From Candidatus Omnitrophota bacterium (GTDB lineage Bacteria > Omnitrophota > Gorgyraeia > VGKH01), in contig JBDRFF010000015.1 in the NCBI GenBank assembly GCA_043819095.1, positions 1 through 61,691 of the forward strand: a stretch of 61,691 bases of DNA, in the 5' to 3' direction. Positions within the stretch are counted from its first letter, which is position 1. The number at the start of each line of letters is the position of its first letter. The position numbers were made by a program, and so were the translations under genes. Positions 1 through 61,691 of this stretch are shown one piece after another. The notes below the pieces were generated by a model. It was not told where the DNA came from. It saw only the letters and a list, made by a program, of their open reading frames with translations, and searched no databases.

Positions 1-187
1 CGAGCTTATCTACATTGACTTTGCCTTGTTCTAAACAGAATTTAATCGCATTATCGGGAAAGCGGAAATCGTGCTTTTTGCGGGTAAAACGCTCCTCTTG
101 GACAGCAGCAACAATCTCTCCGTCTCGAATCAGCGCAGCAGTGCTATCATGATAAAATGCCGATATTCCTAATATATTTGTCGCCAT
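1..187 (-). CDS. carbamoyltransferase (NodU/CmcH family), N-terminal fragment; the rest lies beyond the window edge
   Basis: Own translation from ATG at 187..185: MATNILGISAFYHDSTAALIRDGEIVAAVQEERFTRKKHDFRFPDNAIKF..., a typical N-terminus for this family. Confidence 0.7.
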   Translation of the reverse strand, partial: MATNILGISAFYHDSTAALIRDGEIVAAVQEERFTRKKHDFRFPDNAIKFCLEQGKVNVDKL

Positions 188-270
188 AGTTCTGTCTATT
201 ATAGCAAATAACAAAACAAAAAGGGAAGAAAAAATATTTCCTTCCCTTTAAGTTTTTTTAGATTTAGATA

Positions 271-1719
271 TTACCAGCTGTATTTAGTTTCAAGAAAAAT
301 CTGGTCGTTGTCGTCAAACTGGCCGTTTAGGTGCTGAGGCCTTCCTTCAAAAATATGAAGCCCCGCAGCTATATTCCAATTATCATTAATCTCAAAGCTC
401 ACCTTAGGACTTATACGCCAGTCGTTATCATCGGTGTAGATAACCAATACTTCCGGCTTTAACCTTTCGTGCATAAAATCAGTACCGATTTTGCAAGTCA
501 GGATTGTCTCAGTTTCATCCAATGGTCCACGCGTAGCACCAAACAAAAGAGTATACTTATCAGTATCGTATTCCTCCCTAGCATCAGAAATCAACTGAAT
601 AAACTGAAAACTGAAAAGCCAATTCGTCAGAAATGTCTTATCAAATCCTAAAGCATAATTATATTGATCGACATCAATTGGTGAATTTATTTTTTCATCA
701 GTACCAAAACTCATAGCTCCGCCTGTTACATAAGCAAATTCACCTCTTAAGGTCCAACCTTTGGCAAAATCACCGATTATACCTTTAGTTATGGATTTTG
801 AGAAAGAACCGCCGAATACTTCTATCTGTTCAGCCCGTCGAGCAACGCGAACAAGAGGAAATGCTGAGGCGTCTGCATAATAACTTGATGCAAAATCGTA
901 AGTATGTAGATAATTCAAGGTATATTCTAAACCACTGAAAGGACCTGTTTCAATAATATTGCGCCAACGTAGCCCTATCTTGGCATTTTCAAACCTTCTT
1001 GCTGGCCGCTCATCAACAGTGGTAGTATTAATAAAAGCAGGGGTAGCCGCGGCTATCTGAGCAGCAATAATGCTTGTTCTTGGCGAAAAAGGCGCTTCTG
1101 CTGGAGGATAATAATTCGGCTCATAATCTGGTATAAAAAGAAACTGCAGATGACCGTTCATCATAAGTTCACCCTCAAACTTAAGCATCCATAGAGGAAT
1201 GCGGATTTCACTATAATCCTTGAGTGTCCATTCTCTGTAATCCAGAGGATTAACCAAATCAAGGATCCTAACACCGTCTGTCGTGCCCCATACCACCTGT
1301 TGTTTTCCTAATCTAGCATCAAGCCTCGGGGTATAGATATCAAAAAAGCACTCCCTAAGCCATTGCATCTTTACAGGCATTCTTAATTTTATATTTTTCT
1401 CCTCGTGAGTCAAATCGCGATATCTATTCTCAATATCATATGCTGCATCATACCAGGTTTTGATTTCTGTATAGAATTCAAACGAGTCGTTAAATCTGTA
1501 ATTTGCCTTAAAATTGGCGATATTTTTCATTTTCTGCAATTGATCGTGCTCATCGGAAAAACCAAAAGCAGTCTCGTTTGCAAAATAGCCAGCCAATTCG
1601 AGATTCTCAAACGGAAGAATTGTATTCATAAAGTTTGCGACTGGTTCCGCATGGACTGGTTGAACTACGCCAATAACAAACAAGCATGCAACAATTCCAA
1701 AAAATAACTTCAATTTCAT
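271..1719 (-). CDS. outer-membrane beta-barrel protein (DUF1302-like), signal peptide
   Basis: Track ORF 271..1755. Start moved to MKLKLFFGIVACLFVIGVVQPVHA (ATG 1719), which has AGGAGGTG upstream. Alternating beta-strand-like sequence and aromatic C-terminus ...KYSW. Sits with LolA-like and MMPL genes. Confidence 0.5.
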   Translation of the reverse strand: MKLKLFFGIVACLFVIGVVQPVHAEPVANFMNTILPFENLELAGYFANETAFGFSDEHDQLQKMKNIANFKANYRFNDSFEFYTEIKTWYDAAYDIENRYRDLTHEEKNIKLRMPVKMQWLRECFFDIYTPRLDARLGKQQVVWGTTDGVRILDLVNPLDYREWTLKDYSEIRIPLWMLKFEGELMMNGHLQFLFIPDYEPNYYPPAEAPFSPRTSIIAAQIAAATPAFINTTTVDERPARRFENAKIGLRWRNIIETGPFSGLEYTLNYLHTYDFASSYYADASAFPLVRVARRAEQIEVFGGSFSKSITKGIIGDFAKGWTLRGEFAYVTGGAMSFGTDEKINSPIDVDQYNYALGFDKTFLTNWLFSFQFIQLISDAREEYDTDKYTLLFGATRGPLDETETILTCKIGTDFMHERLKPEVLVIYTDDNDWRISPKVSFEINDNWNIAAGLHIFEGRPQHLNGQFDDNDQIFLETKYSW

Positions 1720-1748
1720 TATATTTTCACCTCCTAAATCTTTCATTA

Positions 1749-2636
1749 TTACCATTTAGATCTTTCTAGCGTTCTTACTGTAAAGTTTCGCTCAGTTAAA
1801 CCTACATCGTATTCTTCGCCAGAATTGACTACTACCGAACGATGTCCAGTTCTTAAGTCTTTACACTCCAAAGCAGCCTGACGAGGGTATCTTTTGCTCT
1901 CTGGCATATAAAAGGTCCACTCTCTAAAAAGAGTCTTAAAGAGTTTTCCATTTTTGTCGTAGTATTCATCTAGGATGTTTCCACCGGTTTCCATATCTAC
2001 CCAGACGATTCTTTTGGAATAATACCAGTGAGGTTTATTCGGTGTTGCCTCGATCACAAAGCAATTTGCACCTTTGAATTTCAGCTCTCCTGTGTGTTCA
2101 AGAGTATAGCCCGAGAATTTCTTCTCGCCGATTAACTTATACGTCTCATCTTCGAAACGACGGGTAGAAACTTCCTCAACTGTGAAATCGCTTCCCATAA
2201 AAGCATCGTCAGATTCGGACGCAGATACCTTTCTTACCTTCTTTAAAGACGGCAGCCAAAGCCAAGTATCCTGATCTCTTCCAGCTTCCTCGTAGGTCCA
2301 AGTTAAAACAGCCAGACCTTTTGCCGAAGTAGGCTGCGTAACTAAAACGATATCTTTATAAGAAACACCGTCTTTACCTGCTAATACGATTCTTTCTCTT
2401 ATTGCGTCTTTTATCCTCGTGAAACCTGTCTTGTCCACATAATAAATTCTTGCAAGCGGTAACTTATAATCTTGCGCAAACAAAGAGTATTTGTTGTGAT
2501 ATACGATTTGCATGATCTCATCAGCGCTCATGCCTTTCTTAATAGGATAGAGCTTGCCATACTCTAACTGCTGTGCCTGTGCAGAAACTATCGATGCGAA
2601 AAACAAAACTGCTAATATTGCAAACAACTTCTTCAT
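1749..2636 (-). CDS. LolA-like outer membrane lipoprotein-sorting protein
   Basis: Signal peptide MKKLFAILAVLFFASIVSA. Motif WLWLPSLKKVRKVSASESDDAFMGSDFTVEEV is characteristic of the LolA_like family found next to MMPL/RND exporters. Confidence 0.65.
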   Translation of the reverse strand: MKKLFAILAVLFFASIVSAQAQQLEYGKLYPIKKGMSADEIMQIVYHNKYSLFAQDYKLPLARIYYVDKTGFTRIKDAIRERIVLAGKDGVSYKDIVLVTQPTSAKGLAVLTWTYEEAGRDQDTWLWLPSLKKVRKVSASESDDAFMGSDFTVEEVSTRRFEDETYKLIGEKKFSGYTLEHTGELKFKGANCFVIEATPNKPHWYYSKRIVWVDMETGGNILDEYYDKNGKLFKTLFREWTFYMPESKRYPRQAALECKDLRTGHRSVVVNSGEEYDVGLTERNFTVRTLERSKW

Positions 2637-2740
2637 ACAAAAACACCTCCTTTTTACTTTTTTAGTTAAAATTAAACTTCTCCAAACGAAAAATCATATC
2701 TTATTTTAATAACCGCTCCTAAAATAAAACACCCCCTTTC

Positions 2741-5095
2741 CTATCTACGTTTTTTCCTCGCTAATCTTGTCCTTACTTTTCCGAATAAAAATCTTGGTTT
2801 AATCCACCAGACAAAAACGGGCAGCATTATTAAAGACGTAATCATATTTAACAAAAGCGATGCGCAGAGATTAAGCCCTAATTTTACCTGAAGCAAGATT
2901 GAGGAAAATGCCCAGGCAGAAATTCCTAAAGAAACAATAAATCCACTGAAAAATACAGCCTTACCGCTGGTAATAAGCGTATGGTAAAGAATATTTTTAT
3001 ATGTCTTTTTCTTTTCTCTCATTTCCTCATAAAGACGGGCCAGAATATAAATTCCGTAGTTGACTCCCAAGCCGCCGCTTAAAGCTAAAAGCGGTAGTGT
3101 CTCAACCGTAAACGATGTCCCGAAGAATCCAAAACAAGCAAAAACAATTACATTGCTAATAAGAAGAGGCAAAAGTAATAAACCGCCGGCAACAGGCGAG
3201 CGATACACAAGGCTCACATACAAAAATATCAGAAACGAAATAAGCAAAATGCTGGGAAAGATTGTCTTTTTAATGATATCGTTTGTGGCAAACAAAATTC
3301 CGATGTCACCTCCAGCAAAAGAAAATTTTACATCTTTGCCTTTATAATCTTTCAGATACGCTCTGGTTTTACTAACGATAGAATTTACCGTATCCGATTT
3401 ATGATCCTTTAAATCAAATTTTATATTCGCAATTCTCTCATCTTTACTGATTACATGGTCAAAATCGGAAGGGAATCCTGAATAGGTATAAAGAAACCAA
3501 TATTCGGATATTGTTTTTTGCTTTTCTGGAATATAGAAATTTTCTTGTTTACCGTCGAGCATAAACATATTTAATGCCTTAAAGGCGTTGACCAATGAAT
3601 CGGCACCACCTGACTGCGGGGTTTCTTTTAATAAATAAAGCTGAAGATTATCTATGGCTTTCAACTTTTTAGGATTTAGTAGCGACTCTTCAGATTCTAC
3701 TAAAATATAATAAGAATTTGTTCCGCCAAAATTAGTATTTATAAAACGCTCTGACTTATTATAAGGGCTGTTATCGTAAAGGTAGCTGGAACCATCGCTA
3801 TTATCGCCTATAACAATATTTTTAATCCCAAAAATAGAAATTAATAAAATTGCAATAAAAATACAGACTACTATTGTACCTGCTTTTTTATTTAGGGAGA
3901 AAACGCTCAATTTTTTAAGGAAGTTATCAACCCACTTGTGGCGTTCTTCTTTTTCTATCTCTAGAATCTTTGGTCGATGCATAAAAGAAAGAATCGCCGG
4001 CGTGAACATGAAAGAAGTAATGAAATTGGCTAAGATTCCCAGTCCTGATGCGCAAGCCATGCTTCTTATGGTTGGAAGCGGGACTATCGTCAAAGACAAA
4101 AATCCAAAACCGTCGGTTAAAACACAAGCCAAACCAGGTATAAATAAATGCGCCATAGTGTTGACAACCGCGTGCTTGCTTTTCATCTTTGGTGTCTTCA
4201 TCTCTTCGTAGTATCTGTTAAGCGTATGGACCGAGTGACTTATTCCTAAAGATAATACGATAAAAGGCACTAAGATCGTCGATGGATCAAGCCTTAAGCC
4301 CAGCAGCTTCATAGTTCCCATTCCCCAGAGCGTCGCCATTGAAGAATCTATCAAAGGAAGGATCACTCCTCGTTTAGAACGGAAGGTAAGGTATAAAACT
4401 ATAGAAATTATAACAAAACTAATGACGAGGATTCTAAGCATCTTAGGAAGATACGCATTAAGCCACCCTTCTAATATTGGCCTGCCAGCAATATAAACGG
4501 TCGTATTGTCATCTTCATATTTTTCTTTCAATTTGTTTAATTCATCAAATATAAAAGAGGTTTTTACCTTAGACTCAAAATCAACCTGTATAAGCGTACT
4601 CTTAAGATCCTTGGATACCTTTTTTATGTAGACATTGGGGTTGTATAAAACTTTGTTTTTGAATTTTTGCATCTCTTCGGGCGTAGTAGGCGGCAATCTT
4701 AAAAGTCTTTCCACAAAAAAGCCCTCTTCGTTAGCAATGACGTGTTTTACGTGGCGAGAAGCAATGGAATTGACGCGGGAAATGTTGATGCCTTCTAAAA
4801 CGTAGATATCTTCGGTCAAAGAGATGACTTTCTCTAAGAATTCTTCGGTGAAGATATCTCCTTCTTTTACCTTTATAGCGATAGAGACTTGATTGAGCCC
4901 ACCAAAGATATCGGTGAGCCTGTTTTGGACCTTTACGAAAGGGTGTTTCTGCGGTAAGAAATCTTGCAGGCGAGTCTCCACCTTTATATCCTTTAGCACG
5001 CTGATAAAAAAAGCAGAAGCTGCAATGCAAATAATGATTACATATACTCTTAGGTGGATAATTTTTCTAGCTAGACGATATTTAAAATCGCTCAT
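2741..5095 (-). CDS. MMPL/RND-superfamily exporter (HpnN-like)
   Basis: 784 aa with two blocks of about 6 TM helices separated by large soluble loops. Operon context with the LolA-like protein. Confidence 0.7.
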   Translation of the reverse strand: MSDFKYRLARKIIHLRVYVIIICIAASAFFISVLKDIKVETRLQDFLPQKHPFVKVQNRLTDIFGGLNQVSIAIKVKEGDIFTEEFLEKVISLTEDIYVLEGINISRVNSIASRHVKHVIANEEGFFVERLLRLPPTTPEEMQKFKNKVLYNPNVYIKKVSKDLKSTLIQVDFESKVKTSFIFDELNKLKEKYEDDNTTVYIAGRPILEGWLNAYLPKMLRILVISFVIISIVLYLTFRSKRGVILPLIDSSMATLWGMGTMKLLGLRLDPSTILVPFIVLSLGISHSVHTLNRYYEEMKTPKMKSKHAVVNTMAHLFIPGLACVLTDGFGFLSLTIVPLPTIRSMACASGLGILANFITSFMFTPAILSFMHRPKILEIEKEERHKWVDNFLKKLSVFSLNKKAGTIVVCIFIAILLISIFGIKNIVIGDNSDGSSYLYDNSPYNKSERFINTNFGGTNSYYILVESEESLLNPKKLKAIDNLQLYLLKETPQSGGADSLVNAFKALNMFMLDGKQENFYIPEKQKTISEYWFLYTYSGFPSDFDHVISKDERIANIKFDLKDHKSDTVNSIVSKTRAYLKDYKGKDVKFSFAGGDIGILFATNDIIKKTIFPSILLISFLIFLYVSLVYRSPVAGGLLLLPLLISNVIVFACFGFFGTSFTVETLPLLALSGGLGVNYGIYILARLYEEMREKKKTYKNILYHTLITSGKAVFFSGFIVSLGISAWAFSSILLQVKLGLNLCASLLLNMITSLIMLPVFVWWIKPRFLFGKVRTRLARKKRR

Positions 5096-5138
5096 GAGGC
5101 AAATAAAAATGCTTTGTTTATGCTAATTTTCGGGAGTG

Positions 5139-6659
5139 TTAAGCGTTAACTCTTTCTTTAGATTTATTTTTTAGAATTTCTTTATCGATTTTTCCAGTCC
5201 TTGTCTTAGGTAAGGAATCTCGGAACTCATAATAATGAGGGATCTTAAAATGTGCCAGATGTTCCTTTGCAAAATATCGAATTTCCTCTTCGGTTGCTGT
5301 TTCATTTTCCTTTAAAACTATAAATGCTTTAGGAACTTCTCCTCTTAATTTATCGGCAACGCCGATTACGGCTATCTCTGCGATCTTAGGATGTTTATGT
5401 ATTGAGGCCTCGACCTCCGGAGAATAAACTAATTGGCCTCCCACCTTGATCATCTCTTTTTTTCTGCCGACGATATACACGAATCCTTGTTCATCTATCC
5501 TTGCTAAGTCACCAGTATGAAGCCAGCCATTACGAATAACCTGTGCGGTAGCCTCGGGATCCTTGTAATAACCTAGCATTACTATCCAGCTCTTTATAGC
5601 CAATTCACCCACGCTGCCGACGGGAAGCTCATTATTATCCTCATCGACAATTTTAACAGCAACCCAAGGCATAGGTTTACCAATACTGGCTAGATTATCC
5701 GAATCAAGAGGCAGAACAATTGTAGGCCCCATAGTCTCTGTCATGCCCCAGCCGTTTAGAAAGTGAGCATTAGGACAGACTTTATGAAATCTCTTTAATA
5801 CAGCGGGAGAACTGGGCGCGCCGAATACAACTACCCAACGCAGGCTGGTCAAATCAAATTTATCAAATTCCTTCAGCTGCAGAATTGCATAATACATCGG
5901 CGGTACAAGCCAAAAACAGGTTAATTTATATTTCTGAATATTTTTCAAGAACTCTAAAGGGATGAATCTTTCCATCATAACTGTAGTGATTCCGTAACAA
6001 ACACAATCCTGTACAAATACAAAACCGCCATCGTGAGATAGAGGAAGGCAGCAGATTGTGCTATCTTTATCCGTTAGTTTTACAGATCCCTTCATTGCCA
6101 TTGGCGCAGCATCTAAATTCCGATAACTTTTCAAGACACCTTTGGGCCTTCCTGTCGAGCCAGAGGTATACATAATCATGGCGTAATCGTCGTCTTTTAT
6201 TTCTGTGCCGGGATCAATGGGCTCACCATTATCAATCAATTCCTCGAAGTTAAGAAAGCCCTGTTTTTTCTCTTCGCATAAAACTATCTTCTCAAGACTC
6301 TTGACTTTACTTTTAAGTTCTTCAAACGACAAGCCTTCTTTTGAACGAGCAATTAATAGCTTGGTTTCGGAATGACTGAGGCAAGAAACCAACTCATCCA
6401 TCGTCAACATATAATCTAAAGGCACGACCGTTACGCCTAAAGAGAAAAGTGCCATGTAGCTAATTACGTATTCCGGCCATATTGGCAGGTATATTGCAAT
6501 CCTGTCGCCTTTTTTTACGCCTATTTTTTTTAGACTATTAGCAAGCTTAAAAGAATCGTCTTTTAACCGGGCGAAGGTGATGGGTTTGTCTTTGAAAATA
6601 AGGGCAGGCTTATTGGGAAATTTCTCTGCAGTACTAGTCAAAACTTTTGCGAAATCCAT
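5139..6659 (-). CDS. AMP-dependent acyl-CoA synthetase/ligase
   Basis: AMP-binding signature MYTSGSTGRPKGV. Also GWLHTGDLA and C-terminal ...PKTRTGKIDK. Confidence 0.85.
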   Translation of the reverse strand: MDFAKVLTSTAEKFPNKPALIFKDKPITFARLKDDSFKLANSLKKIGVKKGDRIAIYLPIWPEYVISYMALFSLGVTVVPLDYMLTMDELVSCLSHSETKLLIARSKEGLSFEELKSKVKSLEKIVLCEEKKQGFLNFEELIDNGEPIDPGTEIKDDDYAMIMYTSGSTGRPKGVLKSYRNLDAAPMAMKGSVKLTDKDSTICCLPLSHDGGFVFVQDCVCYGITTVMMERFIPLEFLKNIQKYKLTCFWLVPPMYYAILQLKEFDKFDLTSLRWVVVFGAPSSPAVLKRFHKVCPNAHFLNGWGMTETMGPTIVLPLDSDNLASIGKPMPWVAVKIVDEDNNELPVGSVGELAIKSWIVMLGYYKDPEATAQVIRNGWLHTGDLARIDEQGFVYIVGRKKEMIKVGGQLVYSPEVEASIHKHPKIAEIAVIGVADKLRGEVPKAFIVLKENETATEEEIRYFAKEHLAHFKIPHYYEFRDSLPKTRTGKIDKEILKNKSKERVNA

Positions 6660-6702
6660 TATTGAACTCCCGAATATAGTAAAATTTTACTATTTGAACT
6701 TT

Positions 6703-6730
6703 ATTATAAACACAAAAATTGGCTTGTCAA
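6703..6730 (-). promoter_or_regulatory. sigma70-like promoter for the acyl-CoA synthetase gene
   Basis: Minus strand reads TTGACA (6730..6725), a 16-nt spacer, then TATAAT (6708..6703), about 45 nt upstream of the ATG at 6659. Confidence 0.45.
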
Positions 6731-6799
6731 GTAAATTTTAGCAGGGATAAAACTTCTTGATTTTATGTAAGTTATGATATTTTGAGGCGTATTTTCTGA

Positions 6800-7324
6800 C
6801 TAATACTTAATGGAGCCTGAAAGGCGGGTGAGAAATTTAATCTCAGTTCTGATTAAATCTAGATTATGCTGGATTATGGCTAAATGGTGGGTATTAAGTT
6901 TCTTTTGCGGCGAGTCGATCATCTTTTTCATATTTTTCTCTATCCTTTGCAGAATCCTCTCTCTCAAATTCAGACTTCGCTTAATCTGTTTAGGCTTTAT
7001 ATAAGGTAGGAAGAGAAGCGCTACGTCGATATCGAAAGTGGGCCGATGGATAGATAAAAAACTCTTATCCAATAATCGCTGAAATTCTTTTTCTCCTTCA
7101 GGAGTCAGCTTATAAACGTATTTTTCCGGCCGCTTACCAGAACGTCCCGTGCTTTTGGCTAAAAGGCCGTCTTTTTCCATCATTCTTAATGGATAATAAA
7201 TCGATTTATTATCCCAAGAAGCAAAGATGTTTCTTATCTTATTGATCTCGTTCTTTATCTTATATCCGTGCTTGGGGCCTTCTTTTAACAAACCTAAAAT
7301 GACTAATTTCTGAATCGATTCCAT
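6800..7324 (-). CDS. PadR-family transcriptional regulator
   Basis: N-terminal winged helix LVILGLLKEGPKHGYKIKNEI...YYPLRMMEKDGLL. Confidence 0.75.
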   Translation of the reverse strand: MESIQKLVILGLLKEGPKHGYKIKNEINKIRNIFASWDNKSIYYPLRMMEKDGLLAKSTGRSGKRPEKYVYKLTPEGEKEFQRLLDKSFLSIHRPTFDIDVALLFLPYIKPKQIKRSLNLRERILQRIEKNMKKMIDSPQKKLNTHHLAIIQHNLDLIRTEIKFLTRLSGSIKY

Positions 7325-8275
7325 CTATTCCTCGGTTATCCCAATATTACGGAATTTCTCGTAACGCAACTTAAGAAGCCGTTCTCTGGGAATCTGCAAT
7401 AGCTCTGCCAAATTTCTTTCTAAGACCTCTTTAATGTTCTTTGCGGCCTTTTCCGGATCCTTGTGAGCACCGCCAGAAGGTTCCGGGATTATTTCATCAA
7501 TTATGCCAAGATTCAATAAATCTTTTGCCGTCAACTTTAAAGTTTCGGCGGCCTCGGGTGCCTTTGCACTGTTTCTCCAAAGAATCGAGGCGCAACCCTC
7601 AGGAGAAATCACCGAATAATAGGCGTTTTCCAATAAGCACACTTTATCTCCTACGCCTAATCCTATCGCTCCGCCGCTTCCGCCTTCTCCGATTACAATC
7701 GCGATAATCGGAACAGTCATATCAATCATCTTCTCTAAATTGGTGGCGATTGCCTGCGCCTGACCCCTTTCTTCAGCATCGACTCCGGGATAAGCCCCGG
7801 GCGTATCGATTAAGGTGACAATCGGCAGATTGAATTTCTCGGCCAGCTGCATAAGTCTTAGCGACTTGCGATATCCTTCTGGATGGGCACAGCCAAAATT
7901 GCGTTTTAAATTTTCCTTTGTGTCTCTTCCTTTTTGATGACCCATAACCATAATTTTTTTTCCGTCAAATTCTGCTAAACCTCCGATGATTGCTTGATCG
8001 TCGGCAAAAAGCCGGTCTCCATGCAGCTCGATAAAATCCGTCATTAACATATTGATATAATCTTGTGTATAGGGCCTTGCAGGGTGTCTTGCAATCTGGA
8101 CTCTCTGCCAGGCAGTAAGATTATCGTAAGTCTTCTTTTTTAATCTCGCCAGTTTTGTTTCTAATTTTTTAATCTCGGACTTTAAATCTATCTTTTTATC
8201 CGAAGTAAAAGACTTTAACTCCTCAATTTTTCTTTCTAATTCAGTTATTGGTTTTTCAAAATCTAAACCGTTCAT
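7325..8275 (-). CDS. accA: acetyl-CoA carboxylase carboxyltransferase alpha subunit
   Basis: 316 aa. ARHPARPYT, GHQKGRDTKENLKRNFG and GEGGSGGAIGLGVGD motifs. Confidence 0.9.
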   Translation of the reverse strand: MNGLDFEKPITELERKIEELKSFTSDKKIDLKSEIKKLETKLARLKKKTYDNLTAWQRVQIARHPARPYTQDYINMLMTDFIELHGDRLFADDQAIIGGLAEFDGKKIMVMGHQKGRDTKENLKRNFGCAHPEGYRKSLRLMQLAEKFNLPIVTLIDTPGAYPGVDAEERGQAQAIATNLEKMIDMTVPIIAIVIGEGGSGGAIGLGVGDKVCLLENAYYSVISPEGCASILWRNSAKAPEAAETLKLTAKDLLNLGIIDEIIPEPSGGAHKDPEKAAKNIKEVLERNLAELLQIPRERLLKLRYEKFRNIGITEE

Positions 8276-8293
8276 AATAATTCAATAATTAAA

Positions 8294-9109
8294 TTAATCG
8301 ATTATGGTCACTTCCGTGCCAATGGGCAAGATTGAATATAATTCTTCAACATCTTTATTGAGCATGCGAACGCAGCCTTGGGTGATTTGCTGTCCAATTG
8401 TTTCGGGTTCGGTTGTTCCGTGAATACCGTAATCCTCTAATTGATCAAATCCCATCCAACGCGTACCTAAGATATTTTCGGGGCTTTCGGGGGGAATCAT
8501 TCTGCCATCTTTATGCCAGACAGGATTGATTAACTTGTTTCTTATTCTGTATTTTCCGACGGGTGTATGATTATTTGCTCCAGTTGATACCCTATAAACC
8601 TTTATCAGCTCACCATCTAAGGTCAGAGTCAGTATATTCTGCGATTTATCGACGACACAAGAAAATTCTCCAGTCCAGATTCTCAAGCGCTTGCCGAGCT
8701 TAATCACATCGGATAAAAGATTATTCGAACGCTTGATAAGTTCAACGGTGGTATTAAATTTCTTGGCGATTTTTGATAACGTATCGCCCGTTTTAACCTC
8801 ATACATTGTCGTCTGAGGCGTGACCAAAGAAGAGAAAATAATTCTCATGCTTAAATCCTGTAGTCTTATTTCAACCTCGGAGATATCTTTAGAGTCCGGA
8901 AATTTTTCTACTATTTCTTGGTAAGCGTCTTTAGCCTTAAGGAGTTCTCCGTCTTTTAATAAGGTATTGGCTTGACTGTAAAGCGTGGTTGCGGACACAA
9001 TATCCGTTTCTGTTACAGAAGAAGGTCCTTTTTTAAGCAAAGACACAAAGGCGAAAATCAATACAATCAATATTACGCTCGAGATTAAAATAATTTTTAA
9101 ATTTTTCAT
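8294..9109 (-). CDS. LysM + L,D-transpeptidase (YkuD) domain protein
   Basis: LysM: YEVKTGDTLSKIAKKFNTTVELIKRSNNL. YkuD catalytic region: YGIHGT...GCVRMLNKD. Confidence 0.8.
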   Translation of the reverse strand: MKNLKIILISSVILIVLIFAFVSLLKKGPSSVTETDIVSATTLYSQANTLLKDGELLKAKDAYQEIVEKFPDSKDISEVEIRLQDLSMRIIFSSLVTPQTTMYEVKTGDTLSKIAKKFNTTVELIKRSNNLLSDVIKLGKRLRIWTGEFSCVVDKSQNILTLTLDGELIKVYRVSTGANNHTPVGKYRIRNKLINPVWHKDGRMIPPESPENILGTRWMGFDQLEDYGIHGTTEPETIGQQITQGCVRMLNKDVEELYSILPIGTEVTIID

Positions 9110-9121
9110 ATTAAAACTCTC

Positions 9122-9568
9122 TTATTGAAAGGCCAATGCTACGAACAACCCTACTATCGCTCCAGTTATGACTTCGATCGGCGTATGTCCGATTAGTTCT
9201 TTCAAGCGGTTCTCCCCGACTTTTCTACCCCGATATAAATCATCCACAATCTTATTAAGAATCTCTGCCTGGTCTCCGGTAGCACGCCTGACACCCTGGG
9301 CATCAAACATCGTAACAAAAGCAAAAACTACTGCTATAGCAAATATGGGAGAATCAAATCCGACATTTAAGCCGCTTGTCATTGCTAGAGCAGTAACTCC
9401 GGAAGCATGAGCTGATGGCATGCCGCCTGTTCCGATAAACCAACGGAAGTCAAATCTCTTCTCTCTGATAACGCCCAACAACACCTTAATTGTCTGAGCG
9501 ATTAACCAGCCGAAAAAGGTAACTACGAGAATCTTATTCTGTAATAAAGAATCAAAAAATGAATTCAT
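9122..9568 (-). CDS. divergent PAP2 family membrane protein (DUF212)
   Basis: 148 aa, multi-TM. GGMPSAHASGVTAL and FDAQGVRR motifs are typical of the family. Confidence 0.7.
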   Translation of the reverse strand: MNSFFDSLLQNKILVVTFFGWLIAQTIKVLLGVIREKRFDFRWFIGTGGMPSAHASGVTALAMTSGLNVGFDSPIFAIAVVFAFVTMFDAQGVRRATGDQAEILNKIVDDLYRGRKVGENRLKELIGHTPIEVITGAIVGLFVALAFQ

Positions 9569-10167
9569 TATTTTTCAAAAACCGGAATCACTTCGATTTT
9601 AACTTTTCGAAAAGAGGTGGGTTTTCCTTCCCATATCAAATAACCCCTGTTGCCTTCGTCCAGATCTCTCTTATCCTTGGCTTTTATAAGCTCTATTCGA
9701 GCCTCATGAAACTTTTTCTTAAATTCACTGTATGCCTTTTTTAATTCCTTCAATGAGCTAAATCGTAATTTTAAGGTATCTTTTGCTTGCTCTAATTGAC
9801 CGATTTCCTGTTTTAAGTCAGCATATTCTTTATTTAAATTTTCGAAATTAAGCTTAGCAGCATCTAATTGTCCCTTTATAGCTTCTAATTCAGCGTTATT
9901 TTCTTCTAATTGAACCTCTGTGTCTTTAAATCTACTCTCCAATGCCTGTCTTTCCATTGATAATTCTAAATATTCCTCTTTTTTATTGGCTAAAATTTCT
10001 TCTAGGTTCTTTTTTATGTCTTCTAATTCGATAACCCTATCACTGATGTCTCTTAATTTCTGTTCCTGGCTATAGTTGATCTTAAGTAGATAAGAATATC
10101 TAAAGAAAGAAAAGACAGCAAAGGCAGCAATCAAAATGATAAAAAGGGTAGTGAAGAACTTCTTCAT
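9568..10167 (-). CDS. membrane-anchored coiled-coil protein, function unknown
   Basis: N-terminal TM (FTTLFIILIAAFAVFSFF) followed by a heptad-rich E/K/L sequence. Confidence 0.5.
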   Translation of the reverse strand: MKKFFTTLFIILIAAFAVFSFFRYSYLLKINYSQEQKLRDISDRVIELEDIKKNLEEILANKKEEYLELSMERQALESRFKDTEVQLEENNAELEAIKGQLDAAKLNFENLNKEYADLKQEIGQLEQAKDTLKLRFSSLKELKKAYSEFKKKFHEARIELIKAKDKRDLDEGNRGYLIWEGKPTSFRKVKIEVIPVFEK

Positions 10168-10367
10168 TATTAACCTAGCTCCTTATTTTGGCTTGACGCC
10201 GAATAATAATTGTGGTAAGGTAAGATACATTATAATACAGGTTAAGAAAAAAGCAAGTTCTTTTGTTTTCTGCCTGTTTAAATGGTCGTCAAATCGCCTC
10301 TTCAGGATTGTTGGATTAAGATAATCCGTTTGTCCAGCCTATTAAGTCAAAATAGCATAATTTAATA

Positions 10368-11897
10368 ATGTTAGCTAAATCTTACAGTTTTGGTCTGTCC
10401 GGTCTGGATGGGCTTTTGGTTGAAATCGAGGTGGATATAACCAGGGGCCTGCCTTGCGCTATTATTGTCGGTCTGCCTGACAATGCTGTAAAAGAAAGCA
10501 AAGAACGCGTGCGGGCTGCGATTAAAAACAGCGGCTTTAATTATCCGGCTGATAGGATTACGGTCAGCCTTGCACCAGCGGATATCAAGAAAGAGGGTCC
10601 GCTTTTTGACCTGCCTATCGCGCTAGGTATACTTGCCGCCACAAAACAAATCGATAAAGAAAAACTAAGAAATTTTATAATTTTGGGAGAGCTGGCCTTG
10701 GATGGTAATATTAGGCCTGTAAAGGGGAGCTTACCAATCGCCTTATCTATCGCTAAATCGGGATTTAATTGCCTGCTCTTGCCTAAAGAAAATGCGTTGG
10801 AGGCGGCAATAGTAAAAAAGATTAGCGTTTATCCAGTCAAAACTCTCGTCGAGGTAGTTAATTTCTTAAGCGATCCTGATTCTACCAAGCCGATAAAAGT
10901 TGATGCAGAAGATATATTGAAGGGGTGCCGTGATTATGATGTGGACTTTTCAGAGGTAAAAGGCCAGATTCATGTCAAGCGGGCGCTTGAAGTCGCAGCA
11001 GCAGGCGGACACAATGTGCTTCTTATCGGCCCGCCCGGAAGCGGAAAGACAATGCTCGCTAAAAGAATCCCTACGATAATTCCGGACATGAATCTTGATG
11101 AAGCCCTAGAAACAACTAAAATTCATTCAATATCAGGATTGGTTCCTTCAGGAAGCGGTCTAATCGCCGCCCGACCGTTTAGAACATCTCACCATACAAG
11201 TTCGGATATCGCGCTCGTCGGCGGAGGACCAATGCCGAAACCCGGAGAGATAAGTCTGGCTCATAATGGAATCTTGTTCTTGGATGAGCTCCCAGAATTC
11301 CATCGCGATGTGCTTGAAGCCTTACGGCAGCCTTTAGAAGACGGATTTATAACCGTATCGCGCGCAACAAAAACCTTGAAATTTCCCTCTAAATTTATGC
11401 TCATCTGTGCGATGAATCCTTGCCCCTGCGGCTACTTTACTGATCCCAAAAAGCAATGCCGATGTACACCTACCAAAATACACAGATACCTTTCTAAGGT
11501 ATCGGGACCTCTCTTAGATAGAATCGATATATATATCGAGGTCCCTTCCTTGCAATATAAGGAATTGACTAGCGAAGCCCAAACTGAATCATCAAAGACG
11601 ATTAAATCCAGAGTCGATAAAACGCGTTCGGTCCAACGAAAAAGATATTCAAACAAAATCTTCTCTAATGCCCAAATGAACCACGCCCAGATTAAAAAAT
11701 ATTGCACGATTGATGAAGAAGCCAAGCAGCTTCTTAAGATGGCAGTAAATGAATTAGGGTTTTCTGCGCGGGCCTACGATAAGATTTTAAAGATTAGCCG
11801 CACAATCGCGGATTTGGCAGGGGAAAATCAGATCTTGTCAGAGCATGTCTCCGAGGCCATACAATACAGAAGCCTTGATAGGAATCTTTGGTTCTAA
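10368..11897 (+). CDS. yifB: YifB/ComM family Mg-chelatase-like ATPase
   Basis: 509 aa. Lon-protease-like N-domain, Walker A GPPGSGKTMLAKR, GILFLDELPEF, CPCG zinc motif. Confidence 0.9.
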   Translation: MLAKSYSFGLSGLDGLLVEIEVDITRGLPCAIIVGLPDNAVKESKERVRAAIKNSGFNYPADRITVSLAPADIKKEGPLFDLPIALGILAATKQIDKEKLRNFIILGELALDGNIRPVKGSLPIALSIAKSGFNCLLLPKENALEAAIVKKISVYPVKTLVEVVNFLSDPDSTKPIKVDAEDILKGCRDYDVDFSEVKGQIHVKRALEVAAAGGHNVLLIGPPGSGKTMLAKRIPTIIPDMNLDEALETTKIHSISGLVPSGSGLIAARPFRTSHHTSSDIALVGGGPMPKPGEISLAHNGILFLDELPEFHRDVLEALRQPLEDGFITVSRATKTLKFPSKFMLICAMNPCPCGYFTDPKKQCRCTPTKIHRYLSKVSGPLLDRIDIYIEVPSLQYKELTSEAQTESSKTIKSRVDKTRSVQRKRYSNKIFSNAQMNHAQIKKYCTIDEEAKQLLKMAVNELGFSARAYDKILKISRTIADLAGENQILSEHVSEAIQYRSLDRNLWF

Positions 11898-11898
11898 T

Positions 11899-13155
11899 CT
11901 ATTCGGCTACTACCTCTGTTTCTTGATGAAGACTTAGTGCTCCTTGCCAATCTCTGTTTAATACCTTTAGCGCATTGACTCGCGCCTGTTCGAATTTTTT
12001 AAGTCTTTTTGGCCTAAGCGTAAAAGCAGCGCCAACAACACAAAAGATAATAATAACTACCAGGACAATAGTTTTTGATCTTATATTTTTTACATAACTC
12101 GGAAGGCATTTTATGGCTGTCAGGATAAAAACAGTTTTTGTTAACCCGTAATAAATAAATTGCCTTTCAGAATAGAAAAATCCTCTTAGCCTGGTAATCC
12201 AGAATATTAGAGGACCTAGCAAAAAAAGAATAAGAAAAGCCAGAGGGGCTGTGGCATATTTTCTGTTTTCTTTCCTCTTGAAGCATAAGACGATCACAAA
12301 AAACATAAAAGGAATTATTATTGATTGATGTACCCACATCTTAAAAAAATCATCCCAGCTAGCTCCGTAACGAACCATATCCCAGATTCCTGCGCGAAAA
12401 CAATAGTACAAAACAATGCAAAGCGGCAGCAAGAATAAACCAATAGTCTTTATAAGGATATTTTTAAAATCCTCCCATTTCACCAAATTTACCATAAAAT
12501 AAGCCAATGCTATAGCGCTGATCTGAAAAACCGCCGCCGTCGCCGACAAAGAAAGAAGGATCAGCATAACGAAAAAAAGCCAGTTCTTCTTAGCGTCTAA
12601 CAGGCTCGTAGCTAATACTAGAAGGAAGATAGAGTTCCAGGAAGCATAAGGCCTGGTTTCAGCAGCATAATAATAGATCTGTTGTGCAAACAAATAACCG
12701 ATCGGTACGCATAAAAGCAAAAATAGCTGGGCTGTTTTAATTGTGATATCCTCTTTAGTTTTTACTATCTCTCTTCTAAACAAAAACATAATCATTAATG
12801 CACTAAACGCCGTAATTCCGTTGGCGAACAAACGGAAATAGACTTCTTCAGACATTCCAAAATATGATACTTTTTCTTTTAGCTGGTCTAGCACCTTGCA
12901 GGCAAGATAGTCAAGGGGGGCCGGGCTTCCCTGCTGCTTTGCTCCGTGTAATAAAGTTGTGATATAGCTATCGCCCCTAACGTTTGTGATTAAACCATAA
13001 GTCTCATCTCCCCAGAAAGGTTTATTAGAAGATTCAACGAGTTGGCTTAAAAAGAATATAATTACAATAAATAAGTAGACTGCTAAGAAAACTAAATTTA
13101 ATCCTTTCTCTATATGCGATTGATTTTTTCTACTTCTAATCATCATCTGATCCAT
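11899..13155 (-). CDS. polytopic membrane protein, putative GT-C fold glycosyltransferase
   Basis: About 11 TM helices. First loop FWGDETYG resembles the DE motif of ArnT/PMT-type enzymes. Adjacent to YfhO and GT2 genes. Confidence 0.4.
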   Translation of the reverse strand: MDQMMIRSRKNQSHIEKGLNLVFLAVYLFIVIIFFLSQLVESSNKPFWGDETYGLITNVRGDSYITTLLHGAKQQGSPAPLDYLACKVLDQLKEKVSYFGMSEEVYFRLFANGITAFSALMIMFLFRREIVKTKEDITIKTAQLFLLLCVPIGYLFAQQIYYYAAETRPYASWNSIFLLVLATSLLDAKKNWLFFVMLILLSLSATAAVFQISAIALAYFMVNLVKWEDFKNILIKTIGLFLLPLCIVLYYCFRAGIWDMVRYGASWDDFFKMWVHQSIIIPFMFFVIVLCFKRKENRKYATAPLAFLILFLLGPLIFWITRLRGFFYSERQFIYYGLTKTVFILTAIKCLPSYVKNIRSKTIVLVVIIIFCVVGAAFTLRPKRLKKFEQARVNALKVLNRDWQGALSLHQETEVVAE

Positions 13156-13369
13156 CTTTGATTAACTTGCCCTCTGCTAAAACACCATTATTCAGCTTCT
13201 TTTAACAATATTTCCTATAACGGAATTACATTTATCCTGAATAAATTATAATCATATCGGGATTAAATTCTAAGGTCTCTCTCGTTTAGTAAAATAAGAT
13301 TCTGTAATATAGTGAACCCAGGTATTCCCATATTTAACATTTCGAACTTTTTATCCCAAACCAACTCAT

Positions 13370-15601
13370 TTAATTTTTTCTTTTAAAAACGCCCGCAGGA
13401 GTAAAAATAAAGATTAAAGAAATAAACAGAAAAGAAAGACTTATTAGCAAACCTGTCCTTAGGGATTGCGGCGAGTAAATAAACTTTATAGAATGCTTAC
13501 CCTTTTTTAGAAAAACTGCACGCGTAGCGATATTTAAGAATAGTATTTTCTCTTGCTTTTTATCAACGAATGCTTTCCACCCCGGATATGCCGTCTCACG
13601 TAGCACTAAAAAACCATCAACCGATGCATCGACATTAATTATTACTTTATTGCTGGATCGTTCCACTGTCTCTATGCTGGAAGAAGATGAAGCTTTTCTA
13701 AAAACCGATTGGGATATATCTTCTTTAATCTCCTGCCCAGCCACAAAGAAAACTCTGGGTTCTAATCTTGGATTTTTATAAATTTTTATTGTCCCGTCGT
13801 CAAAGAGTAACTCTAACTCGTCGGATTGCAAAGAAACAGACGAAGTAATATATTTTACATTTAATAAACCGAGCTTCTCAAGATATTGATCAATTAGTAA
13901 ATGACCGCCTCTCTCTTGTAAAGAATATAGAAAAGAATAAGAACTAAAATATATTGGCCCGGCCATATTGGCAGATTCTATCTTCCAGGGAACGAAAAAG
14001 GGAATCTTTCGTACTTCCTGGTGTCTTTGGATACCATAAGGAAAATCTGGGCCGATATTATAGACTCTGAATATATCTTTATCTTGTTTTAAAAAACGTA
14101 CGCTTTCAGAAGCTGTAGTAACGGCCTTTATATCCGTGGGAACATTGTGCGAACAGTTCAAGATAAATAAATCTATAAAGGTAACAATAATTATTATAGA
14201 ATTAAACGCCTTTGTTTCTATCTTTTTATTTTTCTTTAAAAATAGCAGGAATACGATAATTGCAAAGAAAATTATTATGAGTTGATTATGAATATTTTTT
14301 AAGTCGAAGCCTCTAACAAATTTCGAAGCGGAATTGCCAAGATACAAAATACAATTAAATAAGATCACGATTAGCAATAGGCTTAGGCTAAATATGGTTA
14401 ATGCTCGAAGTAGCTTTTTTAGCAATATCTCGTCCTTTAAAACAAAACTTAACCCTAACCCTGCCAAAATCGCTGAGGTAAAACTCGAAACAAAAACAAA
14501 ACGGCAGGGAAACATAAAATACTGGAAAGGTAAAATTATATGATAGGCAATAAAAAATATAGGGAGGTTTTTACCTAAGGCTAATAATAAAGATAAAATA
14601 AAAAGCCAAAAAAAGACCTTCGCTCTTCTATCGTTACGTATACGACTAAATGAAGCAAAGAGGAAACAGAGAGGAAAAATTCCCATATAAACAAAAAGTT
14701 CCCAAAGACTCCCCTTTCCCCAATAAGGGTTTGTTTCCGTGATAGTAGAATCTTTACCAAAAAAATACGGGAATATATATGTTATAAAGTTCCTGAAGGG
14801 AAAACTGATGGCTTTCGCATGTTTAAACTCGACTCTGGAAGACCTCATGGAAGCCTGAGTCAATTCTGCTGTAGGCAAGATCTGAACCGCTGCTATTCCG
14901 GATGCTATCGTAAGAATTAATACGAGTAAAAGAACGTATATAATAATTTTATTGTAATTACGGCTACTGCTGATATCTCTAAAAGCCTTAAATGCAAAAT
15001 ATATCGCAGAAAAGAAAATGCCGTATATTGCTATTTGAGGATGTCCCGGCAGAAAAGATAACCCCATTGACATGCCAATCAGAAAGATATATCTTATCTG
15101 CCGATTCTTAAAATATAGATTTATAAATAAAAAAATCAGCGGCAAAAAAGTTGCCGAAAAGATCATTGTAATATGGGCGAGCCTTCCAGCAAAAAAACCG
15201 CCAAACATAAAAACTATAGCAGAAAATAAAGAGGAGACCCTGTCTAAATCTAATGACCGGCAAAAAAGAAAGGTAAATAATCCTGCCATAAAGAAATAGG
15301 CACATATAAGTATGTTGATAGCCGTATGCGGATTAAAAAGATAAAGTAATAAAAGGTTAAGCGGGTCGAATATCCCTACTTCGGGATTGGCCATTAAGGG
15401 AAAGCCACAATTTAGATAATTCGTCCAAAGAGGAAATATTAAATTCTTAAGGTCATTTGATACTAGGACACGGGCAAAATAATAGTAATAAAGATCACCA
15501 ATAAGGTATATCTTTTTTAAAAAAATAATTTTGTAAAAATAAATGACGTTAAAAACAGCTATTACGCCAACAGGCCAAACCGACTTTAAAAATCTTTTCA
15601 T
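13370..15601 (-). CDS. YfhO-family membrane protein (putative glycosyltransferase)
   Basis: 743 aa. Many N-terminal TM helices, a soluble C-terminal domain and a final TM. Immediately downstream of a GtrB/CsbB-like GT2 gene. Confidence 0.55.
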   Translation of the reverse strand: MKRFLKSVWPVGVIAVFNVIYFYKIIFLKKIYLIGDLYYYYFARVLVSNDLKNLIFPLWTNYLNCGFPLMANPEVGIFDPLNLLLLYLFNPHTAINILICAYFFMAGLFTFLFCRSLDLDRVSSLFSAIVFMFGGFFAGRLAHITMIFSATFLPLIFLFINLYFKNRQIRYIFLIGMSMGLSFLPGHPQIAIYGIFFSAIYFAFKAFRDISSSRNYNKIIIYVLLLVLILTIASGIAAVQILPTAELTQASMRSSRVEFKHAKAISFPFRNFITYIFPYFFGKDSTITETNPYWGKGSLWELFVYMGIFPLCFLFASFSRIRNDRRAKVFFWLFILSLLLALGKNLPIFFIAYHIILPFQYFMFPCRFVFVSSFTSAILAGLGLSFVLKDEILLKKLLRALTIFSLSLLLIVILFNCILYLGNSASKFVRGFDLKNIHNQLIIIFFAIIVFLLFLKKNKKIETKAFNSIIIIVTFIDLFILNCSHNVPTDIKAVTTASESVRFLKQDKDIFRVYNIGPDFPYGIQRHQEVRKIPFFVPWKIESANMAGPIYFSSYSFLYSLQERGGHLLIDQYLEKLGLLNVKYITSSVSLQSDELELLFDDGTIKIYKNPRLEPRVFFVAGQEIKEDISQSVFRKASSSSSIETVERSSNKVIINVDASVDGFLVLRETAYPGWKAFVDKKQEKILFLNIATRAVFLKKGKHSIKFIYSPQSLRTGLLISLSFLFISLIFIFTPAGVFKRKN

Positions 15602-15615
15602 TTTACTTTTATGGA

Positions 15616-16308
15616 TTAAAGATTATGTCTAAATCGATATTGAAAAAGCGAGATATATCTTAATCCCATTTTAAAAATATTAAAATTATTCCTACCTGCT
15701 TTTCTGTTCGAATAGACCGTGGGGATTTCTGCTAATTTAAATCCTTTAAGTTGAGCTTTAATTGAAAGTTCGGGGGAAATAGTGAAGTCGTCGGATTCTG
15801 GATTAATTTCTAAAAACACCTTCTTCTTAAAACCCCTAAAGGCATTGGTGATATCATTGACGTTAAACCCAAATAAAATTTTACATACAAATGAATAACT
15901 TCTACTGAAAAAAGCCTTTATATAATTTAGATCTCCGGTAGACCCCCCGGGCATATATCTGGATGCAAAAACTAAATCATAGCCATTTTGAATTTTCTCA
16001 ATTATAAGAGGAGTAGTTCCGATATCGTCTGATCTATCCGCCATCACCCATATTATAATCTCTCCATTGGCAGCCCGGGTCCCTTGCCTAAGAGAGACTC
16101 CCATCCCTTTCTTGTCACCTTTTCTTTGTATAATTTTAATTTGAGGACAATCCCGGGAAATTTGTTTGACTACTTGATAAGTCTTATCCTGACTGTGATC
16201 GTCAACAACGATAATTTCTGAAACCATGCCGAGTTTAAGAATATCCCTAAGCACATAGCTGATATTTTTCTCTTCATTATGTGCCGGTATAACTATTGAT
16301 GTCTTCAT
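15616..16308 (-). CDS. family 2 glycosyltransferase (polyprenol-phosphate sugar transferase, GtrB/CsbB/DPM1-like)
   Basis: IVIPAHNEEKNI, VVDDHSQDKT and ADRSDD motifs. Confidence 0.8.
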   Translation of the reverse strand: MKTSIVIPAHNEEKNISYVLRDILKLGMVSEIIVVDDHSQDKTYQVVKQISRDCPQIKIIQRKGDKKGMGVSLRQGTRAANGEIIIWVMADRSDDIGTTPLIIEKIQNGYDLVFASRYMPGGSTGDLNYIKAFFSRSYSFVCKILFGFNVNDITNAFRGFKKKVFLEINPESDDFTISPELSIKAQLKGFKLAEIPTVYSNRKAGRNNFNIFKMGLRYISLFQYRFRHNL

Positions 16309-16326
16309 GATAAATATTTCTTTTTC

Positions 16327-16884
16327 TTAATCCTTAATCAAGGCTAATGTCTCGGCGCGGGTTTTTTGATTTTCCTTAAAGATGCCTCTTACCGCCGAAG
16401 TCACGGTTAAGGTCCCGGGTTTTTTTACGCCCCGCATGGACATACAAAGATGTTCTGCCTCGAGTACGACCATCACTCCCAGCGGTTTTAATTTTGACAT
16501 AATTATATCAGCGATTTGAGTAGTTAATCGCTCCTGAACCTGCGGCCGTTTGGCTAAGATATCCACAACTCTGGCTATTTTACTTAATCCCGTTACTCTG
16601 CCACCTTTTGGAATATATGCCACGTGCGCACGACCGATAAAAGGAAGTAGATGATGCTCGCAGACAGAATATAACGGAATTCCTTTAAGAAGGACTATCT
16701 CCTCGTGTTTCTGGTCGAGAATGACTTCAAGTTCCTTTTTAGGATCCTTGTGCACGCCCGAGAAAATCTCTTCATACATCTCAGCAACCCGCTTGGGAGT
16801 TTCCTTTAAATCCTGCTTTTTAGGATCCTCTCCGATTGCTTCTAAGATTGCCTTTATCGCATTTTCGATTTTTTTCTTATCCAT
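16327..16884 (-). CDS. folE: GTP cyclohydrolase I
   Basis: 185 aa. [10 protein letters not shown] and [10 protein letters not shown] motifs. Confidence 0.9.
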
Positions 16885-16899
16885 TATCCCTCCCGAGAA

Positions 16900-17526
16900 T
16901 TATGAAAACTTCTTACCGCAACTTTTACATTTATATTTAGGCACAAGCATTGAAGCAATACCAATCAATATAAACCATATTGAGCCAAGTCCTATTTTTA
17001 ACATTCCATAAATACCTGCAGCGATAAATAAAATACCTAACAATTTCCCTGAACCACCTAAGAAGCTTTTCTGAACTTCAGAAGAATCACATTGTTCACA
17101 CTTTACTCCTTTAACAACCATTTCGTCTTTAAATTGTTCTTTAACTTCAGGGTGCATTAAGAAAATTAGTATCAATATATTTATTATTAATTGGAGAAAA
17201 GTCATTAATACAAAGGGAGTACCTATACGACCTCTGGGTGCGAATATTATTATTAATGCAGGCGGAACTGTAAAAAATAATGTGGTGAAATAAAAGAATA
17301 AATTGCATATTCGCGCATTTGCTTTTAATTTTAAAGATTCAATGCCTGTCCAAAATATGAAAATACCCGTAGGAATTAAAATTACCATTAATAACATAAA
17401 TATCGGATGATATTCTTCTGGATGTAGATTCAGCAATTTATAAACTGCGAAAGATACCGAAAGAGCTCCAATTATTAAATCTAATATTCCTAGCGCCCTT
17501 ATTGCTACTTTTATCTTCTTCTCCAT
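16900..17526 (-). CDS. membrane protein with C-terminal zinc-ribbon-like CxxC pairs, function unknown
   Basis: Start moved to MEKKIKV (ATG 17526, AAGGAGGG upstream). The track's N-terminal extension to 17607 reads through repeat copy A. CEQC...CKSC motifs. Confidence 0.5.
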   Translation of the reverse strand: MEKKIKVAIRALGILDLIIGALSVSFAVYKLLNLHPEEYHPIFMLLMVILIPTGIFIFWTGIESLKLKANARICNLFFYFTTLFFTVPPALIIIFAPRGRIGTPFVLMTFLQLIINILILIFLMHPEVKEQFKDEMVVKGVKCEQCDSSEVQKSFLGGSGKLLGILFIAAGIYGMLKIGLGSIWFILIGIASMLVPKYKCKSCGKKFS

Positions 17527-17539
17527 CACACCCTCCTTC

Positions 17540-17758
17540 AATGACGACCACGATTTACGGAACGATAGTGAACGTAAATCGTATGTTCGAATTGAACCCC
17601 CCACCACTTTTAATAATGAGGCGTTCTTTTATATAAAAACGTTTATCGTCTTTTCAAATCCACCATCTTTAATTCCACGGTTGTTTCTAAAAGTGGTGGG
17701 GGGTCAAATTCAGACTTACAACTTAGCTTCGTTATCACTCGCTAAGTTGTGTCTTCAT
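17540..17758 (-). repeat. nested-palindromic intergenic element, family 1, copy A (219 bp)
   Basis: Hairpin cgatttacg/cgtaaatcg. Long stem ccccccaccactttt/aaaagtggtgggggg. Hairpin acaacttagc/gctaagttgt. Lies between the mnmE stop (17764) and the SD of the next gene. Confidence 0.85.
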
Positions 17759-17763
17759 GTGAC

Positions 17764-19167
17764 CTATTTCCCTATACAAAATTCACTAAATATCTTATCC
17801 AATAAGTCTTTTTCAATTGTTCTTCCGGTGATGGAATCTAATTCTTCGACTGCTCCTTTTAGTTCCAAACAGACAAATTCCGTGGATATTTTGCGCGAAA
17901 TCACTTCTAATGTTTTTTCAATCTGTCCTAAAGCACTCCTTAATGCCTGGATATGTCGAATATTGCTTATAAATACACTTTTTTTATCCTTAAATTTTCC
18001 CTGCCAGACATTTTTGATAATTGTATCTTCTAAATTTTTTATTCCGAATTTCTTTAGCACGGAAATTTTTACAATTTTAGAATTTTTTGCAATTGATTTT
18101 AATCTATTCGTATTTATTTTTGAGGGCAAATCAATTTTATTGATAACAAAAATTATATTTTTTCCTTTTAGATTCTTCAAAAGCATTTTATCTTTATCTG
18201 ACAATTTTTGGCTGTTATCAAACAATAAAAGTGCTAAATCGCAATTATCAATTTGAGTATGGCTTCTTTTAATTGCCTCTTTTTCAACCAAATCCTTTGG
18301 CTCGATCATTCCGGCTGTATCCACAAATCTCAAAGGAATTCCTTTTAGATTTATGATTTCCTCGACGATGTCGCGCGTTGTGCCCGGGATGTGCGTGACA
18401 ATTGCCTTTTCTTCTTTTATTAAGGTATTTAACAAAGATGATTTTCCCACATTGGTCCGGCCGCAGATTACAACATTTATTCCTTCGCGCATGATTTTGC
18501 CTTGTTCTGAAGTTTCAAGAAGATTTTCGATTTGCTTTTTAGTATTATTTAATCGCGCGAGCTGCTGTCTTAAAGGCAATCTATTGATATCTTCCTCGGG
18601 AAAATCAATTTCAGCTTCCAAATACGCTAACACTTCAACTAATTCGTTTCGGATAGATTCGATTTCGCGAGACAATTCTCCTTTAAGTTGACTAACACTA
18701 ATCTCCAATGCCTGATCGGTTTTGGCATTGATTATATCTAAAACCGCCTCGGCCTGAGCCAAATCAATACGGCCATTTATAAATGCGCGTCGGGTAAATT
18801 CCCCTGCTTCAGCTAATCTTGCGCCCATTTTGATTGTTAAATCCAAAATTTTCTTTAAAGGTAAAATTCCACTGTGGCAATTTATCTCGACAATATCTTC
18901 TTTGGTATAACTTTTCGGCGCACGCATTACAGTTAAAATTACCTCATCGATTACTTCGGACTTGCCTTTCTTGCCATTTATAATCCAGCCATAGTGCGTG
19001 GAATAAGTCTTAAATTTAGATGGCTTCTTTTTTTCTTTTGAAGCAAATATCTTATCAACAATAGGCAAGGCATCTTTGCCGCTTAGGCGCACAATGCCGA
19101 TGCCGGCCTGGCCTAAAGCAGTTGAGACTGCCGCAATTGTATCGTCAAACTTTAACAGTTCTTTCAT
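17764..19167 (-). CDS. mnmE: tRNA modification GTPase MnmE
   Basis: 467 aa. G-domain GRTNVGKSSLLN, DTAG, C-terminal CIGK. Confidence 0.9.
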   Translation of the reverse strand: MKELLKFDDTIAAVSTALGQAGIGIVRLSGKDALPIVDKIFASKEKKKPSKFKTYSTHYGWIINGKKGKSEVIDEVILTVMRAPKSYTKEDIVEINCHSGILPLKKILDLTIKMGARLAEAGEFTRRAFINGRIDLAQAEAVLDIINAKTDQALEISVSQLKGELSREIESIRNELVEVLAYLEAEIDFPEEDINRLPLRQQLARLNNTKKQIENLLETSEQGKIMREGINVVICGRTNVGKSSLLNTLIKEEKAIVTHIPGTTRDIVEEIINLKGIPLRFVDTAGMIEPKDLVEKEAIKRSHTQIDNCDLALLLFDNSQKLSDKDKMLLKNLKGKNIIFVINKIDLPSKINTNRLKSIAKNSKIVKISVLKKFGIKNLEDTIIKNVWQGKFKDKKSVFISNIRHIQALRSALGQIEKTLEVISRKISTEFVCLELKGAVEELDSITGRTIEKDLLDKIFSEFCIGK

Positions 19168-20503
19168 AATTTCTTGCCTCTCCTACAACAAATAGAGATC
19201 CAGTAACGAGTATTATATCAGTTTTTTCCTGAATTGACTTGGATAATTCCAATGCTTCTTTTACTGACGAAGTCATCTTGATTTCTTTATTTTTTCCAAA
19301 AAATTCTTTCATTTTTTCAGGGACCAAAGCGCGCGGATGGTCTGCTTTTGTAAGAATAATTGTTTTGCTTATAGGTTCTAATTCTTTGCAGATTCCTTTT
19401 ATATCTTTATCTTGTGAAATTCCTAAAACTAAAATTACTTTTTTAGAACCAAAATATTTATTAATTGTTTCTTTTAATTCTTTTGCTGAAGCAATATTCT
19501 GAGCTCCGTCGAGAATTACAAAAGAATTTCTATTAATAATCTCAAATCTGCCTGGCCAAATAGTATCATCTAAACCTTTTTTAATCGCATCGGCAGATAC
19601 GATGATACTGTGCAATCTTAAAGAATCAACGATTCCTATAGCAGTAGCTGCATTGATCAGCTGGTGATTGCCTAATAATCCTGTTCTTAAATACGTATAT
19701 TCGCTAAAACTATCAAAGCAATTAAAAACCTGGCCATTGATATCAGAAGAGATTTCTTCAAAGAATATATCTTTATTTAATAAATACAATTTTGCATCGA
19801 ATTCTTTGCAGCGTTCCTTAATAACATTTAGGGCTTCTTCCGGTTGGGACGCGCTAACTACAATCTGATTTTTATTTTTAATTATACCGGCTTTTTCTTT
19901 AGCAATAGCTGTCAGGGTCTTGCCTAATCTTTGCGTGTGTTCAAAACTTATTGGCGTAATTCCGCAGACTAAAGCATCAACCACATTGGTTGCATCGAGC
20001 CTTCCGCCGATTCCAGTTTCAAGCACTGCAAAATCCACATTTTTTTCTTTAAAATACAGAAGCGCTAAGGCTGTGTAGACTTCAAAAAAGCTTAATTCTT
20101 CATTTTTATTTTGCTGAATAAATTTTTCAATTGCAATTTTCAATTTCTCGACGTATTTACAGATATCGGGTTCAGAAATGGAACCTTCAAAATCTTTATC
20201 TTCAAAATTGTTTTCAGAGGACAAAATCCTAATCCGCTCGCGAAAGCTTCCTAAATGCGGAGAAGTATATAATCCTGTTTTAAAACCAGCTCGACGCAAA
20301 ATATAAGCAATAAACGCGCAAGTCGATCCTTTTCCTTTAGTTCCTGCGATATGAATAAATTTTATTTTCTCTTGGGGATTGTCTAGAATACTAAGAAGCT
20401 TTTTTATTCTTTCTACTTTAAAACTTTGTTGGTAGGAAAAATCGGTTAATTTTTCGTAATCAATAAAAGAATTAAGGTAACCTTGAGCTTCTTGGAAGGT
20501 CAT
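19145..20503 (-). CDS. folC: folylpolyglutamate synthase / dihydrofolate synthase
   Basis: 452 aa. P-loop HIAGTKGKGST and Mur-ligase-type domains. Confidence 0.85.
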   Translation of the reverse strand: MTFQEAQGYLNSFIDYEKLTDFSYQQSFKVERIKKLLSILDNPQEKIKFIHIAGTKGKGSTCAFIAYILRRAGFKTGLYTSPHLGSFRERIRILSSENNFEDKDFEGSISEPDICKYVEKLKIAIEKFIQQNKNEELSFFEVYTALALLYFKEKNVDFAVLETGIGGRLDATNVVDALVCGITPISFEHTQRLGKTLTAIAKEKAGIIKNKNQIVVSASQPEEALNVIKERCKEFDAKLYLLNKDIFFEEISSDINGQVFNCFDSFSEYTYLRTGLLGNHQLINAATAIGIVDSLRLHSIIVSADAIKKGLDDTIWPGRFEIINRNSFVILDGAQNIASAKELKETINKYFGSKKVILVLGISQDKDIKGICKELEPISKTIILTKADHPRALVPEKMKEFFGKNKEIKMTSSVKEALELSKSIQEKTDIILVTGSLFVVGEARNYERTVKV

Positions 20504-20514
20504 ACATGAAAAGT

Positions 20515-20725
20515 TTAATGGATGAATTGCCTCATGCCGGTAAAGACCATAGCAATCTTTGCTTTATCAGCTTCTTTGATGATTTTCTCATCCGCTACTG
20601 AGCCTCCCGGCTAGATTATAGCTTTAATCTTTGCCTTGGCAATCTGGGCTATGGCATCTTCTTTGGGAAAGAATGCATCCGATTCTAACACAGCGTCTTT
20701 GGTTCTATCTTGAGATTTCCTTAAT
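20515..20725 (-). pseudogene. decayed duplicate of the purH 3' end (last ~65 codons plus stop)
   Basis: Aligns by eye, with scattered mismatches, to 22659..~22870, starting from the TAA stop. CAG (Gln in [12 protein letters not shown]) is TAG here at 20611..20613. Confidence 0.7.
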
Positions 20726-20771
20726 TTATCTGGACACGGTCTAAGGTTTGTGTATCAATTATTAATTATTT

Positions 20772-20945
20772 TTAGAGCCCTGGCGTAACCATCATGCAAT
20801 TGTGAACCCAGATTATAATAAGAATTGAAGCCGAAACAATAGCTATAATATTTCCCGTTTGTTCCTTTTTTTTATTATTTTGCTTGCGACCACTTTTCCC
20901 TACTATTACACCTACAATAACCAGTATGATAAATATGAAATCCAA
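20772..20945 (-). CDS. possible small two-TM membrane protein (57 aa, TTG start)
   Basis: Own translation: (M)DFIFIILVIVGVIVGKSGRKQNNKKKEQTGNIIAIVSASILIIIWVHNCMMVTPGL. AAGGAGG lies 6 nt upstream of the TTG. Below the ORF-track size cutoff. Confidence 0.25.
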   Translation of the reverse strand: MDFIFIILVIVGVIVGKSGRKQNNKKKEQTGNIIAIVSASILIIIWVHNCMMVTPGL

Positions 20946-21018
20946 GAGCCACCTCCTTTCTTCTTAATTATTTCAAAAAATTCTTTTTTCATAAGCTTCG
21001 AGATGTCTCGTGATTTTT

Positions 21019-22575
21019 TCAGTGACGAGACAGCCTCTGCAAGATTTGTTGCAACCTATCAACACTATCCCAGTTGCCTTGTTTTTTATTGAGCTCCAAA
21101 GATTTCTTAATATTTCTTTTTGCTTCAGCGTTTCTACCTAAACCAAAATAACTTATTGCAAGATTTTCATATGCTTGAGTATTATCAGGTCCTAACTTGA
21201 TAGCCTTTTGTATATATGGAATAGCTGTTTTGTATTGTTTAAATTTATTATATACACCTCCCAAATTATTATATGCTCCAAAATGAGCAGGGTCAACAGC
21301 AATGGCCTTCTGATAATAATCCATTGCTCGTTGATATTGTTCTAGATTATGGTAAGCAAAACCAAGGTTGTAAATAACATCAGCATCATTAGGATCTAAC
21401 TCTAAAGCTTTTTGATAATACGGTATAGCCTCCTGATAGTAGCCAGAATGAGAATAAACATTGCCAGTATTCATAAGTACCCCATGATCATTAGGAGCTA
21501 ACTCATAAGCCTTGTTAATATATTCCATAGCATTCTGATTTTGACCAAATATGGCGAAAATAGGGGTTAAATTGCTATACAGCCCGGCTCTTAGGGCATA
21601 TCCCTCATATATGACACATTCTCGAAACAAATCATCTCTTCTTATGTCTTTGGCTAATTCAAATTTATTATTTGCTCTGGCGCGATAGATTAAATCCAAC
21701 ATAAAAGGCCTACTGGTATATTCATTGACAAAATCAATAAACATACACTGTTTATCTTTCATCCTGATTAAACAGAGATTATGTCTTAACTTCTCTAGCC
21801 GTTTTGAAGCTCCTAAAGGATCGAAAACCCAACCCTTCTGCGATTTTGCAAATCTTTCTAATGGGGCAATGTCATCTGTATATACTCCCAGGATATCTAT
21901 TCCCTTTGCTTTATGAATGATATATCCTAGAAAAGAAAAATAATTACACAGAAAAGAGATATGAACAAAATATCTTTGTTCATCTGATAAGTTATCTATT
22001 CCAAAGAAACGTGCCTTTAAAAATTCAGCTGCTTGCTCATCAACTAGCAAAGCATACAGTTTAAAATGTTCCGGATGGGGTCTCAATTTTGCATCAAGAA
22101 CGCTATCGCGGATAATGCCTTTATTTCTTTCGATGTCCTGAATAAGCTTTTTAGAATCGTTTATATCTCTATATTTAAATTTCTTATAAATTGGCAATAT
22201 AAATTCGGCGATCTGAACTGATTTCTCCGGATTATACCCCAAGTCGCAGGCTACATTGTATAACCTATCCAAAGATTTATTGGAAGGTGTATGCAATTCT
22301 CTCGTAGAGTATTTTTCTTTAGAAGAAGATAAATCCTTCTGTTGAACAAAGGGAGCCGTAGGTTCATGTACCACAACTTTACCGCCAATACTCTCTATTT
22401 CATTCAAAAAATATGTAATAGGCATACCAACGCCAATGTCCATCTTGATATACTCTTGAGTCTTTTCTAAGATACTACCTTCATATTGTTTACCAGATTT
22501 AAGAATTACGGTCTCGGCGGACGCAATGTCGCCTGATACTACTACAAAAATTACTAAACAGATTATTTTTTTCAT
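21019..22575 (-). CDS. secreted TPR-repeat protein
   Basis: Signal peptide MKKIICLVIFVVVSGDIASA. C-terminal TPR repeats (AIPYYQKALELDPNDADVIYNLGFAY..., AMDYYQKAIAVDPAHFGAYNNLG...). Confidence 0.7.
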   Translation of the reverse strand: MKKIICLVIFVVVSGDIASAETVILKSGKQYEGSILEKTQEYIKMDIGVGMPITYFLNEIESIGGKVVVHEPTAPFVQQKDLSSSKEKYSTRELHTPSNKSLDRLYNVACDLGYNPEKSVQIAEFILPIYKKFKYRDINDSKKLIQDIERNKGIIRDSVLDAKLRPHPEHFKLYALLVDEQAAEFLKARFFGIDNLSDEQRYFVHISFLCNYFSFLGYIIHKAKGIDILGVYTDDIAPLERFAKSQKGWVFDPLGASKRLEKLRHNLCLIRMKDKQCMFIDFVNEYTSRPFMLDLIYRARANNKFELAKDIRRDDLFRECVIYEGYALRAGLYSNLTPIFAIFGQNQNAMEYINKAYELAPNDHGVLMNTGNVYSHSGYYQEAIPYYQKALELDPNDADVIYNLGFAYHNLEQYQRAMDYYQKAIAVDPAHFGAYNNLGGVYNKFKQYKTAIPYIQKAIKLGPDNTQAYENLAISYFGLGRNAEAKRNIKKSLELNKKQGNWDSVDRLQQILQRLSRH

Positions 22576-22658
22576 TAAAAACCTACCTAAACCAAAAAAT
22601 AACCCCCATTTTGAGAGTTGCCTTTAAATCTGGCTTTTAACCTACCATTACTTTTAGC

Positions 22659-24218
22659 TTAATGTATGAAATGCCTCATGCCGGTAAAGACCATGGCAAT
22701 TTTTGCTTTATCAGCCGCCTTGATGATTTTTTCATCCGCTACTGATCCTCCCGGCTGGATTATTGCCTTGATCTTTGCCTTGGCAATCTGGGCGATGGCA
22801 TCTTCTTTGGGAAAGAATGCATCCGATGCTAACACCGCGCCTTTGTGTCTTCCTTTGGATTTTCTTACAGAGATTATTACGCTATCGACCCTGCTCATTT
22901 GCCCGGCGCCAACACCGACTATTTTTGTTCCTTTAGCTAAAACTATTGAATTGGATTTAACATTTTTTGCAACTTTCCAGGCAAAAAGGAGGCTGTCTAA
23001 CTGGCTTTTCGTAGGTTTGACTCTTGTAACGACTTTTAGGTCTTTTTTATCGACCATCTTTTCATCTTTATCCTGGACTAGAAGGCCGCCGCTTACTTTG
23101 CGCAGATCTAATTCTTTCTCTACCGCGTCCAAATCGATCTCAATGAGCCGAACATTTTTCTTCTGCTTTAAAATATTTAATGCTTCAGCAGAGAATTTCG
23201 GCGCGATAACACATTCTACGAATCCTGCTTTGGAAATCGCATCTGCTGTCTTTGCGTCGACATCGCGGTTTAATCCTACGATGCTGCCGAAAGCAGATAA
23301 GGAATCGCCGTCCCAGGCATCTTTAAAGGCCTGAGTTAATATTTTGGCTTCTGCGCAACCACAAGGATTTGTATGCTTGATCACAACTACTGCAGGATTT
23401 TTAAATTCTCTGACAATATTTAAGGCAGCATTTAAATCCAAAATATTATTAAAGGAGAGCTCTTTTCCATGCAGTTGTTTTACTTTTGGCAGGCCTGTTG
23501 AAGATTTTATATCTTTATAAAATGCAGCCTGCTGATGCGGATTCTCGCCGTAACGAAGGTCTTGAACTTTTGTAAAACTTAAATTAAATTGTTTTGGCAA
23601 TGTTTCAGTTATCGCTTCTGCGGTTTTTAAACGGCTATTAAGAAAACTGAAAATTACGCTATCATAATGCGAGGTACGCTGGAAAACCTCAACTGCAAGA
23701 TCTCTTAAAAGGGAGTCAGAAAGCATTCCATTATTAGTCTTTAATTCCTTAATTACCTCTTTATATTTTGCGGGATTGCAGATTACTGCTACGCTTCGAT
23801 AATTTTTTGCTGCTGAGCGAAGCATCGATGGCCCGCCGATATCGATATTCTCAATCGCTTCTGCCAAAGCAACATTTTTCTTCTGAGTCGTCTTCTCAAA
23901 AGGATATAAATTTATTACGACCATATCGATAGGTTGAATTCCGTGCTTTTTTATCTGCTCCATATGCTCTGGATTGTCTCTTACGGCCAAGAGCCCGCCG
24001 TGAATCTTAGGATGTAAAGTCTTTACTCTTCCGTCGAGCATCTCAGGAAAACCAGTGTAATCGCTGACGTCTTTAACGGGAATATTAGAGTTTCTTATTA
24101 ATTTGGCTGTGCCGCCAGTTGAAAGTATCTCAACGCCGAGTTTGGAAATCTCCTTTGCGAATTCAACTATTCCTGATTTATCCGATACGCTTATCAATGC
24201 TCGCTTAACCTTGATCAT
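22659..24218 (-). CDS. purH: bifunctional AICAR transformylase / IMP cyclohydrolase
   Basis: 519 aa. MGS-like N-domain ALISVSDKSG...GGTAKL and a conserved C-terminal AICARFT domain. Confidence 0.95.
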   Translation of the reverse strand: MIKVKRALISVSDKSGIVEFAKEISKLGVEILSTGGTAKLIRNSNIPVKDVSDYTGFPEMLDGRVKTLHPKIHGGLLAVRDNPEHMEQIKKHGIQPIDMVVINLYPFEKTTQKKNVALAEAIENIDIGGPSMLRSAAKNYRSVAVICNPAKYKEVIKELKTNNGMLSDSLLRDLAVEVFQRTSHYDSVIFSFLNSRLKTAEAITETLPKQFNLSFTKVQDLRYGENPHQQAAFYKDIKSSTGLPKVKQLHGKELSFNNILDLNAALNIVREFKNPAVVVIKHTNPCGCAEAKILTQAFKDAWDGDSLSAFGSIVGLNRDVDAKTADAISKAGFVECVIAPKFSAEALNILKQKKNVRLIEIDLDAVEKELDLRKVSGGLLVQDKDEKMVDKKDLKVVTRVKPTKSQLDSLLFAWKVAKNVKSNSIVLAKGTKIVGVGAGQMSRVDSVIISVRKSKGRHKGAVLASDAFFPKEDAIAQIAKAKIKAIIQPGGSVADEKIIKAADKAKIAMVFTGMRHFIH

Positions 24219-24235
24219 AACAGAAGCTCCTTTCT

Positions 24236-24418
24236 AATGAGTAGACAATTTACGGAAGTGAAAACGACGTAAATTGTAGGTCGAAGACCGTCTGCGAATT
24301 TGACCCCCCACCACTTTTCTTCATTTGTACAATATGCAAAAAGTGGTGGGGGGTGTATTCAGCCAGCGACTTATGTTCCTCCGACGATACGTCGGAGTCC
24401 ATAAGTCGCGGCTTCATT
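24236..24418 (-). repeat. family 1 element, copy B (183 bp)
   Basis: acaatttacg/cgtaaattgt; ccccccaccactttt/aaaagtggtgggggg with a 20-nt loop; gcgacttatg/cataagtcgc. Lies between the stop of the YchF-like gene and the purH SD. Confidence 0.85.
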
Positions 24419-25118
24419 ACACATTAAACCTAAATTTAATCAAATCCCCGTCTTCTACCACGTATTCTTTGTCTTCCAGGTGCATCAGACCTTGAGATTT
24501 TGCCTGATTTAATCCACCGTGTTTTATTATGTCTTCATAGCCGACAATTTCTGCCTTAATAAATCCTCTCTGGATATCTGAATGGATACAGCCTGCGGCA
24601 TCAAGAGCTGTTGTGCCTTTTTTTGTCGACCAGGCTCTAAGCTCTTTCTCGTTAGATGTAAAAAATGATATATATCCGGATAATTCGTAAATATTTTTAA
24701 TTATCTCATTGTGAGAATTTGCTTTATCTTGAGGAACGAGTGAAACCGGCTTTAAACTCGGCAGTCCTAAATTCGATAAAATTAATTTTTCCTCGTCAGT
24801 GAAATTTAATTCATTTAATAATGTTTCTTTCTCTAATTCTGCCTGGCAACGGGAAAGCAATTGTTTTTCTTTCTCATCGGAAGATTGATTGAGCCTTTTT
24901 TCAATAAAATCTAAATCACTTATGATTAAATCAGTTTTTTTATCTTCTAAACAGATTATTGCGTCGGATTCTTGTAGTTTAGAATCGTCAAAAAAATCTA
25001 TAGATATATAAACTATTTTGGGAGAATGAAGTAGTTCTTTTAACTTCTCTAGGCGTTCGTCGGAAAAAACCTTTTTTCCGAGGGGAAATTCCGGGATACC
25101 TAAAACTGCGACTTTCAC
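24417..25118 (-). CDS. YchF C-terminal (DUF933/TGS-like) domain protein without a recognisable P-loop
   Basis: C-terminus AAGCIHSDIQRGFIKAEIV...DGDLIKFRFNV matches the YchF C-domain. The N-terminus MKVAVLGIPEFPLGKK lacks GxxxxGKS. Confidence 0.55.
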   Translation of the reverse strand: MKVAVLGIPEFPLGKKVFSDERLEKLKELLHSPKIVYISIDFFDDSKLQESDAIICLEDKKTDLIISDLDFIEKRLNQSSDEKEKQLLSRCQAELEKETLLNELNFTDEEKLILSNLGLPSLKPVSLVPQDKANSHNEIIKNIYELSGYISFFTSNEKELRAWSTKKGTTALDAAGCIHSDIQRGFIKAEIVGYEDIIKHGGLNQAKSQGLMHLEDKEYVVEDGDLIKFRFNV

Positions 25119-25124
25119 GTTAAT

Positions 25125-27080
25125 CTATTCTTTTTCTTCTTTTTTCGCCTGCGCCTGTGCGATGATAGTAGCGGCGACTTTTTGTGGAACATGTTCGTAG
25201 GAAGAAAACTTCATGGCATAACTGCCTCTTCCGCCTGTGATGGAACGTAGGTCTGAAGCGTATGTAAACATCTCAGATAAAGGAACATGTGCTTGAACAA
25301 CTTGGGTTTTGCCTTTTGCATCCATGCCCATAATTCTTCCTCGGCGGGAATTTAAATCGCCGGTGATCTGTCCCATATACTCCTCGGGGACATAAACTTC
25401 AACTTCCATAATTGGCTCTAACAACACAAGGCCTGCTGCCTGCGTTGCTTTCCTTAATGCCATTGCACCTGCAATCTGAAAGGCCATATCAGAAGAGTCA
25501 ACCGGATGATATGATCCATCATATAATGTGACTTTTACATCAACTAAGGGGCTACCCGAGATACCGCCTTCGGACATTGCCTGTTTTACGCCTTTTTCTA
25601 CTGAAGGGACATAATTGCGAGGAATAGCGCCTCCGAATATATCATTCACAAATTCGAAATCTCCTCCGCTGGGCAAAGGTTCGATCTTAATCCATACATC
25701 ACCATACTGACCTCTTCCGCCAGATTGCTTCTTATATTTTCCCTGCATCTCTACGGTTTTAGTAATCGTCTCTTTATAGGCAACTTTTGGTGTTCCTAAA
25801 TCTACATCTACATTAAAACGTTTTTTTAGTCTTCCTACCATTACGCCCAAATGCAAATCTCCCACGCCAGAGATTATTAACTCTTTAGTCTGACGGTCTC
25901 TTGAAACTTTAAACGTAGGGTCTTCAATGACTAATTTAGAAAGGCTTTGCGAGATTTTTTCCTCATCCTGCTTTGATTTTGGTTTTACAGAAGATGATAT
26001 AGCTGGTTCGGGAAATTTCATTGGGACTAATGTAATAAGGTTGTCTGCTTCGCCTAATGTATCGGATGTCGCCGTATCCTTCAATTTAGCTATAGCGATG
26101 ATATCGCCGCAATCGGCTGATTCGATTGCGCGCTGATCTTTTCCGTGCAACATATATATCTGACCGATTCTTTCTCTCGCGCCTTTAGTCACATTATAGA
26201 ATGATGTATTTGAAGCTAGTTTCCCGGAAAATATTCTCAAGATAGTAAGTTGTCCTACATATGGATCTGATATTGTCTTAAACACAAATGCGCAAAAGTT
26301 AGAATCTTGGGCGATGGATACGATTTTTTCTTCGTTGGTTTTTGTATCCGTGGCTTTTAAAGGCACCCGCTCCAAAGGAGAAGGAAAATAATCTAAGACC
26401 ACCTGTACTAATTCCTGGATTCCTTTATCCGTTAATGCCGAGCCTTTAATTACCGGGTATACCTTGCCTTCAATTACTGCCTTTCTTAATGCAGGCAAAA
26501 CTTCTTCTTTTGAAAGCGAACCGGCATCTAGGTATTTTTCCAACAATTTATCGTCGGTCTCGGCAACAGCTTCGACTAATTCGGAAGAGTCTATTGATTC
26601 AATTGATACTGCCTTTTTAGAAAAGCGTTCTTTGAATTCAGCAATTATACCGTCGGGATTCGCCCCTTCTTTCTCGATCTTGTTAAGAAATATGATTCTC
26701 GGGAGCTGCGATTCGTCTATAATCTCCCAGGCCTTCTCTGTGCCAACTTCGATACCAGCGACGGCGTCAATCAAAAGAATAGCTGCGTCAACCGCGCGAG
26801 TGCCTGAAACAACCTCGCCGATAAAATCCGCGTATCCCGGTGAATCGATAATCTGGATCTGATAATTATTATGCTTAAAAGTAAGTACGCTTGAATTTAT
26901 AGAAACTTTTCGTTCTATCTCATCAAAACTGTAGTCGCTTGTAGTATTGCCTTCGGCAACACTGGCTTTACGTAAGCTTGCCTTGCAGAAATGCAGAATA
27001 CTTTCCGATAAAGTCGTCTTGCCCGATTGGGCGTGCCCGGCTAAAATAAAATTTCGTTTTAGTTTTGCTTCCACATCCAT
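25125..27080 (-). CDS. elongation factor G-like GTPase
   Basis: 651 aa. G1 AGHAQSGKTT, G3 DSPGYADF, G4 NKIE (Glu in place of Asp), EF-G domains II-V. Confidence 0.8.
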   Translation of the reverse strand: MDVEAKLKRNFILAGHAQSGKTTLSESILHFCKASLRKASVAEGNTTSDYSFDEIERKVSINSSVLTFKHNNYQIQIIDSPGYADFIGEVVSGTRAVDAAILLIDAVAGIEVGTEKAWEIIDESQLPRIIFLNKIEKEGANPDGIIAEFKERFSKKAVSIESIDSSELVEAVAETDDKLLEKYLDAGSLSKEEVLPALRKAVIEGKVYPVIKGSALTDKGIQELVQVVLDYFPSPLERVPLKATDTKTNEEKIVSIAQDSNFCAFVFKTISDPYVGQLTILRIFSGKLASNTSFYNVTKGARERIGQIYMLHGKDQRAIESADCGDIIAIAKLKDTATSDTLGEADNLITLVPMKFPEPAISSSVKPKSKQDEEKISQSLSKLVIEDPTFKVSRDRQTKELIISGVGDLHLGVMVGRLKKRFNVDVDLGTPKVAYKETITKTVEMQGKYKKQSGGRGQYGDVWIKIEPLPSGGDFEFVNDIFGGAIPRNYVPSVEKGVKQAMSEGGISGSPLVDVKVTLYDGSYHPVDSSDMAFQIAGAMALRKATQAAGLVLLEPIMEVEVYVPEEYMGQITGDLNSRRGRIMGMDAKGKTQVVQAHVPLSEMFTYASDLRSITGGRGSYAMKFSSYEHVPQKVAATIIAQAQAKKEEKE

Positions 27081-27131
27081 AATCCTTTCTAAAGAAAAGA
27101 TAAAGTTATTATATGGAAAAAAGACCCCAAC

Positions 27132-27274
27132 GTCAACACATTCGTATATTTGTTCCTATAAGATTAGATATGCTCACCTCGTGCCGAGCACCCTCTATAC
27201 CTAGCACTCGGTGCGAGGCAGTGTTGACACTGAGGAGCCTTGACATCTTGGATGTCAAGGCCCGAATGTATCAA
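27132..27274 (-). repeat. structured intergenic element, family 2, copy 1 (143 bp)
   Basis: Shares gtcaacacattcgtata ... cagtgttgacactgag ... hairpin ... cgaatgtatcaa with 44937..45050. Confidence 0.65.
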
Positions 27275-27372
27275 GAAAATCTAAAAAACACTTTTCCCTA
27301 AATAAGTTAGATTAACGGAGAGTAAATTAGAGGAAACTATCGAATAAGATGAGATTTACAGCAAAAAATAAA

Positions 27373-27573
27373 CTAAGCTAACTTTATGCTCGTGGCTTGC
27401 GGACCTTTAGGTGAATCCTGCGCTTCAAATTCTACGTCCTGGCCTTCCTGTAAAGACGCAATACCGCCGGCATCCAAGACTGTCTTATGAATGAAGACGT
27501 CTTTGCCGTCTTCTCCGGTAATAAAACCGAAGTTCTTTTTGTCGCTATACCACTTAACCTTGCCTTTTGTCAC
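27373..27573 (-). CDS. cold-shock protein (CspA family)
   Basis: 66 aa. GKVKWYSDKKNFGFI and DVFIH RNP motifs. Confidence 0.9.
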   Translation of the reverse strand: MTKGKVKWYSDKKNFGFITGEDGKDVFIHKTVLDAGGIASLQEGQDVEFEAQDSPKGPQATSIKLA

Positions 27574-27601
27574 ACTTCCTCCTTGTTATCGAGGTTACTA
27601 T

Positions 27602-27916
27602 CTAAATCTCAGCCTGCTTAATTAATTTCTTATAATAATCTATGCATTCCTGACAGGTTTCCTTAGCCTTTTGCCACTGGGGGTGGTCTTTTTTAATCAA
27701 ATTCATAATGTATTCTTCGGCCTTTACGTGGGAAAGGGCAGCAGCTTCATCTATATACCTGTCGCATATCTGGCATTTATATTTCTTAGGATTCTTGGTA
27801 ACGCATTTGTTGCATATATCCTGATTCTCGTCCGAAGGCTTAGCCCTAAACAAGATATTGGCAATTTTGCTTAACGGGCCTTCCAGCGGAACTTTACAGA
27901 TCTTACACTTGCGCAT
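27602..27916 (-). CDS. Cys-rich zinc-ribbon protein, function unknown
   Basis: 104 aa with four CxxC pairs (CKIC, CNKC, CQIC, CQEC). Confidence 0.5.
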   Translation of the reverse strand: MRKCKICKVPLEGPLSKIANILFRAKPSDENQDICNKCVTKNPKKYKCQICDRYIDEAAALSHVKAEEYIMNLIKKDHPQWQKAKETCQECIDYYKKLIKQAEI

Positions 27917-27981
27917 TTATCCTCCTTAATATTACAAGATTTAATTCAATAGACACGCTTATAAGGAATGAATAAATAAAT

Positions 27982-29151
27982 TTATTCTAGGTAGGTATAA
28001 ATTTTACCGCGGTAATTTCTTAATGTATACCTTCCTTTTGCTTGAGAAATTACATAACTTGGCCCGACGGGAATCTTGCCTCCGCCTCCGGGGGCATCAA
28101 TAACATATGTCGGCACCGCATATCCTGAGGTATGGCCGCGCAATTTCTCAATAATATTTATTCCTACCGCTATTGGCGTACGGAAATGACTCGTGCCTTT
28201 TGCCGGATCGCATTGATAAATATAATATGGCCTCACACGCACCTTGAGTAAGTCATGCACCAATTTCTTCATAACGTAAGGTCGATCATTTACTCCTTTA
28301 AGAAGCACTGTCTGGCTGCCTAAAGGCATACCAGCATCAGCCAACATATCCAGTGCGATCTTAGAACGCTTGGTTATTTCTTTGGGATGATTGACATGCA
28401 AGCTTATCCAAATTGGAGCGTATTTCTTAAGCATATCCACTAATTCAGGAGTGATCCTTTGAGGCAGACTTATTGGTAGCCGCGTTCCAATACGCAAAAA
28501 CTCTACGTGACCAATCGCGCGGATCTTCATTATTACGTCTTCCAAGGCCTCATCCTCCAGCATTAAAGGATCTCCGCCGGATATAAGTACATCCCTTACC
28601 CTGCGGTTTGATTTAATATAATCAATGGCTTTATCTAATTTTGACTGAGGAAGTGTTGCTTGTTTCTTCTCGCCAACTAAACGACGGCGCGTACAATGAC
28701 GGCAATACATAGCGCATTGTTCTGTAATTAAAAGCAAAACTCTATCGGGATAGCGATGCACCAAGCCATGAACAGGAGAATCTCTGTCTTCGGCGCAGGG
28801 ATCGACCATCTCGTGCGCAGATTCAATAAATTCGTCTTTTAAAGGCACGGCCTGGCGCCTTATGGGACAGTTCTGGTCTTTTGAATCCATAAGTGACGCC
28901 CAGTAAGGAGTAATGGCCATGGATAGGCGGCCATTACATTTCTTAATACCGTCTTCTTCCTCGGAAGTCAGCTTGATTATCTTAGACAAATCATCTTTGT
29001 TCCTGATGCGGTTTTTGACCTGCCAGTGCCAATCCTCCCATTGCTCTAAAGGGATATCTTTCCAAAGAGAAATCTGCTGATATTCAAGAAAACTTTTTCT
29101 TTGGGGAACAACTAATTGAATCTCTTGGACTGCAACTGTTGATTCGCTCAA
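27982..29151 (-). CDS. kamA: lysine 2,3-aminomutase family radical SAM enzyme
   Basis: CAMYCRHCTRRR cluster motif, SGGDPL, 389 aa. Confidence 0.85.
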   Translation of the reverse strand: MSESTVAVQEIQLVVPQRKSFLEYQQISLWKDIPLEQWEDWHWQVKNRIRNKDDLSKIIKLTSEEEDGIKKCNGRLSMAITPYWASLMDSKDQNCPIRRQAVPLKDEFIESAHEMVDPCAEDRDSPVHGLVHRYPDRVLLLITEQCAMYCRHCTRRRLVGEKKQATLPQSKLDKAIDYIKSNRRVRDVLISGGDPLMLEDEALEDVIMKIRAIGHVEFLRIGTRLPISLPQRITPELVDMLKKYAPIWISLHVNHPKEITKRSKIALDMLADAGMPLGSQTVLLKGVNDRPYVMKKLVHDLLKVRVRPYYIYQCDPAKGTSHFRTPIAVGINIIEKLRGHTSGYAVPTYVIDAPGGGGKIPVGPSYVISQAKGRYTLRNYRGKIYTYLE

Positions 29152-29164
29152 AGTTTAGCCTCCT

Positions 29165-30160
29165 TTAATTTAACCCCTGCCGTTTTAGCGCTGCCATGAT
29201 TATTTTATCTAGCATCTGAGGAAAAGTAATTTTCATCTCTTTGGCTGTTGTCATAAAAATATCTTCGACTGATAATGACGGCAACGGATTAATCTCCAAA
29301 ACGTATGGATTATCTTTTGAGTCAACTCTAAAATCGACTCTTCCGAAATCTTTGCATTCTACGGCTTGATAAGCTTTTAATGCATAATCTTCGATTTTTT
29401 TATAAAGTCTTTTTGATATCTTCGGCGGACAAACGTACTCTAATTTATCTGATTGTATCCGCGCAAATGTATAAAACATATCCTGTAAATCAAGTTTCCC
29501 TTCGATTTGGACTTGTACTATCGGTAAGACTTCGGGTTTTTCATTACCGATTATCCCGACAGTAAATTCAGTTCCACGAATAAATTCTTCAACCAACGCG
29601 GGTTGATTATAGTTATTCACTACGAAACCAACGCGCTTTTTTAATTCATTCATATTTACTACTCGGGCGCCTTCATCTAAGCCTTTAGAGGATCCTTCGT
29701 TTCTCGGCTTTACCATCAAAGGAAACTTTAAATGATCCATATTAGTTGCGATTGACTTCACGTCTTTAAATTCTACAAATCGCGGCGTAGGGACCCCTTG
29801 GGAAATAAGGATTTTTTTTGCCATTATTTTATCTAGGGTGAGGCTAAGCGTAAGCGCATCCGAACCCACATAGGGGATTTCTTTCATCTCCAAAAGAATC
29901 GGCACCTGCGATTCGCGATTCCTTCCGACTAACCCTTCAGCCAGGTTAAAAACTATATCGACTTCAAGATTATCAATATTTTCTAGAAGATTTTTCGCGC
30001 TTCCGATTCTTACGACTTTATATCCAAGTTCTTCCAAAGAAGAAACTATAATATCTATTGCTTCTTTCTGGTCAAACTCGGCATATACATCCTTAGGCTG
30101 ACCTTCCTGCGCCTGATAATCTTCTTTCACATCATAGGTTAAGCCGATGGTTTTCTGCAT
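29165..30160 (-). CDS. D-alanine--D-alanine ligase-family ATP-grasp enzyme
   Basis: 331 aa. ATP-grasp signature EEFIRGTEFTVGIIGN and DFRVD...PYVLEINPLPS. Confidence 0.7.
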   Translation of the reverse strand: MQKTIGLTYDVKEDYQAQEGQPKDVYAEFDQKEAIDIIVSSLEELGYKVVRIGSAKNLLENIDNLEVDIVFNLAEGLVGRNRESQVPILLEMKEIPYVGSDALTLSLTLDKIMAKKILISQGVPTPRFVEFKDVKSIATNMDHLKFPLMVKPRNEGSSKGLDEGARVVNMNELKKRVGFVVNNYNQPALVEEFIRGTEFTVGIIGNEKPEVLPIVQVQIEGKLDLQDMFYTFARIQSDKLEYVCPPKISKRLYKKIEDYALKAYQAVECKDFGRVDFRVDSKDNPYVLEINPLPSLSVEDIFMTTAKEMKITFPQMLDKIIMAALKRQGLN

Positions 30161-30171
30161 AAATATCCTTC

Positions 30172-30208
30172 AGAAAAGAAAAAAGGGCCTCCGATTTTTG
30201 GAGTCCCT
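30172..30208 (-). terminator. intrinsic terminator downstream of rex
   Basis: Minus strand reads agggactcc-aaaaatc-ggaggccct followed by ttttttcttttc. Confidence 0.45.
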
Positions 30209-30308
30209 TTTTATTTTTTTTCTTTCCAATTTTTTATTTATATCCTCTCAAATACTTAAAAACTTTTTTTTGACCCTATATTTTTTATAACACTCTATGT
30301 TTTCTTTG

Positions 30309-30947
30309 TCAAGATTTTTTTGAAATGTTTATCAAAAATTGTGCAAGATTTATCAATTCGATTGATAAATCTACATCGCGCAACTTGATTTTTTCTTTCG
30401 GTGCGGATAATTTGACGGGGGCGAAATTGAGGATTGCTTTTATTCCTGCCTTTATTAATCTGTCTGCGGTAACTTGTGCCTCATCCGCAGGCACTGTGAT
30501 AATTCCGATTTCAATATTTTTTTCTCTTATAACCTTTTTCATACTCTCGACGGAAAAAATCTTGATATTGCCGATCTTTCTTCCAATCTTCTCTGAGTCT
30601 TTCTCAAAAACCGCCGCAACATTAAGCCCTTCTTCCTTAAAACCTTTGTAAGAGATAAGGGCTGTGCCTAAATTTCCCAGGCCGCAGAGACAGACATTCC
30701 ATTTTTTGTTCAAGCCCAGGATATCTGTAATGCTTCCGATTAAATCTTTGGCTCTATATCCGATACCGCGTTTGCCAAACTGGCCAAAGTAAGATAAATC
30801 TTTTCTTACTTGATGCGGATTTATATTTAATTCTTCTGCTAATTGTTTTGAAGAGAGAGATTTTTCTTCGTTATCTTTGGATAATTCTTTAAGCGACCTT
30901 AAATATAAATTTAATCTGCGAATTGTGGCATCCGGGATTCTTTTCAT
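30309..30947 (-). CDS. rex: redox-sensing transcriptional repressor Rex
   Basis: IPDATIRRLNLYLRSL winged helix plus Rossmann GLGNLGTAL. Confidence 0.9.
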   Translation of the reverse strand: MKRIPDATIRRLNLYLRSLKELSKDNEEKSLSSKQLAEELNINPHQVRKDLSYFGQFGKRGIGYRAKDLIGSITDILGLNKKWNVCLCGLGNLGTALISYKGFKEEGLNVAAVFEKDSEKIGRKIGNIKIFSVESMKKVIREKNIEIGIITVPADEAQVTADRLIKAGIKAILNFAPVKLSAPKEKIKLRDVDLSIELINLAQFLINISKKS

Positions 30948-30954
30948 AATGAAT

Positions 30955-31695
30955 TTATTTTGCTTTATCGATCTTTAAATCTCCCCAGGCGCTCATTAAG
31001 TCTCCCACAACTATCAAAACTGCCCTGACATCTTTTATGGATTTTGCAAATCCAATTGCCTTTTCGATATCTTCGACCTTTTTAACGAGGTTTCCTGACG
31101 CTGTAGCAACGGCATCAGCCAGGATAGGAGAACCTGCCAATACAATGGTTGCATCGGTTATGCCAAAACTTAAAGAATGCCCCACAGTTCCTGAAGAAGT
31201 GCAGATGCCTACAGGCGTTTTGTCTTGGTCTATCTCAAGGATTAATCTCTTAGATAATTTTGATTCACCTGCATAAATACCGATAAGCCTTTTCTTTTTC
31301 GACTTTAGGAAAATATCTCCGCCGTTTTCGATTATTAATTCTTCAGTCTTGTCTTTTAAATCTTTGGCTAAATATTCTACGATCGCTCCGGCAACGCCTG
31401 CCATTGGCCCGACATCTGCTTTTTTTGCGGCACATGCCATATCTTTTACAATTCCAGGAGCGTCATTAGATACATCTATAGGCTTTAAAGATGTCAAAAA
31501 AACTTTTTGAGTCAAGATATAATCTTCGATCTGCTTTCGATAGACTAAGATTGTGTTTTTTAAAAAAATCTCGTCAACAGCGGTATCGCTAGAAACAGAG
31601 ATATCTGTTTCTCCGACGACAATACGCTTGGTAATCAGGTCTTTCTGTTTGACCCAATCGCGATAAAATCTTGGCTGATATTTTTTTGTCTTCAT
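30955..31695 (-). CDS. UPF0280/ApbE-like family protein
   Basis: 246 aa. GPMAGVAGAIVE motif and overall size match the family as I recall it. Confidence 0.5.
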   Translation of the reverse strand: MKTKKYQPRFYRDWVKQKDLITKRIVVGETDISVSSDTAVDEIFLKNTILVYRKQIEDYILTQKVFLTSLKPIDVSNDAPGIVKDMACAAKKADVGPMAGVAGAIVEYLAKDLKDKTEELIIENGGDIFLKSKKKRLIGIYAGESKLSKRLILEIDQDKTPVGICTSSGTVGHSLSFGITDATIVLAGSPILADAVATASGNLVKKVEDIEKAIGFAKSIKDVRAVLIVVGDLMSAWGDLKIDKAK

Positions 31696-31699
31696 CTCT

Positions 31700-32710
31700 T
31701 TAGCATATACGGGGCAATATCTCGCCGGTTAACATATCAACAATACGCCTTCCTCCGACAGAGGTATTCAAACAAACCCTTCCTTTTTGCTTCTTAGTAA
31801 TCTCTCCGATAATCTGCGCCTGCCTTCCCAACGGATGTTGTTTTAATTTTCTTAATATATTGCTGGCCTTTTTATTATCGACTATCAATACAACTTTTCC
31901 CTCGTTTGCGATATATAAAGGATCTAATCCTAATATTTCACAACTTGCCTTAACGGATTTTGATACAGGAATCTTATTTTCGTCCAAGATTATTCCCAGT
32001 CCGGTTTTATCCGTGATTTCGTTTAATGTAGTGGCTAAACCGCCCCGCGTCGGATCGCGCATAAATTTTATTCCCGAGGCATTCTTTAGTAGCGGAATAA
32101 TAAGTTTAGATAATCCGCCACAGTCGCTTTTTATATTAAAATTAAAATCCAGCTCTTTCCTCGCAGCCAAAACAGCAATCCCGTGCTGGCCGATAGGACC
32201 ATTTATGATGATTTTATCTCCCGCCTTAATATTATTCATTGAAATATTTACGCCTTTGATAACTTCACCGATTCCCGCAGTATTAATAAAAATCCCGTCG
32301 CAGGATTCTTTTTCTACAACTTTAAAATCTCCCGTAATAATATTTACATTTGATTCATTGGCAGCCTCTGCCAATGATTTCGTAACTTTTTCTAAAACAG
32401 AAATTGATAATCCTTCCTGGACAATCATCCCGCAGCTTAAAAAAAGCGGCCTTGCAGCCATTACTGCCAAATCATTTATCGTGCCGAAAACCGCTAATTT
32501 CCCGATGTCTCCGCCGGGGAAAAACAAAGGTTTTACTACAAAAGAATCCGTGGTGAATGCAAGATTTCTGTTTTTCAATTTTATTATCGATGCATCATTT
32601 AAATCTTTTAAATAAGGATTATTCAGATGTTTTAAAAATAGATTATTTATCAAATCGTGCATTAGCTTTCCGCCGCTACCGTGAGCGAGCAAAATCTTGT
32701 CTTCTTTCAT
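31700..32710 (-). CDS. hypE: hydrogenase maturation protein HypE
   Basis: 336 aa. AIR-synthase-like fold and the diagnostic C-terminal PRIC. Confidence 0.9.
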   Translation of the reverse strand: MKEDKILLAHGSGGKLMHDLINNLFLKHLNNPYLKDLNDASIIKLKNRNLAFTTDSFVVKPLFFPGGDIGKLAVFGTINDLAVMAARPLFLSCGMIVQEGLSISVLEKVTKSLAEAANESNVNIITGDFKVVEKESCDGIFINTAGIGEVIKGVNISMNNIKAGDKIIINGPIGQHGIAVLAARKELDFNFNIKSDCGGLSKLIIPLLKNASGIKFMRDPTRGGLATTLNEITDKTGLGIILDENKIPVSKSVKASCEILGLDPLYIANEGKVVLIVDNKKASNILRKLKQHPLGRQAQIIGEITKKQKGRVCLNTSVGGRRIVDMLTGEILPRIC

Positions 32711-32724
32711 GATTTCCTTTTTTG

Positions 32725-33396
32725 TTAAATTCTCCTGAGAAGGTTTTTAGGCCAGCCAATATCTACAACTTTAAGTTCTCCCACAAACTCCGGTCCCTGA
32801 TTTTTTAAAAAACCTTTTTTCACAAGGCCGAAAGTAATAGTCTCATCCGCCTCTATGCAAGTCCCTAAGGGCTCACCTGTGGTAGCATCCAAACCCGAAG
32901 GGACATCGACGGAGATTACGGTCTTTCTTGATTTATTCAAAAAATTTATGATTGTTTCGAAAGGCTCACGGACCTTGCCTTGCAATCCTACGCCTAAAAG
33001 GGCATCGACGACTAAGCATGGACCTTTAAGCTTGTCTTTGTGTCTTCTAAAAGCCCCCGCGTCGGGAATCTGGATAATCTTCTGTTCCATTTTTAAGAGA
33101 AGATCCAGATTTGTATGCGCATCGCTTGTGATTTCTTTCACTTGACCTACCAAAAAATTTTTGACCTGGAATCCTTTATTGATTAGATACCTTGCCGCGA
33201 CGAAGCCATCACCGCCGTTATTTCCTTTGCCGCAAAAAATTGCAATCTTTTTGTTTTTTGAATTCTTCAAAATCCGCATTACCTCTTCGGCAACTGCTTT
33301 CCCGGCATTTTCCATAAGAAACAAGGATTCGATCCCATAATCCCGAATGGCGATTCTGTCTAATCCCTGGATCTGTTTTGCAGTAACTGTCTTCAT
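32725..33396 (-). CDS. nnrE: NAD(P)H-hydrate epimerase (YjeF N-terminal domain)
   Basis: GKGNNGGDGFVAARYL motif, 223 aa. Confidence 0.8.
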   Translation of the reverse strand: MKTVTAKQIQGLDRIAIRDYGIESLFLMENAGKAVAEEVMRILKNSKNKKIAIFCGKGNNGGDGFVAARYLINKGFQVKNFLVGQVKEITSDAHTNLDLLLKMEQKIIQIPDAGAFRRHKDKLKGPCLVVDALLGVGLQGKVREPFETIINFLNKSRKTVISVDVPSGLDATTGEPLGTCIEADETITFGLVKKGFLKNQGPEFVGELKVVDIGWPKNLLRRI

Positions 33397-33402
33397 CGTA
33401 AA

Positions 33403-34425
33403 TTAATTGCTTCTTCTCTGACTTTTCTTAAAAAGGTCTAAGAATCTGTCTTCGTATTGTTTATAGACCCCCCATTTATCCAGCTCTTTTTTTAATTCGC
33501 TGGCCCTCTTAATGTCTTTTTTGGCCAAACCGAAAAACTCATCGATGCTCTTCTTGGCTGAATCGGGAAGCCTGTCCTGCGAGGAAAGTATCTTTCTGAT
33601 CTTTTCTATTTCCTCTTCGGTTATCGGCTTGGTCAATTCCTCTTCGGGGGTCTTTAGATACTCGATCAATCTCTCGATCTCCTCCTGCATTGTCTTGGCA
33701 GAAGCCTGCAATTGGGTAAAATCTAATTTAAAATCTATAAGCTTAGTTAGTACCTCGAGGATAGCCAGCGAGGCATTCGGGTTTTCAATCTGGATCGCAT
33801 AAAGCGGTATCTCTGCCAGCATACAGATTCCTGAGAAACCCTGCTCTCTGGCTACGGCGAGAAACAACCCATTCAATCCGCTAATCTGTCCGCTGGTCAT
33901 AATTTTAAGCGGGATTTTTTTAAGCTGCTCGATTAATTTTTTTTCCGTAGCAGCAGCCCAGACCTGCGGCTTTTTAAGATGGTCTATCGGTAATGGCATA
34001 GCGGCAAAAGTATAAATCAAATCCACCTTTAACTTTTCTGCCGCCTCAAGGACACCTTTACTATATTCATAACCTTTTTCCGGGCGAGGCTGAGCCTGGC
34101 TTATAAAGATAACCAGGTCGTTTTTCCCGGTCTTGTTCTCCCGGAAATAAAACTTTCCTTTAGGCATTGCAGGCATCTTAAGCAATCCATTATCTATCTG
34201 GGCTTCGGTAGGAGAGAAAAAATCTCCCATATCAATCTCGGCAAATTCGACTGCTTTTAATTGGTCTTTTAGGTAGGTTGCGGCCTTTAAGGCCACATTG
34301 CCCATGCCCGGCCATGCCGCAATCATAATTGGATTTTTTAGCTTGGGTTTTTTGTGAATTTTTATCAATTTAGCACCTTGATTTGTTGTAAGCAAAATAC
34401 TAATACAAATATTGCCTAAAGTCAA
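33403..34425 (-). CDS. PAC2 (proteasome assembly chaperone-like) family protein
   Basis: LKNPIMIAAWPGMGNVA N-terminal motif. A TTG at 34368 preceded by AAGGTG may be the true start. Confidence 0.55.
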   Translation of the reverse strand: MTLGNICISILLTTNQGAKLIKIHKKPKLKNPIMIAAWPGMGNVALKAATYLKDQLKAVEFAEIDMGDFFSPTEAQIDNGLLKMPAMPKGKFYFRENKTGKNDLVIFISQAQPRPEKGYEYSKGVLEAAEKLKVDLIYTFAAMPLPIDHLKKPQVWAAATEKKLIEQLKKIPLKIMTSGQISGLNGLFLAVAREQGFSGICMLAEIPLYAIQIENPNASLAILEVLTKLIDFKLDFTQLQASAKTMQEEIERLIEYLKTPEEELTKPITEEEIEKIRKILSSQDRLPDSAKKSIDEFFGLAKKDIKRASELKKELDKWGVYKQYEDRFLDLFKKSQRRSN

Positions 34426-34523
34426 GTATTAAGCTTAATTTTACCACTGTTAAAGTCAATAAGCAACCTTATAACTGTCTATACTAATTAAAGTTAGCGC
34501 TTTCTCGAAAACCTCTTATTACC

Positions 34524-34551
34524 TTGAAAAACAGTAATTTTGTGTTATACT
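34524..34551 (+). promoter_or_regulatory. sigma70-like promoter of the riboswitch/pseudopilin operon
   Basis: TTGAAA (34524..34529), 16-nt spacer, TGT-TATACT extended -10 (34546..34551). Confidence 0.5.
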
Positions 34552-34570
34552 TTTAGTAGGATAATAACTT

Positions 34571-34691
34571 ACGTTGAAAAAGGGTAAACCATCTGTAAAG
34601 ATGGGGCACAAAGCTAAGGACCCCGACGTCCCGACGATAAGTCGGGATTCCGACTGAAACGTCGGAATCGGGGCAGCCTAGCTGCCAGCGT
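34571..34691 (+). promoter_or_regulatory. c-di-GMP-I (GEMM-I)-like riboswitch aptamer
   Basis: AGGGUAAACC-[AUCU-GUAA-AGAU]-GGGGCACAAAGCUAAGG parallels Vc2 AGGGCAAACC-[AUUC-GAAA-GAGU]-GGGACGCAAAGCCUCCGG. P1 acguug/cagcgu closes the aptamer. The second arm gcuaagg...ccuagc encloses a branched insert. Confidence 0.65.
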
Positions 34692-34703
34692 TTATTTTTT
34701 TGT

Positions 34704-34743
34704 GACCCATCTTTTGAAGATAAAAGGATGGGTCAATTTTTTT
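34704..34743 (+). terminator. intrinsic terminator (riboswitch expression platform)
   Basis: gacccatctttt-gaagat-aaaaggatgggtc followed by aattttttt, about 60 nt before the first ATG. Confidence 0.7.
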
Positions 34744-34801
34744 AAAAAGCTACTTTAGAAAATTCTTCTTTTATGATAAACTAAAAACAACAGGAGCTGA
34801 A

Positions 34802-35923
34802 ATGAGAAACAAAGGTTTTACGACAATGGAAATGATGGTTGTGGCGGCGATAGGCGCAGGGCTACTTGCTATTGTCTTTAGCATATTTATGCTCCTCAAT
34901 ACCTCTCTTACAAAGGGCTTTAGCTCCATAGATTTAGTAGAGAAATCCCGCATCGCAATGGAACAAATCCAGCGATATTTGGAAAAATCCAGCCCTGAGA
35001 AGATTACCATTCAAAACTGTCTGGGAAACGAATGCAGTGGCCAGAAGCTTACATTCCAGGTTCCTGTGGTTACTAATGACGCGATTAGCGGAACAGTATT
35101 CAACTATTATGGTAACCCTAAATGGGGTGCTTTCTGGACAAAAGCCAACGGTAACTTTGCAACTAGAGAAAACGCCTATTTTACTTTTTACGCAGGTGCT
35201 GAAGGCACTGCAGACGAAGGAAAATTAATTATAAAGGTATGGCATACGGAAACAACCGGAGGAACCCCCGGTTGTTTTCTTGCCGGAACACCCATACTTA
35301 TGGCTGATGGCTCTAGGAAGCCTATTGAGGAAATAAAGGTAGGCGATGAAGTTTTAGCCTATAATGAAGAAACTGCTACGACTCAGAAGGATAAGGTAAC
35401 AAAGTTATTTGTACACGAGGATATTGAAGGATATCTTATAGTCAACGGAAATCTAAAAGTTACCCCTGAACACCGTTTTTACAGCCAAGAAAAATGGATT
35501 GAAATCGGCTCTCTAAAAGTCGGTGATAAGCTGCTTGATTACAAAGGCCAGACTCAGGAAATCACCAGCATAGAAAAAGTTAAAGAAAAAACCACGGTTT
35601 ATAATTTCGAGGTAGAACCATCTCATACTTATTTTGCAGGGGGATTCTTAGTACATAATGTAAAACTCTATGAGAGTGAATTAGCTGATCCTCCGGGTTC
35701 TACCAAATTATTTAGAGAGCTATTTTCTCCCGCAATAGCCTATGCTGACACAACTACAGTAATTGACGATAAAAAAACAATAGTCGATCATATAGATAAT
35801 ATAGAATTTGATGGGGGAACTAATAACCAGACGATAGTCATAGAAGCTACATTTGTTGTAGATGACCCTCAGCAAGGCGAAAATGAGAAGATCTACAAAA
35901 CTACAATTAGTCCTAGGAATTAA
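34802..35923 (+). CDS. prepilin-type protein with an embedded Hint (mini-intein/BIL-like) domain
   Basis: Class III signal MRNKG|FTTMEMMVVAAIGAGLLAIV (Glu+5). Residues 158-286 run CFLAGTPILMADG...VTPEHRF...VYNFEVEPSHTYFAGGFLVHN|V. Confidence 0.8.
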   Translation: MRNKGFTTMEMMVVAAIGAGLLAIVFSIFMLLNTSLTKGFSSIDLVEKSRIAMEQIQRYLEKSSPEKITIQNCLGNECSGQKLTFQVPVVTNDAISGTVFNYYGNPKWGAFWTKANGNFATRENAYFTFYAGAEGTADEGKLIIKVWHTETTGGTPGCFLAGTPILMADGSRKPIEEIKVGDEVLAYNEETATTQKDKVTKLFVHEDIEGYLIVNGNLKVTPEHRFYSQEKWIEIGSLKVGDKLLDYKGQTQEITSIEKVKEKTTVYNFEVEPSHTYFAGGFLVHNVKLYESELADPPGSTKLFRELFSPAIAYADTTTVIDDKKTIVDHIDNIEFDGGTNNQTIVIEATFVVDDPQQGENEKIYKTTISPRN

Positions 35924-35945
35924 AAGATGATTACAAAACGGAGCT

Positions 35946-38090
35946 ATGATGTTTAGACGAATACATAATAAAAAAGGTTTTATTTTCCCCTTTGCCTATT
36001 GTGTCATGGTTGCTATGGCTGTCTATGTTGCTGCCTTTGCAAACAGGGCGCTTAATGACCATAATATTGCAGAGAGGAATCTTCTGTCCCTGCAAATCAG
36101 ATACCAGACCATCCGCGGTGCGGAGTTTGGTATCCACGCAATAAAAACAAACGGATTCAACTGGCATACACATACAGCTGTGGAAAACGGCCCTGTTTAT
36201 GACCTTGTGTCTTTACAAGCGCAGGGACTAGAACCACCCGAAGTAAGCCTGCCACTTGTTACTTTTATTAACACAGATGGCGATTTGGAAGCTCGGGACG
36301 GAAGATTTAAAACAAGGGTATATGCTAGCCCTGTTTTCGGCACCATTTTGCTTGCCCAAGGTCTCGATTCCAGCGGGCAAAATCAATTGCGCGCTGTCAA
36401 ACTTCACTACCAATCGCTATACGATTATTTCCTATTTACCCCGCTTGAATTAGAACTATCTCATATTACCATGGATGCCCAAGAAGGAACAATGCATAGC
36501 AATAGGGATATTATCTTTGGCGATACAGCCAGTATATTGAATGTAGCCGCACTTAGCACGCCTGAGGCAATCCGGTATTATGTAGAAACTTATCTTCCCG
36601 GTGTCGATCCTCTTGATCCGATTGCCCCTGCGGGATATGTATGGGAAGAGATGTACTTCTGGCTTCGCTCTCCCTGGGTTGAGCCAAACCTAGACGGCGA
36701 ATATAGAAACCGTAACGATGGCCATCTAAGCGGCGAGCAAACCGGACTTTTAATGGAAAGCCCTAAAGACCCCGGAAAGTATATTGAATATAATCCGGCT
36801 GCGGGAAATCCAGCCTTGGACCCGGATGAATATCCTGAACTTTACGCAGATTCTTCGCTTATAAGTAATATAAACGGCAATGAATTCCCCAACCGTCTAG
36901 ACAGCGAATATCTCTGGGATAAATACTGGAGAATAACCGCAAATTATGGCACAGATCCAGTAGAAGTAGCAAAAAAATTTACGAACTCAGAATTACAGCC
37001 CGTGGCCTGGAGCAGTTTAATGAAAACTCTTGAATTAGACGATATAATAGCAGAGGCTAATTCAGGAGGCGAAGAAATTGGTGCCTTGACCATATCCGAG
37101 TCTGATTACAAAACTTCTGCCCAAGATAATGGGATATATATTGAGTACGGGGAGCTAACAAAGAAATTTCGTGTAAATAGGGCTGGAGAAGAATATATTA
37201 TTGACCCGGGCGGACAGCTCGTTATAAACGATGAAGTCATCTTCGAACACAAAACCTTTTTCAACACAAACAGCACCAATGAAAATGTAGTCTTAGTTGC
37301 TTATGTAGATAAAATGATTGAAGAAGATTTTTACCCGACAAACGGAATTATATTCTCAGACGGAAAAATCCTCCTTGATAATGCTAAAACGCTACCCGAT
37401 GGCGGCCTGACAACCTTAAGCAAAAGCGCTATCTACATAAAAGGCAATTACAACACTGAAGACTGGCAGCCCTCTGCTGCTATAGCTGCCGGTAGGATAT
37501 ATCTTTTATCTGATATATTTAATTACCCTCAAACGCTGCCGGATACATTCCACCATATTGAGCGTCCTTACGAAGAAGATTTTGTTGAGGGGAAGTATAA
37601 CTGGTATGAGGAACACGAAGCGACTATGGCTAATCCTGTGGATGAAGACTATACCTATGTTGTCTCGCTCATTGGTTATTTTGGCTATATGCCGGAAGCT
37701 CTGGAGAGATGGTGGGATTATGAAAACGAGGGAAGTTTATTCGTGCCTCCTTCTGGCCTGGTTGAGCACAAAAGGCACGTTATCGGCTCTTTAATCAGAC
37801 TGCCTTACGGAACTATTGCGGGTGTAGGAGTATGGGATGACGTAAATAACAGAGGCTCTAGGGAAAGAACCAATCCTGGGCAGGCAGGACTCACCTGGCC
37901 GGATGACATGGGCAGCGTAGAGCCAAAAGATGCCAATAATTATTTCAGTTATGACAACCATTATATTTCGGGTTCAGGTTCGATAAGACCGCCGGGAGAT
38001 TTTACGAATTCAATAAAGTTAGATACTAAGCTCAGGCCAAAAGTCGGGACACTTAATACTTGGACTCAATGGCTTCCTGAGTTAAATTAG
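35946..38090 (+). CDS. giant pseudopilin-like protein (GspK/PilX-like N-terminus, no Glu+5), large uncharacterised domain
   Basis: N-terminus KKGFIFPFAYCVMVAMAVYVAAFANRAL. 714 aa. Paralog of 38858..41335. Confidence 0.6.
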   Translation: MMFRRIHNKKGFIFPFAYCVMVAMAVYVAAFANRALNDHNIAERNLLSLQIRYQTIRGAEFGIHAIKTNGFNWHTHTAVENGPVYDLVSLQAQGLEPPEVSLPLVTFINTDGDLEARDGRFKTRVYASPVFGTILLAQGLDSSGQNQLRAVKLHYQSLYDYFLFTPLELELSHITMDAQEGTMHSNRDIIFGDTASILNVAALSTPEAIRYYVETYLPGVDPLDPIAPAGYVWEEMYFWLRSPWVEPNLDGEYRNRNDGHLSGEQTGLLMESPKDPGKYIEYNPAAGNPALDPDEYPELYADSSLISNINGNEFPNRLDSEYLWDKYWRITANYGTDPVEVAKKFTNSELQPVAWSSLMKTLELDDIIAEANSGGEEIGALTISESDYKTSAQDNGIYIEYGELTKKFRVNRAGEEYIIDPGGQLVINDEVIFEHKTFFNTNSTNENVVLVAYVDKMIEEDFYPTNGIIFSDGKILLDNAKTLPDGGLTTLSKSAIYIKGNYNTEDWQPSAAIAAGRIYLLSDIFNYPQTLPDTFHHIERPYEEDFVEGKYNWYEEHEATMANPVDEDYTYVVSLIGYFGYMPEALERWWDYENEGSLFVPPSGLVEHKRHVIGSLIRLPYGTIAGVGVWDDVNNRGSRERTNPGQAGLTWPDDMGSVEPKDANNYFSYDNHYISGSGSIRPPGDFTNSIKLDTKLRPKVGTLNTWTQWLPELN

Positions 38091-38103
38091 TAGGAGTCAA
38101 AAT

Positions 38104-38856
38104 ATGAAAAATAAAGGATTTTCGCTTATTGAGATATTGGTGGTGGTGGTCGTCGGTATTGGACTAATGGGTGTAACATTTGGTGTTTTTCTCACAGGAA
38201 GAAACTCATGGTCTAAAAGCGAGGCATATATCGACCTGCAGGCCAAAACCCGCCTGGCAATGGACAAGATGGTAAAAGAACTGACTTCGTCTGCGCCCAG
38301 TAAAATTACATTAAGTAACTGTGCAGGCGATTTATGTAGTTCGATAGCGTTTATGGTACCTGTTGCTGTTGACGGCTCAATCTATAATGCCCAAGGCGAG
38401 ATAATATGGGGCGCTGAAGGTTGGGAAGACCTACCATACAGTTATTTTATAACATACGACAATCGACTTGTAAAAGCAGCCGGTGATGTCCAAGGTGCCT
38501 GCTGTCGCACAGGCGGTGTGTGCGAATACAGATACGAGTTTAAATGTGCTTCCTTGGGGGGCAGTTGGCGAGGACCGCTTATTCCCTGTAGCCCGAATCC
38601 GTGCGGCGGCGGGAAGGCGTTTCGTATAAAACCTTTTTTTGAATTTCTATTTGAATCTCCTCTTGCATATGCCCAAGAAAATTTTTGGGTATTTGCTAGC
38701 GATATCGAGGAAATAACCTTTAAAAATCCTCATGCCCCGGCCGCGCCAAAAACAATCAAAATAACCATCAGGGCCAAGAGAAAAACTATTTTAGGCGAAG
38801 AAATAGAAGTGATATTACATTCCACTGTCACTCCCAAAAACAGGGTGGTGAATTAA
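38104..38856 (+). CDS. prepilin-type protein with a six-Cys insert module
   Basis: MKNKG|FSLIEILVVVVVGIGLMGV (Glu+5). Paralog of 34802..35923. Insert: GACCRTGGVCEYRYEFKCASLGGSWRGPLIPCSPNPCGGG. Confidence 0.8.
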   Translation: MKNKGFSLIEILVVVVVGIGLMGVTFGVFLTGRNSWSKSEAYIDLQAKTRLAMDKMVKELTSSAPSKITLSNCAGDLCSSIAFMVPVAVDGSIYNAQGEIIWGAEGWEDLPYSYFITYDNRLVKAAGDVQGACCRTGGVCEYRYEFKCASLGGSWRGPLIPCSPNPCGGGKAFRIKPFFEFLFESPLAYAQENFWVFASDIEEITFKNPHAPAAPKTIKITIRAKRKTILGEEIEVILHSTVTPKNRVVN

Positions 38857-38857
38857 T

Positions 38858-41335
38858 ATGTTTCGATATAATCTATTAAGAAAAAACGACGGTTTTATGC
38901 TGCTTGGCACATACCTTGTTATTTCTGTGCTGATTGTCCTGGCAGCGGTCTTGTTTACTATTACTGTCAACGAACATAACTTAACAAAAAAATCCCTGGA
39001 TAGTATGGCTGCCGCGTATCAAGCGCAAAAGGGCATAGATCATGTCTTAATCGAAATAAAAAATAAACCAAGCTTCTTTACGCATCAGGCTGTAGACCAA
39101 GGTGGCAATAGTTATCTTTTAGAACCACACCCTGACGTTGCTTCTCTTACCCCTCACTTTGGTCAAATAGTTGGTGGTAATTATGTCTCTGATTCCACTG
39201 AAGGGCCCCATTTCAGAGTAAGGACATACGTAGACCCCATAAGCGGTACCGATGAAATTATTATCCTTGCCCAGGGATATAGCAGTGGCGACGAGACTAT
39301 ATCATCTCGTCGATTATTAGTATCCAAATACGTGCCTACTTCGCTGTATAAGTACTTTTTCTTCAGCCCTAGGGATCTCGATTTCTGGGGCGAGCAATAT
39401 GATGCTGATGGAGGAAGCATCCACGCTAATGGCTGGATTATTTTCAAAGCCGATGCGGATTTCTTTAATTTAGGAGAAATAAGCACTGAAAAATATTTTA
39501 AATATTACGTCAAGGGCTACGTCCCTCCTCGCGATCAGAATGCCGGCCTGGACGGAGGCGGCGTAATGAGAACCTGGGAAGAAGTTTTTTGGGGATGGAG
39601 CGACCCCTATTCTATACCAAACGACAATAATACAGGGATTGCGCTCTATGACTATTTAAATAATCCTGATGGCCATAATTATGGCAATAAAGTCGGTCTT
39701 AAGAATACGAGTGGCGGAAACTGGGACGGATTAGACCTAGAGACATTATGCGACCCGAGAGACTATGCTTGTTACTCAATTTATGCCAGAAACACCTCGA
39801 TAAACGGGGTTGATATCCCCACCTGGCTTAATACAATCTATCAAATAAATAAATATGAAGAGCTATCAGGTACAGGCTTCTGGTCTCGTGACAGATACTG
39901 GACTTATCCCGGGCAGGACATAGATGTGCAACACTTCAACAGCGATTCTCAATATACTGACTGGGCAAGCTTTCTCGCTGGTGCTGGCCTCGATAGTATA
40001 GTCAAAGATGCTAATACCGGCGGCATCCATATTGAGCCTCCGTCTATCGGCGGTTCCAGTGAATATGCAATGGCTGCATTTGAAGGAGGCATAGGTATTT
40101 TTGGAACTGAATATCCTGTGGGTTCTGGGAATTGGACTCTTTATGTAATGTTAAATGGTGAGGCGCCGATTATATTACCATTAGATGGCGAAATTACCAT
40201 CAATGACGAGATAGTGTTCGAACATGAAACTTTTACAGATGTAAACAGTGGGAAATTTAAGGATAATGTAGTCAAGGTCAATATCAAGGCGCTTAAAGAT
40301 GCTTTTCCAGGCAACGACGGTGGCCTAACGCAAAAAATAATCTATTCCACAATACCTGTAGCTATATCCCAGGCAGAGAGCATACTAGAAAGCGGGCTCA
40401 CAATCGTAGGCGCTGATAATGTGTATCTTCACGGCAATTATAATACAGGAACCGATCCAGACGATTTCTATGCTGAGGAAGATCCAAATGACACCATAGC
40501 CCGGCCTTCGGCTGTAATTACTGCAATGGATGTATACACGCTATCTGATTTTTTCTACGGCTTCAATGACTTATATGATTCTTGGTGGCCAGACCCCGAA
40601 TACGTCCCTGTACCTGAACATAATTTTAATTATCCACAGGAGTATGATTTTTATTGTCCGCAAGAAAGTTCTGGCTTTTATAATGCGAATTGTATCACAA
40701 CCTTAATTGAAGATCATAATCGGGATCCCGAAAAAACCACGCATTCCAGTTATGAGGACGGCCGAAACTGGTTTGCTGATACAAATAATCCTGATTGTGC
40801 TGGACTGCCTAATTTTTTATGTATGGCTAACCCCGTAATGGAAGACTCTTATTATTATAATGTCGCTATGGTTGGCTATAGAGGCTTTCAAGCTAGAGTA
40901 CTAGAAAGATGGCAATATCCCCTGGATGATAACGGAGACTTAACAGTTGGAAATAAAACAACCCCTCCTCCTCCAGGCAGGTCATCAAAGGAAAGAACAA
41001 TAAGGGGGGCCTTTATCCAGTTGGAAAAAGAAGACTTTGATCCAGAGGAAGTCAATAATTACTTTGATGGTTATGATAATTCTACAGCAAGGGGCTTTTG
41101 CGTAGGTGGCGGGCCTGCTGGTTATTGTCGAGATCCGGACTTTCCTGGTTGGTACTGGGATATGACTTCCGTTTCACCGGGTTCCAATTCTAACCATTTT
41201 AAGTATGAAACTCAATTTGCTCAAGGCGTTCTGCCGCCGGGAAGCCTAGTAGGATTTTCTACTGAAGTAATTTTGGAGCTGGCGAATACTGTTCATAACT
41301 GGAGTTTTCATTACAATCCCATATCTGCTCAGTAA
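38858..41335 (+). CDS. giant pseudopilin-like protein, paralog of 35946..38090
   Basis: N-terminus NDGFMLLGTYLVISVLIVLAAVLFTITVNE. Shared motifs include INDEIVFEHETF, GNYNT and VLERWQ. 825 aa. Confidence 0.6.
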   Translation: MFRYNLLRKNDGFMLLGTYLVISVLIVLAAVLFTITVNEHNLTKKSLDSMAAAYQAQKGIDHVLIEIKNKPSFFTHQAVDQGGNSYLLEPHPDVASLTPHFGQIVGGNYVSDSTEGPHFRVRTYVDPISGTDEIIILAQGYSSGDETISSRRLLVSKYVPTSLYKYFFFSPRDLDFWGEQYDADGGSIHANGWIIFKADADFFNLGEISTEKYFKYYVKGYVPPRDQNAGLDGGGVMRTWEEVFWGWSDPYSIPNDNNTGIALYDYLNNPDGHNYGNKVGLKNTSGGNWDGLDLETLCDPRDYACYSIYARNTSINGVDIPTWLNTIYQINKYEELSGTGFWSRDRYWTYPGQDIDVQHFNSDSQYTDWASFLAGAGLDSIVKDANTGGIHIEPPSIGGSSEYAMAAFEGGIGIFGTEYPVGSGNWTLYVMLNGEAPIILPLDGEITINDEIVFEHETFTDVNSGKFKDNVVKVNIKALKDAFPGNDGGLTQKIIYSTIPVAISQAESILESGLTIVGADNVYLHGNYNTGTDPDDFYAEEDPNDTIARPSAVITAMDVYTLSDFFYGFNDLYDSWWPDPEYVPVPEHNFNYPQEYDFYCPQESSGFYNANCITTLIEDHNRDPEKTTHSSYEDGRNWFADTNNPDCAGLPNFLCMANPVMEDSYYYNVAMVGYRGFQARVLERWQYPLDDNGDLTVGNKTTPPPPGRSSKERTIRGAFIQLEKEDFDPEEVNNYFDGYDNSTARGFCVGGGPAGYCRDPDFPGWYWDMTSVSPGSNSNHFKYETQFAQGVLPPGSLVGFSTEVILELANTVHNWSFHYNPISAQ

Positions 41336-41403
41336 AGCTAACAAAAAACCTTTAGCTCTTAAAGACAATCGCATACAGGAACAAAACTTGTTAGGAATTT
41401 TTT

Positions 41404-42306
41404 CTAACGGGGTAAATTTTTATCGAAGAAATCTATAACCCTTCTCTGATATTCCTTCGTATCCTGCCAATAACTTTCAGAATGTCCAGCAGAGACAGTT
41501 AAGAATAACTCTTTGGGTTGGCGGGCATGAAGGTATAATTCTTCAGCATCCTGCGGCGGCATTCTCGGGTCTTTTGTGCCACTGATAATCATTACTGGTC
41601 GGGAAGAAATTTGAGAGATTTCCTTAACAGGTGATATTTTAGAGCTATCTGTAAAAAACCTTAAACGATATGAAAGTATAGCCAATCTGCCCAAAAAGCC
41701 GCTAAAGGGAACTTTAAGCATAAATCTGGTGTGCCGGATAATCGATCTATCCAGATCTACATAAGAACTATCTGCGACAACTGCTTTTATGTCTTGATCT
41801 TCCGCAGCTACTAAGATTGCAATCGAGCCGCCCATAGAGACACCAATTACGCCGAATTCTTTTCTTTCTAATCCCTGACTATCTCTTAAAAAATCGACCG
41901 CGGCCTGTAAATCTCTTTTCTCCTGATAACCGAAGCTGGTATACCAACCCTGACTTTCGCCGTGACCGCGAAAATCAAATAATAAAATATTGTAGCCGGC
42001 GTCAAAAAGAAAATCCGCTAAAACCAAAACATCAGAACGGTTGGTGCCGAAGCCGTGGCAGATGATGATTGTGGGGCTGGCCATATCGTTAGAAATAAGC
42101 CAGCCCTTTAGAATAAAATTATCTTGCGTGAGGAATTCTACATCTTCAAATTCCATGCCGTAATCTTCGGGCGTGGAATAGAGCGGCCGTCTGGGAAAAC
42201 TACTGTTTCGCACCAGGACGAAAAACATAAAACAAAATACCCAAAAGCAGCAGACTAAAATTATCTTTAATACCAATTTATAGTTGAGTTTTAAAATTAA
42301 TTTCAT
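41404..42306 (-). CDS. alpha/beta hydrolase with N-terminal TM anchor
   Basis: HGFGTNR and nucleophile elbow GVSMGG. Confidence 0.75.
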   Translation of the reverse strand: MKLILKLNYKLVLKIILVCCFWVFCFMFFVLVRNSSFPRRPLYSTPEDYGMEFEDVEFLTQDNFILKGWLISNDMASPTIIICHGFGTNRSDVLVLADFLFDAGYNILLFDFRGHGESQGWYTSFGYQEKRDLQAAVDFLRDSQGLERKEFGVIGVSMGGSIAILVAAEDQDIKAVVADSSYVDLDRSIIRHTRFMLKVPFSGFLGRLAILSYRLRFFTDSSKISPVKEISQISSRPVMIISGTKDPRMPPQDAEELYLHARQPKELFLTVSAGHSESYWQDTKEYQRRVIDFFDKNLPR

Positions 42307-42316
42307 AGCGATTAAT

Positions 42317-43066
42317 CTATTTTACGTGCTCTCCGGTCATCGGCACGAAGACGCAACCGGAGATAAATGATTTTTCTATTTTATTATCTTTTTTCTCGAT
42401 TAAGCTCAACTTCTGATACCCGTATCCTCCTAAAGGAATAACCAATCTGCCGCCTTCGGCTAATTGTTCAATTAACGGTTCAGGGATTTCATCGACGGAA
42501 CAAGTGACAATTATCGCATCAAAAGGCGACTCTTCCGGCCAGCCTAAATAACCGTCGCCGCATTTTACATGGATGTTTTCATACCCTGATTCCTTTAGGC
42601 GCCAGCCTGCGGTCTTGGCTAATTTTGGAATTATTTCGATTGTATAAACCTCTTTGGCGATCTCCGCCAGGATCGCTGCCTGATAACCAGAGCCGGTTCC
42701 GATTTCTAAGACCTTATCGGTATCCTTTAACATTAAAGCTTCTGTCATAAGCGCAACAATATAAGGCTGGGATATAGTCTGATCCTCCCCGATTGGCAAG
42801 GCAGAATCTACGTAAGCAAATCGACGATAAGCTAACGGCAAAAAGAGATGTCTTTCTACCTTAAGCATAGCTTTTAAAACCCCTGGATCCTTTATCCCGC
42901 GGGCCTTAATTTGTTGATCTACCATAACTCTCCTTTGCTTAAAATATTGGTCGATTTCTTCAGCAAAAGAAAATCTTAATAACAAAATCAAGTTTATTGC
43001 CAAGAAAAAGGCTGCTACAAAAGTAAATAGATTAATCTTCTGTTTCATCTTTATCATTGATTTCAT
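42317..43066 (-). CDS. pcm: protein-L-isoaspartate O-methyltransferase
   Basis: ISQPYIVALMTE and SAM motif VLEIGTGSGYQAA, with an N-terminal hydrophobic segment. Confidence 0.85.
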   Translation of the reverse strand: MKSMIKMKQKINLFTFVAAFFLAINLILLLRFSFAEEIDQYFKQRRVMVDQQIKARGIKDPGVLKAMLKVERHLFLPLAYRRFAYVDSALPIGEDQTISQPYIVALMTEALMLKDTDKVLEIGTGSGYQAAILAEIAKEVYTIEIIPKLAKTAGWRLKESGYENIHVKCGDGYLGWPEESPFDAIIVTCSVDEIPEPLIEQLAEGGRLVIPLGGYGYQKLSLIEKKDNKIEKSFISGCVFVPMTGEHVK

Positions 43067-43089
43067 TTTTGGGATCGAAAAAGAAAGGA

Positions 43090-44238
43090 TTATCTTTTTA
43101 AGAAATCGGAGATTCTTAAAATCGCCTCTTTAAGATTATCAAAACTTGATGCATACGACATTCTTACGTATCCCTCACCCGACGGGCCGAATGCAGTCCC
43201 CGGCACTACAGCTACTTTTTTCTTCTTTAATAACTTCATAGCGAAATCCATTGATTTATAGCCTGTATTTTTTATTGAAGGGAATACATAGAATGCGCCT
43301 TCAGGTTTATGGCAGCTTAAGCCCAGTCGGTTTAATCCGTCGACGATAAGCTCCCGCCTTCTTTTATATTCCTTTTTCATCTGCATAGCAGACTTCATTC
43401 CGTTTTGCAAAGCCTCAAATGCTGCCAATTGGCTGATTATAGATGCGCAAAGCATTGTATATTGATGGATCTTAGTCATGCCTGAGATTATTTTTTTCGG
43501 GCCGCAGGCATAACCGATTCTAAAACCGGTCATTGCGTAAGCCTTAGAAAATCCGTTTAGATAAACCGTCCTGGACTTCATCCCCGGCAAGGTTGCAAAA
43601 GGAGTATGGCTAAAATCATAGGTTAGCTCATCGTAAACCTCATCGCTAACAACAGTCAGCTTACGCTTCTTTACGATTTTACTAAATTCTAATAGTTCTT
43701 TTTTAGAATAAGAAACGCCTGTCGGGTTAGAGGGATAATTAATCACCAAGGTCTTCGTATTCTTATCGCAAGACTCCTCTAGTTGCTGCGGAGTCAACTT
43801 AAAACCATTATTGATATTTGTTTTTAAATATATTGGCCTGCCGCCTGCAAGATAAAACACGGGGAAATACGATACGTAAGACGGCTCTAGCACTAAAATC
43901 TTATCTCCGGGATTAGTAATCGCCCTTGCTGCCAAATCAAAAGCCTCGCTCACCCCCACGGTAATAAGGATTTCATCCTCAGGATCGTAGCTAAGACCGT
44001 GTCTTTGTTTTAAGAAATGAGCGATCTCCCGCCTTAACTCTATCATACCTTTGTTAGAGGTATAAGATGTGTAGCCTTTTTCTATAGCATAAATTGCTTT
44101 TTCACGGATGCTCCAAGGCGTGACAAAGTCTGGCTCGCCCACACCCAGGGAGATAACATCTTTCATCCCTAGCACTAAATCAAAAAATGCCCGGATTCCC
44201 GAGGGGGCGATATGTTGGACTCGTTTTGAGATTTCCAT
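43090..44238 (-). CDS. class I/II PLP-dependent aminotransferase
   Basis: 382 aa. NPTG, and the PLP-lysine region SKAYAMTGFRIGY. Confidence 0.85.
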   Translation of the reverse strand: MEISKRVQHIAPSGIRAFFDLVLGMKDVISLGVGEPDFVTPWSIREKAIYAIEKGYTSYTSNKGMIELRREIAHFLKQRHGLSYDPEDEILITVGVSEAFDLAARAITNPGDKILVLEPSYVSYFPVFYLAGGRPIYLKTNINNGFKLTPQQLEESCDKNTKTLVINYPSNPTGVSYSKKELLEFSKIVKKRKLTVVSDEVYDELTYDFSHTPFATLPGMKSRTVYLNGFSKAYAMTGFRIGYACGPKKIISGMTKIHQYTMLCASIISQLAAFEALQNGMKSAMQMKKEYKRRRELIVDGLNRLGLSCHKPEGAFYVFPSIKNTGYKSMDFAMKLLKKKKVAVVPGTAFGPSGEGYVRMSYASSFDNLKEAILRISDFLKR

Positions 44239-44254
44239 TGATATCCTTTAAATC

Positions 44255-44740
44255 TTAATATGAAATTGCTAATCTTTTCGTGCGTTCTTTGCTTTTAAGA
44301 ATCTGGCTGTCTTCTTTGTATTTCTTCAATAAGAAGTGCGTGACTGTCCCACGAACATTTTCCATAGGAGCGAGTTTCTCTGCAACAAAATTCGATACAG
44401 TCTGGATATCCTTTCCTTCGATGATTAATAAAAGATCATAAGTTCCTGATACAAGATAACAGCTCGTAACCTCGGGGAATCGATAGATCCTCTCTGCTAA
44501 ATAATCAAATCCCACATCTTTCTGCGGCAGAACATTTACCTCGATCAATGCCCTTACGCCGATTGCTTGCTCTTTAAGCAATTCTTTATTGATGACTGTT
44601 TTATACTTTAAGATTACGCCGTTTTTTTCGTATTGTTTAATCGAAGATTTAATTTTGTTAACGGACTTTTTCGTCATTTTTGCAATCTCTTGCGGCGTTA
44701 TACGTGCGTCTTTCTCTAAAATCTCTAGAATCTCGTCCAT
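44255..44740 (-). CDS. Lrp/AsnC-family transcriptional regulator
   Basis: Start moved to MDEILEILEKDARITPQEIAKMT (ATG 44740, GGAGGAG upstream). The track's extension to 44875 reads through repeat copy C. Confidence 0.8.
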   Translation of the reverse strand: MDEILEILEKDARITPQEIAKMTKKSVNKIKSSIKQYEKNGVILKYKTVINKELLKEQAIGVRALIEVNVLPQKDVGFDYLAERIYRFPEVTSCYLVSGTYDLLLIIEGKDIQTVSNFVAEKLAPMENVRGTVTHFLLKKYKEDSQILKSKERTKRLAISY

Positions 44741-44752
44741 TTCTCCTCCTTT

Positions 44753-44911
44753 AAAGACGACACAACTTATGGAGTCCCATGACGACATAAGTTGTAGGTC
44801 GGAATTGAACCCCGCCCTTTTGGCAGAACATAATTTTATCCTCGCCAAAAGGGCGGGGTTAGTTCGAATACACAACTTACGTCGCTAACGCTCCGTAAGT
44901 TGTATTCTCAC
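44753..44911 (-). repeat. family 1 element, copy C (159 bp)
   Basis: acaacttatg/cataagttgt; ccccgcccttttggc/gccaaaagggcgggg (compensated stem variant); acaacttacg/cgtaagttgt. Confidence 0.85.
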
Positions 44912-44936
44912 TAATTTTACCATCTGAACATTTAAA

Positions 44937-45050
44937 GTCAACACATTCGTATAGCACACAAGCATTGAAAATTAATTTCTATATTATCTCTACTCAGTGT
45001 TGATACTGAGAGCGACCCCAAAGTAACTTCGGGGTCGCCGAATGTATCAA
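44937..45050 (-). repeat. family 2 element, copy 2 (114 bp)
   Basis: Same termini and central cagtgttgatactgag as copy 1. A different but perfectly paired hairpin gcgacccc...ggggtcgc. Abuts the hypD stop codon. Confidence 0.65.
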
Positions 45051-46154
45051 TTAAAATGCTCGCCTATGGGCGTGCCTGTAATAAATACCACAGGTTCCTT
45101 CGACAGAAACCATGCAAGGACCTAAAGGATTCTTAGGGCTACAGGCCTTGGCAAAACTCGGGCACTTTGGCGGCCTGATTTTACCTTTTAATACTTCGCC
45201 GCACAGACATTTAGTTTTTAGCGTTTTTATTTGTTTAATCTTTACCGGAATTTTTCTTTCGGCATCAAAACTGGAAAATTCTTTCTTTAGCCTCAGGGCG
45301 CTTTTCTTTATAATACCTAAACCCCTCCAATCTGAATCGCAGACATCAAAGATCCCCGAAACAATCCTTTTGGCTTGGGGGTTTCCTTCTTTTTTCACTA
45401 CTCGACGATATTGGATAATTACTTCAGATTTTTTCTTATTGACCTGCTCTACCAAGTACAATAACGATTCTAACAAATCTAAGGGTTCGAATCCGGCAAC
45501 AACGCAAGGAATACCAAAATCCTTAGCTACTTTCTCATAAGGCCTTGAACCGATTATCACGCTGACATGGCCCGGGCAGATAAAGCCTTGCAGATTCAAT
45601 TTTTTATCGGATGCGATAATCTCCATTGCCGGCGGAATTAATTTATGAGAACAGAGCACGAAAAAATTATTAATTTTCTCTTTTTTCGCCTGCAATATCG
45701 TTAATGCCGTTGTGGGAATGGTTGTCTCAAAACCGACTGCCAGAAAGATAATCTTCTTTGAAGGATTATTTTTAGCTATCTTTAATGCATCAAGGCTGGA
45801 ATATACAACCTTAATACTAGCGCCTTTTGCTTTTTGTTTTTCCAAAGAAGAATTGGTTCCGGGAACGCGCATCATATCGCCGAATGTCGCAATAATTGTA
45901 TCTTTTAATCTGGAATATTCTATCGCCTTATCCATATATCCTTGGCTTGATACGCAAACAGGGCAGCCCGGCCCGGAAAGAATCTCAATATTTTCCGGAA
46001 GCAGGCTCCCAATGCCGAACTTGAAGAAACTCTGCGTATGCGTACCGCAGACTTCCATAAAAGCAATTCTTTTATCGCGAGGCGTAATCTTATGAATCTT
46101 ATTCGAAAGATTCTTGATTATTGATTTATTTCTGTATTCATCTATATATTTCAT
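45051..46154 (-). CDS. hypD: hydrogenase maturation protein HypD
   Basis: CGTHT, GPGCPVCV, GFETT and CPGHVS motifs. Confidence 0.9.
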   Translation of the reverse strand: MKYIDEYRNKSIIKNLSNKIHKITPRDKRIAFMEVCGTHTQSFFKFGIGSLLPENIEILSGPGCPVCVSSQGYMDKAIEYSRLKDTIIATFGDMMRVPGTNSSLEKQKAKGASIKVVYSSLDALKIAKNNPSKKIIFLAVGFETTIPTTALTILQAKKEKINNFFVLCSHKLIPPAMEIIASDKKLNLQGFICPGHVSVIIGSRPYEKVAKDFGIPCVVAGFEPLDLLESLLYLVEQVNKKKSEVIIQYRRVVKKEGNPQAKRIVSGIFDVCDSDWRGLGIIKKSALRLKKEFSSFDAERKIPVKIKQIKTLKTKCLCGEVLKGKIRPPKCPSFAKACSPKNPLGPCMVSVEGTCGIYYRHAHRRAF

Positions 46155-46351
46155 TTGAATAATTTTAAGGTTTTCTTGGCCTCTTTCTCGTCGAGCTTCT
46201 GGATTCCGAAACCCGCATGCACGATTATATAATCTCCCACTTTTATATTCGGGATGAGCTGGATGTTTGCTTTTCGCTTAACCGCACCGATAGAAACAAC
46301 CGCCATCTCATTTTTAATCTCAACTATTTTCATGGGAACCGCTAAACACAT
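46151..46351 (-). CDS. hypC: hydrogenase maturation chaperone HypC
   Basis: 66 aa beginning MCLAVPMKIVEI. Confidence 0.85.
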   Translation of the reverse strand: MCLAVPMKIVEIKNEMAVVSIGAVKRKANIQLIPNIKVGDYIIVHAGFGIQKLDEKEAKKTLKLFK

Positions 46352-46353
46352 AT

Positions 46354-47499
46354 TTATTGCCTCGACTTGGCGTTGGCGATTATTGCCTGGCCAATGCTTA
46401 TTCCTGCGTCATTTACTGGAATATCTTTATGGATAAAGACCTTAAATTTCTCCTTGCGCAATAAATCCTGCGCCAATTCCGAAACAATCCGATTCTGAAA
46501 TACCCCACCGCTAAACACAACTTTATTTAAATTATTCTTCTTCCTTAAAATCAAACATACATCTTTTACCATCTTGGCGACAGTACAATGAAATTTATAA
46601 GCCATTTTATCCTTAGAGGTTTTTTTCTTCAGATCTTTAATAATCTGTCTGAACATCAAGCTTGGATCAATTATCAAATAACCATTTTCATTTATTTTGA
46701 AACTATAGCTGCTAAACGACGAATCTATAGCAGAAAAAGCCATCTCTTCTAATTCCATTGGTCCTTGAGCCTCAAATTCTACTTTTTCTCTTTTTGTAAT
46801 TAAACTGGCGGCAGCATCAAAAAGTCTTCCCATGCTCGAAGTCAAAGGAGAGTTGATATCTTTATCCAGCATCTGCTTCACTATTTTTAATTTTGTTTTA
46901 TTTAGCTTCTTTATAAAATCAATATCTAATTTTAAAACTTTATCTTTAAAGATGCTATTTAGCCAGCTTATGCTCATGCGCCAAGGCTCCAATATCGCCA
47001 GATTAGCGCCTGGCATGGGAATATATTTTAAATGGGCAACGCGCTTAGAATCAGCAAAATCAGCCACGAGAAACTCGCCTCCCCAGATATTGCCGTCGCT
47101 ACCATATCCTGTACCGTCAAAAGCAACTCCGATGACTTTTCCCTTTATTTTATTAAATAACATAGCCGCCGCGATATGCGCGTGATGATGCTGGATACCG
47201 ATAGCTTTATCGATTGCGTTCTTCTTAGCAAAATCTAACGCTAGTTTAGTAGAATGGTATCCAGGATGCAAATCATAAGCAATAATTTTCGGCTTTGCTT
47301 TTAAATTTTTGATTAATAAAGGAATTGCCTTTTCGTATTTAAGAAATTTTTCAAAATCTTCTAGATCACCATTGTTTTTGCTGAGATATATGTGTTTATG
47401 TTTAGCAAGGCAAAAAGTATTTTTCAATTCTGTCCCGAATGCCAAAATAGCATCTTTAAAATTAATCGGCGATTTAATAATCTTAGCGTCTTTTAACAT
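46354..47499 (-). CDS. HypF C-terminal (Kae1-like) domain protein; lacks acylphosphatase, zinc-finger and YrdC-like parts
   Basis: 381 aa. AFGTELKNTFCL, DLHPGYHST and QHHHAHIAA resemble the C-terminal half of HypF. Directly upstream of hypC-hypD. Confidence 0.65.
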   Translation of the reverse strand: MLKDAKIIKSPINFKDAILAFGTELKNTFCLAKHKHIYLSKNNGDLEDFEKFLKYEKAIPLLIKNLKAKPKIIAYDLHPGYHSTKLALDFAKKNAIDKAIGIQHHHAHIAAAMLFNKIKGKVIGVAFDGTGYGSDGNIWGGEFLVADFADSKRVAHLKYIPMPGANLAILEPWRMSISWLNSIFKDKVLKLDIDFIKKLNKTKLKIVKQMLDKDINSPLTSSMGRLFDAAASLITKREKVEFEAQGPMELEEMAFSAIDSSFSSYSFKINENGYLIIDPSLMFRQIIKDLKKKTSKDKMAYKFHCTVAKMVKDVCLILRKKNNLNKVVFSGGVFQNRIVSELAQDLLRKEKFKVFIHKDIPVNDAGISIGQAIIANAKSRQ

Positions 47500-47512
47500 T
47501 TGTGATTATTTA

Positions 47513-47932
47513 TTATTCTCCAATAAATTGTAGCAGGACTTTTCTGCGGCGCGCTCGGTTGTCGAAATCAATAAAGATTATCTGCTGCCAGGTTCCTAAA
47601 TATAGCTGGCCGTCTACAAAGGAAACCGCTAGGTTGGAGCCGACAATCAAAGCGCGCAGATGAGAATGGGCATTACCGTCTTGCCAGGTTGCGTCATGAT
47701 CATATCCTTTATGTTTAGGGATAAGATCTTCGAAAGTCTTTTTTAAATCGTTAATCAAAGCCGGTTCGTACTCACATGTAGTTATAGCAGAGGTCGAGCC
47801 CAAAACAGAAATATTAACGATTCCGTCTTTTAATTTAGCCTTTTTTAATCTTGATACTACCTCCTCGGTAATATCTAATATGTCGGTATTGCCTTTTGTA
47901 GAAAAATTTATATAATCGCTAACGAGCTTCAT
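47513..47932 (-). CDS. YjbQ/UPF0047 family protein
   Basis: 139 aa. NAHSHLRALIVGS...LGTWQQIIFIDFD. Confidence 0.8.
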   Translation of the reverse strand: MKLVSDYINFSTKGNTDILDITEEVVSRLKKAKLKDGIVNISVLGSTSAITTCEYEPALINDLKKTFEDLIPKHKGYDHDATWQDGNAHSHLRALIVGSNLAVSFVDGQLYLGTWQQIIFIDFDNRARRRKVLLQFIGE

Positions 47933-47951
47933 AAAATTTTATTGATTGGAA

Positions 47952-49235
47952 TTAGTTTTTGACGATGCCAGGGTTTTTATCTAAGATTCTAAGAAGGGCC
48001 TCTGCTACCTCGGGATCAAACTGGGTTCCGGAGCATCTCTTTAATTCCTCGACTGCTTTCTCTACACCAAGTGCTTTGCGATATGGCCTATCTGATACCA
48101 TAGTATCAAATGCATCAGAGACGGCCAGAATCTTAGCTCCTAATTCGATCTTATAACCTGAAAGGCCGTCGGGATAGCCTTTACCGCTAGGCCACTCATG
48201 ATGATGCCTTATAAATTTGACGGCATTTTTTAAAAACGGTAATGATTTTAAGATTTCCTCGCCCTTGGCCGGATGGGTCTTAATCTGAGCGTATTCATCA
48301 TCCGTAAGTTTCGCGGGTTTCGTCAAAATCTCATCTCTAATTGCGATCTTGCCGATATCGTGCAATAAACCGCCTCTGCGTATGTCTTCTATCTCGGCAT
48401 CTGATAATTTCATCTCTTTTGCTATAGACACAGCGTATTTGGTAACATTCGAAGAATGTTTGAAGGTATAAGGGTCTTTAGCATCTAGCGCCTCGGCTAA
48501 TGCGGATACTGTCCTTAAATAACCCTCCTGAATCTCTTGGTAGAAATAGGCATTCTGGATTGCGATGGCGGTCTGTATTGCCATGCTCTTTAAGATTCTT
48601 ATATCGTCTTCGTTAAAAGGATAACCCGTCTTTCTGCTATTAGCATTAATAACGCCGACGCTCTCTCCTTTAAAAGAAAGCGGCATGCTTAAGATTGAGC
48701 CATGATAATATTTTTCTTTATTATGCGTCCTAAACCAGCTATCCTCGTCAATATCCTTTATAAGAATAGCTTCTTTTTCATCCATAACTTTGCCCGAAAG
48801 GCTTTCGCCTTTTTTTATCCTGGTTGATTCTGCAAGGTCCTCGGGGATTCCTATTGCGTACTTGACAGTCAACTCTTTGTTGTCTTTATCAGAAAGCAGG
48901 AGAGCGCATTTCTGAACATTTAAGATGTGGGCGACATTTTCCACTACGCATTGAGCTATGTCTTTGATCTTATACAGAACCGATATCTCCTGATCGAATT
49001 TCAGCAATAAATTTAATTCGTTTTCATAGAGAATCTTTTTCTCAAGTACTGAAGACGGCGCTTTATATTGCGGCTCTTTAATCCCGGGGATTTTTGACAG
49101 AATCGGCGTAATAATCTTGTGGCCTTTTTGCTCCCCTTGCCTTTCCTTCATCTTTCTGACGACGATGAATCTGGCAAGATTAAGCCCTAACAAAATTCCA
49201 AAAAATAATATTATAAAATAAATATTTGCTGTCAT
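47952..49235 (-). CDS. GAF + HD-GYP domain protein (putative c-di-GMP phosphodiesterase), N-terminal TM
   Basis: HDIGK and HHEWPSGKGYPDG motifs, with a GAF-like region upstream. Confidence 0.8.
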   Translation of the reverse strand: MTANIYFIILFFGILLGLNLARFIVVRKMKERQGEQKGHKIITPILSKIPGIKEPQYKAPSSVLEKKILYENELNLLLKFDQEISVLYKIKDIAQCVVENVAHILNVQKCALLLSDKDNKELTVKYAIGIPEDLAESTRIKKGESLSGKVMDEKEAILIKDIDEDSWFRTHNKEKYYHGSILSMPLSFKGESVGVINANSRKTGYPFNEDDIRILKSMAIQTAIAIQNAYFYQEIQEGYLRTVSALAEALDAKDPYTFKHSSNVTKYAVSIAKEMKLSDAEIEDIRRGGLLHDIGKIAIRDEILTKPAKLTDDEYAQIKTHPAKGEEILKSLPFLKNAVKFIRHHHEWPSGKGYPDGLSGYKIELGAKILAVSDAFDTMVSDRPYRKALGVEKAVEELKRCSGTQFDPEVAEALLRILDKNPGIVKN

Positions 49236-49558
49236 TTGATCGAACTTCCGATCTTAACTTCTCTGTCCGGAGCCAAAATTGATATACCGTTATCGTCGGA
49301 TGCTGCTAAAAGCATGGCCTGGCTCTCAACGCCGCGGATAGTTGCAGGCTCCAGATTATCAACCACGACAATTTGCCGGCCAATAAGCTGCTTGGGCTGA
49401 TAATCGTTCTTTATCCCTGCGACTATTGTTTTATCCTTGCCCCCGACATCAATCGTCACTACATAAAGCTTATCGGCATTGGGATGATCCTTGACTTCTT
49501 TGATCTTGGCAATCTTTATTTCTAATTTTTTAAACTCATTAAACGAAACCATATCCAT
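49232..49558 (-). CDS. CsaA/EMAP-type tRNA-binding domain protein
   Basis: 108 aa. KIAKIKEVKDHPNADKLYVVTIDVG OB-fold motif. Confidence 0.8.
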   Translation of the reverse strand: MDMVSFNEFKKLEIKIAKIKEVKDHPNADKLYVVTIDVGGKDKTIVAGIKNDYQPKQLIGRQIVVVDNLEPATIRGVESQAMLLAASDDNGISILAPDREVKIGSSIK

Positions 49559-49620
49559 CCTCCGTTTTAAATAATTATATCATAATATCTGCCCGCGCTC
49601 AATTAAAACAGTTTATCTAG

Positions 49621-49650
49621 ATAATAAAGCCGCTAACTGTTGTTAGCGGC
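49621..49650 (-). terminator. possible intrinsic terminator after the tRNA/GIY-YIG unit
   Basis: Minus strand reads gccgctaac-aaca-gttagcggc followed by tttattat. Confidence 0.4.
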
Positions 49651-49816
49651 GAAAGAAGGTCCTTCTCTTCAAACTATTAAAACTGTAGAAGCTCGGGATT
49701 AATTTTGGCTAATACTTATGTCGCTTCGCTCCATAAGCGTAAGCCAAACTAAGCGGGGACGACGGGTCCGGCTTCGCCTTATGGTATATAAGAAAAACTC
49801 TGACGGCTTCGCCGGA

Positions 49817-50071
49817 TCACCGCAATGCCGCCAGTCTTCGCCTTAAAAAGGCTCTGCCTGAATGACTCTTTAAATATAATTCAAATTCTTCTGCTAATTT
49901 CTTATTAGAAAATACAATATATGTTTCTAATTCCCAAGGGGCGTATCTATAGGTATAAGAATTTTTAGGTGGGCCTTTGTGTTCTGCGAGGCGTCTTTGA
50001 AGATTATCGGTATACCCTATATAAAATTTGCTTTTATTTTTCTTGCTTATGAGGATATATACGCAATACAT
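49817..50071 (-). CDS. stand-alone GIY-YIG nuclease-domain protein
   Basis: MYCVYILISKKNKSKFYIGYTDNLQRRLAEHKG is the GIY-YIG core. The track ORF extends to 50098. Confidence 0.75.
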   Translation of the reverse strand: MYCVYILISKKNKSKFYIGYTDNLQRRLAEHKGPPKNSYTYRYAPWELETYIVFSNKKLAEEFELYLKSHSGRAFLRRRLAALR

Positions 50072-50122
50072 ATTTTTGTGAAAGCCAGGCGGAGCCAAAG
50101 ACGAAAGTTCTTTGGCGAAGAC

Positions 50123-50201
50123 TGGCGGGGACGACGGGATTCGAACCCGCGATCTTCAGATCGACAATCTGACGCGTTAAACCAAACTACGCTACGTCCC
50201 C
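50123..50201 (-). tRNA. tRNA-Asp (anticodon GUC), CCA encoded
   Basis: Hand-folded cloverleaf. Acceptor ggggacg/cgtcccc, anticodon arm tcaga-ttGTCga-tctga, T-loop ttcgaat. Confidence 0.9.
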
Positions 50202-50349
50202 CAAAATTTTGTGAAACAAAATTTTATCCCGAATCCCGATGCTACGTCGGGACGAGGAAAAAATATCTATTAGTTGATTTATGGTCTCTCGCGACTAAAA
50301 ATTAATATTCTGGTCGCTCGAGATGAATTTTGCCTTTGGCAAAATTCAA

Positions 50350-50423
50350 TGGGCGATAGAGGACTTGAACCCCTGACCCTCTGCGTGTAAAGCAGATGCT
50401 CTAACCAACTGAGCTAATCGCCC
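50350..50423 (-). tRNA. tRNA-Val (anticodon UAC), CCA not encoded
   Basis: Hand-folded. Acceptor gggcgat/atcgccc, D-arm gctc-agttggtta-gagc, anticodon arm tctgc-ttTACac-gcaga. Confidence 0.9.
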
Positions 50424-50463
50424 GAAAAGTATAATTACTAATATGCCTTAGTTGGTTTACAGG

Positions 50464-51255
50464 TCAAAAACGAGCGGTTACTTTGATTCCTGCTCCACCT
50501 GGAAGAAGGGCAGGAGTAATTACGACCCGCTGCTCTTCTGTTTTATCCACGCTGGAAGCAGATAAATACGCAATCCACCAACCAAGCATTACCTGAGAAA
50601 GATAATGTTTATCCTTGTTTATTCTCGATATTCCGGGAAATGTTGAAGCCGCATAAAAAGCGCTTTTCAAGTAGAAATTATCTACCATCTTGGCAGCTGA
50701 TAAAAAAGGGATAGCCCCAAGAAATGAGTGTCCGCTCACCGAGTTATTGTCATCATAAAAACGCCAATCCGAATCACCTTCTGTTGGTCTTTGGGCGCCA
50801 AGGGCATATTGCCAAAAGACCATTTGCGGAGCTCCGATGAAAAGCGTTCGTGTCGATCGCCATCCCCATTCACCTATAACAGAACCGAGTTGCGTATCTT
50901 TAGTTAACTCTCCAATAACAACTGCTCCTAAATAAGCAGGAGCGGTCATCTTAAGATCCCCAAACGGCTCCCAAGCTTTCTCGAAATCATCAGTTTCTCC
51001 GCTCCTAATTTCATCTTGATACCATTGCCGAAAGTCCTGATCGGCAGATGTATTAGCTAATATTCCGCTTACCCCCAGCCCTATCGCAAGTTTTATCAAA
51101 TTCTCACCGGAATAAAAATTCTTGAGGTCTTGGAATGAATCATCTATTATTTCAGCTATTCTGCCTTCATCTTCTGACTCTGCATACGCACTATATGGAA
51201 AAATTAATAAAATCACTAATAAACAAATCGCTATTACCTTTTTCATTCCATCCAT
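50464..51255 (-). CDS. secreted/membrane PAP2-superfamily-like protein
   Basis: Signal peptide. Spaced RP ... SGH ... SRxxxxxHxxxQ (AQRP, VSGHS, SRINKDKHYLSQ) resembles the PAP2 tripartite motif, with the last Asp replaced. Confidence 0.45.
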   Translation of the reverse strand: MDGMKKVIAICLLVILLIFPYSAYAESEDEGRIAEIIDDSFQDLKNFYSGENLIKLAIGLGVSGILANTSADQDFRQWYQDEIRSGETDDFEKAWEPFGDLKMTAPAYLGAVVIGELTKDTQLGSVIGEWGWRSTRTLFIGAPQMVFWQYALGAQRPTEGDSDWRFYDDNNSVSGHSFLGAIPFLSAAKMVDNFYLKSAFYAASTFPGISRINKDKHYLSQVMLGWWIAYLSASSVDKTEEQRVVITPALLPGGAGIKVTARF

Positions 51256-51332
51256 CCTGTATAACCCTTTCTACTTTTAAATGTAAGCTAACCGTTCTGC
51301 TGACTTAAACAAAACACCATATATCCTGAATT

Positions 51333-51839
51333 TTATCCTCCGAACCATTTCTTTATCCAGCGATATAGCCAATATGGATAATATCCGCCCCATTGCCCAC
51401 CATCGGTAAGCGAAGCTTCCTTATTTCGGTATTGTCCGTGCCTGCGCCTTGCCTCTGCTAAAAAGTGCGCTTCGCTAGCAACCACTCTATAATCCCATTT
51501 CCTACGAGGAGACCGGTTAGGGTTAATGTCTAATTGGGTAAAATTGCTGCCCCAAGGCAATCCATCCGAAACATATCCGTTATGATCAACCACATATCTA
51601 AACTCAGAGTGTCTAATGGCACCTAAATTCCAAACTGCCTCTACTGTAGCTATAATCTCAATACAAAATTGCAAAGGAGGACCGATAATATTATCTAGTC
51701 TAAATTTAAAAAAATCCCATTTAGTGGGAGTATATGCGCTAGAGATTGTAGCCGCGCCAAATAAAATACAAAGAACGACAATTAATATTACAAAAGTCCT
51801 TACAAAATCATTATTTGTTCGAAAAATAAATTTAGCCAC
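51333..51839 (-). CDS. hypothetical N-terminally anchored protein
   Basis: 168 aa with a single N-terminal TM. No motif recognised. Confidence 0.4.
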   Translation of the reverse strand: MAKFIFRTNNDFVRTFVILIVVLCILFGAATISSAYTPTKWDFFKFRLDNIIGPPLQFCIEIIATVEAVWNLGAIRHSEFRYVVDHNGYVSDGLPWGSNFTQLDINPNRSPRRKWDYRVVASEAHFLAEARRRHGQYRNKEASLTDGGQWGGYYPYWLYRWIKKWFGG

Positions 51840-51922
51840 AATAAAAACGTTTCTAAATAACTATAATATAATAATTACACAAGCTGTCTATGTCAACAAA
51901 AGATTAATCTCGATAACTAATC

Positions 51923-52372
51923 TTATAATTTCGCCACAGACATCAAGATAAATACCATTACAAAAAGTGCGACGGTCTCGATTACACCTAAAACCATAAG
52001 ATAATTACCAAAACCTTTGCCTGTCTCGGCAAGCGCATCTGAAGCGGCTGCGCCGGCTTTGCCTTGCATCCAGGCAGATAAGCCCATAGCTATGCCTCCC
52101 AGGATACCAGCAGACCATAAGAATTGGCCTTTAGCAGCGGCTTCTGCTAAGGCATTCATAACAATCATGCCGTAAATAGTCTGTGTAAGCGGCGCACCTA
52201 CGAATGCAATAAGAATAAACGGTGCATTCTTATTCTGTGCGAAACATTTTTTCCAAGCACCAACCGCTGCCATGCCTGCGGCTCCGGTTCCAAGTGCCGA
52301 GCCCATGGCTGCAAAAGCTAATACTGCGGCCAGACCTAAATCCTTAAACTGCACTAAAATTCCTGCTTCCAT
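51923..52372 (-). CDS. ntpK: V-type ATPase proteolipid subunit K
   Basis: 149 aa, Gly/Ala-rich, four-helix proteolipid. Last gene of the V-ATPase operon. Confidence 0.85.
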   Translation of the reverse strand: MEAGILVQFKDLGLAAVLAFAAMGSALGTGAAGMAAVGAWKKCFAQNKNAPFILIAFVGAPLTQTIYGMIVMNALAEAAAKGQFLWSAGILGGIAMGLSAWMQGKAGAAASDALAETGKGFGNYLMVLGVIETVALFVMVFILMSVAKL

Positions 52373-52386
52373 TTCATTCCTCCTTC

Positions 52387-52605
52387 AATGAGACCGTGAC
52401 TTACGCGACTGCTAAAGGAGCGTAAGCCATTTGGTCGAATTAAACCCACCACCACTTTTAGTAATGAGGCGTTCTTTTTACATAAAACGTTTATCTTCTT
52501 TTCAAACCCACCACTTTAATTCTACAGTAGTTTCTAAAAGTGGTGGGGGTCAAACTCAGACAAACAACTTACGTTCACTTTCGCTCCGTAAGTTGTGTCT
52601 TCGTT
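52387..52605 (-). repeat. family 1 element, copy D (219 bp)
   Basis: cttacgc/gcgtaag; cccaccaccactttt/aaaagtggtggggg; acaacttacg/cgtaagttgt. The central ~70 nt is homologous to copy A. Overlaps the last 10 codons of ntpI. Confidence 0.85.
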
Positions 52606-54341
52606 TTAAATGGTACGTATGGAGATCCTGACCATTCCATACCGAGATGACTTGAGAATTCTAAGACATTTAATCTGAGTCCGTGCACCAAAATAGACAT
52701 GGCGCCTAAGGCTATATTTAAAGTATGACCAAGAAGTAAAATTATAACGGTTATTACTCCGCCTAGGATACCGTCTCCTACGCCTGCGGCCATCTGATTG
52801 AATGCATCTGCCACTGCAACGGTGGCAGTGCCTATGGCAAATAATCGAATGTAAGAAACCACATCAGTAAAACTACTGACGGCGTTGAGAAGAAAATCCT
52901 TAAATCCCAATCCTACGCTTTTAAAAACATTTCTCGAGGGATTGCTAAATAATACTATAAGGCCGGCTCCGACGATAAAAAGCCATTTGGCAAAAACAGG
53001 AAACACCTCGCTTAAAATCAACATCCGCGCCAGAAAGAACGCGCCCCAAAGCATGCATATCCAGCCTATCTCACTTAAACTCTTAAGATGCGGCATCTTC
53101 ATCAATCCTTTCCACAGATGCGCGATGCTTAAGTGTAGCGCCCCGATAAAAAAGCACAATGCCTGCATATTCCTACTGTTATTTAAAGAAGGCATCAACG
53201 GCTCAATGCGCTGCACAAGCCAGGCCTGGCCAAAGAAAGTGCCGGTAAGCACGCCCCAGATTATCGCGGTCGCACTTAATATATACATCAGAGAAAAAAT
53301 TCGCGTATCCTTAAGAGTCTTATTTAATTTTCTGTGCAGGAAAAGATTCAGAAGCAATACTATTACGCCATAACCGGCATCTCCTATCAATATCCCGAAA
53401 AACACAGAGAAAAATAACAAAAACCATAGACTTATATCTACCTCTTTGTATCCAGGCAAAGCCTTTATAATATCAAATACAGGTTTGATTATCTGGACCC
53501 AGCGAGGATTTCTGATCAATGTCGGCACATTATCATTTATGTCGGGCTCTTCAATAAGAAGGCCCCATCTTTCGTGGCTTGACTTTTCTTCCAGAAGCAC
53601 AACCGAATCATAAGGAATATATCCCCGCACATAAGAAAGCATTTCGGATTTCCCCGCGCCTACCAAGGTTTCCTGAAACTGCAAAATCGATTCCAGGCGC
53701 TCTTGATAATCATTCAATGCTCTTTTGTATTGTGCGTAAATATGAATTTTTTCATCGATCTTCTTTATCTTTTCTCGGTCACTATTTTGTTTTTTTAATA
53801 CGCTACCCAATCTTTCTTTGGGCAGTTCCAAAACCTCAAAAGGTACTTTTATATCTCTTTGAGAAATCAATGCGCAATAGAGAGAGCTACTTTTTTTAAA
53901 TAGAATCTGCGTAACTATATCCTCGGGGATCTCTTTTTTTCTTTTTTCGGGAATTACGGCGAGATGAACTCGTAAATTTTTATTTTTAAAATATTCGATA
54001 AGTGCGGGATCAAAATCGCCCCATTCCTGCCAGCGGTCGATATGCCTCTGTCTTTTAAGCATATCATCCTGAATGCGTTTCTTTTCTTTTAAGGCGCTGA
54101 CTATTTCGTCTGCTATGTGCTGTTCATTGCCTCGTAAATGCTTTTGCGTCTCAGTATCCGCAAGTACTGCAGTTGCCTGTGCAACGCGCATCATCTCAAG
54201 CTTAAGCCTTTGTACTTCGTCTCCCACAGGAACATTCTGGTGTTCCACATGCAAAACTCCTAAATCTCGCAGCGACTTCAGAGTTTCTTTAGTATCCTTT
54301 GATTGCACAACCACAGTTATTTTTTTCATCGGGACTATCAT
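52575..54341 (-). CDS. ntpI: V-type ATPase subunit I
   Basis: 588 aa. Soluble coiled N-half plus a multi-TM C-half. The final codons KTKTQLTERK and the stop lie inside repeat copy D. Confidence 0.85.
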   Translation of the reverse strand: MIVPMKKITVVVQSKDTKETLKSLRDLGVLHVEHQNVPVGDEVQRLKLEMMRVAQATAVLADTETQKHLRGNEQHIADEIVSALKEKKRIQDDMLKRQRHIDRWQEWGDFDPALIEYFKNKNLRVHLAVIPEKRKKEIPEDIVTQILFKKSSSLYCALISQRDIKVPFEVLELPKERLGSVLKKQNSDREKIKKIDEKIHIYAQYKRALNDYQERLESILQFQETLVGAGKSEMLSYVRGYIPYDSVVLLEEKSSHERWGLLIEEPDINDNVPTLIRNPRWVQIIKPVFDIIKALPGYKEVDISLWFLLFFSVFFGILIGDAGYGVIVLLLNLFLHRKLNKTLKDTRIFSLMYILSATAIIWGVLTGTFFGQAWLVQRIEPLMPSLNNSRNMQALCFFIGALHLSIAHLWKGLMKMPHLKSLSEIGWICMLWGAFFLARMLILSEVFPVFAKWLFIVGAGLIVLFSNPSRNVFKSVGLGFKDFLLNAVSSFTDVVSYIRLFAIGTATVAVADAFNQMAAGVGDGILGGVITVIILLLGHTLNIALGAMSILVHGLRLNVLEFSSHLGMEWSGSPYVPFKTKTQLTERK

Positions 54342-54955
54342 GCAACGGCCCCCTCTGCTACTGCCTGGGCAATTTTATTTTTTGCCAGCTTGCTGCGGCC
54401 TACGGCATTGGTCTGTTGGTCACCGAGATAAATTCTAATCTTTCGAATATTCTCTCTGCATTCCGGAATCTTTACCTTTTCAAGCAGATTAACCCTTTGG
54501 GTAGTAATGCGTAATTCCTCCTGCAATAATTTAACTTGAGTCTTAAGCACGCGCGTCTCTTCAATTAATATTATAAGTCCCTGAATCTTTTTTATTGCTG
54601 TATCTACCCACAATGGCGTAGAAAATAAATCATATTCAACTTTGCCAAATTCAACGCGCTCTAACACAGGCAGGTCAACGCTTGCGATATTTATGGTTTT
54701 AACGATTATATTTCGCGGTTTAACCCAGCTATTAAAATCTTTTGATCGCTCGACGAGAAGCCCTACCCAAATTTTGATCTTTCGCTGAAAAATCTCTATT
54801 TCTTTAAGCTTTTCATTTAATTCGATACGCAATCGTTGGATCTCAATCATGATCTGTTGTTTCTTCAACTGCAACGTAGGAAGATAACGCTCGAATTGTT
54901 TTAGGCTGTCTCTTTGTCTTTTAAGTTCGCCTTTTGTCAATCTTATCTTTGCCAT
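54338..54955 (-). CDS. ntpD: V-type ATPase subunit D
   Basis: 205 aa coiled-coil protein. MAKIRLTKGELKRQRDSLKQFERYLPTLQLKKQQ is typical. Confidence 0.85.
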   Translation of the reverse strand: MAKIRLTKGELKRQRDSLKQFERYLPTLQLKKQQIMIEIQRLRIELNEKLKEIEIFQRKIKIWVGLLVERSKDFNSWVKPRNIIVKTINIASVDLPVLERVEFGKVEYDLFSTPLWVDTAIKKIQGLIILIEETRVLKTQVKLLQEELRITTQRVNLLEKVKIPECRENIRKIRIYLGDQQTNAVGRSKLAKNKIAQAVAEGAVA

Positions 54956-54987
54956 GGAGCCACCATCGCTTCCTTGTTTGTGGCGAC

Positions 54988-55030
54988 ATCCGCCGTAGCT
55001 GAAGGCGAAAGCGCTTCAGCGAAGGCGGAT
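54988..55030 (-). other. GC-rich intercistronic stem-loop between ntpB and ntpD
   Basis: atccgcc..gctgaag-gcgaaagc-cttcagc..ggcggat nested palindrome inside an otherwise AT-rich spacer. Confidence 0.5.
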
Positions 55031-55033
55031 AAA

Positions 55034-56332
55034 TTATGTTTTTTTTGGCCAGAATTTATCTATAAGACTAGATTGTATGCCTGTCTCTGCAGGCTCAAAA
55101 TTCTCAGCCATGATTTCCCAGCCTAAATCAAGGGCCTTTTCAAGCGGGACATTAACAGAAAGGTTCATTAATTTCTCTTCGAATGACTTTCCGTATTTTA
55201 ACAGCTTCTTATCCCATTGGCTCATGCGAAAACCCATAGCTAGTTTTTCTTTGGTCTCGCGGTATTCGGCAAAAAGCTGCGTCATAGTATTCATAATAGT
55301 CCTGTGGTCATCTCTGGTCTTGCCGTTTACCTGCTGTTTCAGACGGCTTAAAGAACCGAATAAATCAATCACGCCGTTGCGTAAATAAAACTGTCCTTCA
55401 GTAATATATCCTGTATTGTCCGGAACAGGATGGGTAATATCATCGCCGGGCATTGTGGTGACAGCAAGAATGGTAATGGCGCCAGCTGTATCAAAATCAA
55501 CTGCCTTTTCGTATCGCGCGGCCAGCTGACTATACAGATCTCCGGGATAGCCTCTGTTTGAAGGAATCTGCTGCATGGTAATTGAGATTTCTTTTAATGC
55601 GTCGGCAAAATTGGTCATATCCGTCAGGAGCACAAGCACTCTTTTACCTGCCAGGGCAAACTGCTCAGCCACTGCAAGCGACATATCAGGAACTAATAGA
55701 CATTCTACGGTAGGATCTGATGCAGTATGGACAAAAAATATCGACTTGGAAAGTGCTCCATGGCTCTCAAATGTATTGCGAAAGAAAAGATAATCATCGT
55801 ATTTAAGTCCTAATCCTCCGAGAATAATCATATCCACTTCGGTCTGTATGGCAATACGTGCCAAAAGTTCGTTATACGGCTCGCCGGGCACAGAGAATAT
55901 TGGCAGTTTCTGTGATTCCACCAGCGAATTAAAAACATCTATCATAGGAATTCCTGTGCGTATCATCCTCCTTGGAATAATTCTCTTGGCGGGATTAACC
56001 GGAGGACCGCCGATATCTATCATATTTTCAGTAAGAGCAGGCCCATTATCGCGCGCCAAGCCTGCGCCATTAAATATGCGTCCCATAAGGTTACTCGAGA
56101 AAGATACCCTCATAGGATGATGTAAAAATCTGACCCTATCTCCGGTAGAGACGCCGCGACTACCGGCAAACACCTGTAAATAAGTTCGGTTGTCATCCAT
56201 GCGGATAACCTGCGCCAAAGATGCGCCTCTACTAGACTGGATCTCCGCAAGCTCCTTATAACCTACGCCTTCGGCCTCGACGGTAACAACGTCACCGGAA
56301 ATCTGTAAGATACGATTATAAATCCTTTTCAT
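55034..56332 (-). CDS. ntpB: V-type ATPase subunit B
   Basis: 432 aa, a non-catalytic A/B-family subunit. Overlaps the ntpA stop by 17 nt. Confidence 0.9.
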
Positions 56333-58076
56333 TTTCTTTGTTTGTATCTATCCTTTTTTCTTGGACGTTAGTTCTTATCTCTTTTTCCTTGGACTTAAAT
56401 TCACTTACCTGCCAGGCTATGGAATTCCATTCATGGAATTTCTGGACTAGGACCTGGAAAAATTTTCGCGACTCTGCTTTATCCTTAAAATCAAATTCCG
56501 AAGTAATAATTTCGTGAATCACATTAAAGACATATCGCTGCCTCTCTGCAATAGTTGATTCATCAACCTCATCATAAGCATTCTGCTGCAAAAATACGGC
56601 ATCGATAAATTCGCCTTTCATATGGACGGTAAAATCTGCCAGAGAAGTACCTTCTTCGCCGATTACCTTCATCATATGATATACTTCATTGCTCTTGCGT
56701 AATATCCGTTTGCCATCGCTAACTTGTTTTTCATCGACAACGCTCTTATATTTACTCCAGCTGTCTAATGGATCAATGGCAGGGTATTTTCGTGCATTAG
56801 AACGGTCGCGCGAAAGCCCGTGGAAAGCGCCCACTACTTTTAATGTTGCCTGCGTTACTGGCTCCTCGAAATTTCCTCCGGCAGGGCTTACCGTGCCGCC
56901 GATGGTTACAGAACCAAGACTTCCGTCGCGCAACTTTACAATGCCAGCCCGTTCATAAAATGAGGCTATTCTTGTCTCTAAGTAAGCTGGAAAAGCCTCT
57001 TCGCCGGGAATCTCTTCCAGGCGACCAGACATCTCACGCATAGCTTGGGCCCAGCGCGAAGTTGAATCAGCCAAAAGCAAAACATGCAATCCCATTTGTC
57101 TGTAATACTCAGCAATCGTTACTGCCGTATACACGCTCGATTCCCGAGCAGCAACAGGCATAGAGCTTGTATTACAAATAATCACCGTGCGGTCAATAAG
57201 CGGCTTGTTGGTCTTGGCATCCTTTATTTCAGGGAACGTCCTTAATGTCTCTACAACCTCTCCTGCGCGCTCACCGCAGGCTGCGATAATCACAACGTCA
57301 ATCTCTGCGTGCCTGCTAATCAACTGCTGCAAAACTGTCTTGCCCGAACCGAATGGCCCGGGAATACAATACGTTCCACCCTGAGCTACGGGGAAGAAGG
57401 TATCGATTAATCTAATCTTTGTATTTAATGGTTCCTCCGGTCTAAGTTTTTCTGAATAGGCAGTGATGGGGATCTTCACCGGCCAGATCTGCTGCATACT
57501 TGCTTTATGGATTTTTCCCTGCTCATCTCTAAGTTCGGCAATGGTGTCTTTAAGCTTGTAGATTCCGGCTTTTGCAATTTTTGTTATCTTCAGATCCCCT
57601 TTGAGAACAAAGGGAACCATAATCCAGTGCTTGAACATCCCTTCGTTAACAAAACCAAGCTTATCCGCGGATTTAACTTTATCGTTCTGTTTTGCAGTAG
57701 GCGTAAATTTCCATTTATCTGTATCGGGTAATGCCTCCAGATATACGCCGCGCTTTAAGAAAAATCCGTATTTTTCTGCCAACTGCGGTAGGGGATTCTG
57801 CAGGCCGTCGAATATCTGGCCCAGCAATCCCGGCCCAAGCTCGACGGATAAAAGCTCCCCGGTAAATTCTACTCGCTCGTTGATTTTAATGCCACCTGTA
57901 TCTTCGTAGACCTGGAGCTCTGCGCTGTTGCCCTTTACGCGGATTACTTCTGACTTAAGTCGCTCCTCATTATGAATAATATATGCTACTTCATTTTGAA
58001 TGACATAGTCGTCGAATGAGACAATAGCCATATTCCCGTTTATTCCGGAGACTCTGCCGTATCTTTGGTTTTTCAT
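56316..58076 (-). CDS. ntpA: V-type ATPase catalytic subunit A
   Basis: 586 aa. Walker [10 protein letters not shown], and the non-homologous insert typical of A subunits. Confidence 0.95.
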
Positions 58077-58603
58077 AGTTTACCCGAAAGTTCCTCTAAT
58101 ATATTTACGCCTTCTTCTTGATTAATCTTTTTCCAGCGCTCTAATATCTGTAGCTCTAAGGCATAGGAGGCCAAAAATTCAATATCAAAAAAATGCCCCA
58201 CCTTTAAATCTTCTATTTTTTCCCAGCGTATACGGTCAAGCAATCGCTCTGCCTCGAGCACAGAATCCTGATTATACACCTGCTGTGCAAAATAACCGGT
58301 AAAAGGATTGCGGTATTCTTCAGCGCGAATGTAGCTTAATGCGTCTTTGCCTTTTTTAGCTGCGCGAAGCCAAACCAATTCATTACGCAGAGCTAAATCA
58401 AATTCCTTCCATTCCTGTAGAAATGCGAAGTTATCCTGGGTTGTCTTCGGCGGCTCAATGGTTGAGCGCTCGATAATTCTCATATCAGAATCCGAAAACT
58501 GTTCCTTACAGCGAACTAAAAAATCCTCATAGGAAATAGGTGGCATTAGGCCAAACTCAAGCATAGGAAGGCTGGCTGCTAAATAATAATAGTGAGCACT
58601 CAT
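58073..58603 (-). CDS. DUF2764-family protein (V-ATPase operon-associated)
   Basis: Starts MSAHYYYLAASLPML. Its position between E and A matches Bacteroidetes/Chlamydia-type operons. Confidence 0.55.
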   Translation of the reverse strand: MSAHYYYLAASLPMLEFGLMPPISYEDFLVRCKEQFSDSDMRIIERSTIEPPKTTQDNFAFLQEWKEFDLALRNELVWLRAAKKGKDALSYIRAEEYRNPFTGYFAQQVYNQDSVLEAERLLDRIRWEKIEDLKVGHFFDIEFLASYALELQILERWKKINQEEGVNILEELSGKL

Positions 58604-59238
58604 TACTTTTTACCCTTTTTTCCTTTTTTAATCGCCTCACTTAACAGCTGGGCTAATTCCTGATTAAGATAGGCACTTAAGCATTCGACGAGGGACTCAT
58701 CGGTAAATTCGTAATAGGATTTGCCCTTGTCAAAACTTATGGCAAATCCGGCGGATATATTCGGCGTTGGCTTAATTTCTAATTTTTCTTTGAATTTTTC
58801 TTTGAATTTGGCAATAAAAGTATTCTTTAGCCTCTTTAAATCATTCGGATTCAATAACAGCGCTACATCAGAACTCTGCTTGCCTTTCTTAATATACTTA
58901 TCAATTACCTGGCCGATAATTGAGCTGAGTTCTTTTCCTGTTAATGTAGCTGTGATATTCGTTGCGATGATCTTATCAAAAAGTGCGCGAATCTGATCTT
59001 TTACAGCCAGCATCAAATCCCTTGCGGCATGCTGCAAGGCAGCCTCTCCGCTTGCCTTAGCCTTATGCGCCTGGTCATCAGCCTCTTCAACGATCATTTC
59101 GGCCTTGTCTTTGGCATCGGCGATAATTTTCTTTGCCTGCCTCTGGGCATTAGATTCTATTTGCCTGGCCTTTTCCTCAGCTACCTGGATGCCCTCGCTT
59201 TTAATCTTCTCTAAAAGATCTCTTAACTGTTCTGGCAT
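58603..59238 (-). CDS. ntpE: V-type ATPase subunit E
   Basis: 211 aa. Long N-terminal helix (AEEKARQIESNAQRQAKKIIADAKDKAEMI). First gene of the operon. Confidence 0.7.
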   Translation of the reverse strand: MPEQLRDLLEKIKSEGIQVAEEKARQIESNAQRQAKKIIADAKDKAEMIVEEADDQAHKAKASGEAALQHAARDLMLAVKDQIRALFDKIIATNITATLTGKELSSIIGQVIDKYIKKGKQSSDVALLLNPNDLKRLKNTFIAKFKEKFKEKLEIKPTPNISAGFAISFDKGKSYYEFTDESLVECLSAYLNQELAQLLSEAIKKGKKGKK

Positions 59239-59307
59239 GATACACCCCTTGTTTACAACTTATTTTATTCTTCTTAATTCTTATATTTAAGAGTGGAAAG
59301 TGGATAT

Positions 59308-59336
59308 ATTTTACACTAAAATCTATACTTTTGCAA
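59308..59336 (-). promoter_or_regulatory. sigma70-like promoter of the V-ATPase operon
   Basis: Minus strand reads TTGCAA (59336..59331), a 17-nt spacer, then TAAAAT (59313..59308). Confidence 0.4.
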
Positions 59337-59362
59337 GCAGATACCGTTTAAAAATCTTGATG

Positions 59363-60022
59363 CTAATCTAGCTCTTTAAGGATATTCAGTGTGGCTTCTA
59401 AGGGGTCTTTTGCTTTTGTGATTGGTCGGCCTACGACGATAAAATCGGCGCCTGCTGAAATTGCGTCTTTGGGAGTCGCGATCCTTTTCTGATCAAAGGC
59501 CTCTGTGCCTTTTGGTCTTATCCCCGGTGTGACAATAATAAAATTCTTTCCCATTTTTTTTCTGATTGCGGCAGCTTCTTGACAAGAGCTAACTACGCCG
59601 TTGATTCTGGCTTTTTTTGCCAATTTCGCCAGCTCCATTACGCGGCGGTTTACATTTTTGCCAGCCTGGCTGGTTAGAACCGTAACAGCCACGATAAGCG
59701 GCCGGTTAATAACTTTGGCAGCGGCTTTCATCATATCTTCGCCGCCTGATGCATGAAGAGTCAACATAAAGACTTTTAATCTTCTTGCTTCTTCGACTGC
59801 GCTTTTTACCGTATTGGGAATATCATGATACTTAAGGTCCAAAAATACCTTTGCTCCCTTTTTGCGAATCACGTTTATAGCCTCCGGCCCGCAGGCTGAA
59901 AATAACTGACTGCCCACTTTAAAGATTTTTACCGTCGGATAAAGAATATTAAGCAGGCGCTTTGCTCTTTGCAGTGTATCTACATCTAAAGCTACGATTA
60001 ATTTATCTTTAAACTTTTTCAT
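59363..60022 (-). CDS. pyrF: orotidine 5'-phosphate decarboxylase
   Basis: LDLKYHDIPNT motif, 219 aa. Confidence 0.9.
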   Translation of the reverse strand: MKKFKDKLIVALDVDTLQRAKRLLNILYPTVKIFKVGSQLFSACGPEAINVIRKKGAKVFLDLKYHDIPNTVKSAVEEARRLKVFMLTLHASGGEDMMKAAAKVINRPLIVAVTVLTSQAGKNVNRRVMELAKLAKKARINGVVSSCQEAAAIRKKMGKNFIIVTPGIRPKGTEAFDQKRIATPKDAISAGADFIVVGRPITKAKDPLEATLNILKELD

Positions 60023-60930
60023 TTCATTGCTCCGATCAATTTATTAATATCCTTTATATTATTGGCTTTTAAATATTTTTTTATACCTTCAATTATCTCG
60101 ACAGTGGCTTTAGGATTTACGAAATTAGCTGTGCCTACAGCAACGGCTGTTGCGCCAGCAATAATAAATTCCAAGGCATCCTCTGTATTCATAATCCCGC
60201 CCATACCGATTATCGGTATTTCTGCTGTATGTGCAGCTTGCCAGACCATTCGAAGCGCAATAGGTTTAATCGCAGGCCCGCTCAAACCACCTGTTATATT
60301 TGCTAATTTGGGGCTTTTAGTATCTGCATCGATTGCTATTGCCGAAAAAGTATTGACCAAGCTTATGGCATCGGTATCAGCTGCCACCGTAGCCCTAGCG
60401 ATTAATCCGATATCTGTAACATTTGGTGATAATTTGGTTATTAGGGTAAGCTTTGTAGTTTTACGCACTGCCTTAACCAGCCGATAAGTTGCTTTATCCG
60501 ACTGGGCAACTAATTTTTCTGTCCCAAGATTTGGGCAGGATAAATTTAATTCGATTGCAGATACACCTTTGGTCTTGCTTAAAATCTTTGCTAATTCTGT
60601 AAATTCTTTATCATTATCGCCAGAGATACTAACGATAATTGGGACGCCGATTTTTCTTAGAATAGGTAATTTTTCTTTCAGGAAGACTTTTACGCCAGGA
60701 TTTTCTAAGCCAATGGAATTAAGCATTCCTGATGCGGTCTCGACGGTGCGCGGAGGAGGATTGCCTTTCTTTGACTTTAGAGTAATTGTCTTTGTGATGA
60801 GCGCGCCTAATATTTTTGGATTTATCAGCGAAGAGGTCTCTTTAGCGTATTCGAATGTCCCTGATGCAACCATCACAGGATTTTTTAATTTAACTTTTCC
60901 GATTTTTACTGATAAATTAGGATTTTTCAT
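60019..60930 (-). CDS. pyrD: dihydroorotate dehydrogenase catalytic subunit (class 1B)
   Basis: GLENPG, NLSCPN and GGI motifs. A pyrK fragment lies upstream. Confidence 0.9.
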   Translation of the reverse strand: MKNPNLSVKIGKVKLKNPVMVASGTFEYAKETSSLINPKILGALITKTITLKSKKGNPPPRTVETASGMLNSIGLENPGVKVFLKEKLPILRKIGVPIIVSISGDNDKEFTELAKILSKTKGVSAIELNLSCPNLGTEKLVAQSDKATYRLVKAVRKTTKLTLITKLSPNVTDIGLIARATVAADTDAISLVNTFSAIAIDADTKSPKLANITGGLSGPAIKPIALRMVWQAAHTAEIPIIGMGGIMNTEDALEFIIAGATAVAVGTANFVNPKATVEIIEGIKKYLKANNIKDINKLIGAMK

Positions 60931-61286
60931 TTAATTAACACCATCCTTATTCCTATAGCAATCAAAAAAACTCCAAATAATCTTTTTAATATCGTATCAG
61001 GCACTGCCTGAATATAATGTGCTCCCAGGAGTGCGCCAAAAAAGAATCCTATGCAGATAAAAGCCGCCATATTCAATTTCACATTTCCGGCATAATAATA
61101 TCTTAAAGCAGCCAAAAGTCCTATCGGTGGAATCATTATTGCTAAAGTTGTTCCTTGTGCCTGATGTTGAGTCAATCCAAACAAAAATACAAGCGCAGGA
61201 ATCAAAATTGTCCCACCACCGATTCCAAAAATTCCGCTTAAAACTCCGGCGAGTAATCCTAAAGCAATATACAAAACCAGATTCAT
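60927..61286 (-). CDS. short TauE/SafE (DUF81)-like membrane protein
   Basis: 119 aa, about 4 TM, Gly-rich GIFGIGGGTILIPALVF motif. Confidence 0.55.
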   Translation of the reverse strand: MNLVLYIALGLLAGVLSGIFGIGGGTILIPALVFLFGLTQHQAQGTTLAIMIPPIGLLAALRYYYAGNVKLNMAAFICIGFFFGALLGAHYIQAVPDTILKRLFGVFLIAIGIRMVLIK

Positions 61287-61301
61287 AATTAATCCTCCTT
61301 T

Positions 61302-61485
61302 AATAAGCGCACAATTTACGGAACGCTAGTGACGTAAATTGTATGCGCGAATTAAACCCCACACCTTTTATCTATTCAAAGTTTTTTAAAAATCCTTTCA
61401 GAGAGCTAATGAATACTAAAAAGGTGTGGGGTCAAATTCAGACAAACAACTTATGCCACGTTGTTCCATAAGTTGTGTCTTCATT
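61302..61485 (-). repeat. family 1 element, copy E (184 bp)
   Basis: acaatttacg/cgtaaattgt; ccccacacctttt/aaaaggtgtgggg (compensated variant); acaacttatg/cataagttgt. Confidence 0.85.
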
Positions 61486-61496
61486 TGACCTCCTTT

Positions 61497-61691
61497 TCAA
61501 AATATTAATTCTTTTGTCTGAAAAACCGGCCCGTCCTTACAGACCCTTTTATATCCATTTTTTGTCCGAACAACACAGCCAAAACACGCGCCAATGCCAC
61601 AAGCCATGTGTTCTTCCAAAGAAACCTGCGCCGGAATCTTATATTTCTTGGAAATATTAGCGATTTCTTCTAGCATTGGTTTTGGTCCGCA
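61497..61691 (-). CDS. pyrK: dihydroorotate dehydrogenase electron-transfer subunit PyrK, C-terminal fragment (5' end outside the window)
   Basis: Own translation: CGPKPMLEEIANISKKYKIPAQVSLEEHMACGIGACFGCVVRTKNGYKRVCKDGPVFQTKELIF*, including the 2Fe-2S CGxGxCxxC motif. Confidence 0.8.
   Translation of the reverse strand, partial: CGPKPMLEEIANISKKYKIPAQVSLEEHMACGIGACFGCVVRTKNGYKRVCKDGPVFQTKELIF

Follow-up and report, generated by a model that had tools for sequence, protein, structure and literature searches.

Five palindromic repeats at gene junctions of an Omnitrophota genome are probably ORF-less copies of a mobile element that carries a GIY-YIG nuclease gene in its full-length form

We analyzed a stretch of 61,691 nucleotides from a Candidatus Omnitrophota bacterium (contig JBDRFF010000015.1; hereafter the window) and conclude, with a probability of roughly 0.7, that five repeats within it are MITE-like copies, lacking an open reading frame (ORF), of a mobile element found across the phylum Omnitrophota. 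The best explanation as a whole, held with the same confidence, is an insertion element of composite, palindromic build with a wide distribution in this phylum. The full element consists of an arm, an inverted-repeat (IR) half, a stand-alone GIY-YIG nuclease gene (77-80 aa), the other IR half and a second, inverted arm, and in ORF-less copies the two IR halves close up to form a central stem. The window features are listed below, and the arms are given with their scores against a covariance model, R1, whose training set of 38 modules comprised 3 arms of the window and 35 modules of other genomes.

Element A, 17533-17766, minus strand, ORF-less, between mnmE and a membrane-protein gene; the element proper spans about 17538-17762
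Element A start-side arm, 17533-17600, minus strand, R1 match, 69.3 bits
Element A stop-side arm, 17700-17766, plus strand, R1 match, 62.2 bits
Element A IR halves, 17597-17611 and 17689-17703, CCCCCCACCACTTTT / AAAAGTGGTGGGGGG
Element B, 24229-24425, minus strand, ORF-less, between a ychF-like gene and purH
Element B arms, 24229-24307 (minus) and 24350-24425 (plus), R1 matches, 37.0 and 39.2 bits
Element B IR halves, 24304-24318 and 24339-24353
Element C, 44746-44919, minus strand, ORF-less, upstream of an lrp/asnC-type gene
Element C arms, 44746-44813 (minus) and 44854-44919 (plus), R1 matches, 61.2 and 71.6 bits
Element C IR halves, 44810-44824 and 44844-44858, CCCCGCCCTTTTGGC / GCCAAAAGGGCGGGG
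Element D, 52380-52612, minus strand, ORF-less, between the genes for V-ATPase subunits I and K
Element D arms, 52380-52448 (minus) and 52546-52612 (plus), R1 matches, 48.0 and 81.1 bits
Element D IR halves, 52445-52459 and 52536-52549
Element E, 61294-61496, minus strand, ORF-less, 8-nt direct repeats included; the element proper spans 61302-61488
Element E arms, 61295-61360 (minus) and 61428-61492 (plus), R1 matches, 80.4 and 71.9 bits
Element E IR halves, 61357-61369 and 61419-61431
Element E direct repeat of 8 nt, 61294-61301 and 61489-61496, CCTCCTTT (AAAGGAGG on the gene strand)
Stand-alone GIY-YIG cassette, possibly related, 49695-50138, minus strand, with the GIY-YIG ORF at 49817-50071 within an ORF at 49817-50098

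Each window copy is made of two hairpin modules of ~65 nt, which face outward from the central IR stem and lie on opposite strands at the two ends of the copy as terminal inverted repeats. The ends read TCAnATGA...TCATTnA, with TCAAATGA... and ...CTCATTA as element end sequences. Within a module, helix P1 is followed by a 2x2 loop (TC/TC), helix P2, a 2-nt bulge and the 10-bp helix P3 (ACAAYTTAYG/CRTAARTTGT). A preliminary description of this DNA had located the five copies to within about 8 nt of the R1 positions and had given the central stems and their differences between copies correctly. It had also placed a mere spacer between hairpin and stem; the sequence there in fact pairs with that outside the hairpin, forming the helices P1 and P2 that enclose it. 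The window elements measure 160-235 bp and have no ORF with similarity to any protein. Both arms of element B carry a small extra hairpin between P2 and P3, a three-way-junction variant. Elements A and D are 80-83% identical, including their unpaired 70-nt centre.

R1 has exactly ten strong matches in the window, two per element (37-81 bits), and the opposite strand at these positions reaches 10-26 bits where it is scored at all. The hairpin pattern occurs 6 times in the window with 0.00 occurrences expected by chance, and GAATTNRACCCC 14 times with 2.5 expected. Covariation of the paired positions, which had been claimed from the five copies alone, holds across the modules: compensatory changes are strong, 94.7-95% of cells are paired, none of 500 shuffles reaches the observed values, and changes on both sides were found in 11 of 20 and 17 of 20 pairs. 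The unpaired loop nucleotides are conserved in the module alignment as well. As a single strand, each arm gives the P1-P2-P3 fold on both strands (z -4 to -6), and the RNA fold z-scores of elements A and E are -7.5 and -8.5.

The copies had been described as lying between a stop codon and the Shine-Dalgarno (SD) sequence of the next gene. On the SD side this is true of all five, with AGGAG(G/C) directly after the downstream arm. On the stop side it applies to elements A, B, D and E, where the stop codon lies at, in or 4 nt from the arm, and not to C, where the hypD stop lies 131 nt upstream. The mnmE stop TAG (17764-17766) is at the edge of the arm of element A, and the ychF stop TAA (24417-24419) falls within P1 of the stop-side arm of element B. 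The V-ATPase subunit I frame extends 38 nt into the stop-side arm of element D and terminates there, giving an NtpI C-terminus ...PFK+TKTQLTERK whose tail is encoded by P3. At element E, the stop of the upstream ORF (61497-61499) directly precedes the left SD copy and is 4 nt beyond the model end of the arm, with the left AAAGGAGG copy between; the downstream tauE-like gene starts at 61286. A promoter-like match (44941-44914, minus strand), which is a consensus match only, abuts the outer end of element C.

That the copies are co-oriented with transcription was borne out by systematic differences between stop-side and start-side arms: of the TAAGT-type arms, 15 lie on the stop side and 3 on the start side, and of the ATTNAA-type arms 11 and 50 (p = 7e-7). 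Among 74 start-side modules, an SD-like motif begins between -2 and +8 nt relative to the P1 end in 40, of which 39 fall at -2 to +3, and in 27 the start codon is less than 7 nt from P1. The elements sit between co-oriented genes, element D within the V-ATPase gene cluster and those of locus L017 at rplR and secY junctions.

Outside the window, R1 found ~190 further modules beyond the window's ten in MAGs labelled Omnitrophota, which supports the earlier view of a dispersed MITE/REPIN-like palindromic family. Of 119 genome loci picked by the hairpin pattern, 84 have a module of at least 40 bits, and all 84 are in MAGs that are labelled Omnitrophota, bear a name beginning Planctomycet or are unclassified. 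Streptococcus, Psychromonas and similar chance matches of the pattern among the 119 loci had no module of at least 40 bits, and the covariance-model search found none in viral contigs. The genes flanking the modules nearly all differ (105 of 132 are singletons), and several IR families have ORF-less copies scattered over non-orthologous sites. Solo modules account for 42% and are well conserved (50-68 bits in a set sampled independently of modules); they are placed before start codons and between tRNA genes.

In 8 of the 9 loci examined, a stand-alone GIY-YIG nuclease ORF of 65-80 aa lies between IR halves and is flanked by two modules. We therefore regard the window copies as ORF-less (MITE-like) derivatives of such full-length copies. 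At loci L110 and L088, the IR halves of a module pair enclose the ORF (Pfam PF01541, E 3e-13 and 9e-13). In six of six further contexts, about 11 nt separate the end of a minus-strand module from the ORF that follows, and a plus-strand module starts 4-30 nt (mostly 7-10) past the ORF. The ATG directly follows the left IR half, the stop codon TAA is at the start of the right half, and in 8/8 loci the ORF points the same way as the host gene downstream. In the full-length copies the catalytic residues Y, Y, R, H and E are intact and invariant, as is a G. We found 173 relatives of the L110 protein, and all named ones belong to Omnitrophota. By sequence, the nearest solved structures are the UPF0213 proteins 1ywl and 1zg2, then I-TevI 1mk0 and SLX1. 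We infer that the GIY-YIG nuclease mobilizes the element.

Comparison with related genomes shows that elements are gained and lost quickly. The relative L220 (PurH 95% identical to that of the window at the amino acid level, about 85% nucleotide identity) lacks elements at sites A and B, and its own element sits where the window, L222 and L223 are empty. Some 21 kb of syntenic sequence (about 85% nucleotide identity) contain three polymorphic sites and no shared one. Site A reads AAATAGGAGGGCGCGATG in L220 and AAATAGG[element]AGGAGGGTGTGATG in the window. Site B is empty in L220 and L223; in L222 it holds a decayed copy, whose unusual TCATTAGA end matches that of element B. The ntpI|ntpK junction, which holds element D, is only 1-28 nt long in most of about 70 relatives; it is filled in 5 of them, with different IR families in the filled ones.

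At the filled L220 site, TAG AAGGAGG[TCAAATG...CTCATTA]AAGGAGG compares with TAA AGGAGG at the empty site of the window, and the 7-bp AAGGAGG is duplicated. The AAGGAGG repeat also flanks window element E and the elements of L214, L103, L197 and L061; copy A has only AGG and copies B-D have none. Of 57 scored elements, 9 have flanking direct repeats of 7 nt or more, with about 3 expected; 4 of the 9 are of the SD type, and L061 and L220 are SD-flanked in addition to these four. In most elements the left SD copy is reduced or absent. CCTC follows TCAAAT-type arms only (3/13 vs 0/151, p = 4e-4). Judged from these sequences, the element evidently inserts at gene junctions, at or in the SD, leaving AAGGAGG on both sides. 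One clean filled/empty pair and about six flanked elements point to the duplication at the SD, and the two AAGGAGG copies could alternatively be a native SD and an element-borne one. SD adjacency and co-orientation of the copies would follow from insertion at the SD with its duplication, since such a target is asymmetric.

The right-hand AAGGAGG with its native spacer would then still serve the downstream gene, and the upstream arm carries TAA/TGA triplets that end the upstream reading frame. The nuclease would make the break that mobilizes the element. Mobilization would proceed either through repair that copies the element into a broken target, as in homing, or through structure-specific cutting of the hairpin arms. 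Copies without the ORF may have decayed in place or been mobilized in trans; the shared centre of elements A and D argues that at least some copies spread as ORF-less units. Several points speak against this explanation. The GIY-YIG ORF encodes a catalytic domain of ~77 aa with no obvious DNA-binding domain, and GIY-YIG homing enzymes are not known for 7-bp staggered cuts. The frequent, well-conserved solo modules fit a self-standing function of the module, and a near-invariant P3 across the phylum needs frequent horizontal spread or a conserved recognition factor. Two further points, the family member P0092 and the window's own GIY-YIG gene, are taken up below. A bolder version, which we would back at somewhat worse than even odds, makes the GIY-YIG protein of 77-80 aa a transposase, that of a class of prokaryotic transposons with structured hairpin ends that has not been described before. 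Elements of this class would recognize the SD heptamer, perhaps aided by base pairing of P1 with the flank, and restore the heptamer through duplication. Such a transposon would colonize operon junctions of compact genomes without silencing the downstream gene.

Alternatively, the arms, with or without the IR hairpin, could be the primary element (an older repeat moved by another factor, or a host element), and the GIY-YIG gene could home secondarily into the loop of the central hairpin. Homing-endonuclease genes home into conserved multi-copy targets, and solo modules are common. The IR sequence tracks the ORF family, being CCCAGCACTAATTTT in elements of the L110 type and CCCTTGACATTTTG in those of the L088 type; yet these two ORFs, only about 32-34% identical, have the same arms on either side. 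P0092 keeps the IR with different flanking hairpins, and in L212 an IR-type hairpin lies within the P3 loop of an arm. The GIY-YIG cassettes of the window and L164 are both IR-bracketed at a tRNA gene whose end is duplicated. In the window, a perfect 15-bp inverted repeat (49828-49842 / 50114-50128) brackets the ORF, the cassette adjoins tRNA-Asp (50123-50201), and 14 nt of the tRNA 3' end are directly repeated (49753-49766 / 50125-50138). By tblastn, GIY-YIG queries matched the window only at 49979-50071, where 31 aa align with 52% identity to the GIY-YIG carried by the L110 element. The covariance-model scan of the window found no module pair around this ORF, whose architecture is unlike that of the canonical element, and a degenerate module-like R1 match lies nearby (49695-49757, plus strand, 23.5 bits). 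We nevertheless find it doubtful that the arms came first, as the AAGGAGG repeat flanks the whole unit including the arms, relatives differ by the presence or absence of that whole unit, several IR families have dispersed ORF-less copies, and no other candidate mobilizing gene was seen near the modules.

The preliminary description favored an RNA-level role. The modules would then be selected RNA elements in operon mRNAs: the 3' hairpin behind the stop codon and the 5' one ahead of the SD would mark where the transcript is processed, shield its ends or adjust how the following gene is translated. Lying between genes of one orientation, in the case of D within the V-ATPase gene cluster, the elements are probably co-transcribed with their neighbors. 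The strong, co-varying structure, the conserved unpaired loops, the fixed distance to the start codon and the placement of solo modules are also what this role would predict. We consider it improbable. G:T and A:C stem mismatches are about equally frequent (17 vs 22 in start-side arms, 23 vs 16 in stop-side arms), so neither arm kind has the G:U excess of RNA helices under selection, and the same module stands in sense orientation at one end and in antisense orientation at the other. In the ~85% identical relative the orthologous junctions lack the elements, as do ~65 of 70 ntpI|ntpK junctions; the flanking genes are almost all different, and full-length copies carry a nuclease gene. At the gathering threshold, Rfam 15 gave two tRNAs and a c-di-GMP-I riboswitch as the only hits in the window, and no Rfam 15 family at the elements, where generic miRNA-hairpin matches were sub-threshold. 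On the insertion-element reading, SD placement is explained by insertion, and the stable fold of a co-transcribed element in mRNA would be a side effect, not the reason for its existence; side effects on the mRNA are possible.

It is very improbable that the repeats are REP doublets (REPINs) mobilized by a RAYT or IS200-type Y1 transposase encoded elsewhere in the genome, which the preliminary description had named for their similar architecture: REPINs and REP singlets are similar in being extragenic inverted hairpin pairs and singlets with compensatory evolution and long persistence, but the Omnitrophota unit has about 65 nt and three helices compared with 20-40 nt in REPs, lacks a conserved GTAG-type 5' tetranucleotide in the module alignment, is flanked by direct repeats and contains its GIY-YIG gene inside the doublet, whereas RAYT is a separate single-copy gene flanked by repeats. 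A tblastn search of ~0.83 Mb around modules detected no such transposase, a weak negative with IS200 TnpA and E. coli RAYT queries; its only long weak match was a PEP-utilising enzyme.

Other known systems share parts of this architecture. Integron attC sites are likewise imperfect palindromes with internal loops, extrahelical bases and a variable top, co-oriented between a stop codon and the next gene. Here the elements occur in outward-facing pairs with no integrase context seen; attC sites were rejected, as the ends have no RYYYAAC/GTTRRRY core sites and the neighbors are housekeeping genes 7-17 kb apart, not cassettes. IS200/IS605 elements and PATE derivatives have hairpin-forming subterminal ends, oriented sequence-specific insertion and small ORF-less derivatives. 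Their end hairpins are on the same strand and they make no flanking duplication, unlike the inverted hairpins and flanking duplication seen here, where the ~0.83 Mb searched around modules showed no Y1 transposase. Free-standing GIY-YIG homing endonuclease genes (phage T4 seg, the I-TevI catalytic domain, UPF0213/YhbQ-type) resemble the element ORF as stand-alone ORFs between host genes, with an intact catalytic motif and a cycle of ORF gain and decay. The element ORF differs in lacking a DNA-binding domain, in its palindromic shell with hairpin arms, in its dispersal over many non-homologous junctions and in the flanking target-site-like duplication, which classical homing does not yield.

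Bacterial MITEs occur in transcribed intergenic spacers and include the Correia elements of Neisseria, ERIC/IRU of enterobacteria and RUP/BOX of pneumococcus. These too are small, non-coding elements with inverted arms, dispersed in probably co-transcribed spacers, with presence/absence polymorphism, a flanking direct repeat and the capacity to alter gene ends. The Omnitrophota family differs from them in that each arm is a three-helix hairpin whose 10-bp helix is nearly invariant, the family is found across a phylum instead of one genus, the target is the SD heptamer and not TA, and the coding relative carries a GIY-YIG nuclease and not a DDE transposase.

All five palindromic, ORF-less copies (A to E) that had been reported at gene junctions were found at the claimed positions in the window sequence, and the genes adjoining them all lie on the minus strand.

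Copies in the window and their neighboring genes
Copy A: upstream gene mnmE; downstream gene encoding a membrane protein
Copy B: upstream gene ychF-like; downstream gene purH
Copy C: upstream gene hypD; downstream gene of the lrp/asnC type
Copy D: upstream gene for V-ATPase subunit I; downstream gene for V-ATPase subunit K
Copy E: upstream ORF with an Fe-S-like motif; downstream gene tauE-like

The hairpin pattern occurred six times in the window (0 expected) and the GAATT..ACCCC motif 14 times (2.5 expected). Copies A and D share 80-83% identity, their unpaired 70-nt centre included, and the whole-element folds had z-scores of -7.5 (A) and -8.5 (E). Hairpin copies in other genomes revealed that the repeated unit is a module of ~65 nt and not the entire palindrome. 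When we scanned the window with R1, a covariance model built from 38 modules (3 window arms and 35 from other genomes), we obtained exactly ten strong matches, which form five pairs pointing outward from the central G+C-rich stem.

Parts of the module, from its outer end inward
P1: outermost helix, 5-6 bp, e.g. TTAAT/ATTAA
Internal loop: 2x2, TC/TC, inward of P1
P2: 4 bp, inward of the 2x2 loop
Bulge: 2 nt, inward of P2; a variant, seen in both arms of B, has a small hairpin here instead
P3: 10 bp, ACAAYTTAYG/CRTAARTTGT
Tip: T(T)C/TCC loop with a short top

What the preliminary description took for a spacer is really one strand of P1 and P2. Its claim that paired positions co-vary persisted as more copies were aligned: 94.7% of cells were paired in the 38 modules, with 11 of 20 pairs changed on both sides and 0 of 500 shuffles matching, and in 79 model-aligned modules, an alignment biased towards the model, the values were 95% and 17 of 20. 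In single-stranded DNA folds, each arm adopts the P1-P2-P3 shape on either strand. The near-invariant 10-bp helix and the loops point to a specific recognition factor. A promoter-like match on the minus strand (44914-44941; TTGACT, 16 nt, TAAAAT, with TG before), a consensus match only, terminates right at the outer boundary of element C; if it is real, the 5' leader of the lrp-type gene would include the whole of C.

A scan of species-representative genomes with the hairpin pattern yielded at least 119 loci. A full module (≥40 bits) was present in 84 of the 119 loci listed; 65 of these 84 are labelled Omnitrophota, and the others are unclassified MAGs or have labels beginning with Planctomycet. 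Among the loci listed, pattern matches in Streptococcus, Psychromonas, Clostridia and similar contained no module, and the nine pattern matches in IMG/VR viral contigs included no true module. The genome scan with the covariance model found modules dispersed in Omnitrophota MAGs; the window PurH is 95% identical to a metagenome protein, and its named relatives include Omnitrophica, which makes Omnitrophota the most likely origin of the window. Two window proteins had no exact match in a contig index. Outward pairs account for 92 of 176 module matches, with 74 solo and 9 tandem. Modules are not confined to protein-gene junctions, since solo modules lie between two tRNA genes (L183, 5398-5464) and next to a tRNA gene (L149, 5638-5711). 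At another locus, L017, three tandem half-units (a stem-loop plus one module, 92-nt period; 4490-4780) directly precede the secY start codon with no SD in between, and a full element stands before rplR in the same ribosomal-protein operon.

The outer end of the module abuts coding region. On the strand of the module the start codon comes next, and its distances, tabulated across genomes, fall into two modes: an SD-like motif begins -2 to +8 nt from the P1 end in 40 of 74 modules (-2 to +3 nt in 39 of these), with the start codon ~8-18 nt on, and the start codon lies <7 nt from P1 in 27 of 74. On the opposite strand, an ORF runs to a stop codon that falls within the P1 strand (mode -8). A stop/start arrangement was assigned to 30 of 46 pairs by a rough classifier, several of whose 'stop/stop' assignments were start-side arms when inspected. 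P1 of the TAAGT/ACTTA type occurred in 15 stop-side and 3 start-side arms and P1 of the ATTNAA type in 50 start-side and 11 stop-side arms (p = 7e-7 for arm type versus side), and the pair of arm types is particular to each genome. Hence, the shared orientation with transcription noticed earlier in the five copies is real, because the two arms are non-equivalent and side-specific.

Comparison with close relatives found by a PurH search (L220, L222 and L223) uncovered insertion polymorphism. L220 has ~85% DNA identity to window positions 6406-32720. At site A, L220 is empty (AAATAGGAGGGCGCGATG) and the window is filled (AAATAGG[TCACATGAAG...GTCGTCATTGA]AGGAGGGTGTGATG), with the native SD remaining on the right. 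Site B lacks an element in L220 and L223, and in L222 it holds a decayed copy with the same odd TCATTAGA end. Conversely, L220 carries an element at 5171-5400 (...TTAAATTAG AAGGAGG[TCAAATGAAGAC...GCGCTCATTA]AAGGAGG ATTAGTTG) where the window, L222 and L223 are empty (...TTAAATTAA AGGAGG CTAAACTTTG); between the filled and the empty site, the SD is duplicated over 7 bp. Window copy E lies between two copies of AAAGGAGG, the left of which directly follows the upstream stop codon, and flanks of this kind also surround elements at four other loci (L214, L103, L197 and L061). Less secure as a flanking duplication is the A-rich repeat over a TAATG-type stop/start overlap (e.g. AAAATAA in L119) of lineages whose start codon touches P1. 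An apparent rearrangement at an element in L209 versus L211 was a gene-calling artefact; the sequences are identical.

Metagenome relatives of NtpI (80, with 40-65% identity) gave about 70 ntpI-ntpK junctions for comparison; only 5 of these hold an element, and the families of the central-stem inverted repeat (IR) differ among them; most other junctions measure 1-2 nt (TAAGATG) or 12-28 nt with an SD. The last ~9 residues of the window NtpI (TKTQLTERK) are encoded by the P3 helix in an arm of D (52575-52612), and L129 shows a comparable tail, VKSTLMERK. Mini-ORFs that begin 'MKTQL...' arise from this frame behind the left SD copy, both in window copy E and in L220.

Module pairs with long centres at two loci, L110 and L088, each contain a small ORF, placed between the central-stem halves, and both ORFs encode GIY-YIG catalytic domains (PF01541, E 3e-13 and 9e-13). 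For the L110 protein, 173 relatives were found, 71-124 aa long (mostly 75-80) and 59-100% identical; the named ones are all Omnitrophota, and many are on very short contigs. The homologue search for the L088 type returned no word-sharing candidates. Six relatives of the L110 type were examined, and each is a free-standing ORF flanked by housekeeping genes (at the junctions rho-rpmE, coaE-rho, ntpD-ntpI, nadE-pqqD and surA-like gene-polX, and upstream of recX). All six ORFs are bracketed by modules, with the end of a '-' module ~11 nt ahead of the ORF and the start of a '+' module 4-30 nt (mostly 7-10) behind it; the layout is arm - CCCAGCAC(T/G)AATTTT - ATG ... TAA - AATT(A/C)GTGCTGGG - arm - SD - next gene. 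At 8 of 8 loci the ORF has the direction of the downstream gene. In a seventh relative, P0092, the IR is kept and the flanking hairpins are different. The catalytic residues are invariant, and the closest solved structures by sequence are UPF0213 proteins, followed by I-TevI and SLX1. The central stems of ORF-less copies belong to a few families common to several species, two of which match the IRs of the two ORF types, and a 400-nt centre without an intact ORF (L194) looks like a decayed coding copy. The centre shared by A and D was considered as a remnant of the nuclease ORF and rejected; it has no detectable similarity, and its sole ATG-led frame is on the wrong strand. At L216 (1412-1504), a 30-codon ORF begins at the left terminus with its ATG (TCAAATG) and overlaps the GIY-YIG start codon with its final ATGA, an arrangement that may couple their translation. 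We dropped the idea of a conserved leader peptide coupled to the nuclease ORF, because it is present in L214 and L216 without being general among the eight coding copies.

The element combines arms and IR with an optional GIY-YIG ORF, differs in presence between close relatives, is flanked in clean cases by a duplicated SD, carries stop triplets in its upstream arm and is co-oriented with genes. We class it as the combination of a MITE-like repeat and a free-standing GIY-YIG gene. We propose that the GIY-YIG nuclease makes the break that mobilises the element, that an asymmetric target would fix its orientation, and that the downstream gene would stay translated via the right-hand SD copy. The element may move by homing-like repair or by true transposition, and its arms may be recognised by the nuclease or by a host factor. 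ORF-less copies may come from decay and also from copying, the latter for some of them because A and D have a common centre.

The strongest rival holds that an older repeat is primary and that its central hairpin was secondarily invaded by the GIY-YIG gene. It is favored by the IR sequence, which follows the ORF family while the arms are common, and by an arm of L212 (11-93) in which a nested IR-type hairpin (CCCAGCCCCAATTTG...CAAATTAGGGCTGGG) replaces the top of P3, suggesting that IR hairpins can insert into hairpin loops. GIY-YIG cassettes at tRNA genes also speak for it. On the minus strand of the window, directly downstream of tRNA-Asp, a stand-alone GIY-YIG ORF (49817-50071) is enclosed by a perfect 15-bp inverted repeat, with a degenerate module alongside; it is flanked by a direct repeat of 14 nt that corresponds to the tRNA 3' end. 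This region (49695-50201) looks like a nuclease cassette inserted at the tRNA gene, and in L164 tRNA-like repeats surround a similar ORF, with a direct repeat of 43 nt. We consider this order of events unlikely, though a serious contender.

The preliminary description favored an RNA-level role. The SD-adjacent co-orientation on which it relied stands; selection for such a role is weakly supported. Helix mismatches are rare, and G:T is no commoner than A:C (17 vs 22 in start-side arms, 23 vs 16 in stop-side arms), whereas RNA-selected helices usually tolerate G:U far more than A:C. Moreover, one and the same module is sense on one side of the element and antisense on the other, and the flanking genes are almost all different (105 of 132 singletons). 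The proposed link to REPINs and RAYT is not supported: a tblastn search with RAYT/IS200 sequences in ~0.83 Mb around modules found no Y1 transposase, a weak negative, and a GIY-YIG gene lies between the IR halves instead. The one long weak RAYT/IS200 alignment, in L085, was to a PEP-utilising enzyme. Other identities were rejected: integron attC (ends without RYYYAAC/GTTRRRY core sites, housekeeping neighbors), a sigma-70 promoter (misfitting hexamers and spacing, helix covariation left unexplained), an intrinsic terminator (poor U-tract, copies inside operons), a hairpin or other self-cleaving ribozyme (helix lengths that preclude loop docking, no Rfam match) and a tRNA-like T-arm (no matching stem).

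Known insertion sequences, to our knowledge, rely on DDE, HUH, serine or tyrosine enzymes. If the GIY-YIG nuclease is the transposase, the element would represent a new class; if it drives the element, the known bacterial mobile elements would gain a GIY-YIG-based member, and one that targets ribosome-binding sites and is harmless through duplicating its target. The family is a phylum-wide marker and a source of insertion polymorphism inside Omnitrophota core operons (ribosomal-protein, secY, V-ATPase). It changes protein C-termini, as in the window NtpI, and places stable hairpins between co-oriented genes, likely in operon mRNA. Since many family members are on very short contigs, the repeats may break metagenome assemblies. 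SD-specific insertion could serve as a tool, and the recognition factor for the 10-bp helix could be identified. Rfam, at gathering and permissive thresholds, gave no relevant match at the elements and no corresponding family, and our search of Rfam and of literature on Omnitrophota, GIY-YIG, palindromic/MITE repeats, UPF0213 and SD targets found no description of the element; a 2026 preprint on complete Omnitrophota genomes (bioRxiv 10.64898/2026.06.07.730766) mentions neither palindromes, MITEs nor GIY-YIG.

Two further features of the window were observed. A c-di-GMP-I riboswitch (34573-34689, plus strand) precedes the ORF 34802-35923; its score, 54.7 bits, exceeds the gathering threshold. 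A 212-nt direct repeat with 88% identity (20512-20723 and 22656-22867) places the last ~209 nt of purH again downstream of a TPR-repeat gene (21019-22575); in L220 a folC-like gene directly follows purH and the TPR gene is absent, so the TPR gene appears to have been inserted, with duplication of the purH end.

Follow-up and report, generated by a model that had tools for sequence, protein, structure and literature searches.

The operon for pilin-like proteins that starts at position 34802 of the window (the whole stretch of 61,691 nucleotides that was analysed) is preceded by a structured leader at 34571–34743. This leader raises the question of which signal its sensor domain recognizes, and how the sensor could decide whether transcription proceeds into the operon. 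The search with Infernal and the curated thresholds of Rfam matched RF01051 (c-di-GMP-I) at 34573–34689 of the plus strand with 54.7 bits, against a gathering score of 35; the E-value for the whole window was 5.8e-8, and model positions 1–87 of 87 were covered. The same aptamer was recovered again by a whole-genome search. An all-family Rfam scan of the whole window returned three matches, RF01051 and two tRNAs, with no match to the c-di-GMP-II covariance model, and RF01051 was the best-scoring family of its clan for the leader. The folding of the leader is also far more stable than that of its shuffles (z = -7.2). The membership in GEMM-I proposed by eye in the preliminary description is thus borne out by the covariance model, and every sequence element that it had named was located where it had placed it. 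From its sequence, the leader almost certainly carries a genuine c-di-GMP-I (GEMM-I) riboswitch, for which ligand binding is predicted.

The anatomy of the core follows the family closely. The aptamer is closed by P1, whose 5′ strand ACGUUG (34571–34576) pairs with the 3′ strand CAGCGU (34686–34691); in the orthologs P1 reads GCGUUG/CAACGU, with one-sided changes only that keep the pairing. The segment GGGUAAACC occupies 34582–34590, and GGCACAAAGC occupies 34605–34614. Model alignment and folding place between them the P2 hairpin CCAUCU-GUAA-AGAUGG (34589–34604), capped by a GNRA tetraloop of the GYRA type at 34595–34598. The 2-bp helix is formed by GU (34584–85) and AC (34608–09), where the consensus has G-C and C-G, so that the second pair is altered on both sides. 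The AAA linker follows at 34610–34612, and then the P3 arm (34612–34683), composed of AGCU/AGCU, a bulged A, AGG/CCU and CCCCGA/UCGGGG (34621–26/34668–73), the last of which bears an insert.

A GNRA-capped first hairpin and an AAA linker, the latter present "virtually always", are hallmarks of GEMM-I (PMC1950547), and both occur in this leader. The ligand contacts G20, A47 and C92, in the numbering of Vc2, are all matched in the model alignment, by G34583, by A34610 and by the CC dinucleotide at 34685–86, respectively; the A47 equivalent stacks between the two ligand bases (PMC6140456). The tetraloop receptor of the second hairpin is absent, with its CUAA and AUG positions deleted in the model alignment. 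The absence of the 11-nt receptor is the rule for members with GYRA loops such as GUAA and does not disqualify a sequence (PMC1950547). With Vc2 of Vibrio cholerae, the type example of RF01051, the leader therefore shares the full-length match to the model, the P2 hairpin with a GNRA loop, the AAA linker, the three contact equivalents and the position in the 5′ leader of a surface/motility-type operon. It differs from Vc2 in the GUAA loop without the receptor, which is a known subtype (PMC1950547), and in a 41-nt two-hairpin branch at the tip of P3, missing from the closest relatives.

This branch had been described as atypical, and it is real: in the RF01051 alignment the P3 tip exceeds the model by 41 nucleotides, and the insert at 34628–34666 folds into two hairpins on a 6-bp stem. 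Hairpin A (34628–48) is the counterpart of the P3 tip of the relatives, and hairpin B (34649–66) is a diverged local duplicate. The insert is absent from the genomes G001 and G002 of the same family, in which P3 ends in one short hairpin; the P3 tip of G001, UCCCGACGUUACGUCGGGA, matches hairpin A except at two positions. A short, plain P3 is found in both family relatives and in most of 93 aligned leaders of the class, among which the distal P3 of the window leader, with 53 nt, is the third longest (median 19 nt). Since hairpin B and the outer stem repeat the CCGAC/GUCGG theme, the simplest origin suggested by the sequence is a recent, lineage-specific local duplication, distal to the core. 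A mobile repeat was also considered and was rejected: short BLAST matches on other contigs lacked the hairpin cores, and no further copy of the insert was found in the window. The insert lies outside the stretch aligned by the model to the core and probably is peripheral, taking no part in switching. It illustrates how far the tip of P3 can grow without loss of the core.

The elements that flank the aptamer complete an expression platform. A sigma-70-type promoter occurs at 34524–34551 of the plus strand (TTGAAA, a 16-nt spacer and a TG-extended TATACT; 10 of 12 matches), is conserved in G001 and G002, and probably starts the transcript near 34558. Directly 3′ of P1 there is a U-rich linker, UUAUUUUUUU (34692–34701), shared with G001 and G002 but not with the orthologs of the same order, for which a role as a pause site is possible. 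The strong terminator and U-tract of the preliminary description were called as a hairpin of 13 pairs at 34703–34735 (5′ arm 34703–15, loop 34716–22, 3′ arm 34723–35; -19 kcal/mol), followed by a run of seven U at 34737–34743 that was evident in the sequence and in the terminator scan; the start codon is at 34802. The terminator begins 12 nt past P1 and has no nucleotide in common with the aptamer. The scan also flagged as terminator-like the hairpin GGCAGC-CUA-GCUGCC (34672–34686) together with the U-rich linker, to 34701; by eye this hairpin was not seen in G001, the one ortholog inspected for it.

The connection between sensor and terminator would be provided by a complementarity already pointed out in the preliminary description, and it is exact: AAAGAUGGG (34597–34605) is perfectly complementary over 9 nt to CCCAUCUUU (34706–14), in the 5′ arm of the terminator. 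In dinucleotide shuffles, the 5′ arm and loop of the terminator find a Watson-Crick match of at least 9 nt in the upstream leader in 0.6% of cases. The pairing extends beyond these nine pairs, across one G/A mismatch, by CAC/GUG (34607–09/34702–04). The proposed switching strand spans 34597–34609, comprising two A's of the tetraloop, the 3′ strand of P2 and the pocket nucleotides G-G-CAC, and pairs with 34702–34714; it is the sole strong competitor for the terminator 5′ arm. The loop of the terminator, GAAGAUA (34716–22), contains a copy of the P2 3′ strand, AGAU; in the anti-terminator state, where the P2 5′ strand is free, this copy pairs with its AUCU and adds about 3 kcal/mol.

The predicted energetics depend on how far the transcript has grown. 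In transcripts ending at 34714–34726 the anti-terminator beats the aptamer fold by 3.7–6.4 kcal/mol, with a mean pair probability of 0.80–0.96, while from 34734 onward the aptamer together with the terminator wins by 5.8–8.2 kcal/mol. The ortholog in G001 shows the same pattern, and that in G002 gives a tie. In the full-length equilibrium fold the terminator forms with or without ligand, so that read-through of the ligand-free RNA would depend entirely on a transient trap. Neither the aptamer nor the terminator can form together with the anti-terminator, but the two can coexist with each other. Since the anti-terminator destroys P2 and the pocket and blocks the terminator, an aptamer stabilized by ligand can only favour termination.

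From these relations a mechanism can be proposed. The transcript would begin near 34558, and the aptamer, with P1, P2 and its GUAA loop, and P3, would fold first. Without ligand, the emerging pyrimidine-rich segment GUGACCCAUCUUU (34702–14) would pair with CAC-G-GGGUAGAAA, read 3′ to 5′ (34609–34597). As suggested by the 5′-to-3′ order of synthesis, the invading strand would meet the pocket nucleotides G-G-CAC first and then zip into P2 toward the tetraloop. This pairing would open P2, destroy the ligand pocket and hold the 5′ arm of the terminator until the polymerase clears the U tract, and the operon would be transcribed. Once c-di-GMP is bound, P2 and the pocket nucleotides would be locked and the invading strand unable to nucleate; the freed arm would then pair with 34723–35, and the terminator so formed would stop transcription at about 34740. 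Ligand binding, the order of folding, nucleation at the pocket and the sign of regulation in the cell are all inferred here. The model also makes a kinetic demand that weighs against it: P2, with its GNRA cap, folds first, and a strand about 100 nt away must open it within about 20–25 nt of transcription.

The comparison with related genomes supports the conservation of this arrangement. Two genomes of the same family and two of the same order have conserved the promoter, the aptamer, the terminator and the first gene. The anti-terminator is kept in the orthologs, as AAAGAUGGG/CCCAUCUUU in the window genome (G000) and AAAGGGUGGG/CCCAUCCUUU in G001; between the two, one pair is replaced in both strands (A-U to G-C) and another becomes G-U. 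A covariance model of aptamer plus terminator, built from the window leader and its orthologs in G001 and G002, had matches in 278 of the 401 genomes of the class.

For a wider test, 90 leaders were fetched and aligned, and their terminators were located by a separate, sequence-blind finder; the duplex test set consisted of 74 leaders with a proximal terminator, forming 66 clusters at 80% identity. The P2 loop, the P2 3′ strand and 3 further nucleotides of each leader pair with the terminator 5′ arm and loop of the same leader at a mean of -11.1 kcal/mol, against an already high background of -8.6 kcal/mol with the arms of other leaders. No value as low as the observed mean occurred in 20,000 permutations, before or after collapse to the 66 clusters, a result that overstates independence, as the model used to collect the leaders had been trained on this design and related leaders share descent. 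Under the same limit, an anchored, gapless count gave 7.56 pairs of 12, compared with a high background of 6.94 ± 0.12 in the permuted sets (0 of 2000), and all slid registers were lower. The best upstream partner of the terminator arm was the 3′ strand of P2 in 28 of 66 leaders, followed by P3 in 19 of 66. The minimum free energy structure of the nascent RNA was the anti-terminator in 22 of 66 leaders, and in 9 of 66 when a foreign arm was substituted; the full-length fold combined the terminator with P2 in 59 of 66. Bases of the terminator loop, which have no role in its stem, track the tetraloop, as in L043 (GUAAGAAG/CUUCUUAC) and L036 (GCAA/UUGC).

Taken with the nascent energetics and the compensatory A-U to G-C change, this class-wide matching of each leader to its own arm supports the ligand-OFF logic suggested in the preliminary description, whose sign is a prediction. 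To the mechanism as described, in which the P2 3′ strand pairs with the terminator 5′ arm and c-di-GMP turns the operon off, we assign a probability of about 70% on the grounds of sequence and modelling. The switching strand is most likely part of the first hairpin of the sensor, and not of the closing helix P1.

Other explanations share part of this evidence. The aptamer may be real while the terminator is constitutive or otherwise controlled, the similarity between P2 and the terminator being a by-product of hairpin duplication, or of a common bias that makes P2 3′ strands rich in purines and terminator arms rich in pyrimidines. In that case the riboswitch would work by another route, for example RNA stability, Rho or translation, or would not switch at this terminator. 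Such a case draws support from the full-length minimum free energy fold, which holds P2 and the terminator together irrespective of ligand, and from the strong complementarity of leaders and arms paired by permutation, as a compositional convention would produce. We consider it unlikely, since the pairing within each leader exceeded every permutation, one pair has changed in a compensatory manner between orthologs and the terminator-loop bases follow the tetraloop; moreover, under a constitutive terminator the operon would be silent, and yet it has been retained throughout an order and is represented in a metatranscriptome. We regard as extremely improbable both an ON switch and a Cd1-like OFF switch with the P1 3′ strand in the anti-terminator. 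Most described GEMM-I terminators do overlap the 3′ side of the aptamer and so make ON switches (PMC1950547), and three other copies in the same genome look ON-type; in the window leader, on the contrary, the terminator stands clear of the aptamer, pyrimidines dominate in the P1 3′ strand, the linker and the terminator 5′ arm, no pairing among these three is possible, and the best upstream partner of the arm is the P2 3′ strand. Both the ON wiring and the classical anti-terminator at the P1 3′ strand were consequently rejected on these sequence grounds.

The identity of the ligand, which the preliminary description had left undecided between c-di-GMP and 3′3′-cGAMP, can be narrowed by the same alignment. 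Recognition of the two guanines of c-di-GMP falls to G20 and C92, and cGAMP riboswitches carry A20 (PMC6140456). The G20 equivalent is model position 11 in the cmscan alignment, G34583, which is unpaired and lies directly before the 2-bp helix; it is G in the window leader and its orthologs, so the A20 hallmark of GEMM-Ib is lacking from the model alignment and c-di-GMP is expected, rather than cGAMP, with binding itself a prediction. Recognition of 3′3′-cGAMP or another dinucleotide is very improbable in our judgement: the GEMM-I and cGAMP aptamers are near-identical in fold and some natural members take both ligands (PMC6140456), and the class does include leaders with A at this position, but besides the G found here RF01051 is the top-scoring family of the clan and the genome has four GGDEF genes. 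Over the 93 leaders of the class the column contains G in 85, A in 7 and C in 1, the eight exceptions being L042, L055, L057, L064, L081, L084, L088 and L097; from their sequence, those that bear A are candidate cGAMP-type or bispecific aptamers. The GEMM-Ib cGAMP riboswitches of Geobacter (e.g. Gs1761, pilM) share the fold of the window leader and likewise precede pilus genes, but they carry A at position 20, where the window leader has G, and the pilM riboswitch is an ON switch.

Among characterized systems, the closest logic to that of the preferred c-di-GMP-dependent OFF switch is found in Cd1 (Cdi-1-3), the class I OFF riboswitch of the flgB operon of Clostridioides difficile. For Cd1 it was shown experimentally that the aptamer and the terminator coexist and that a transiently stable anti-terminator competes with them (PMC9262584). 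The transcriptional OFF logic is the same in the window leader, where a compatible aptamer and terminator and an anti-terminator that excludes both are predicted. In contrast, the anti-terminator of Cd1 captures the 3′ strand of P1, whereas here it would capture the P2 3′ strand, the tetraloop and the pocket nucleotides (34597–34609), and the genes controlled are flagellar in Cd1 and pilin-like here. By sequence and folding, the leader would thus be a new GEMM-I member that works by the logic of Cd1 through a different aptamer strand. Where the control of type IV pilin genes by c-di-GMP has been well studied, the messenger activates them, as at C. difficile pilA1 with its class II switch (PMC6366702). 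That switch, Cdi-2-4, also combines a c-di-GMP riboswitch with a terminator in a type IV pilin leader (PMC6366702), but its aptamer is of the other class and its sign is the reverse, ON against a predicted OFF here. The sign predicted for the window leader is therefore the less usual one for pilin genes.

The operon downstream of the terminator contains four genes on the plus strand. Gene 1 (34802–35923) encodes a prepilin-like protein of 373 aa with an internal Hint/intein-like domain at residues of about 157–286 (PT-HINT, 8.8e-23). Genes 2–4 (35946–41335) encode a 714-aa protein, a 250-aa prepilin and an 825-aa protein; the products of genes 2 and 4 had no family match. Prepilin-type N-termini occur in genes 1 and 3; for the pilin-like first genes N-termini were read by eye, as a strict regular expression undercounts them. 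The name pseudopilin operon given in the preliminary description is roughly right: gene 3 passes the TIGR02532 cut-off and both N-termini agree with it, although gene 1 falls just below that cut-off. In scans of named genome contigs, the 714-aa protein gave no match and HypE gave only 46–65% relatives, from several phyla.

Gene 1 is 45–48% identical to the genes behind the leaders of G001 and G002, and 33–37% identical to those behind the two same-order leaders. Since homologs of gene 1 sit behind related leaders, leader and gene travel together. The orthologs of gene 1 behind related leaders also bear Hint-like motifs, and one has repeats. Within a groundwater metatranscriptome, two assembled contigs are identical to parts of gene 1, which suggests that the operon is expressed in situ, DNA carry-over being another possible source. 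Different first genes recur behind other GEMM-I leaders of the class: a small protein with the motif REELDFID...KDALFSTGKKL (L068, L076, L051, L080, L031, L100, L026, L082 and L034), small excisionase-like helix-turn-helix proteins (L040, L037 and L079) and response regulators (L105 and L092).

The genome assembly (1.06 Mb, about 75% complete) contains, in addition to the four GGDEF genes, seven genes for T2SSE-family ATPases above the cut-off, and no EAL gene was found in this partial assembly. A 427-aa protein with GAF and HD_5 domains (HD-GYP-type), encoded at 47952–49235 of the minus strand, is from its sequence a likely c-di-GMP phosphodiesterase; its gene is found about 7 kb after the operon ends, at a distance of about 13 kb from the riboswitch. 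Five further RF01051 matches were found in the genome, and their layouts were read from single folds. One copy has the same separate-terminator layout and precedes a secreted subtilase gene. In three, the 3′ end of the aptamer overlaps the 5′ arm of a terminator-like helix, which is the usual ON layout (PMC1950547), and by their folds these copies look ON-type. One of them, L002 (G000:C6:12867-13003), stands before the gene of a 286-aa protein that combines two c-di-GMP-binding domains, MshEN and PilZ, so that a c-di-GMP switch would control a c-di-GMP receptor. Of the other two ON-looking copies, L005 (G000:C19:1490-1622) and L004 (G000:C20:16989-17132, minus strand), one is located before a 60-aa Flp-like protein (KAQSILEYSIIIAVI) and the other before a 95-aa Cys-rich protein. 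In L004, a U run about 175 nt downstream is directly preceded by CCUUAUCGGC, the perfect complement of the 5′ flank, GCCGAUAAGG.

These results establish a well-supported c-di-GMP riboswitch in a groundwater bacterium whose lineage is uncultured, has small genomes and has been little studied, and leaders of this kind are very common in the class. The prediction is that c-di-GMP shuts off a pilin-like operon, with a sign opposite to that of the best-known pilin case, and the comparative data point to a recurring wiring of GEMM-I to the terminator through the tetraloop hairpin. A broader reading, to which we give somewhat less than an even chance, is that a large share of the c-di-GMP-I OFF switches of the class use a platform undescribed in the literature searched, in which the terminator 5′ arm invades the tetraloop hairpin from a toehold in the pocket, and the ligand hides this toehold instead of closing P1. 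OFF designs, for the pilin-like operon and the secreted subtilase, would then stand beside ON designs, for the MshEN-PilZ receptor and the Flp-like pilin, within a single small genome, and one messenger could swap sets of surface appendages purely at the RNA level. If true, the wiring through the tetraloop hairpin would be a compact natural case in which a ligand pocket gates strand displacement of the toehold type, useful for the study of co-transcriptional switching and for riboswitch engineering.

Follow-up and report, generated by a model that had tools for sequence, protein, structure and literature searches.

We describe here a complete 129-amino-acid Hint domain at residues 158-286 (nucleotides 35273-35659) of a 373-residue prepilin-like protein, pilin 1, encoded in a 61,691-nucleotide stretch of Omnitrophota DNA, the whole of which is called the window below. 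[quoted passage not shown] On the best reading the domain is an insert that would remove itself, not a classical intein or a device for releasing a toxin, and it would probably excise itself by cleavage after export, with or without amine-mediated religation. The gene and its parts are the following.

34802..35923, plus strand: pilin 1, 373-amino-acid prepilin-like protein with Hint (open reading frame, profiles, homologs)
34802..35272, plus strand: N-extein, residues 1-157 (translation, AF2)
35273..35659, plus strand: Hint/BIL domain, residues 158-286 (profiles, PDB matches, clade alignment, Foldseek)
35660..35701, plus strand: post-Hint linker VKLYESELADPPGS, with Val287 at +1 and Lys288 at +2 (translation)
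35702..35920, plus strand: C-terminal pilin part, residues 301-373 (alignment, AF2, profile)

A sequence-only reading of this DNA had proposed a complete mini-intein-like Hint inside a prepilin and had suggested a comparison with the Pfam Hint and PT-HINT profiles, which gave significant matches and confirmed the domain. The best-scoring Pfam family was PT-HINT (PF07591), which matched residues 167-285 with an E-value of 8.8e-23 and 81.5 bits (curated gathering cut-off 27.7 bits) over positions 4-135 of the 137 in the profile. Matches were also obtained with the Intein_splicing (E 3e-11) and Hom_end_hint (E 9.6e-09) profiles and with the NCBIfam model intein_Cterm, TIGR01443 (17.8 bits, cut-off 15.6), so that the assignment is far beyond chance. 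Blocks A, B and F/G, as quoted in that reading, were all found in pilin 1 (CFLAGTPILMADG, VTPEHRF as block B, and VYNFEVEPSHTYFAGGFLVHN), with Cys158, Thr221-x-x-His224, Asn268, His275 and His285-Asn286 as key residues. The first nucleotide of Cys158 is 35273 and the last of Asn286 is 35659, Val287 being the next residue (+1). No other domain lies inside the 129-residue unit, which therefore lacks a homing endonuclease, as had been noticed from the letters. Searches of the window by tblastn and by profile in six frames found no further Hint copy, and a local donor for gene conversion is therefore absent.

The predicted fold of residues 158-286 is a Hint fold, modelled by AF2 in the full-length protein with a pLDDT of 84-92. 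By sequence, the closest solved relative in the PDB is the Clostridium thermocellum BIL domain 2LWY (E 1.4e-18; TM 0.84, rmsd 2.0, 39% identity), and the BUBL BIL2 domain also matches (E 7e-13), whereas inteins follow at E-values of 1e-5 to 1e-3. Foldseek placed BUBL BIL2 on top (E 2.6e-13, TM 0.80-0.82, 32-33% identity), with TM-scores of 0.80-0.84 for BIL structures versus 0.70-0.76 for inteins and 0.72-0.75 for Hedgehog-type (Hog) Hints. Unlike the latter, the domain has a terminal His-Asn and lacks a sterol/adduct-recognition region. These results agree with the earlier view that the domain is of the BIL or PT-HINT type and not a canonical intein.

It would be very surprising if the domain were a class-1 intein acting by trans-esterification to a +1 nucleophile. 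The fold and blocks A, B, F and G are those of class-1 mini-inteins (Ssp/Npu DnaB, Mtu RecA mini-intein) and intein models match weakly, but the sequence similarity to these inteins is lower, pilin 1 has no Cys, Ser or Thr at +1, the insert occupies a hypervariable, non-conserved loop of a surface protein, and BIL domains fit better in both sequence and structure. In the clade of related Hints, none of 53 copies has Cys or Thr at +1 and a single one has Ser; the others carry Lys (39), Ala (4), Arg (3), Gly (2) or, once each, Val, Leu, Met and Tyr. The Val that had been singled out at +1 is indeed present in pilin 1 and is atypical of the clade, pilin 1 having its Lys at +2.

The prepilin reading of the host protein holds. 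Its N-terminus, MRNKG/FTTMEMMVVAAIGAGLLAIVFSIF, has the features of a class III signal peptide: a short leader of basic character that ends in Gly (-1), then Phe at +1 and Glu at +5, and a hydrophobic helix with about 20 hydrophobic residues. The N-extein comprises this signal peptide (MRNKG/FTTME), helix alpha-1 (residues 8-61) and the first beta strands, and ends in the linker TTGGTPG; the C-terminal pilin part contains the helix KLFRELF and four beta strands, and both its A-x-A motif (Ala313, Ala315) and its last residue, Asn373, are invariant. Pilin 1 itself falls just below threshold with N_methyl (E 0.18) and TIGR02532 (16.2 bits, cut-off 16.3), and N_methyl is present in 37 of 53 aligned sequences (E <= 0.01; best 3e-9). 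More distant database matches are RHS and other toxin proteins.

With the Hint left out, AF2 modelled pilin 1 confidently (pLDDT 90.2, pTM 0.78) as a 54-residue N-terminal helix (residues 8-61) followed by a beta domain of ten strands, and only the junction loop (residues 151-190), where the post-Hint linker scores low, was weak. The full-length model, built with 12 sequences, was good in the Hint and poor in the pilin part (mean pLDDT 63.8), and is uninformative as to the layout of the precursor. A Foldseek search of the PDB with the Hint-less model gave no significant match, and the pilin head is therefore not assignable to a solved pilin subtype; the best sensible match was the Thermus type IV-like pilin TTHA1219 (probability 0.66, TM 0.38-0.46). 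We regard the host as a minor, type IV pilin-like protein that is probably tip-associated. Pfam searches of the 20 larger flanking open reading frames, and the syntenic loci, yielded no prepilin peptidase or assembly genes, which may lie elsewhere in the genome.

Pilin 1 opens a cassette in which a pilin, a partner protein of about 710 residues, a second pilin and a partner of about 810 residues follow each other, in an order that is syntenic across independent Omnitrophota contigs. In the window the remaining genes and the second pilin's insert are as follows.

35946..38090, plus strand: 714-amino-acid partner protein (open reading frame; conserved in syntenic loci)
38104..38856, plus strand: pilin 2, a 250-amino-acid paralog without Hint (open reading frame, alignment, profile)
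38500..38604, plus strand: six-Cys module of pilin 2, 35 amino acids, CCRTGGVCEYRYEFKCASLGGSWRGPLIPCSPNPC (alignment)
38858..41335, plus strand: 825-amino-acid partner protein, paralog of the 714-amino-acid protein (open reading frame, pairwise comparison)

The two partners share 29% identity (E 3e-64) and have no family match in Pfam or NCBIfam; the 714-residue protein begins with a hydrophobic pilin-like segment without Glu5. The cassette is preceded by three elements.

34524..34551, plus strand: candidate sigma-70-like promoter, TTGAAA-16-TATACT with TG extension (consensus scan, 10/12 matches, pattern only)
34573..34689, plus strand: c-di-GMP-I (GEMM-I) riboswitch aptamer with enlarged second hairpin, in the 5' leader (Rfam RF01051)
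34703..34745, plus strand: intrinsic-terminator-like hairpin, 13-bp stem and T-run, 57 nucleotides 5' of the start codon

The aptamer scored 54.7 bits with RF01051 (gathering score 35) and 48.5 bits with the RF03167 variant, and a c-di-GMP-I aptamer is also found upstream of the orthologous pilin in loci L001, L004 and L006. The hairpin is probably the expression platform of this riboswitch. Its 5' arm can pair alternatively with aptamer segment 34598-34606 (-13.6 kcal/mol); the switch logic is inferred.

Pairwise BLASTP aligned pilins 1 and 2 over the first 110 residues only and was blind to the region after the Hint. A profile of the C-extein built from nine orthologs matched residues 179-246 of pilin 2 (E 7.2e-8) and Hint-less relatives with E-values down to 1.7e-25, and thus upheld the homology between the 87 residues after the Hint and the paralog that had been noted from the letters. 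This homology is kept in Hint-bearing and Hint-less members alike, and the C-extein is therefore still used in the mature protein.

The same result makes it most implausible that the domain is a pre-toxin Hint of a polymorphic toxin, releasing a C-terminal toxin domain. The Hint resembles the PT-HINT of such toxins in that its protein is exported and a C-terminal segment comes directly after the domain, and PT-HINT as best Pfam family and the distant toxin matches would fit; however, the 87 downstream residues are not a toxin but the C-terminal part of a pilin fold common to Hint-less relatives, and the next gene is in all loci the conserved partner of about 710 residues, with no small immunity-like gene. 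The paper on PT-HINT and polymorphic toxins (Zhang et al. 2012, PMC3482391) does not mention pilins.

The pilin family was collected by an exhaustive phmmer search with the N-extein as query and has 52 members; an extein-only word-index search was too insensitive, returning only the query and P0002. The Hint is patchily distributed, being carried by 18 of the 52 representatives (about one third), and a scan of the genome collection confirmed at least six loci, which supports an origin in Omnitrophota. The Hint-bearing architecture recurs on many independent contigs (P0002 on 8 and P0009 on 3), and an assembly chimera, which had been named as a possible refutation, is therefore ruled out. Orthologs lacking the insert, for which a search had been advised, were represented by P0121, a syntenic protein of 244 residues in the same cassette. 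It is 71% identical to P0009 in the N-extein and 63% in the C-extein, and its loop at this site counts 19 residues, against Gly9, the Hint and 12 residues in P0009.

Internal Hints always occupy the C-terminal end of the variable central loop, roughly 10-45 and most often 12-25 residues before the conserved segment F..LF....A[YF]A, and are flanked by Gly- and Pro-rich linkers. This Gly-rich surface loop is the least conserved part of the protein, is modelled with low confidence, and varies freely in length and content among relatives. Across the family it may be empty or contain poly-Pro, Cys-rich modules, or a Hint together with Cys-rich modules; the six-Cys module of pilin 2 aligns with the loop that holds the Hint in pilin 1, and in relatives this module stands immediately N-terminal of a Hint.

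The N- and C-termini of the Hint fold adjoin each other. One relative, P0014, has lost the terminal His-Asn with its reading frame intact, on five contigs, and C-terminal cleavage is therefore not indispensable. Given the Gly-rich surface site, the adjoining termini and P0014, an unexcised Hint would probably not prevent the pilin from folding around it. The sequence-only reading had made a normal pilin fold depend on excision or cleavage, an idea that found no support.

The Hint might be displayed permanently, remaining unprocessed in vivo as an extra module, for example a binding surface. In the GspK pseudopilin a domain is inserted in the pilin beta-sheet, and pilin 1 resembles GspK-type pseudopilins in having a domain inserted within the pilin. 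It likewise resembles the modular type IV pilins, which carry an extra domain, are probably tip-located and are widespread, and whose large tip modules can persist without removal (Raynaud et al. 2021, PMC8179133); an N_methyl-PF07591 architecture, of one InterPro protein, is one entry in the census of that study (Dataset S1). Unlike in modular pilins, the module here is a predicted self-processing enzyme, internal rather than appended, and optional among close orthologs. The presence of non-catalytic Cys-rich modules in the same loop and the state of P0014 speak for display, but in a purely structural domain there is no reason for Cys1, TxxH and His-Asn to persist across 53-54 of 54 diverged copies, and Gly-/Pro-rich linkers are expected of a unit that folds and acts independently. 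We consider permanent display improbable.

Conservation within the clade of Hint copies was strict for Cys1 (54/54), the block-B Thr and His (54/54) and the terminal HN (53/54). Among nine orthologs, mean pairwise identity fell from 63% in the Hint to 46% in the N-extein and 33% in the C-extein, the Hint being the best-conserved portion of the pilin 1 gene. Between the window and L001, pN was 0.07 in the Hint, 0.23 in the N-extein and 0.37 in the C-extein, and synonymous differences had reached saturation in Hint and N-extein alike (pS 0.72), so that dN/dS values are rough. Among orthologs of pilin 1, the tree of the Hints runs parallel to the host; with the saturated synonymous sites, this indicates long vertical inheritance and points to an old, vertically kept sequence that would be under strong purifying selection. 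Recent gene conversion or transfer of the Hint in the pilin-1 lineage was considered and rejected, as its synonymous sites are as saturated as those of the host. A conserved post-Hint tail forming part of a mobile unit was likewise unsupported beyond the +1 Lys: the tails in the clade begin with Lys, are rich in Pro, Gly and Glu, are 3-26 residues long and show little conservation.

These data also bear on a selfish or neutral passenger, i.e. a mobile Hint cassette moving among genes for secreted proteins in Omnitrophota and tolerated through self-removal, of no benefit to the pilus. The patchy distribution, the nesting of a Hint-less ortholog among Hint-bearing ones, the interleaving of Hints from different host proteins in a rough NJ tree, and the tandem arrays of 2-3 Hints found in the clade would all suit such an element. 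On the other hand, it lacks a homing endonuclease, the vertical inheritance just described runs counter to mobility, and the host evolves fast while the Hint is better conserved, which harm-avoidance alone can hardly explain in a tolerant loop. A passenger appears unlikely to us.

The self-removing, BIL-like module that we favour has the marks of A-type BIL domains: an N-terminal Cys, a block-B Thr-x-x-His, a C-terminal His-Asn, a non-nucleophilic +1 residue (Val287) and a location within a hypervariable stretch of a surface or secreted protein. As in 2LWY, the length is about 130-140 residues, there is no endonuclease and a VYNF..HTY block is present. It differs from A-type BIL domains in its type IV pilin-like host, where a single fold is interrupted and the C-terminal part is conserved, in the Lys conserved at +1 in the Omnitrophota clade (39/53), and in the tandem arrays and the large expansion inside one phylum. 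For BIL domains, which lack the +1 nucleophile, published work (PMC7664689; PMC7765530, which cites Amitai 2003 and Dassa 2004; Aranko 2013) describes mainly N- and C-cleavage, with ligation possible.

In the proposed mechanism the prepilin would insert into the membrane, its globular part would be exported, and the Hint would fold outside. An N-S acyl shift would then create a thioester between Gly157 and Cys158, and cyclisation of Asn286 would cut the bond to Val287. Attack of the thioester by water would leave a nicked, two-chain pilin joined by its shared fold, whereas attack by an amine, either the alpha-amine of Val287, as proposed for BIL domains without a nucleophile, or the epsilon-amine of Lys288, would give a religated pilin of about 244 residues. 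The latter would read TTGGTPG-VKLYESELADPPGSTK at the junction and would resemble the natural Hint-less orthologs. In sum, a pilus subunit would lose a 14-kDa domain once it has been exported. In 27 of the 54 clade copies the Hint stands at the very C-terminus and is followed by a tail of just 3-26 residues; religation would be pointless in these copies, and what selection maintains in the clade may be no more than N-terminal cleavage or transfer.

Such transfer is the basis of another explanation, in which a reactive Gly157 thioester on the exposed pilin would be handed off, in a Hedgehog-like or BUBL-like manner, to an outside nucleophile, such as a Lys in a partner protein or in another pilin, or else a hydroxyl or amine presented by the surface of a prey or host cell, so that the N-terminal part becomes covalently linked to its target. 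The top structural match, BIL2 of the polyubiquitin-like BUBL1 locus from Tetrahymena thermophila (PDB 6Y75, 6TMM; Chiarini et al. 2021, summarised in PMC8616854), resolves its thioester through the epsilon-amine of a Lys, forming an isopeptide and conjugating its N-flank to other proteins. Like pilin 1's Hint, BUBL BIL2 lacks a +1 nucleophile; it is a eukaryotic domain between ubiquitin-like flanks, whereas here pilin segments flank the Hint. The Lys conserved at +1 or +2 in the clade, the C-terminal copies with tiny tails, which would suit transfer of the N-flank, and the thought that Omnitrophota type IV pili mediate host-cell attachment (PMC10066038) are consistent with a hand-off. Yet simple transfer needs no terminal His-Asn, which is strictly conserved, the C-extein is conserved and so still belongs to the functional protein, neither a target nor an acceptor can be named, and the Hint-less ortholog evidently works without a Hint. 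We consider a hand-off doubtful, at much the same level as a passenger.

The conserved Lys also prompts a guess, by analogy with BUBL BIL2, that it could be the acceptor in the Hint of pilin 1. Slightly less likely than a hand-off is the broader idea that the Lys after His-Asn would be the missing nucleophile and the Omnitrophota Hints a distinct BIL class, in which its epsilon-amine resolves the thioester. If this were true, Lys acting in cis would yield an isopeptide-spliced pilin, and Lys acting in trans would couple pilus-tip subunits covalently to each other, to the partner of about 710 residues, or to a host or prey surface. These Hints would then give type IV pili an equivalent of thioester adhesins or sortase-built pili, and c-di-GMP would set expression of the cassette through the upstream riboswitch.

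The Hint-in-pilin arrangement recurs in many relatives and is so far unstudied: in the literature searched, pilins with a Hint or BIL domain came up in one line only, of a supplementary architecture table (PMC8179133, Dataset S1). As a self-processing element, the module would be without precedent in a pilin, and Omnitrophota pili are believed to attach to host cells. [quoted passage not shown] Here, the same Hint sits at a fixed loop of a recognisable fold in a syntenic cassette, with Hint-less versions, versions with only a Cys module, and versions with both Cys module and Hint among close relatives. The family offers a ready comparative and experimental system for asking whether these domains cleave, splice or transfer, what the +1 Lys does, and how processing affects pilus function. 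For protein engineering, a compact 129-residue domain working without a +1 nucleophile in an exported setting would be of practical use.

The 373-aa prepilin-like protein encoded by the ORF 34802..35923 (+), pilin 1, carries an internal Hint domain of 129 residues. Cys158 begins at nt 35273 and Asn286 finishes at nt 35659, in exact agreement with the sequence-only reading; every splicing block quoted there was found, and residue 287 of the translation, the first after the terminal Asn (+1), is indeed Val. The Hint profile search proposed at that stage gave a match to Pfam PT-HINT (E 8.8e-23, 81.5 bits, cut-off 27.7), with further matches to Intein_splicing (E 3e-11), Hom_end_hint (E 9.6e-09) and NCBIfam intein_Cterm (17.8 bits, above its own cut-off of 15.6). 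The unit contains no further domain and thus, as had been claimed, no homing endonuclease. No second Hint copy was found elsewhere in the window.

[quoted passage not shown] Structural comparison of the Hint region, which is modelled confidently within full-length pilin 1, gave TM-scores of 0.84 with 2LWY (rmsd 2.0, 39% identity), 0.80-0.82 with BUBL BIL2 (32-33% identity), 0.70-0.76 with inteins and 0.72-0.75 with Hedgehog. A canonical intein was rejected for lack of the required +1 residue and of a conserved insertion site, and a toxin-releasing PT-HINT for lack of a toxin and an immunity gene.

By its sequence, the host is prepilin-like. Its N-terminus, MRNKG/FTTME, is followed by a hydrophobic stretch, its homologs are annotated at source as prepilin-type or PulG-like, and generic pilin models, slightly sub-threshold on pilin 1, match 37 of the 53 aligned family sequences. 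An exhaustive phmmer search using the N-extein (the pilin part before the Hint) alone as query resulted in 52 cluster representatives, 18 of them with a Hint. Common to all family members are the N-terminal pilin part and a C-terminal part marked by an invariant A-x-A and by a terminal Asn, and between the two lies a hypervariable centre, the content of which differs from member to member.

Content of the variable centre in relatives (P handles) and in the 250-aa paralog pilin 2
Short linker alone: P0121 (244 aa), P0126, P0131; poly-Pro in P0132
One or two six-Cys modules: window pilin 2; pilin 2 of the syntenic contig L001
CGDGxC-type modules: P0127, P0142
Hint alone
Cys-rich modules, then Hint: P0124, P0128, P0129, P0130, P0133, P0141, P0143, P0014

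Where a Hint is present, it invariably closes this centre, and roughly 10-45 residues, most often 12-25, separate it from the conserved F..LF....A[YF]A segment. In pilin 1 the A-[YFW]-A motif, invariant in the family, lies about 27 residues past the Hint at 35738-35746 (Ala313-x-Ala315). Asn373 (35918-35920) is invariant in the family alignments A1/A3 and is the final residue in most aligned members, its equivalent lying 2-4 residues short of the end in P0013 and window pilin 2. The six-Cys module of pilin 2 (about 35 aa, residues 133-167, window 38500-38604, CCxxGxCx7CxxxGGx3Gx4Cx4C) occupies the same loop as the pilin 1 Hint and had no Pfam or NCBIfam match; in relatives (P0123, P0124, P0128, P0129, P0014) it is single or tandem, and in many it stands directly before a Hint. 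A second Cys-rich repeat, CGDGxCxxxxGExxxxCxxDC-like, occurs in this variable loop in P0127, P0130, P0141, P0142, P0143, P0003 and P0015, and is also often upstream of the Hint.

The part following the Hint (C-extein) had been considered homologous to the C-terminal part of pilin 2. A profile built from the C-exteins of nine Hint-bearing orthologs matched the Hint-less C-termini of P0121 (1.7e-25) and window pilin 2 (7.2e-8), and therefore confirmed this homology, which pairwise BLASTP had missed. AF2 modelling of pilin 1 with the Hint deleted, using 53 family sequences, gave a confident model (pLDDT 90.2, pTM 0.78), which describes the family fold and is no proof of splicing. It consists of one helix (residues 8-61) and of ten strands contributed by both exteins, residues 151-190 (junction and linkers) being the only weak stretch. 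Foldseek found no significant relative of the pilin head domain among solved structures; the best sensible match, a Thermus type IV-like pilin, was not significant.

The search for relatives without the insert revealed a true ortholog, P0121, and clean loss of the Hint is therefore possible. P0121 is 71% (N-extein) and 63% (C-extein) identical to P0009, which is much closer than P0009 is to pilin 1, and its gene is followed by a gene for a 709-aa partner and by a pilin 2 with its own Cys module and Hint. Mean identity among the nine orthologs is 63% for the Hint, 46% for the N-extein and 33% for the C-extein. In the comparison of the window with L001, Hint and N-extein alike have reached saturation of synonymous differences (pS 0.72), so that non-synonymous/synonymous ratios are rough only, and non-synonymous differences amount to 0.07 in the Hint, 0.23 in the N-extein and 0.37 in the C-extein. 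The Hint is therefore old in the lineage, and no other part of the gene is as constrained. A recent conversion of the pilin 1 Hint is ruled out by the same saturation. A rough NJ tree places the pilin-1 Hints in a single group that tracks the host and interleaves those from other host types, which suggests that Hints occasionally moved between genes over longer times. A selfish passenger would be in keeping with a patchy distribution and with Hints in tandem, but its long vertical inheritance and a conservation exceeding that of the host make this reading improbable.

Conservation was counted in 54 copies of the Omnitrophota Hint clade. Cys1 is present in 54/54, block-B Thr and His in 54/54 and the terminal His-Asn in 53/54. 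Such invariant catalytic residues are hard to square with a Hint that is retained without processing and permanently displayed, and we regard this as rather unlikely. The +1 residue, counted in 53 copies, is Lys in 39, Ala in 4, Arg in 3, Gly in 2 and Ser, Val, Leu, Met or Tyr in 1 each, and never Cys or Thr; Val287 of pilin 1 is therefore an exception to the Lys rule, with Lys found at +2. Hosts include pilins of the pilin 1 family, in which the Hint is internal, a second small pilin type with a C-terminal Hint and a tail of 11-20 residues, secreted proteins other than pilins, and proteins with two or three tandem Hints spaced by 2-6 residues. Tandem Hints occur twofold in P0006, P0010, P0011 and P0003 and threefold in P0163, with Cys1 and His-Asn intact in each copy (for example ...HN-KP-CLLAGT... 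at a junction). In P0014 (414 aa; 5 contigs) the N-terminal half of the Hint is intact, but its end reads ...FRLAA in place of ...VHN; either the C-terminal cleavage site has decayed or the assemblies contain a pair of local frameshifts.

An external nucleophile might also resolve the Hint thioester. BUBL BIL2, taken as the closest structural relative, makes an isopeptide through the epsilon-amine of Lys and couples its N-flank to other proteins (PMC8616854); the clade retains Lys at +1, and half of the clade copies are C-terminal with tiny tails. However, His-Asn and the C-extein are conserved and no acceptor was identifiable, leaving this route a low probability in our estimate.

BIL domains have no +1 nucleophile (PMC7664689; PMC7765530, citing Dassa et al. 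2004, Aranko et al. 2013); they carry out the N-S acyl shift and Asn cyclisation, and yield chiefly N- and C-terminal cleavage, ligation being possible (PMC7664689; PMC7765530). We lean, at somewhat better than even chances, towards autoprocessing of the pilin 1 Hint in this general manner. The pilin head would be exported, whereupon the Hint would fold, make a thioester at Gly157-Cys158 and cleave behind Asn286, resulting either in a nicked pilin with two chains joined by their common fold or in a religated pilin of about 244 aa, like the natural Hint-less orthologs. Ligation by BIL domains is said, in the work of Dassa from 2004, to proceed by aminolysis, with the freed C-flank amine attacking the thioester. 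The loop of P0009, if religated, would measure about 21 residues, versus 19 in natural P0121. The Hint fold has adjacent N- and C-termini, and the site is a flexible loop. For these reasons, and because tip pilins tolerate bulky modules (PMC8179133), the earlier proposal that excision decides pilin folding is unsupported.

Among the matches listed, the closest homologs are from Candidatus Omnitrophica/Omnitrophota metagenome bins. Pilin 1 opens a four-gene cassette on the + strand.

Features of the cassette and its 5' leader
34573-34689, +: c-di-GMP-I (GEMM-I) riboswitch aptamer (RF01051, 54.7 bits, gathering score 35)
34703-34745, +: 13-bp terminator hairpin and T-run, 3' of the aptamer
34802-35923, +: gene 1, pilin 1, 373 aa
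35946-38090, +: gene 2, 714-aa protein
38104-38856, +: gene 3, pilin 2, 250 aa
38858-41335, +: gene 4, 825-aa protein

Pilin 1 and pilin 2 are paralogous (40% identity across the first 110 residues), as are the 714- and 825-aa proteins (29% identity, E 3e-64). One large partner follows each pilin, an arrangement kept in all syntenic loci. At the N-terminus both partners carry a hydrophobic, pilin-like stretch that lacks Glu5. They matched no Pfam or NCBIfam family, and might be components of the tip or of GspK/PilX type. The same cassette recurs in other samples, on the independent contigs L001-L006, and at a constant chromosomal position: PAC2 and YjeF_N genes lie upstream of it, an alpha/beta hydrolase and PCMT downstream. 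This excludes the assembly chimera that had been considered. The remaining window is ordinary chromosome, with a V/A-type ATPase operon, EF-G and purine genes. The operon (52575-58603, -) encodes subunits I, D, B and A and a DUF2764 protein, and two tRNA genes lie at 50126-50201 and 50350-50423 (-).

The same aptamer reaches 48.5 bits with the GGC variant model and is kept upstream of the orthologous pilin in L001 (7813-7893), L004 (7855-7934) and L006 (309-388), above the gathering score in two of these three loci. With a conserved aptamer and a terminator in its leader, the pilin cassette is probably switched by a cyclic dinucleotide. Because the aptamer segment 34598-34606 is complementary to the 5' arm of the terminator, allowing an alternative pairing, ligand-dependent termination (OFF) is suggested.

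That domains of this family favour variable exported proteins is already known, as is the family itself. Our literature search turned up no published account of a pilin with a Hint or BIL domain, the sole trace being one protein with the architecture IPR012902 - PF07591 in a supplementary table of Raynaud et al. 2021 (PMC8179133). New here are a Hint internal to the pilin fold, at a fixed loop, natural orthologs with and without the insert in a syntenic cassette, Hints in tandem, and a phylum-wide Hint clade with a conserved His-Asn/Lys junction.
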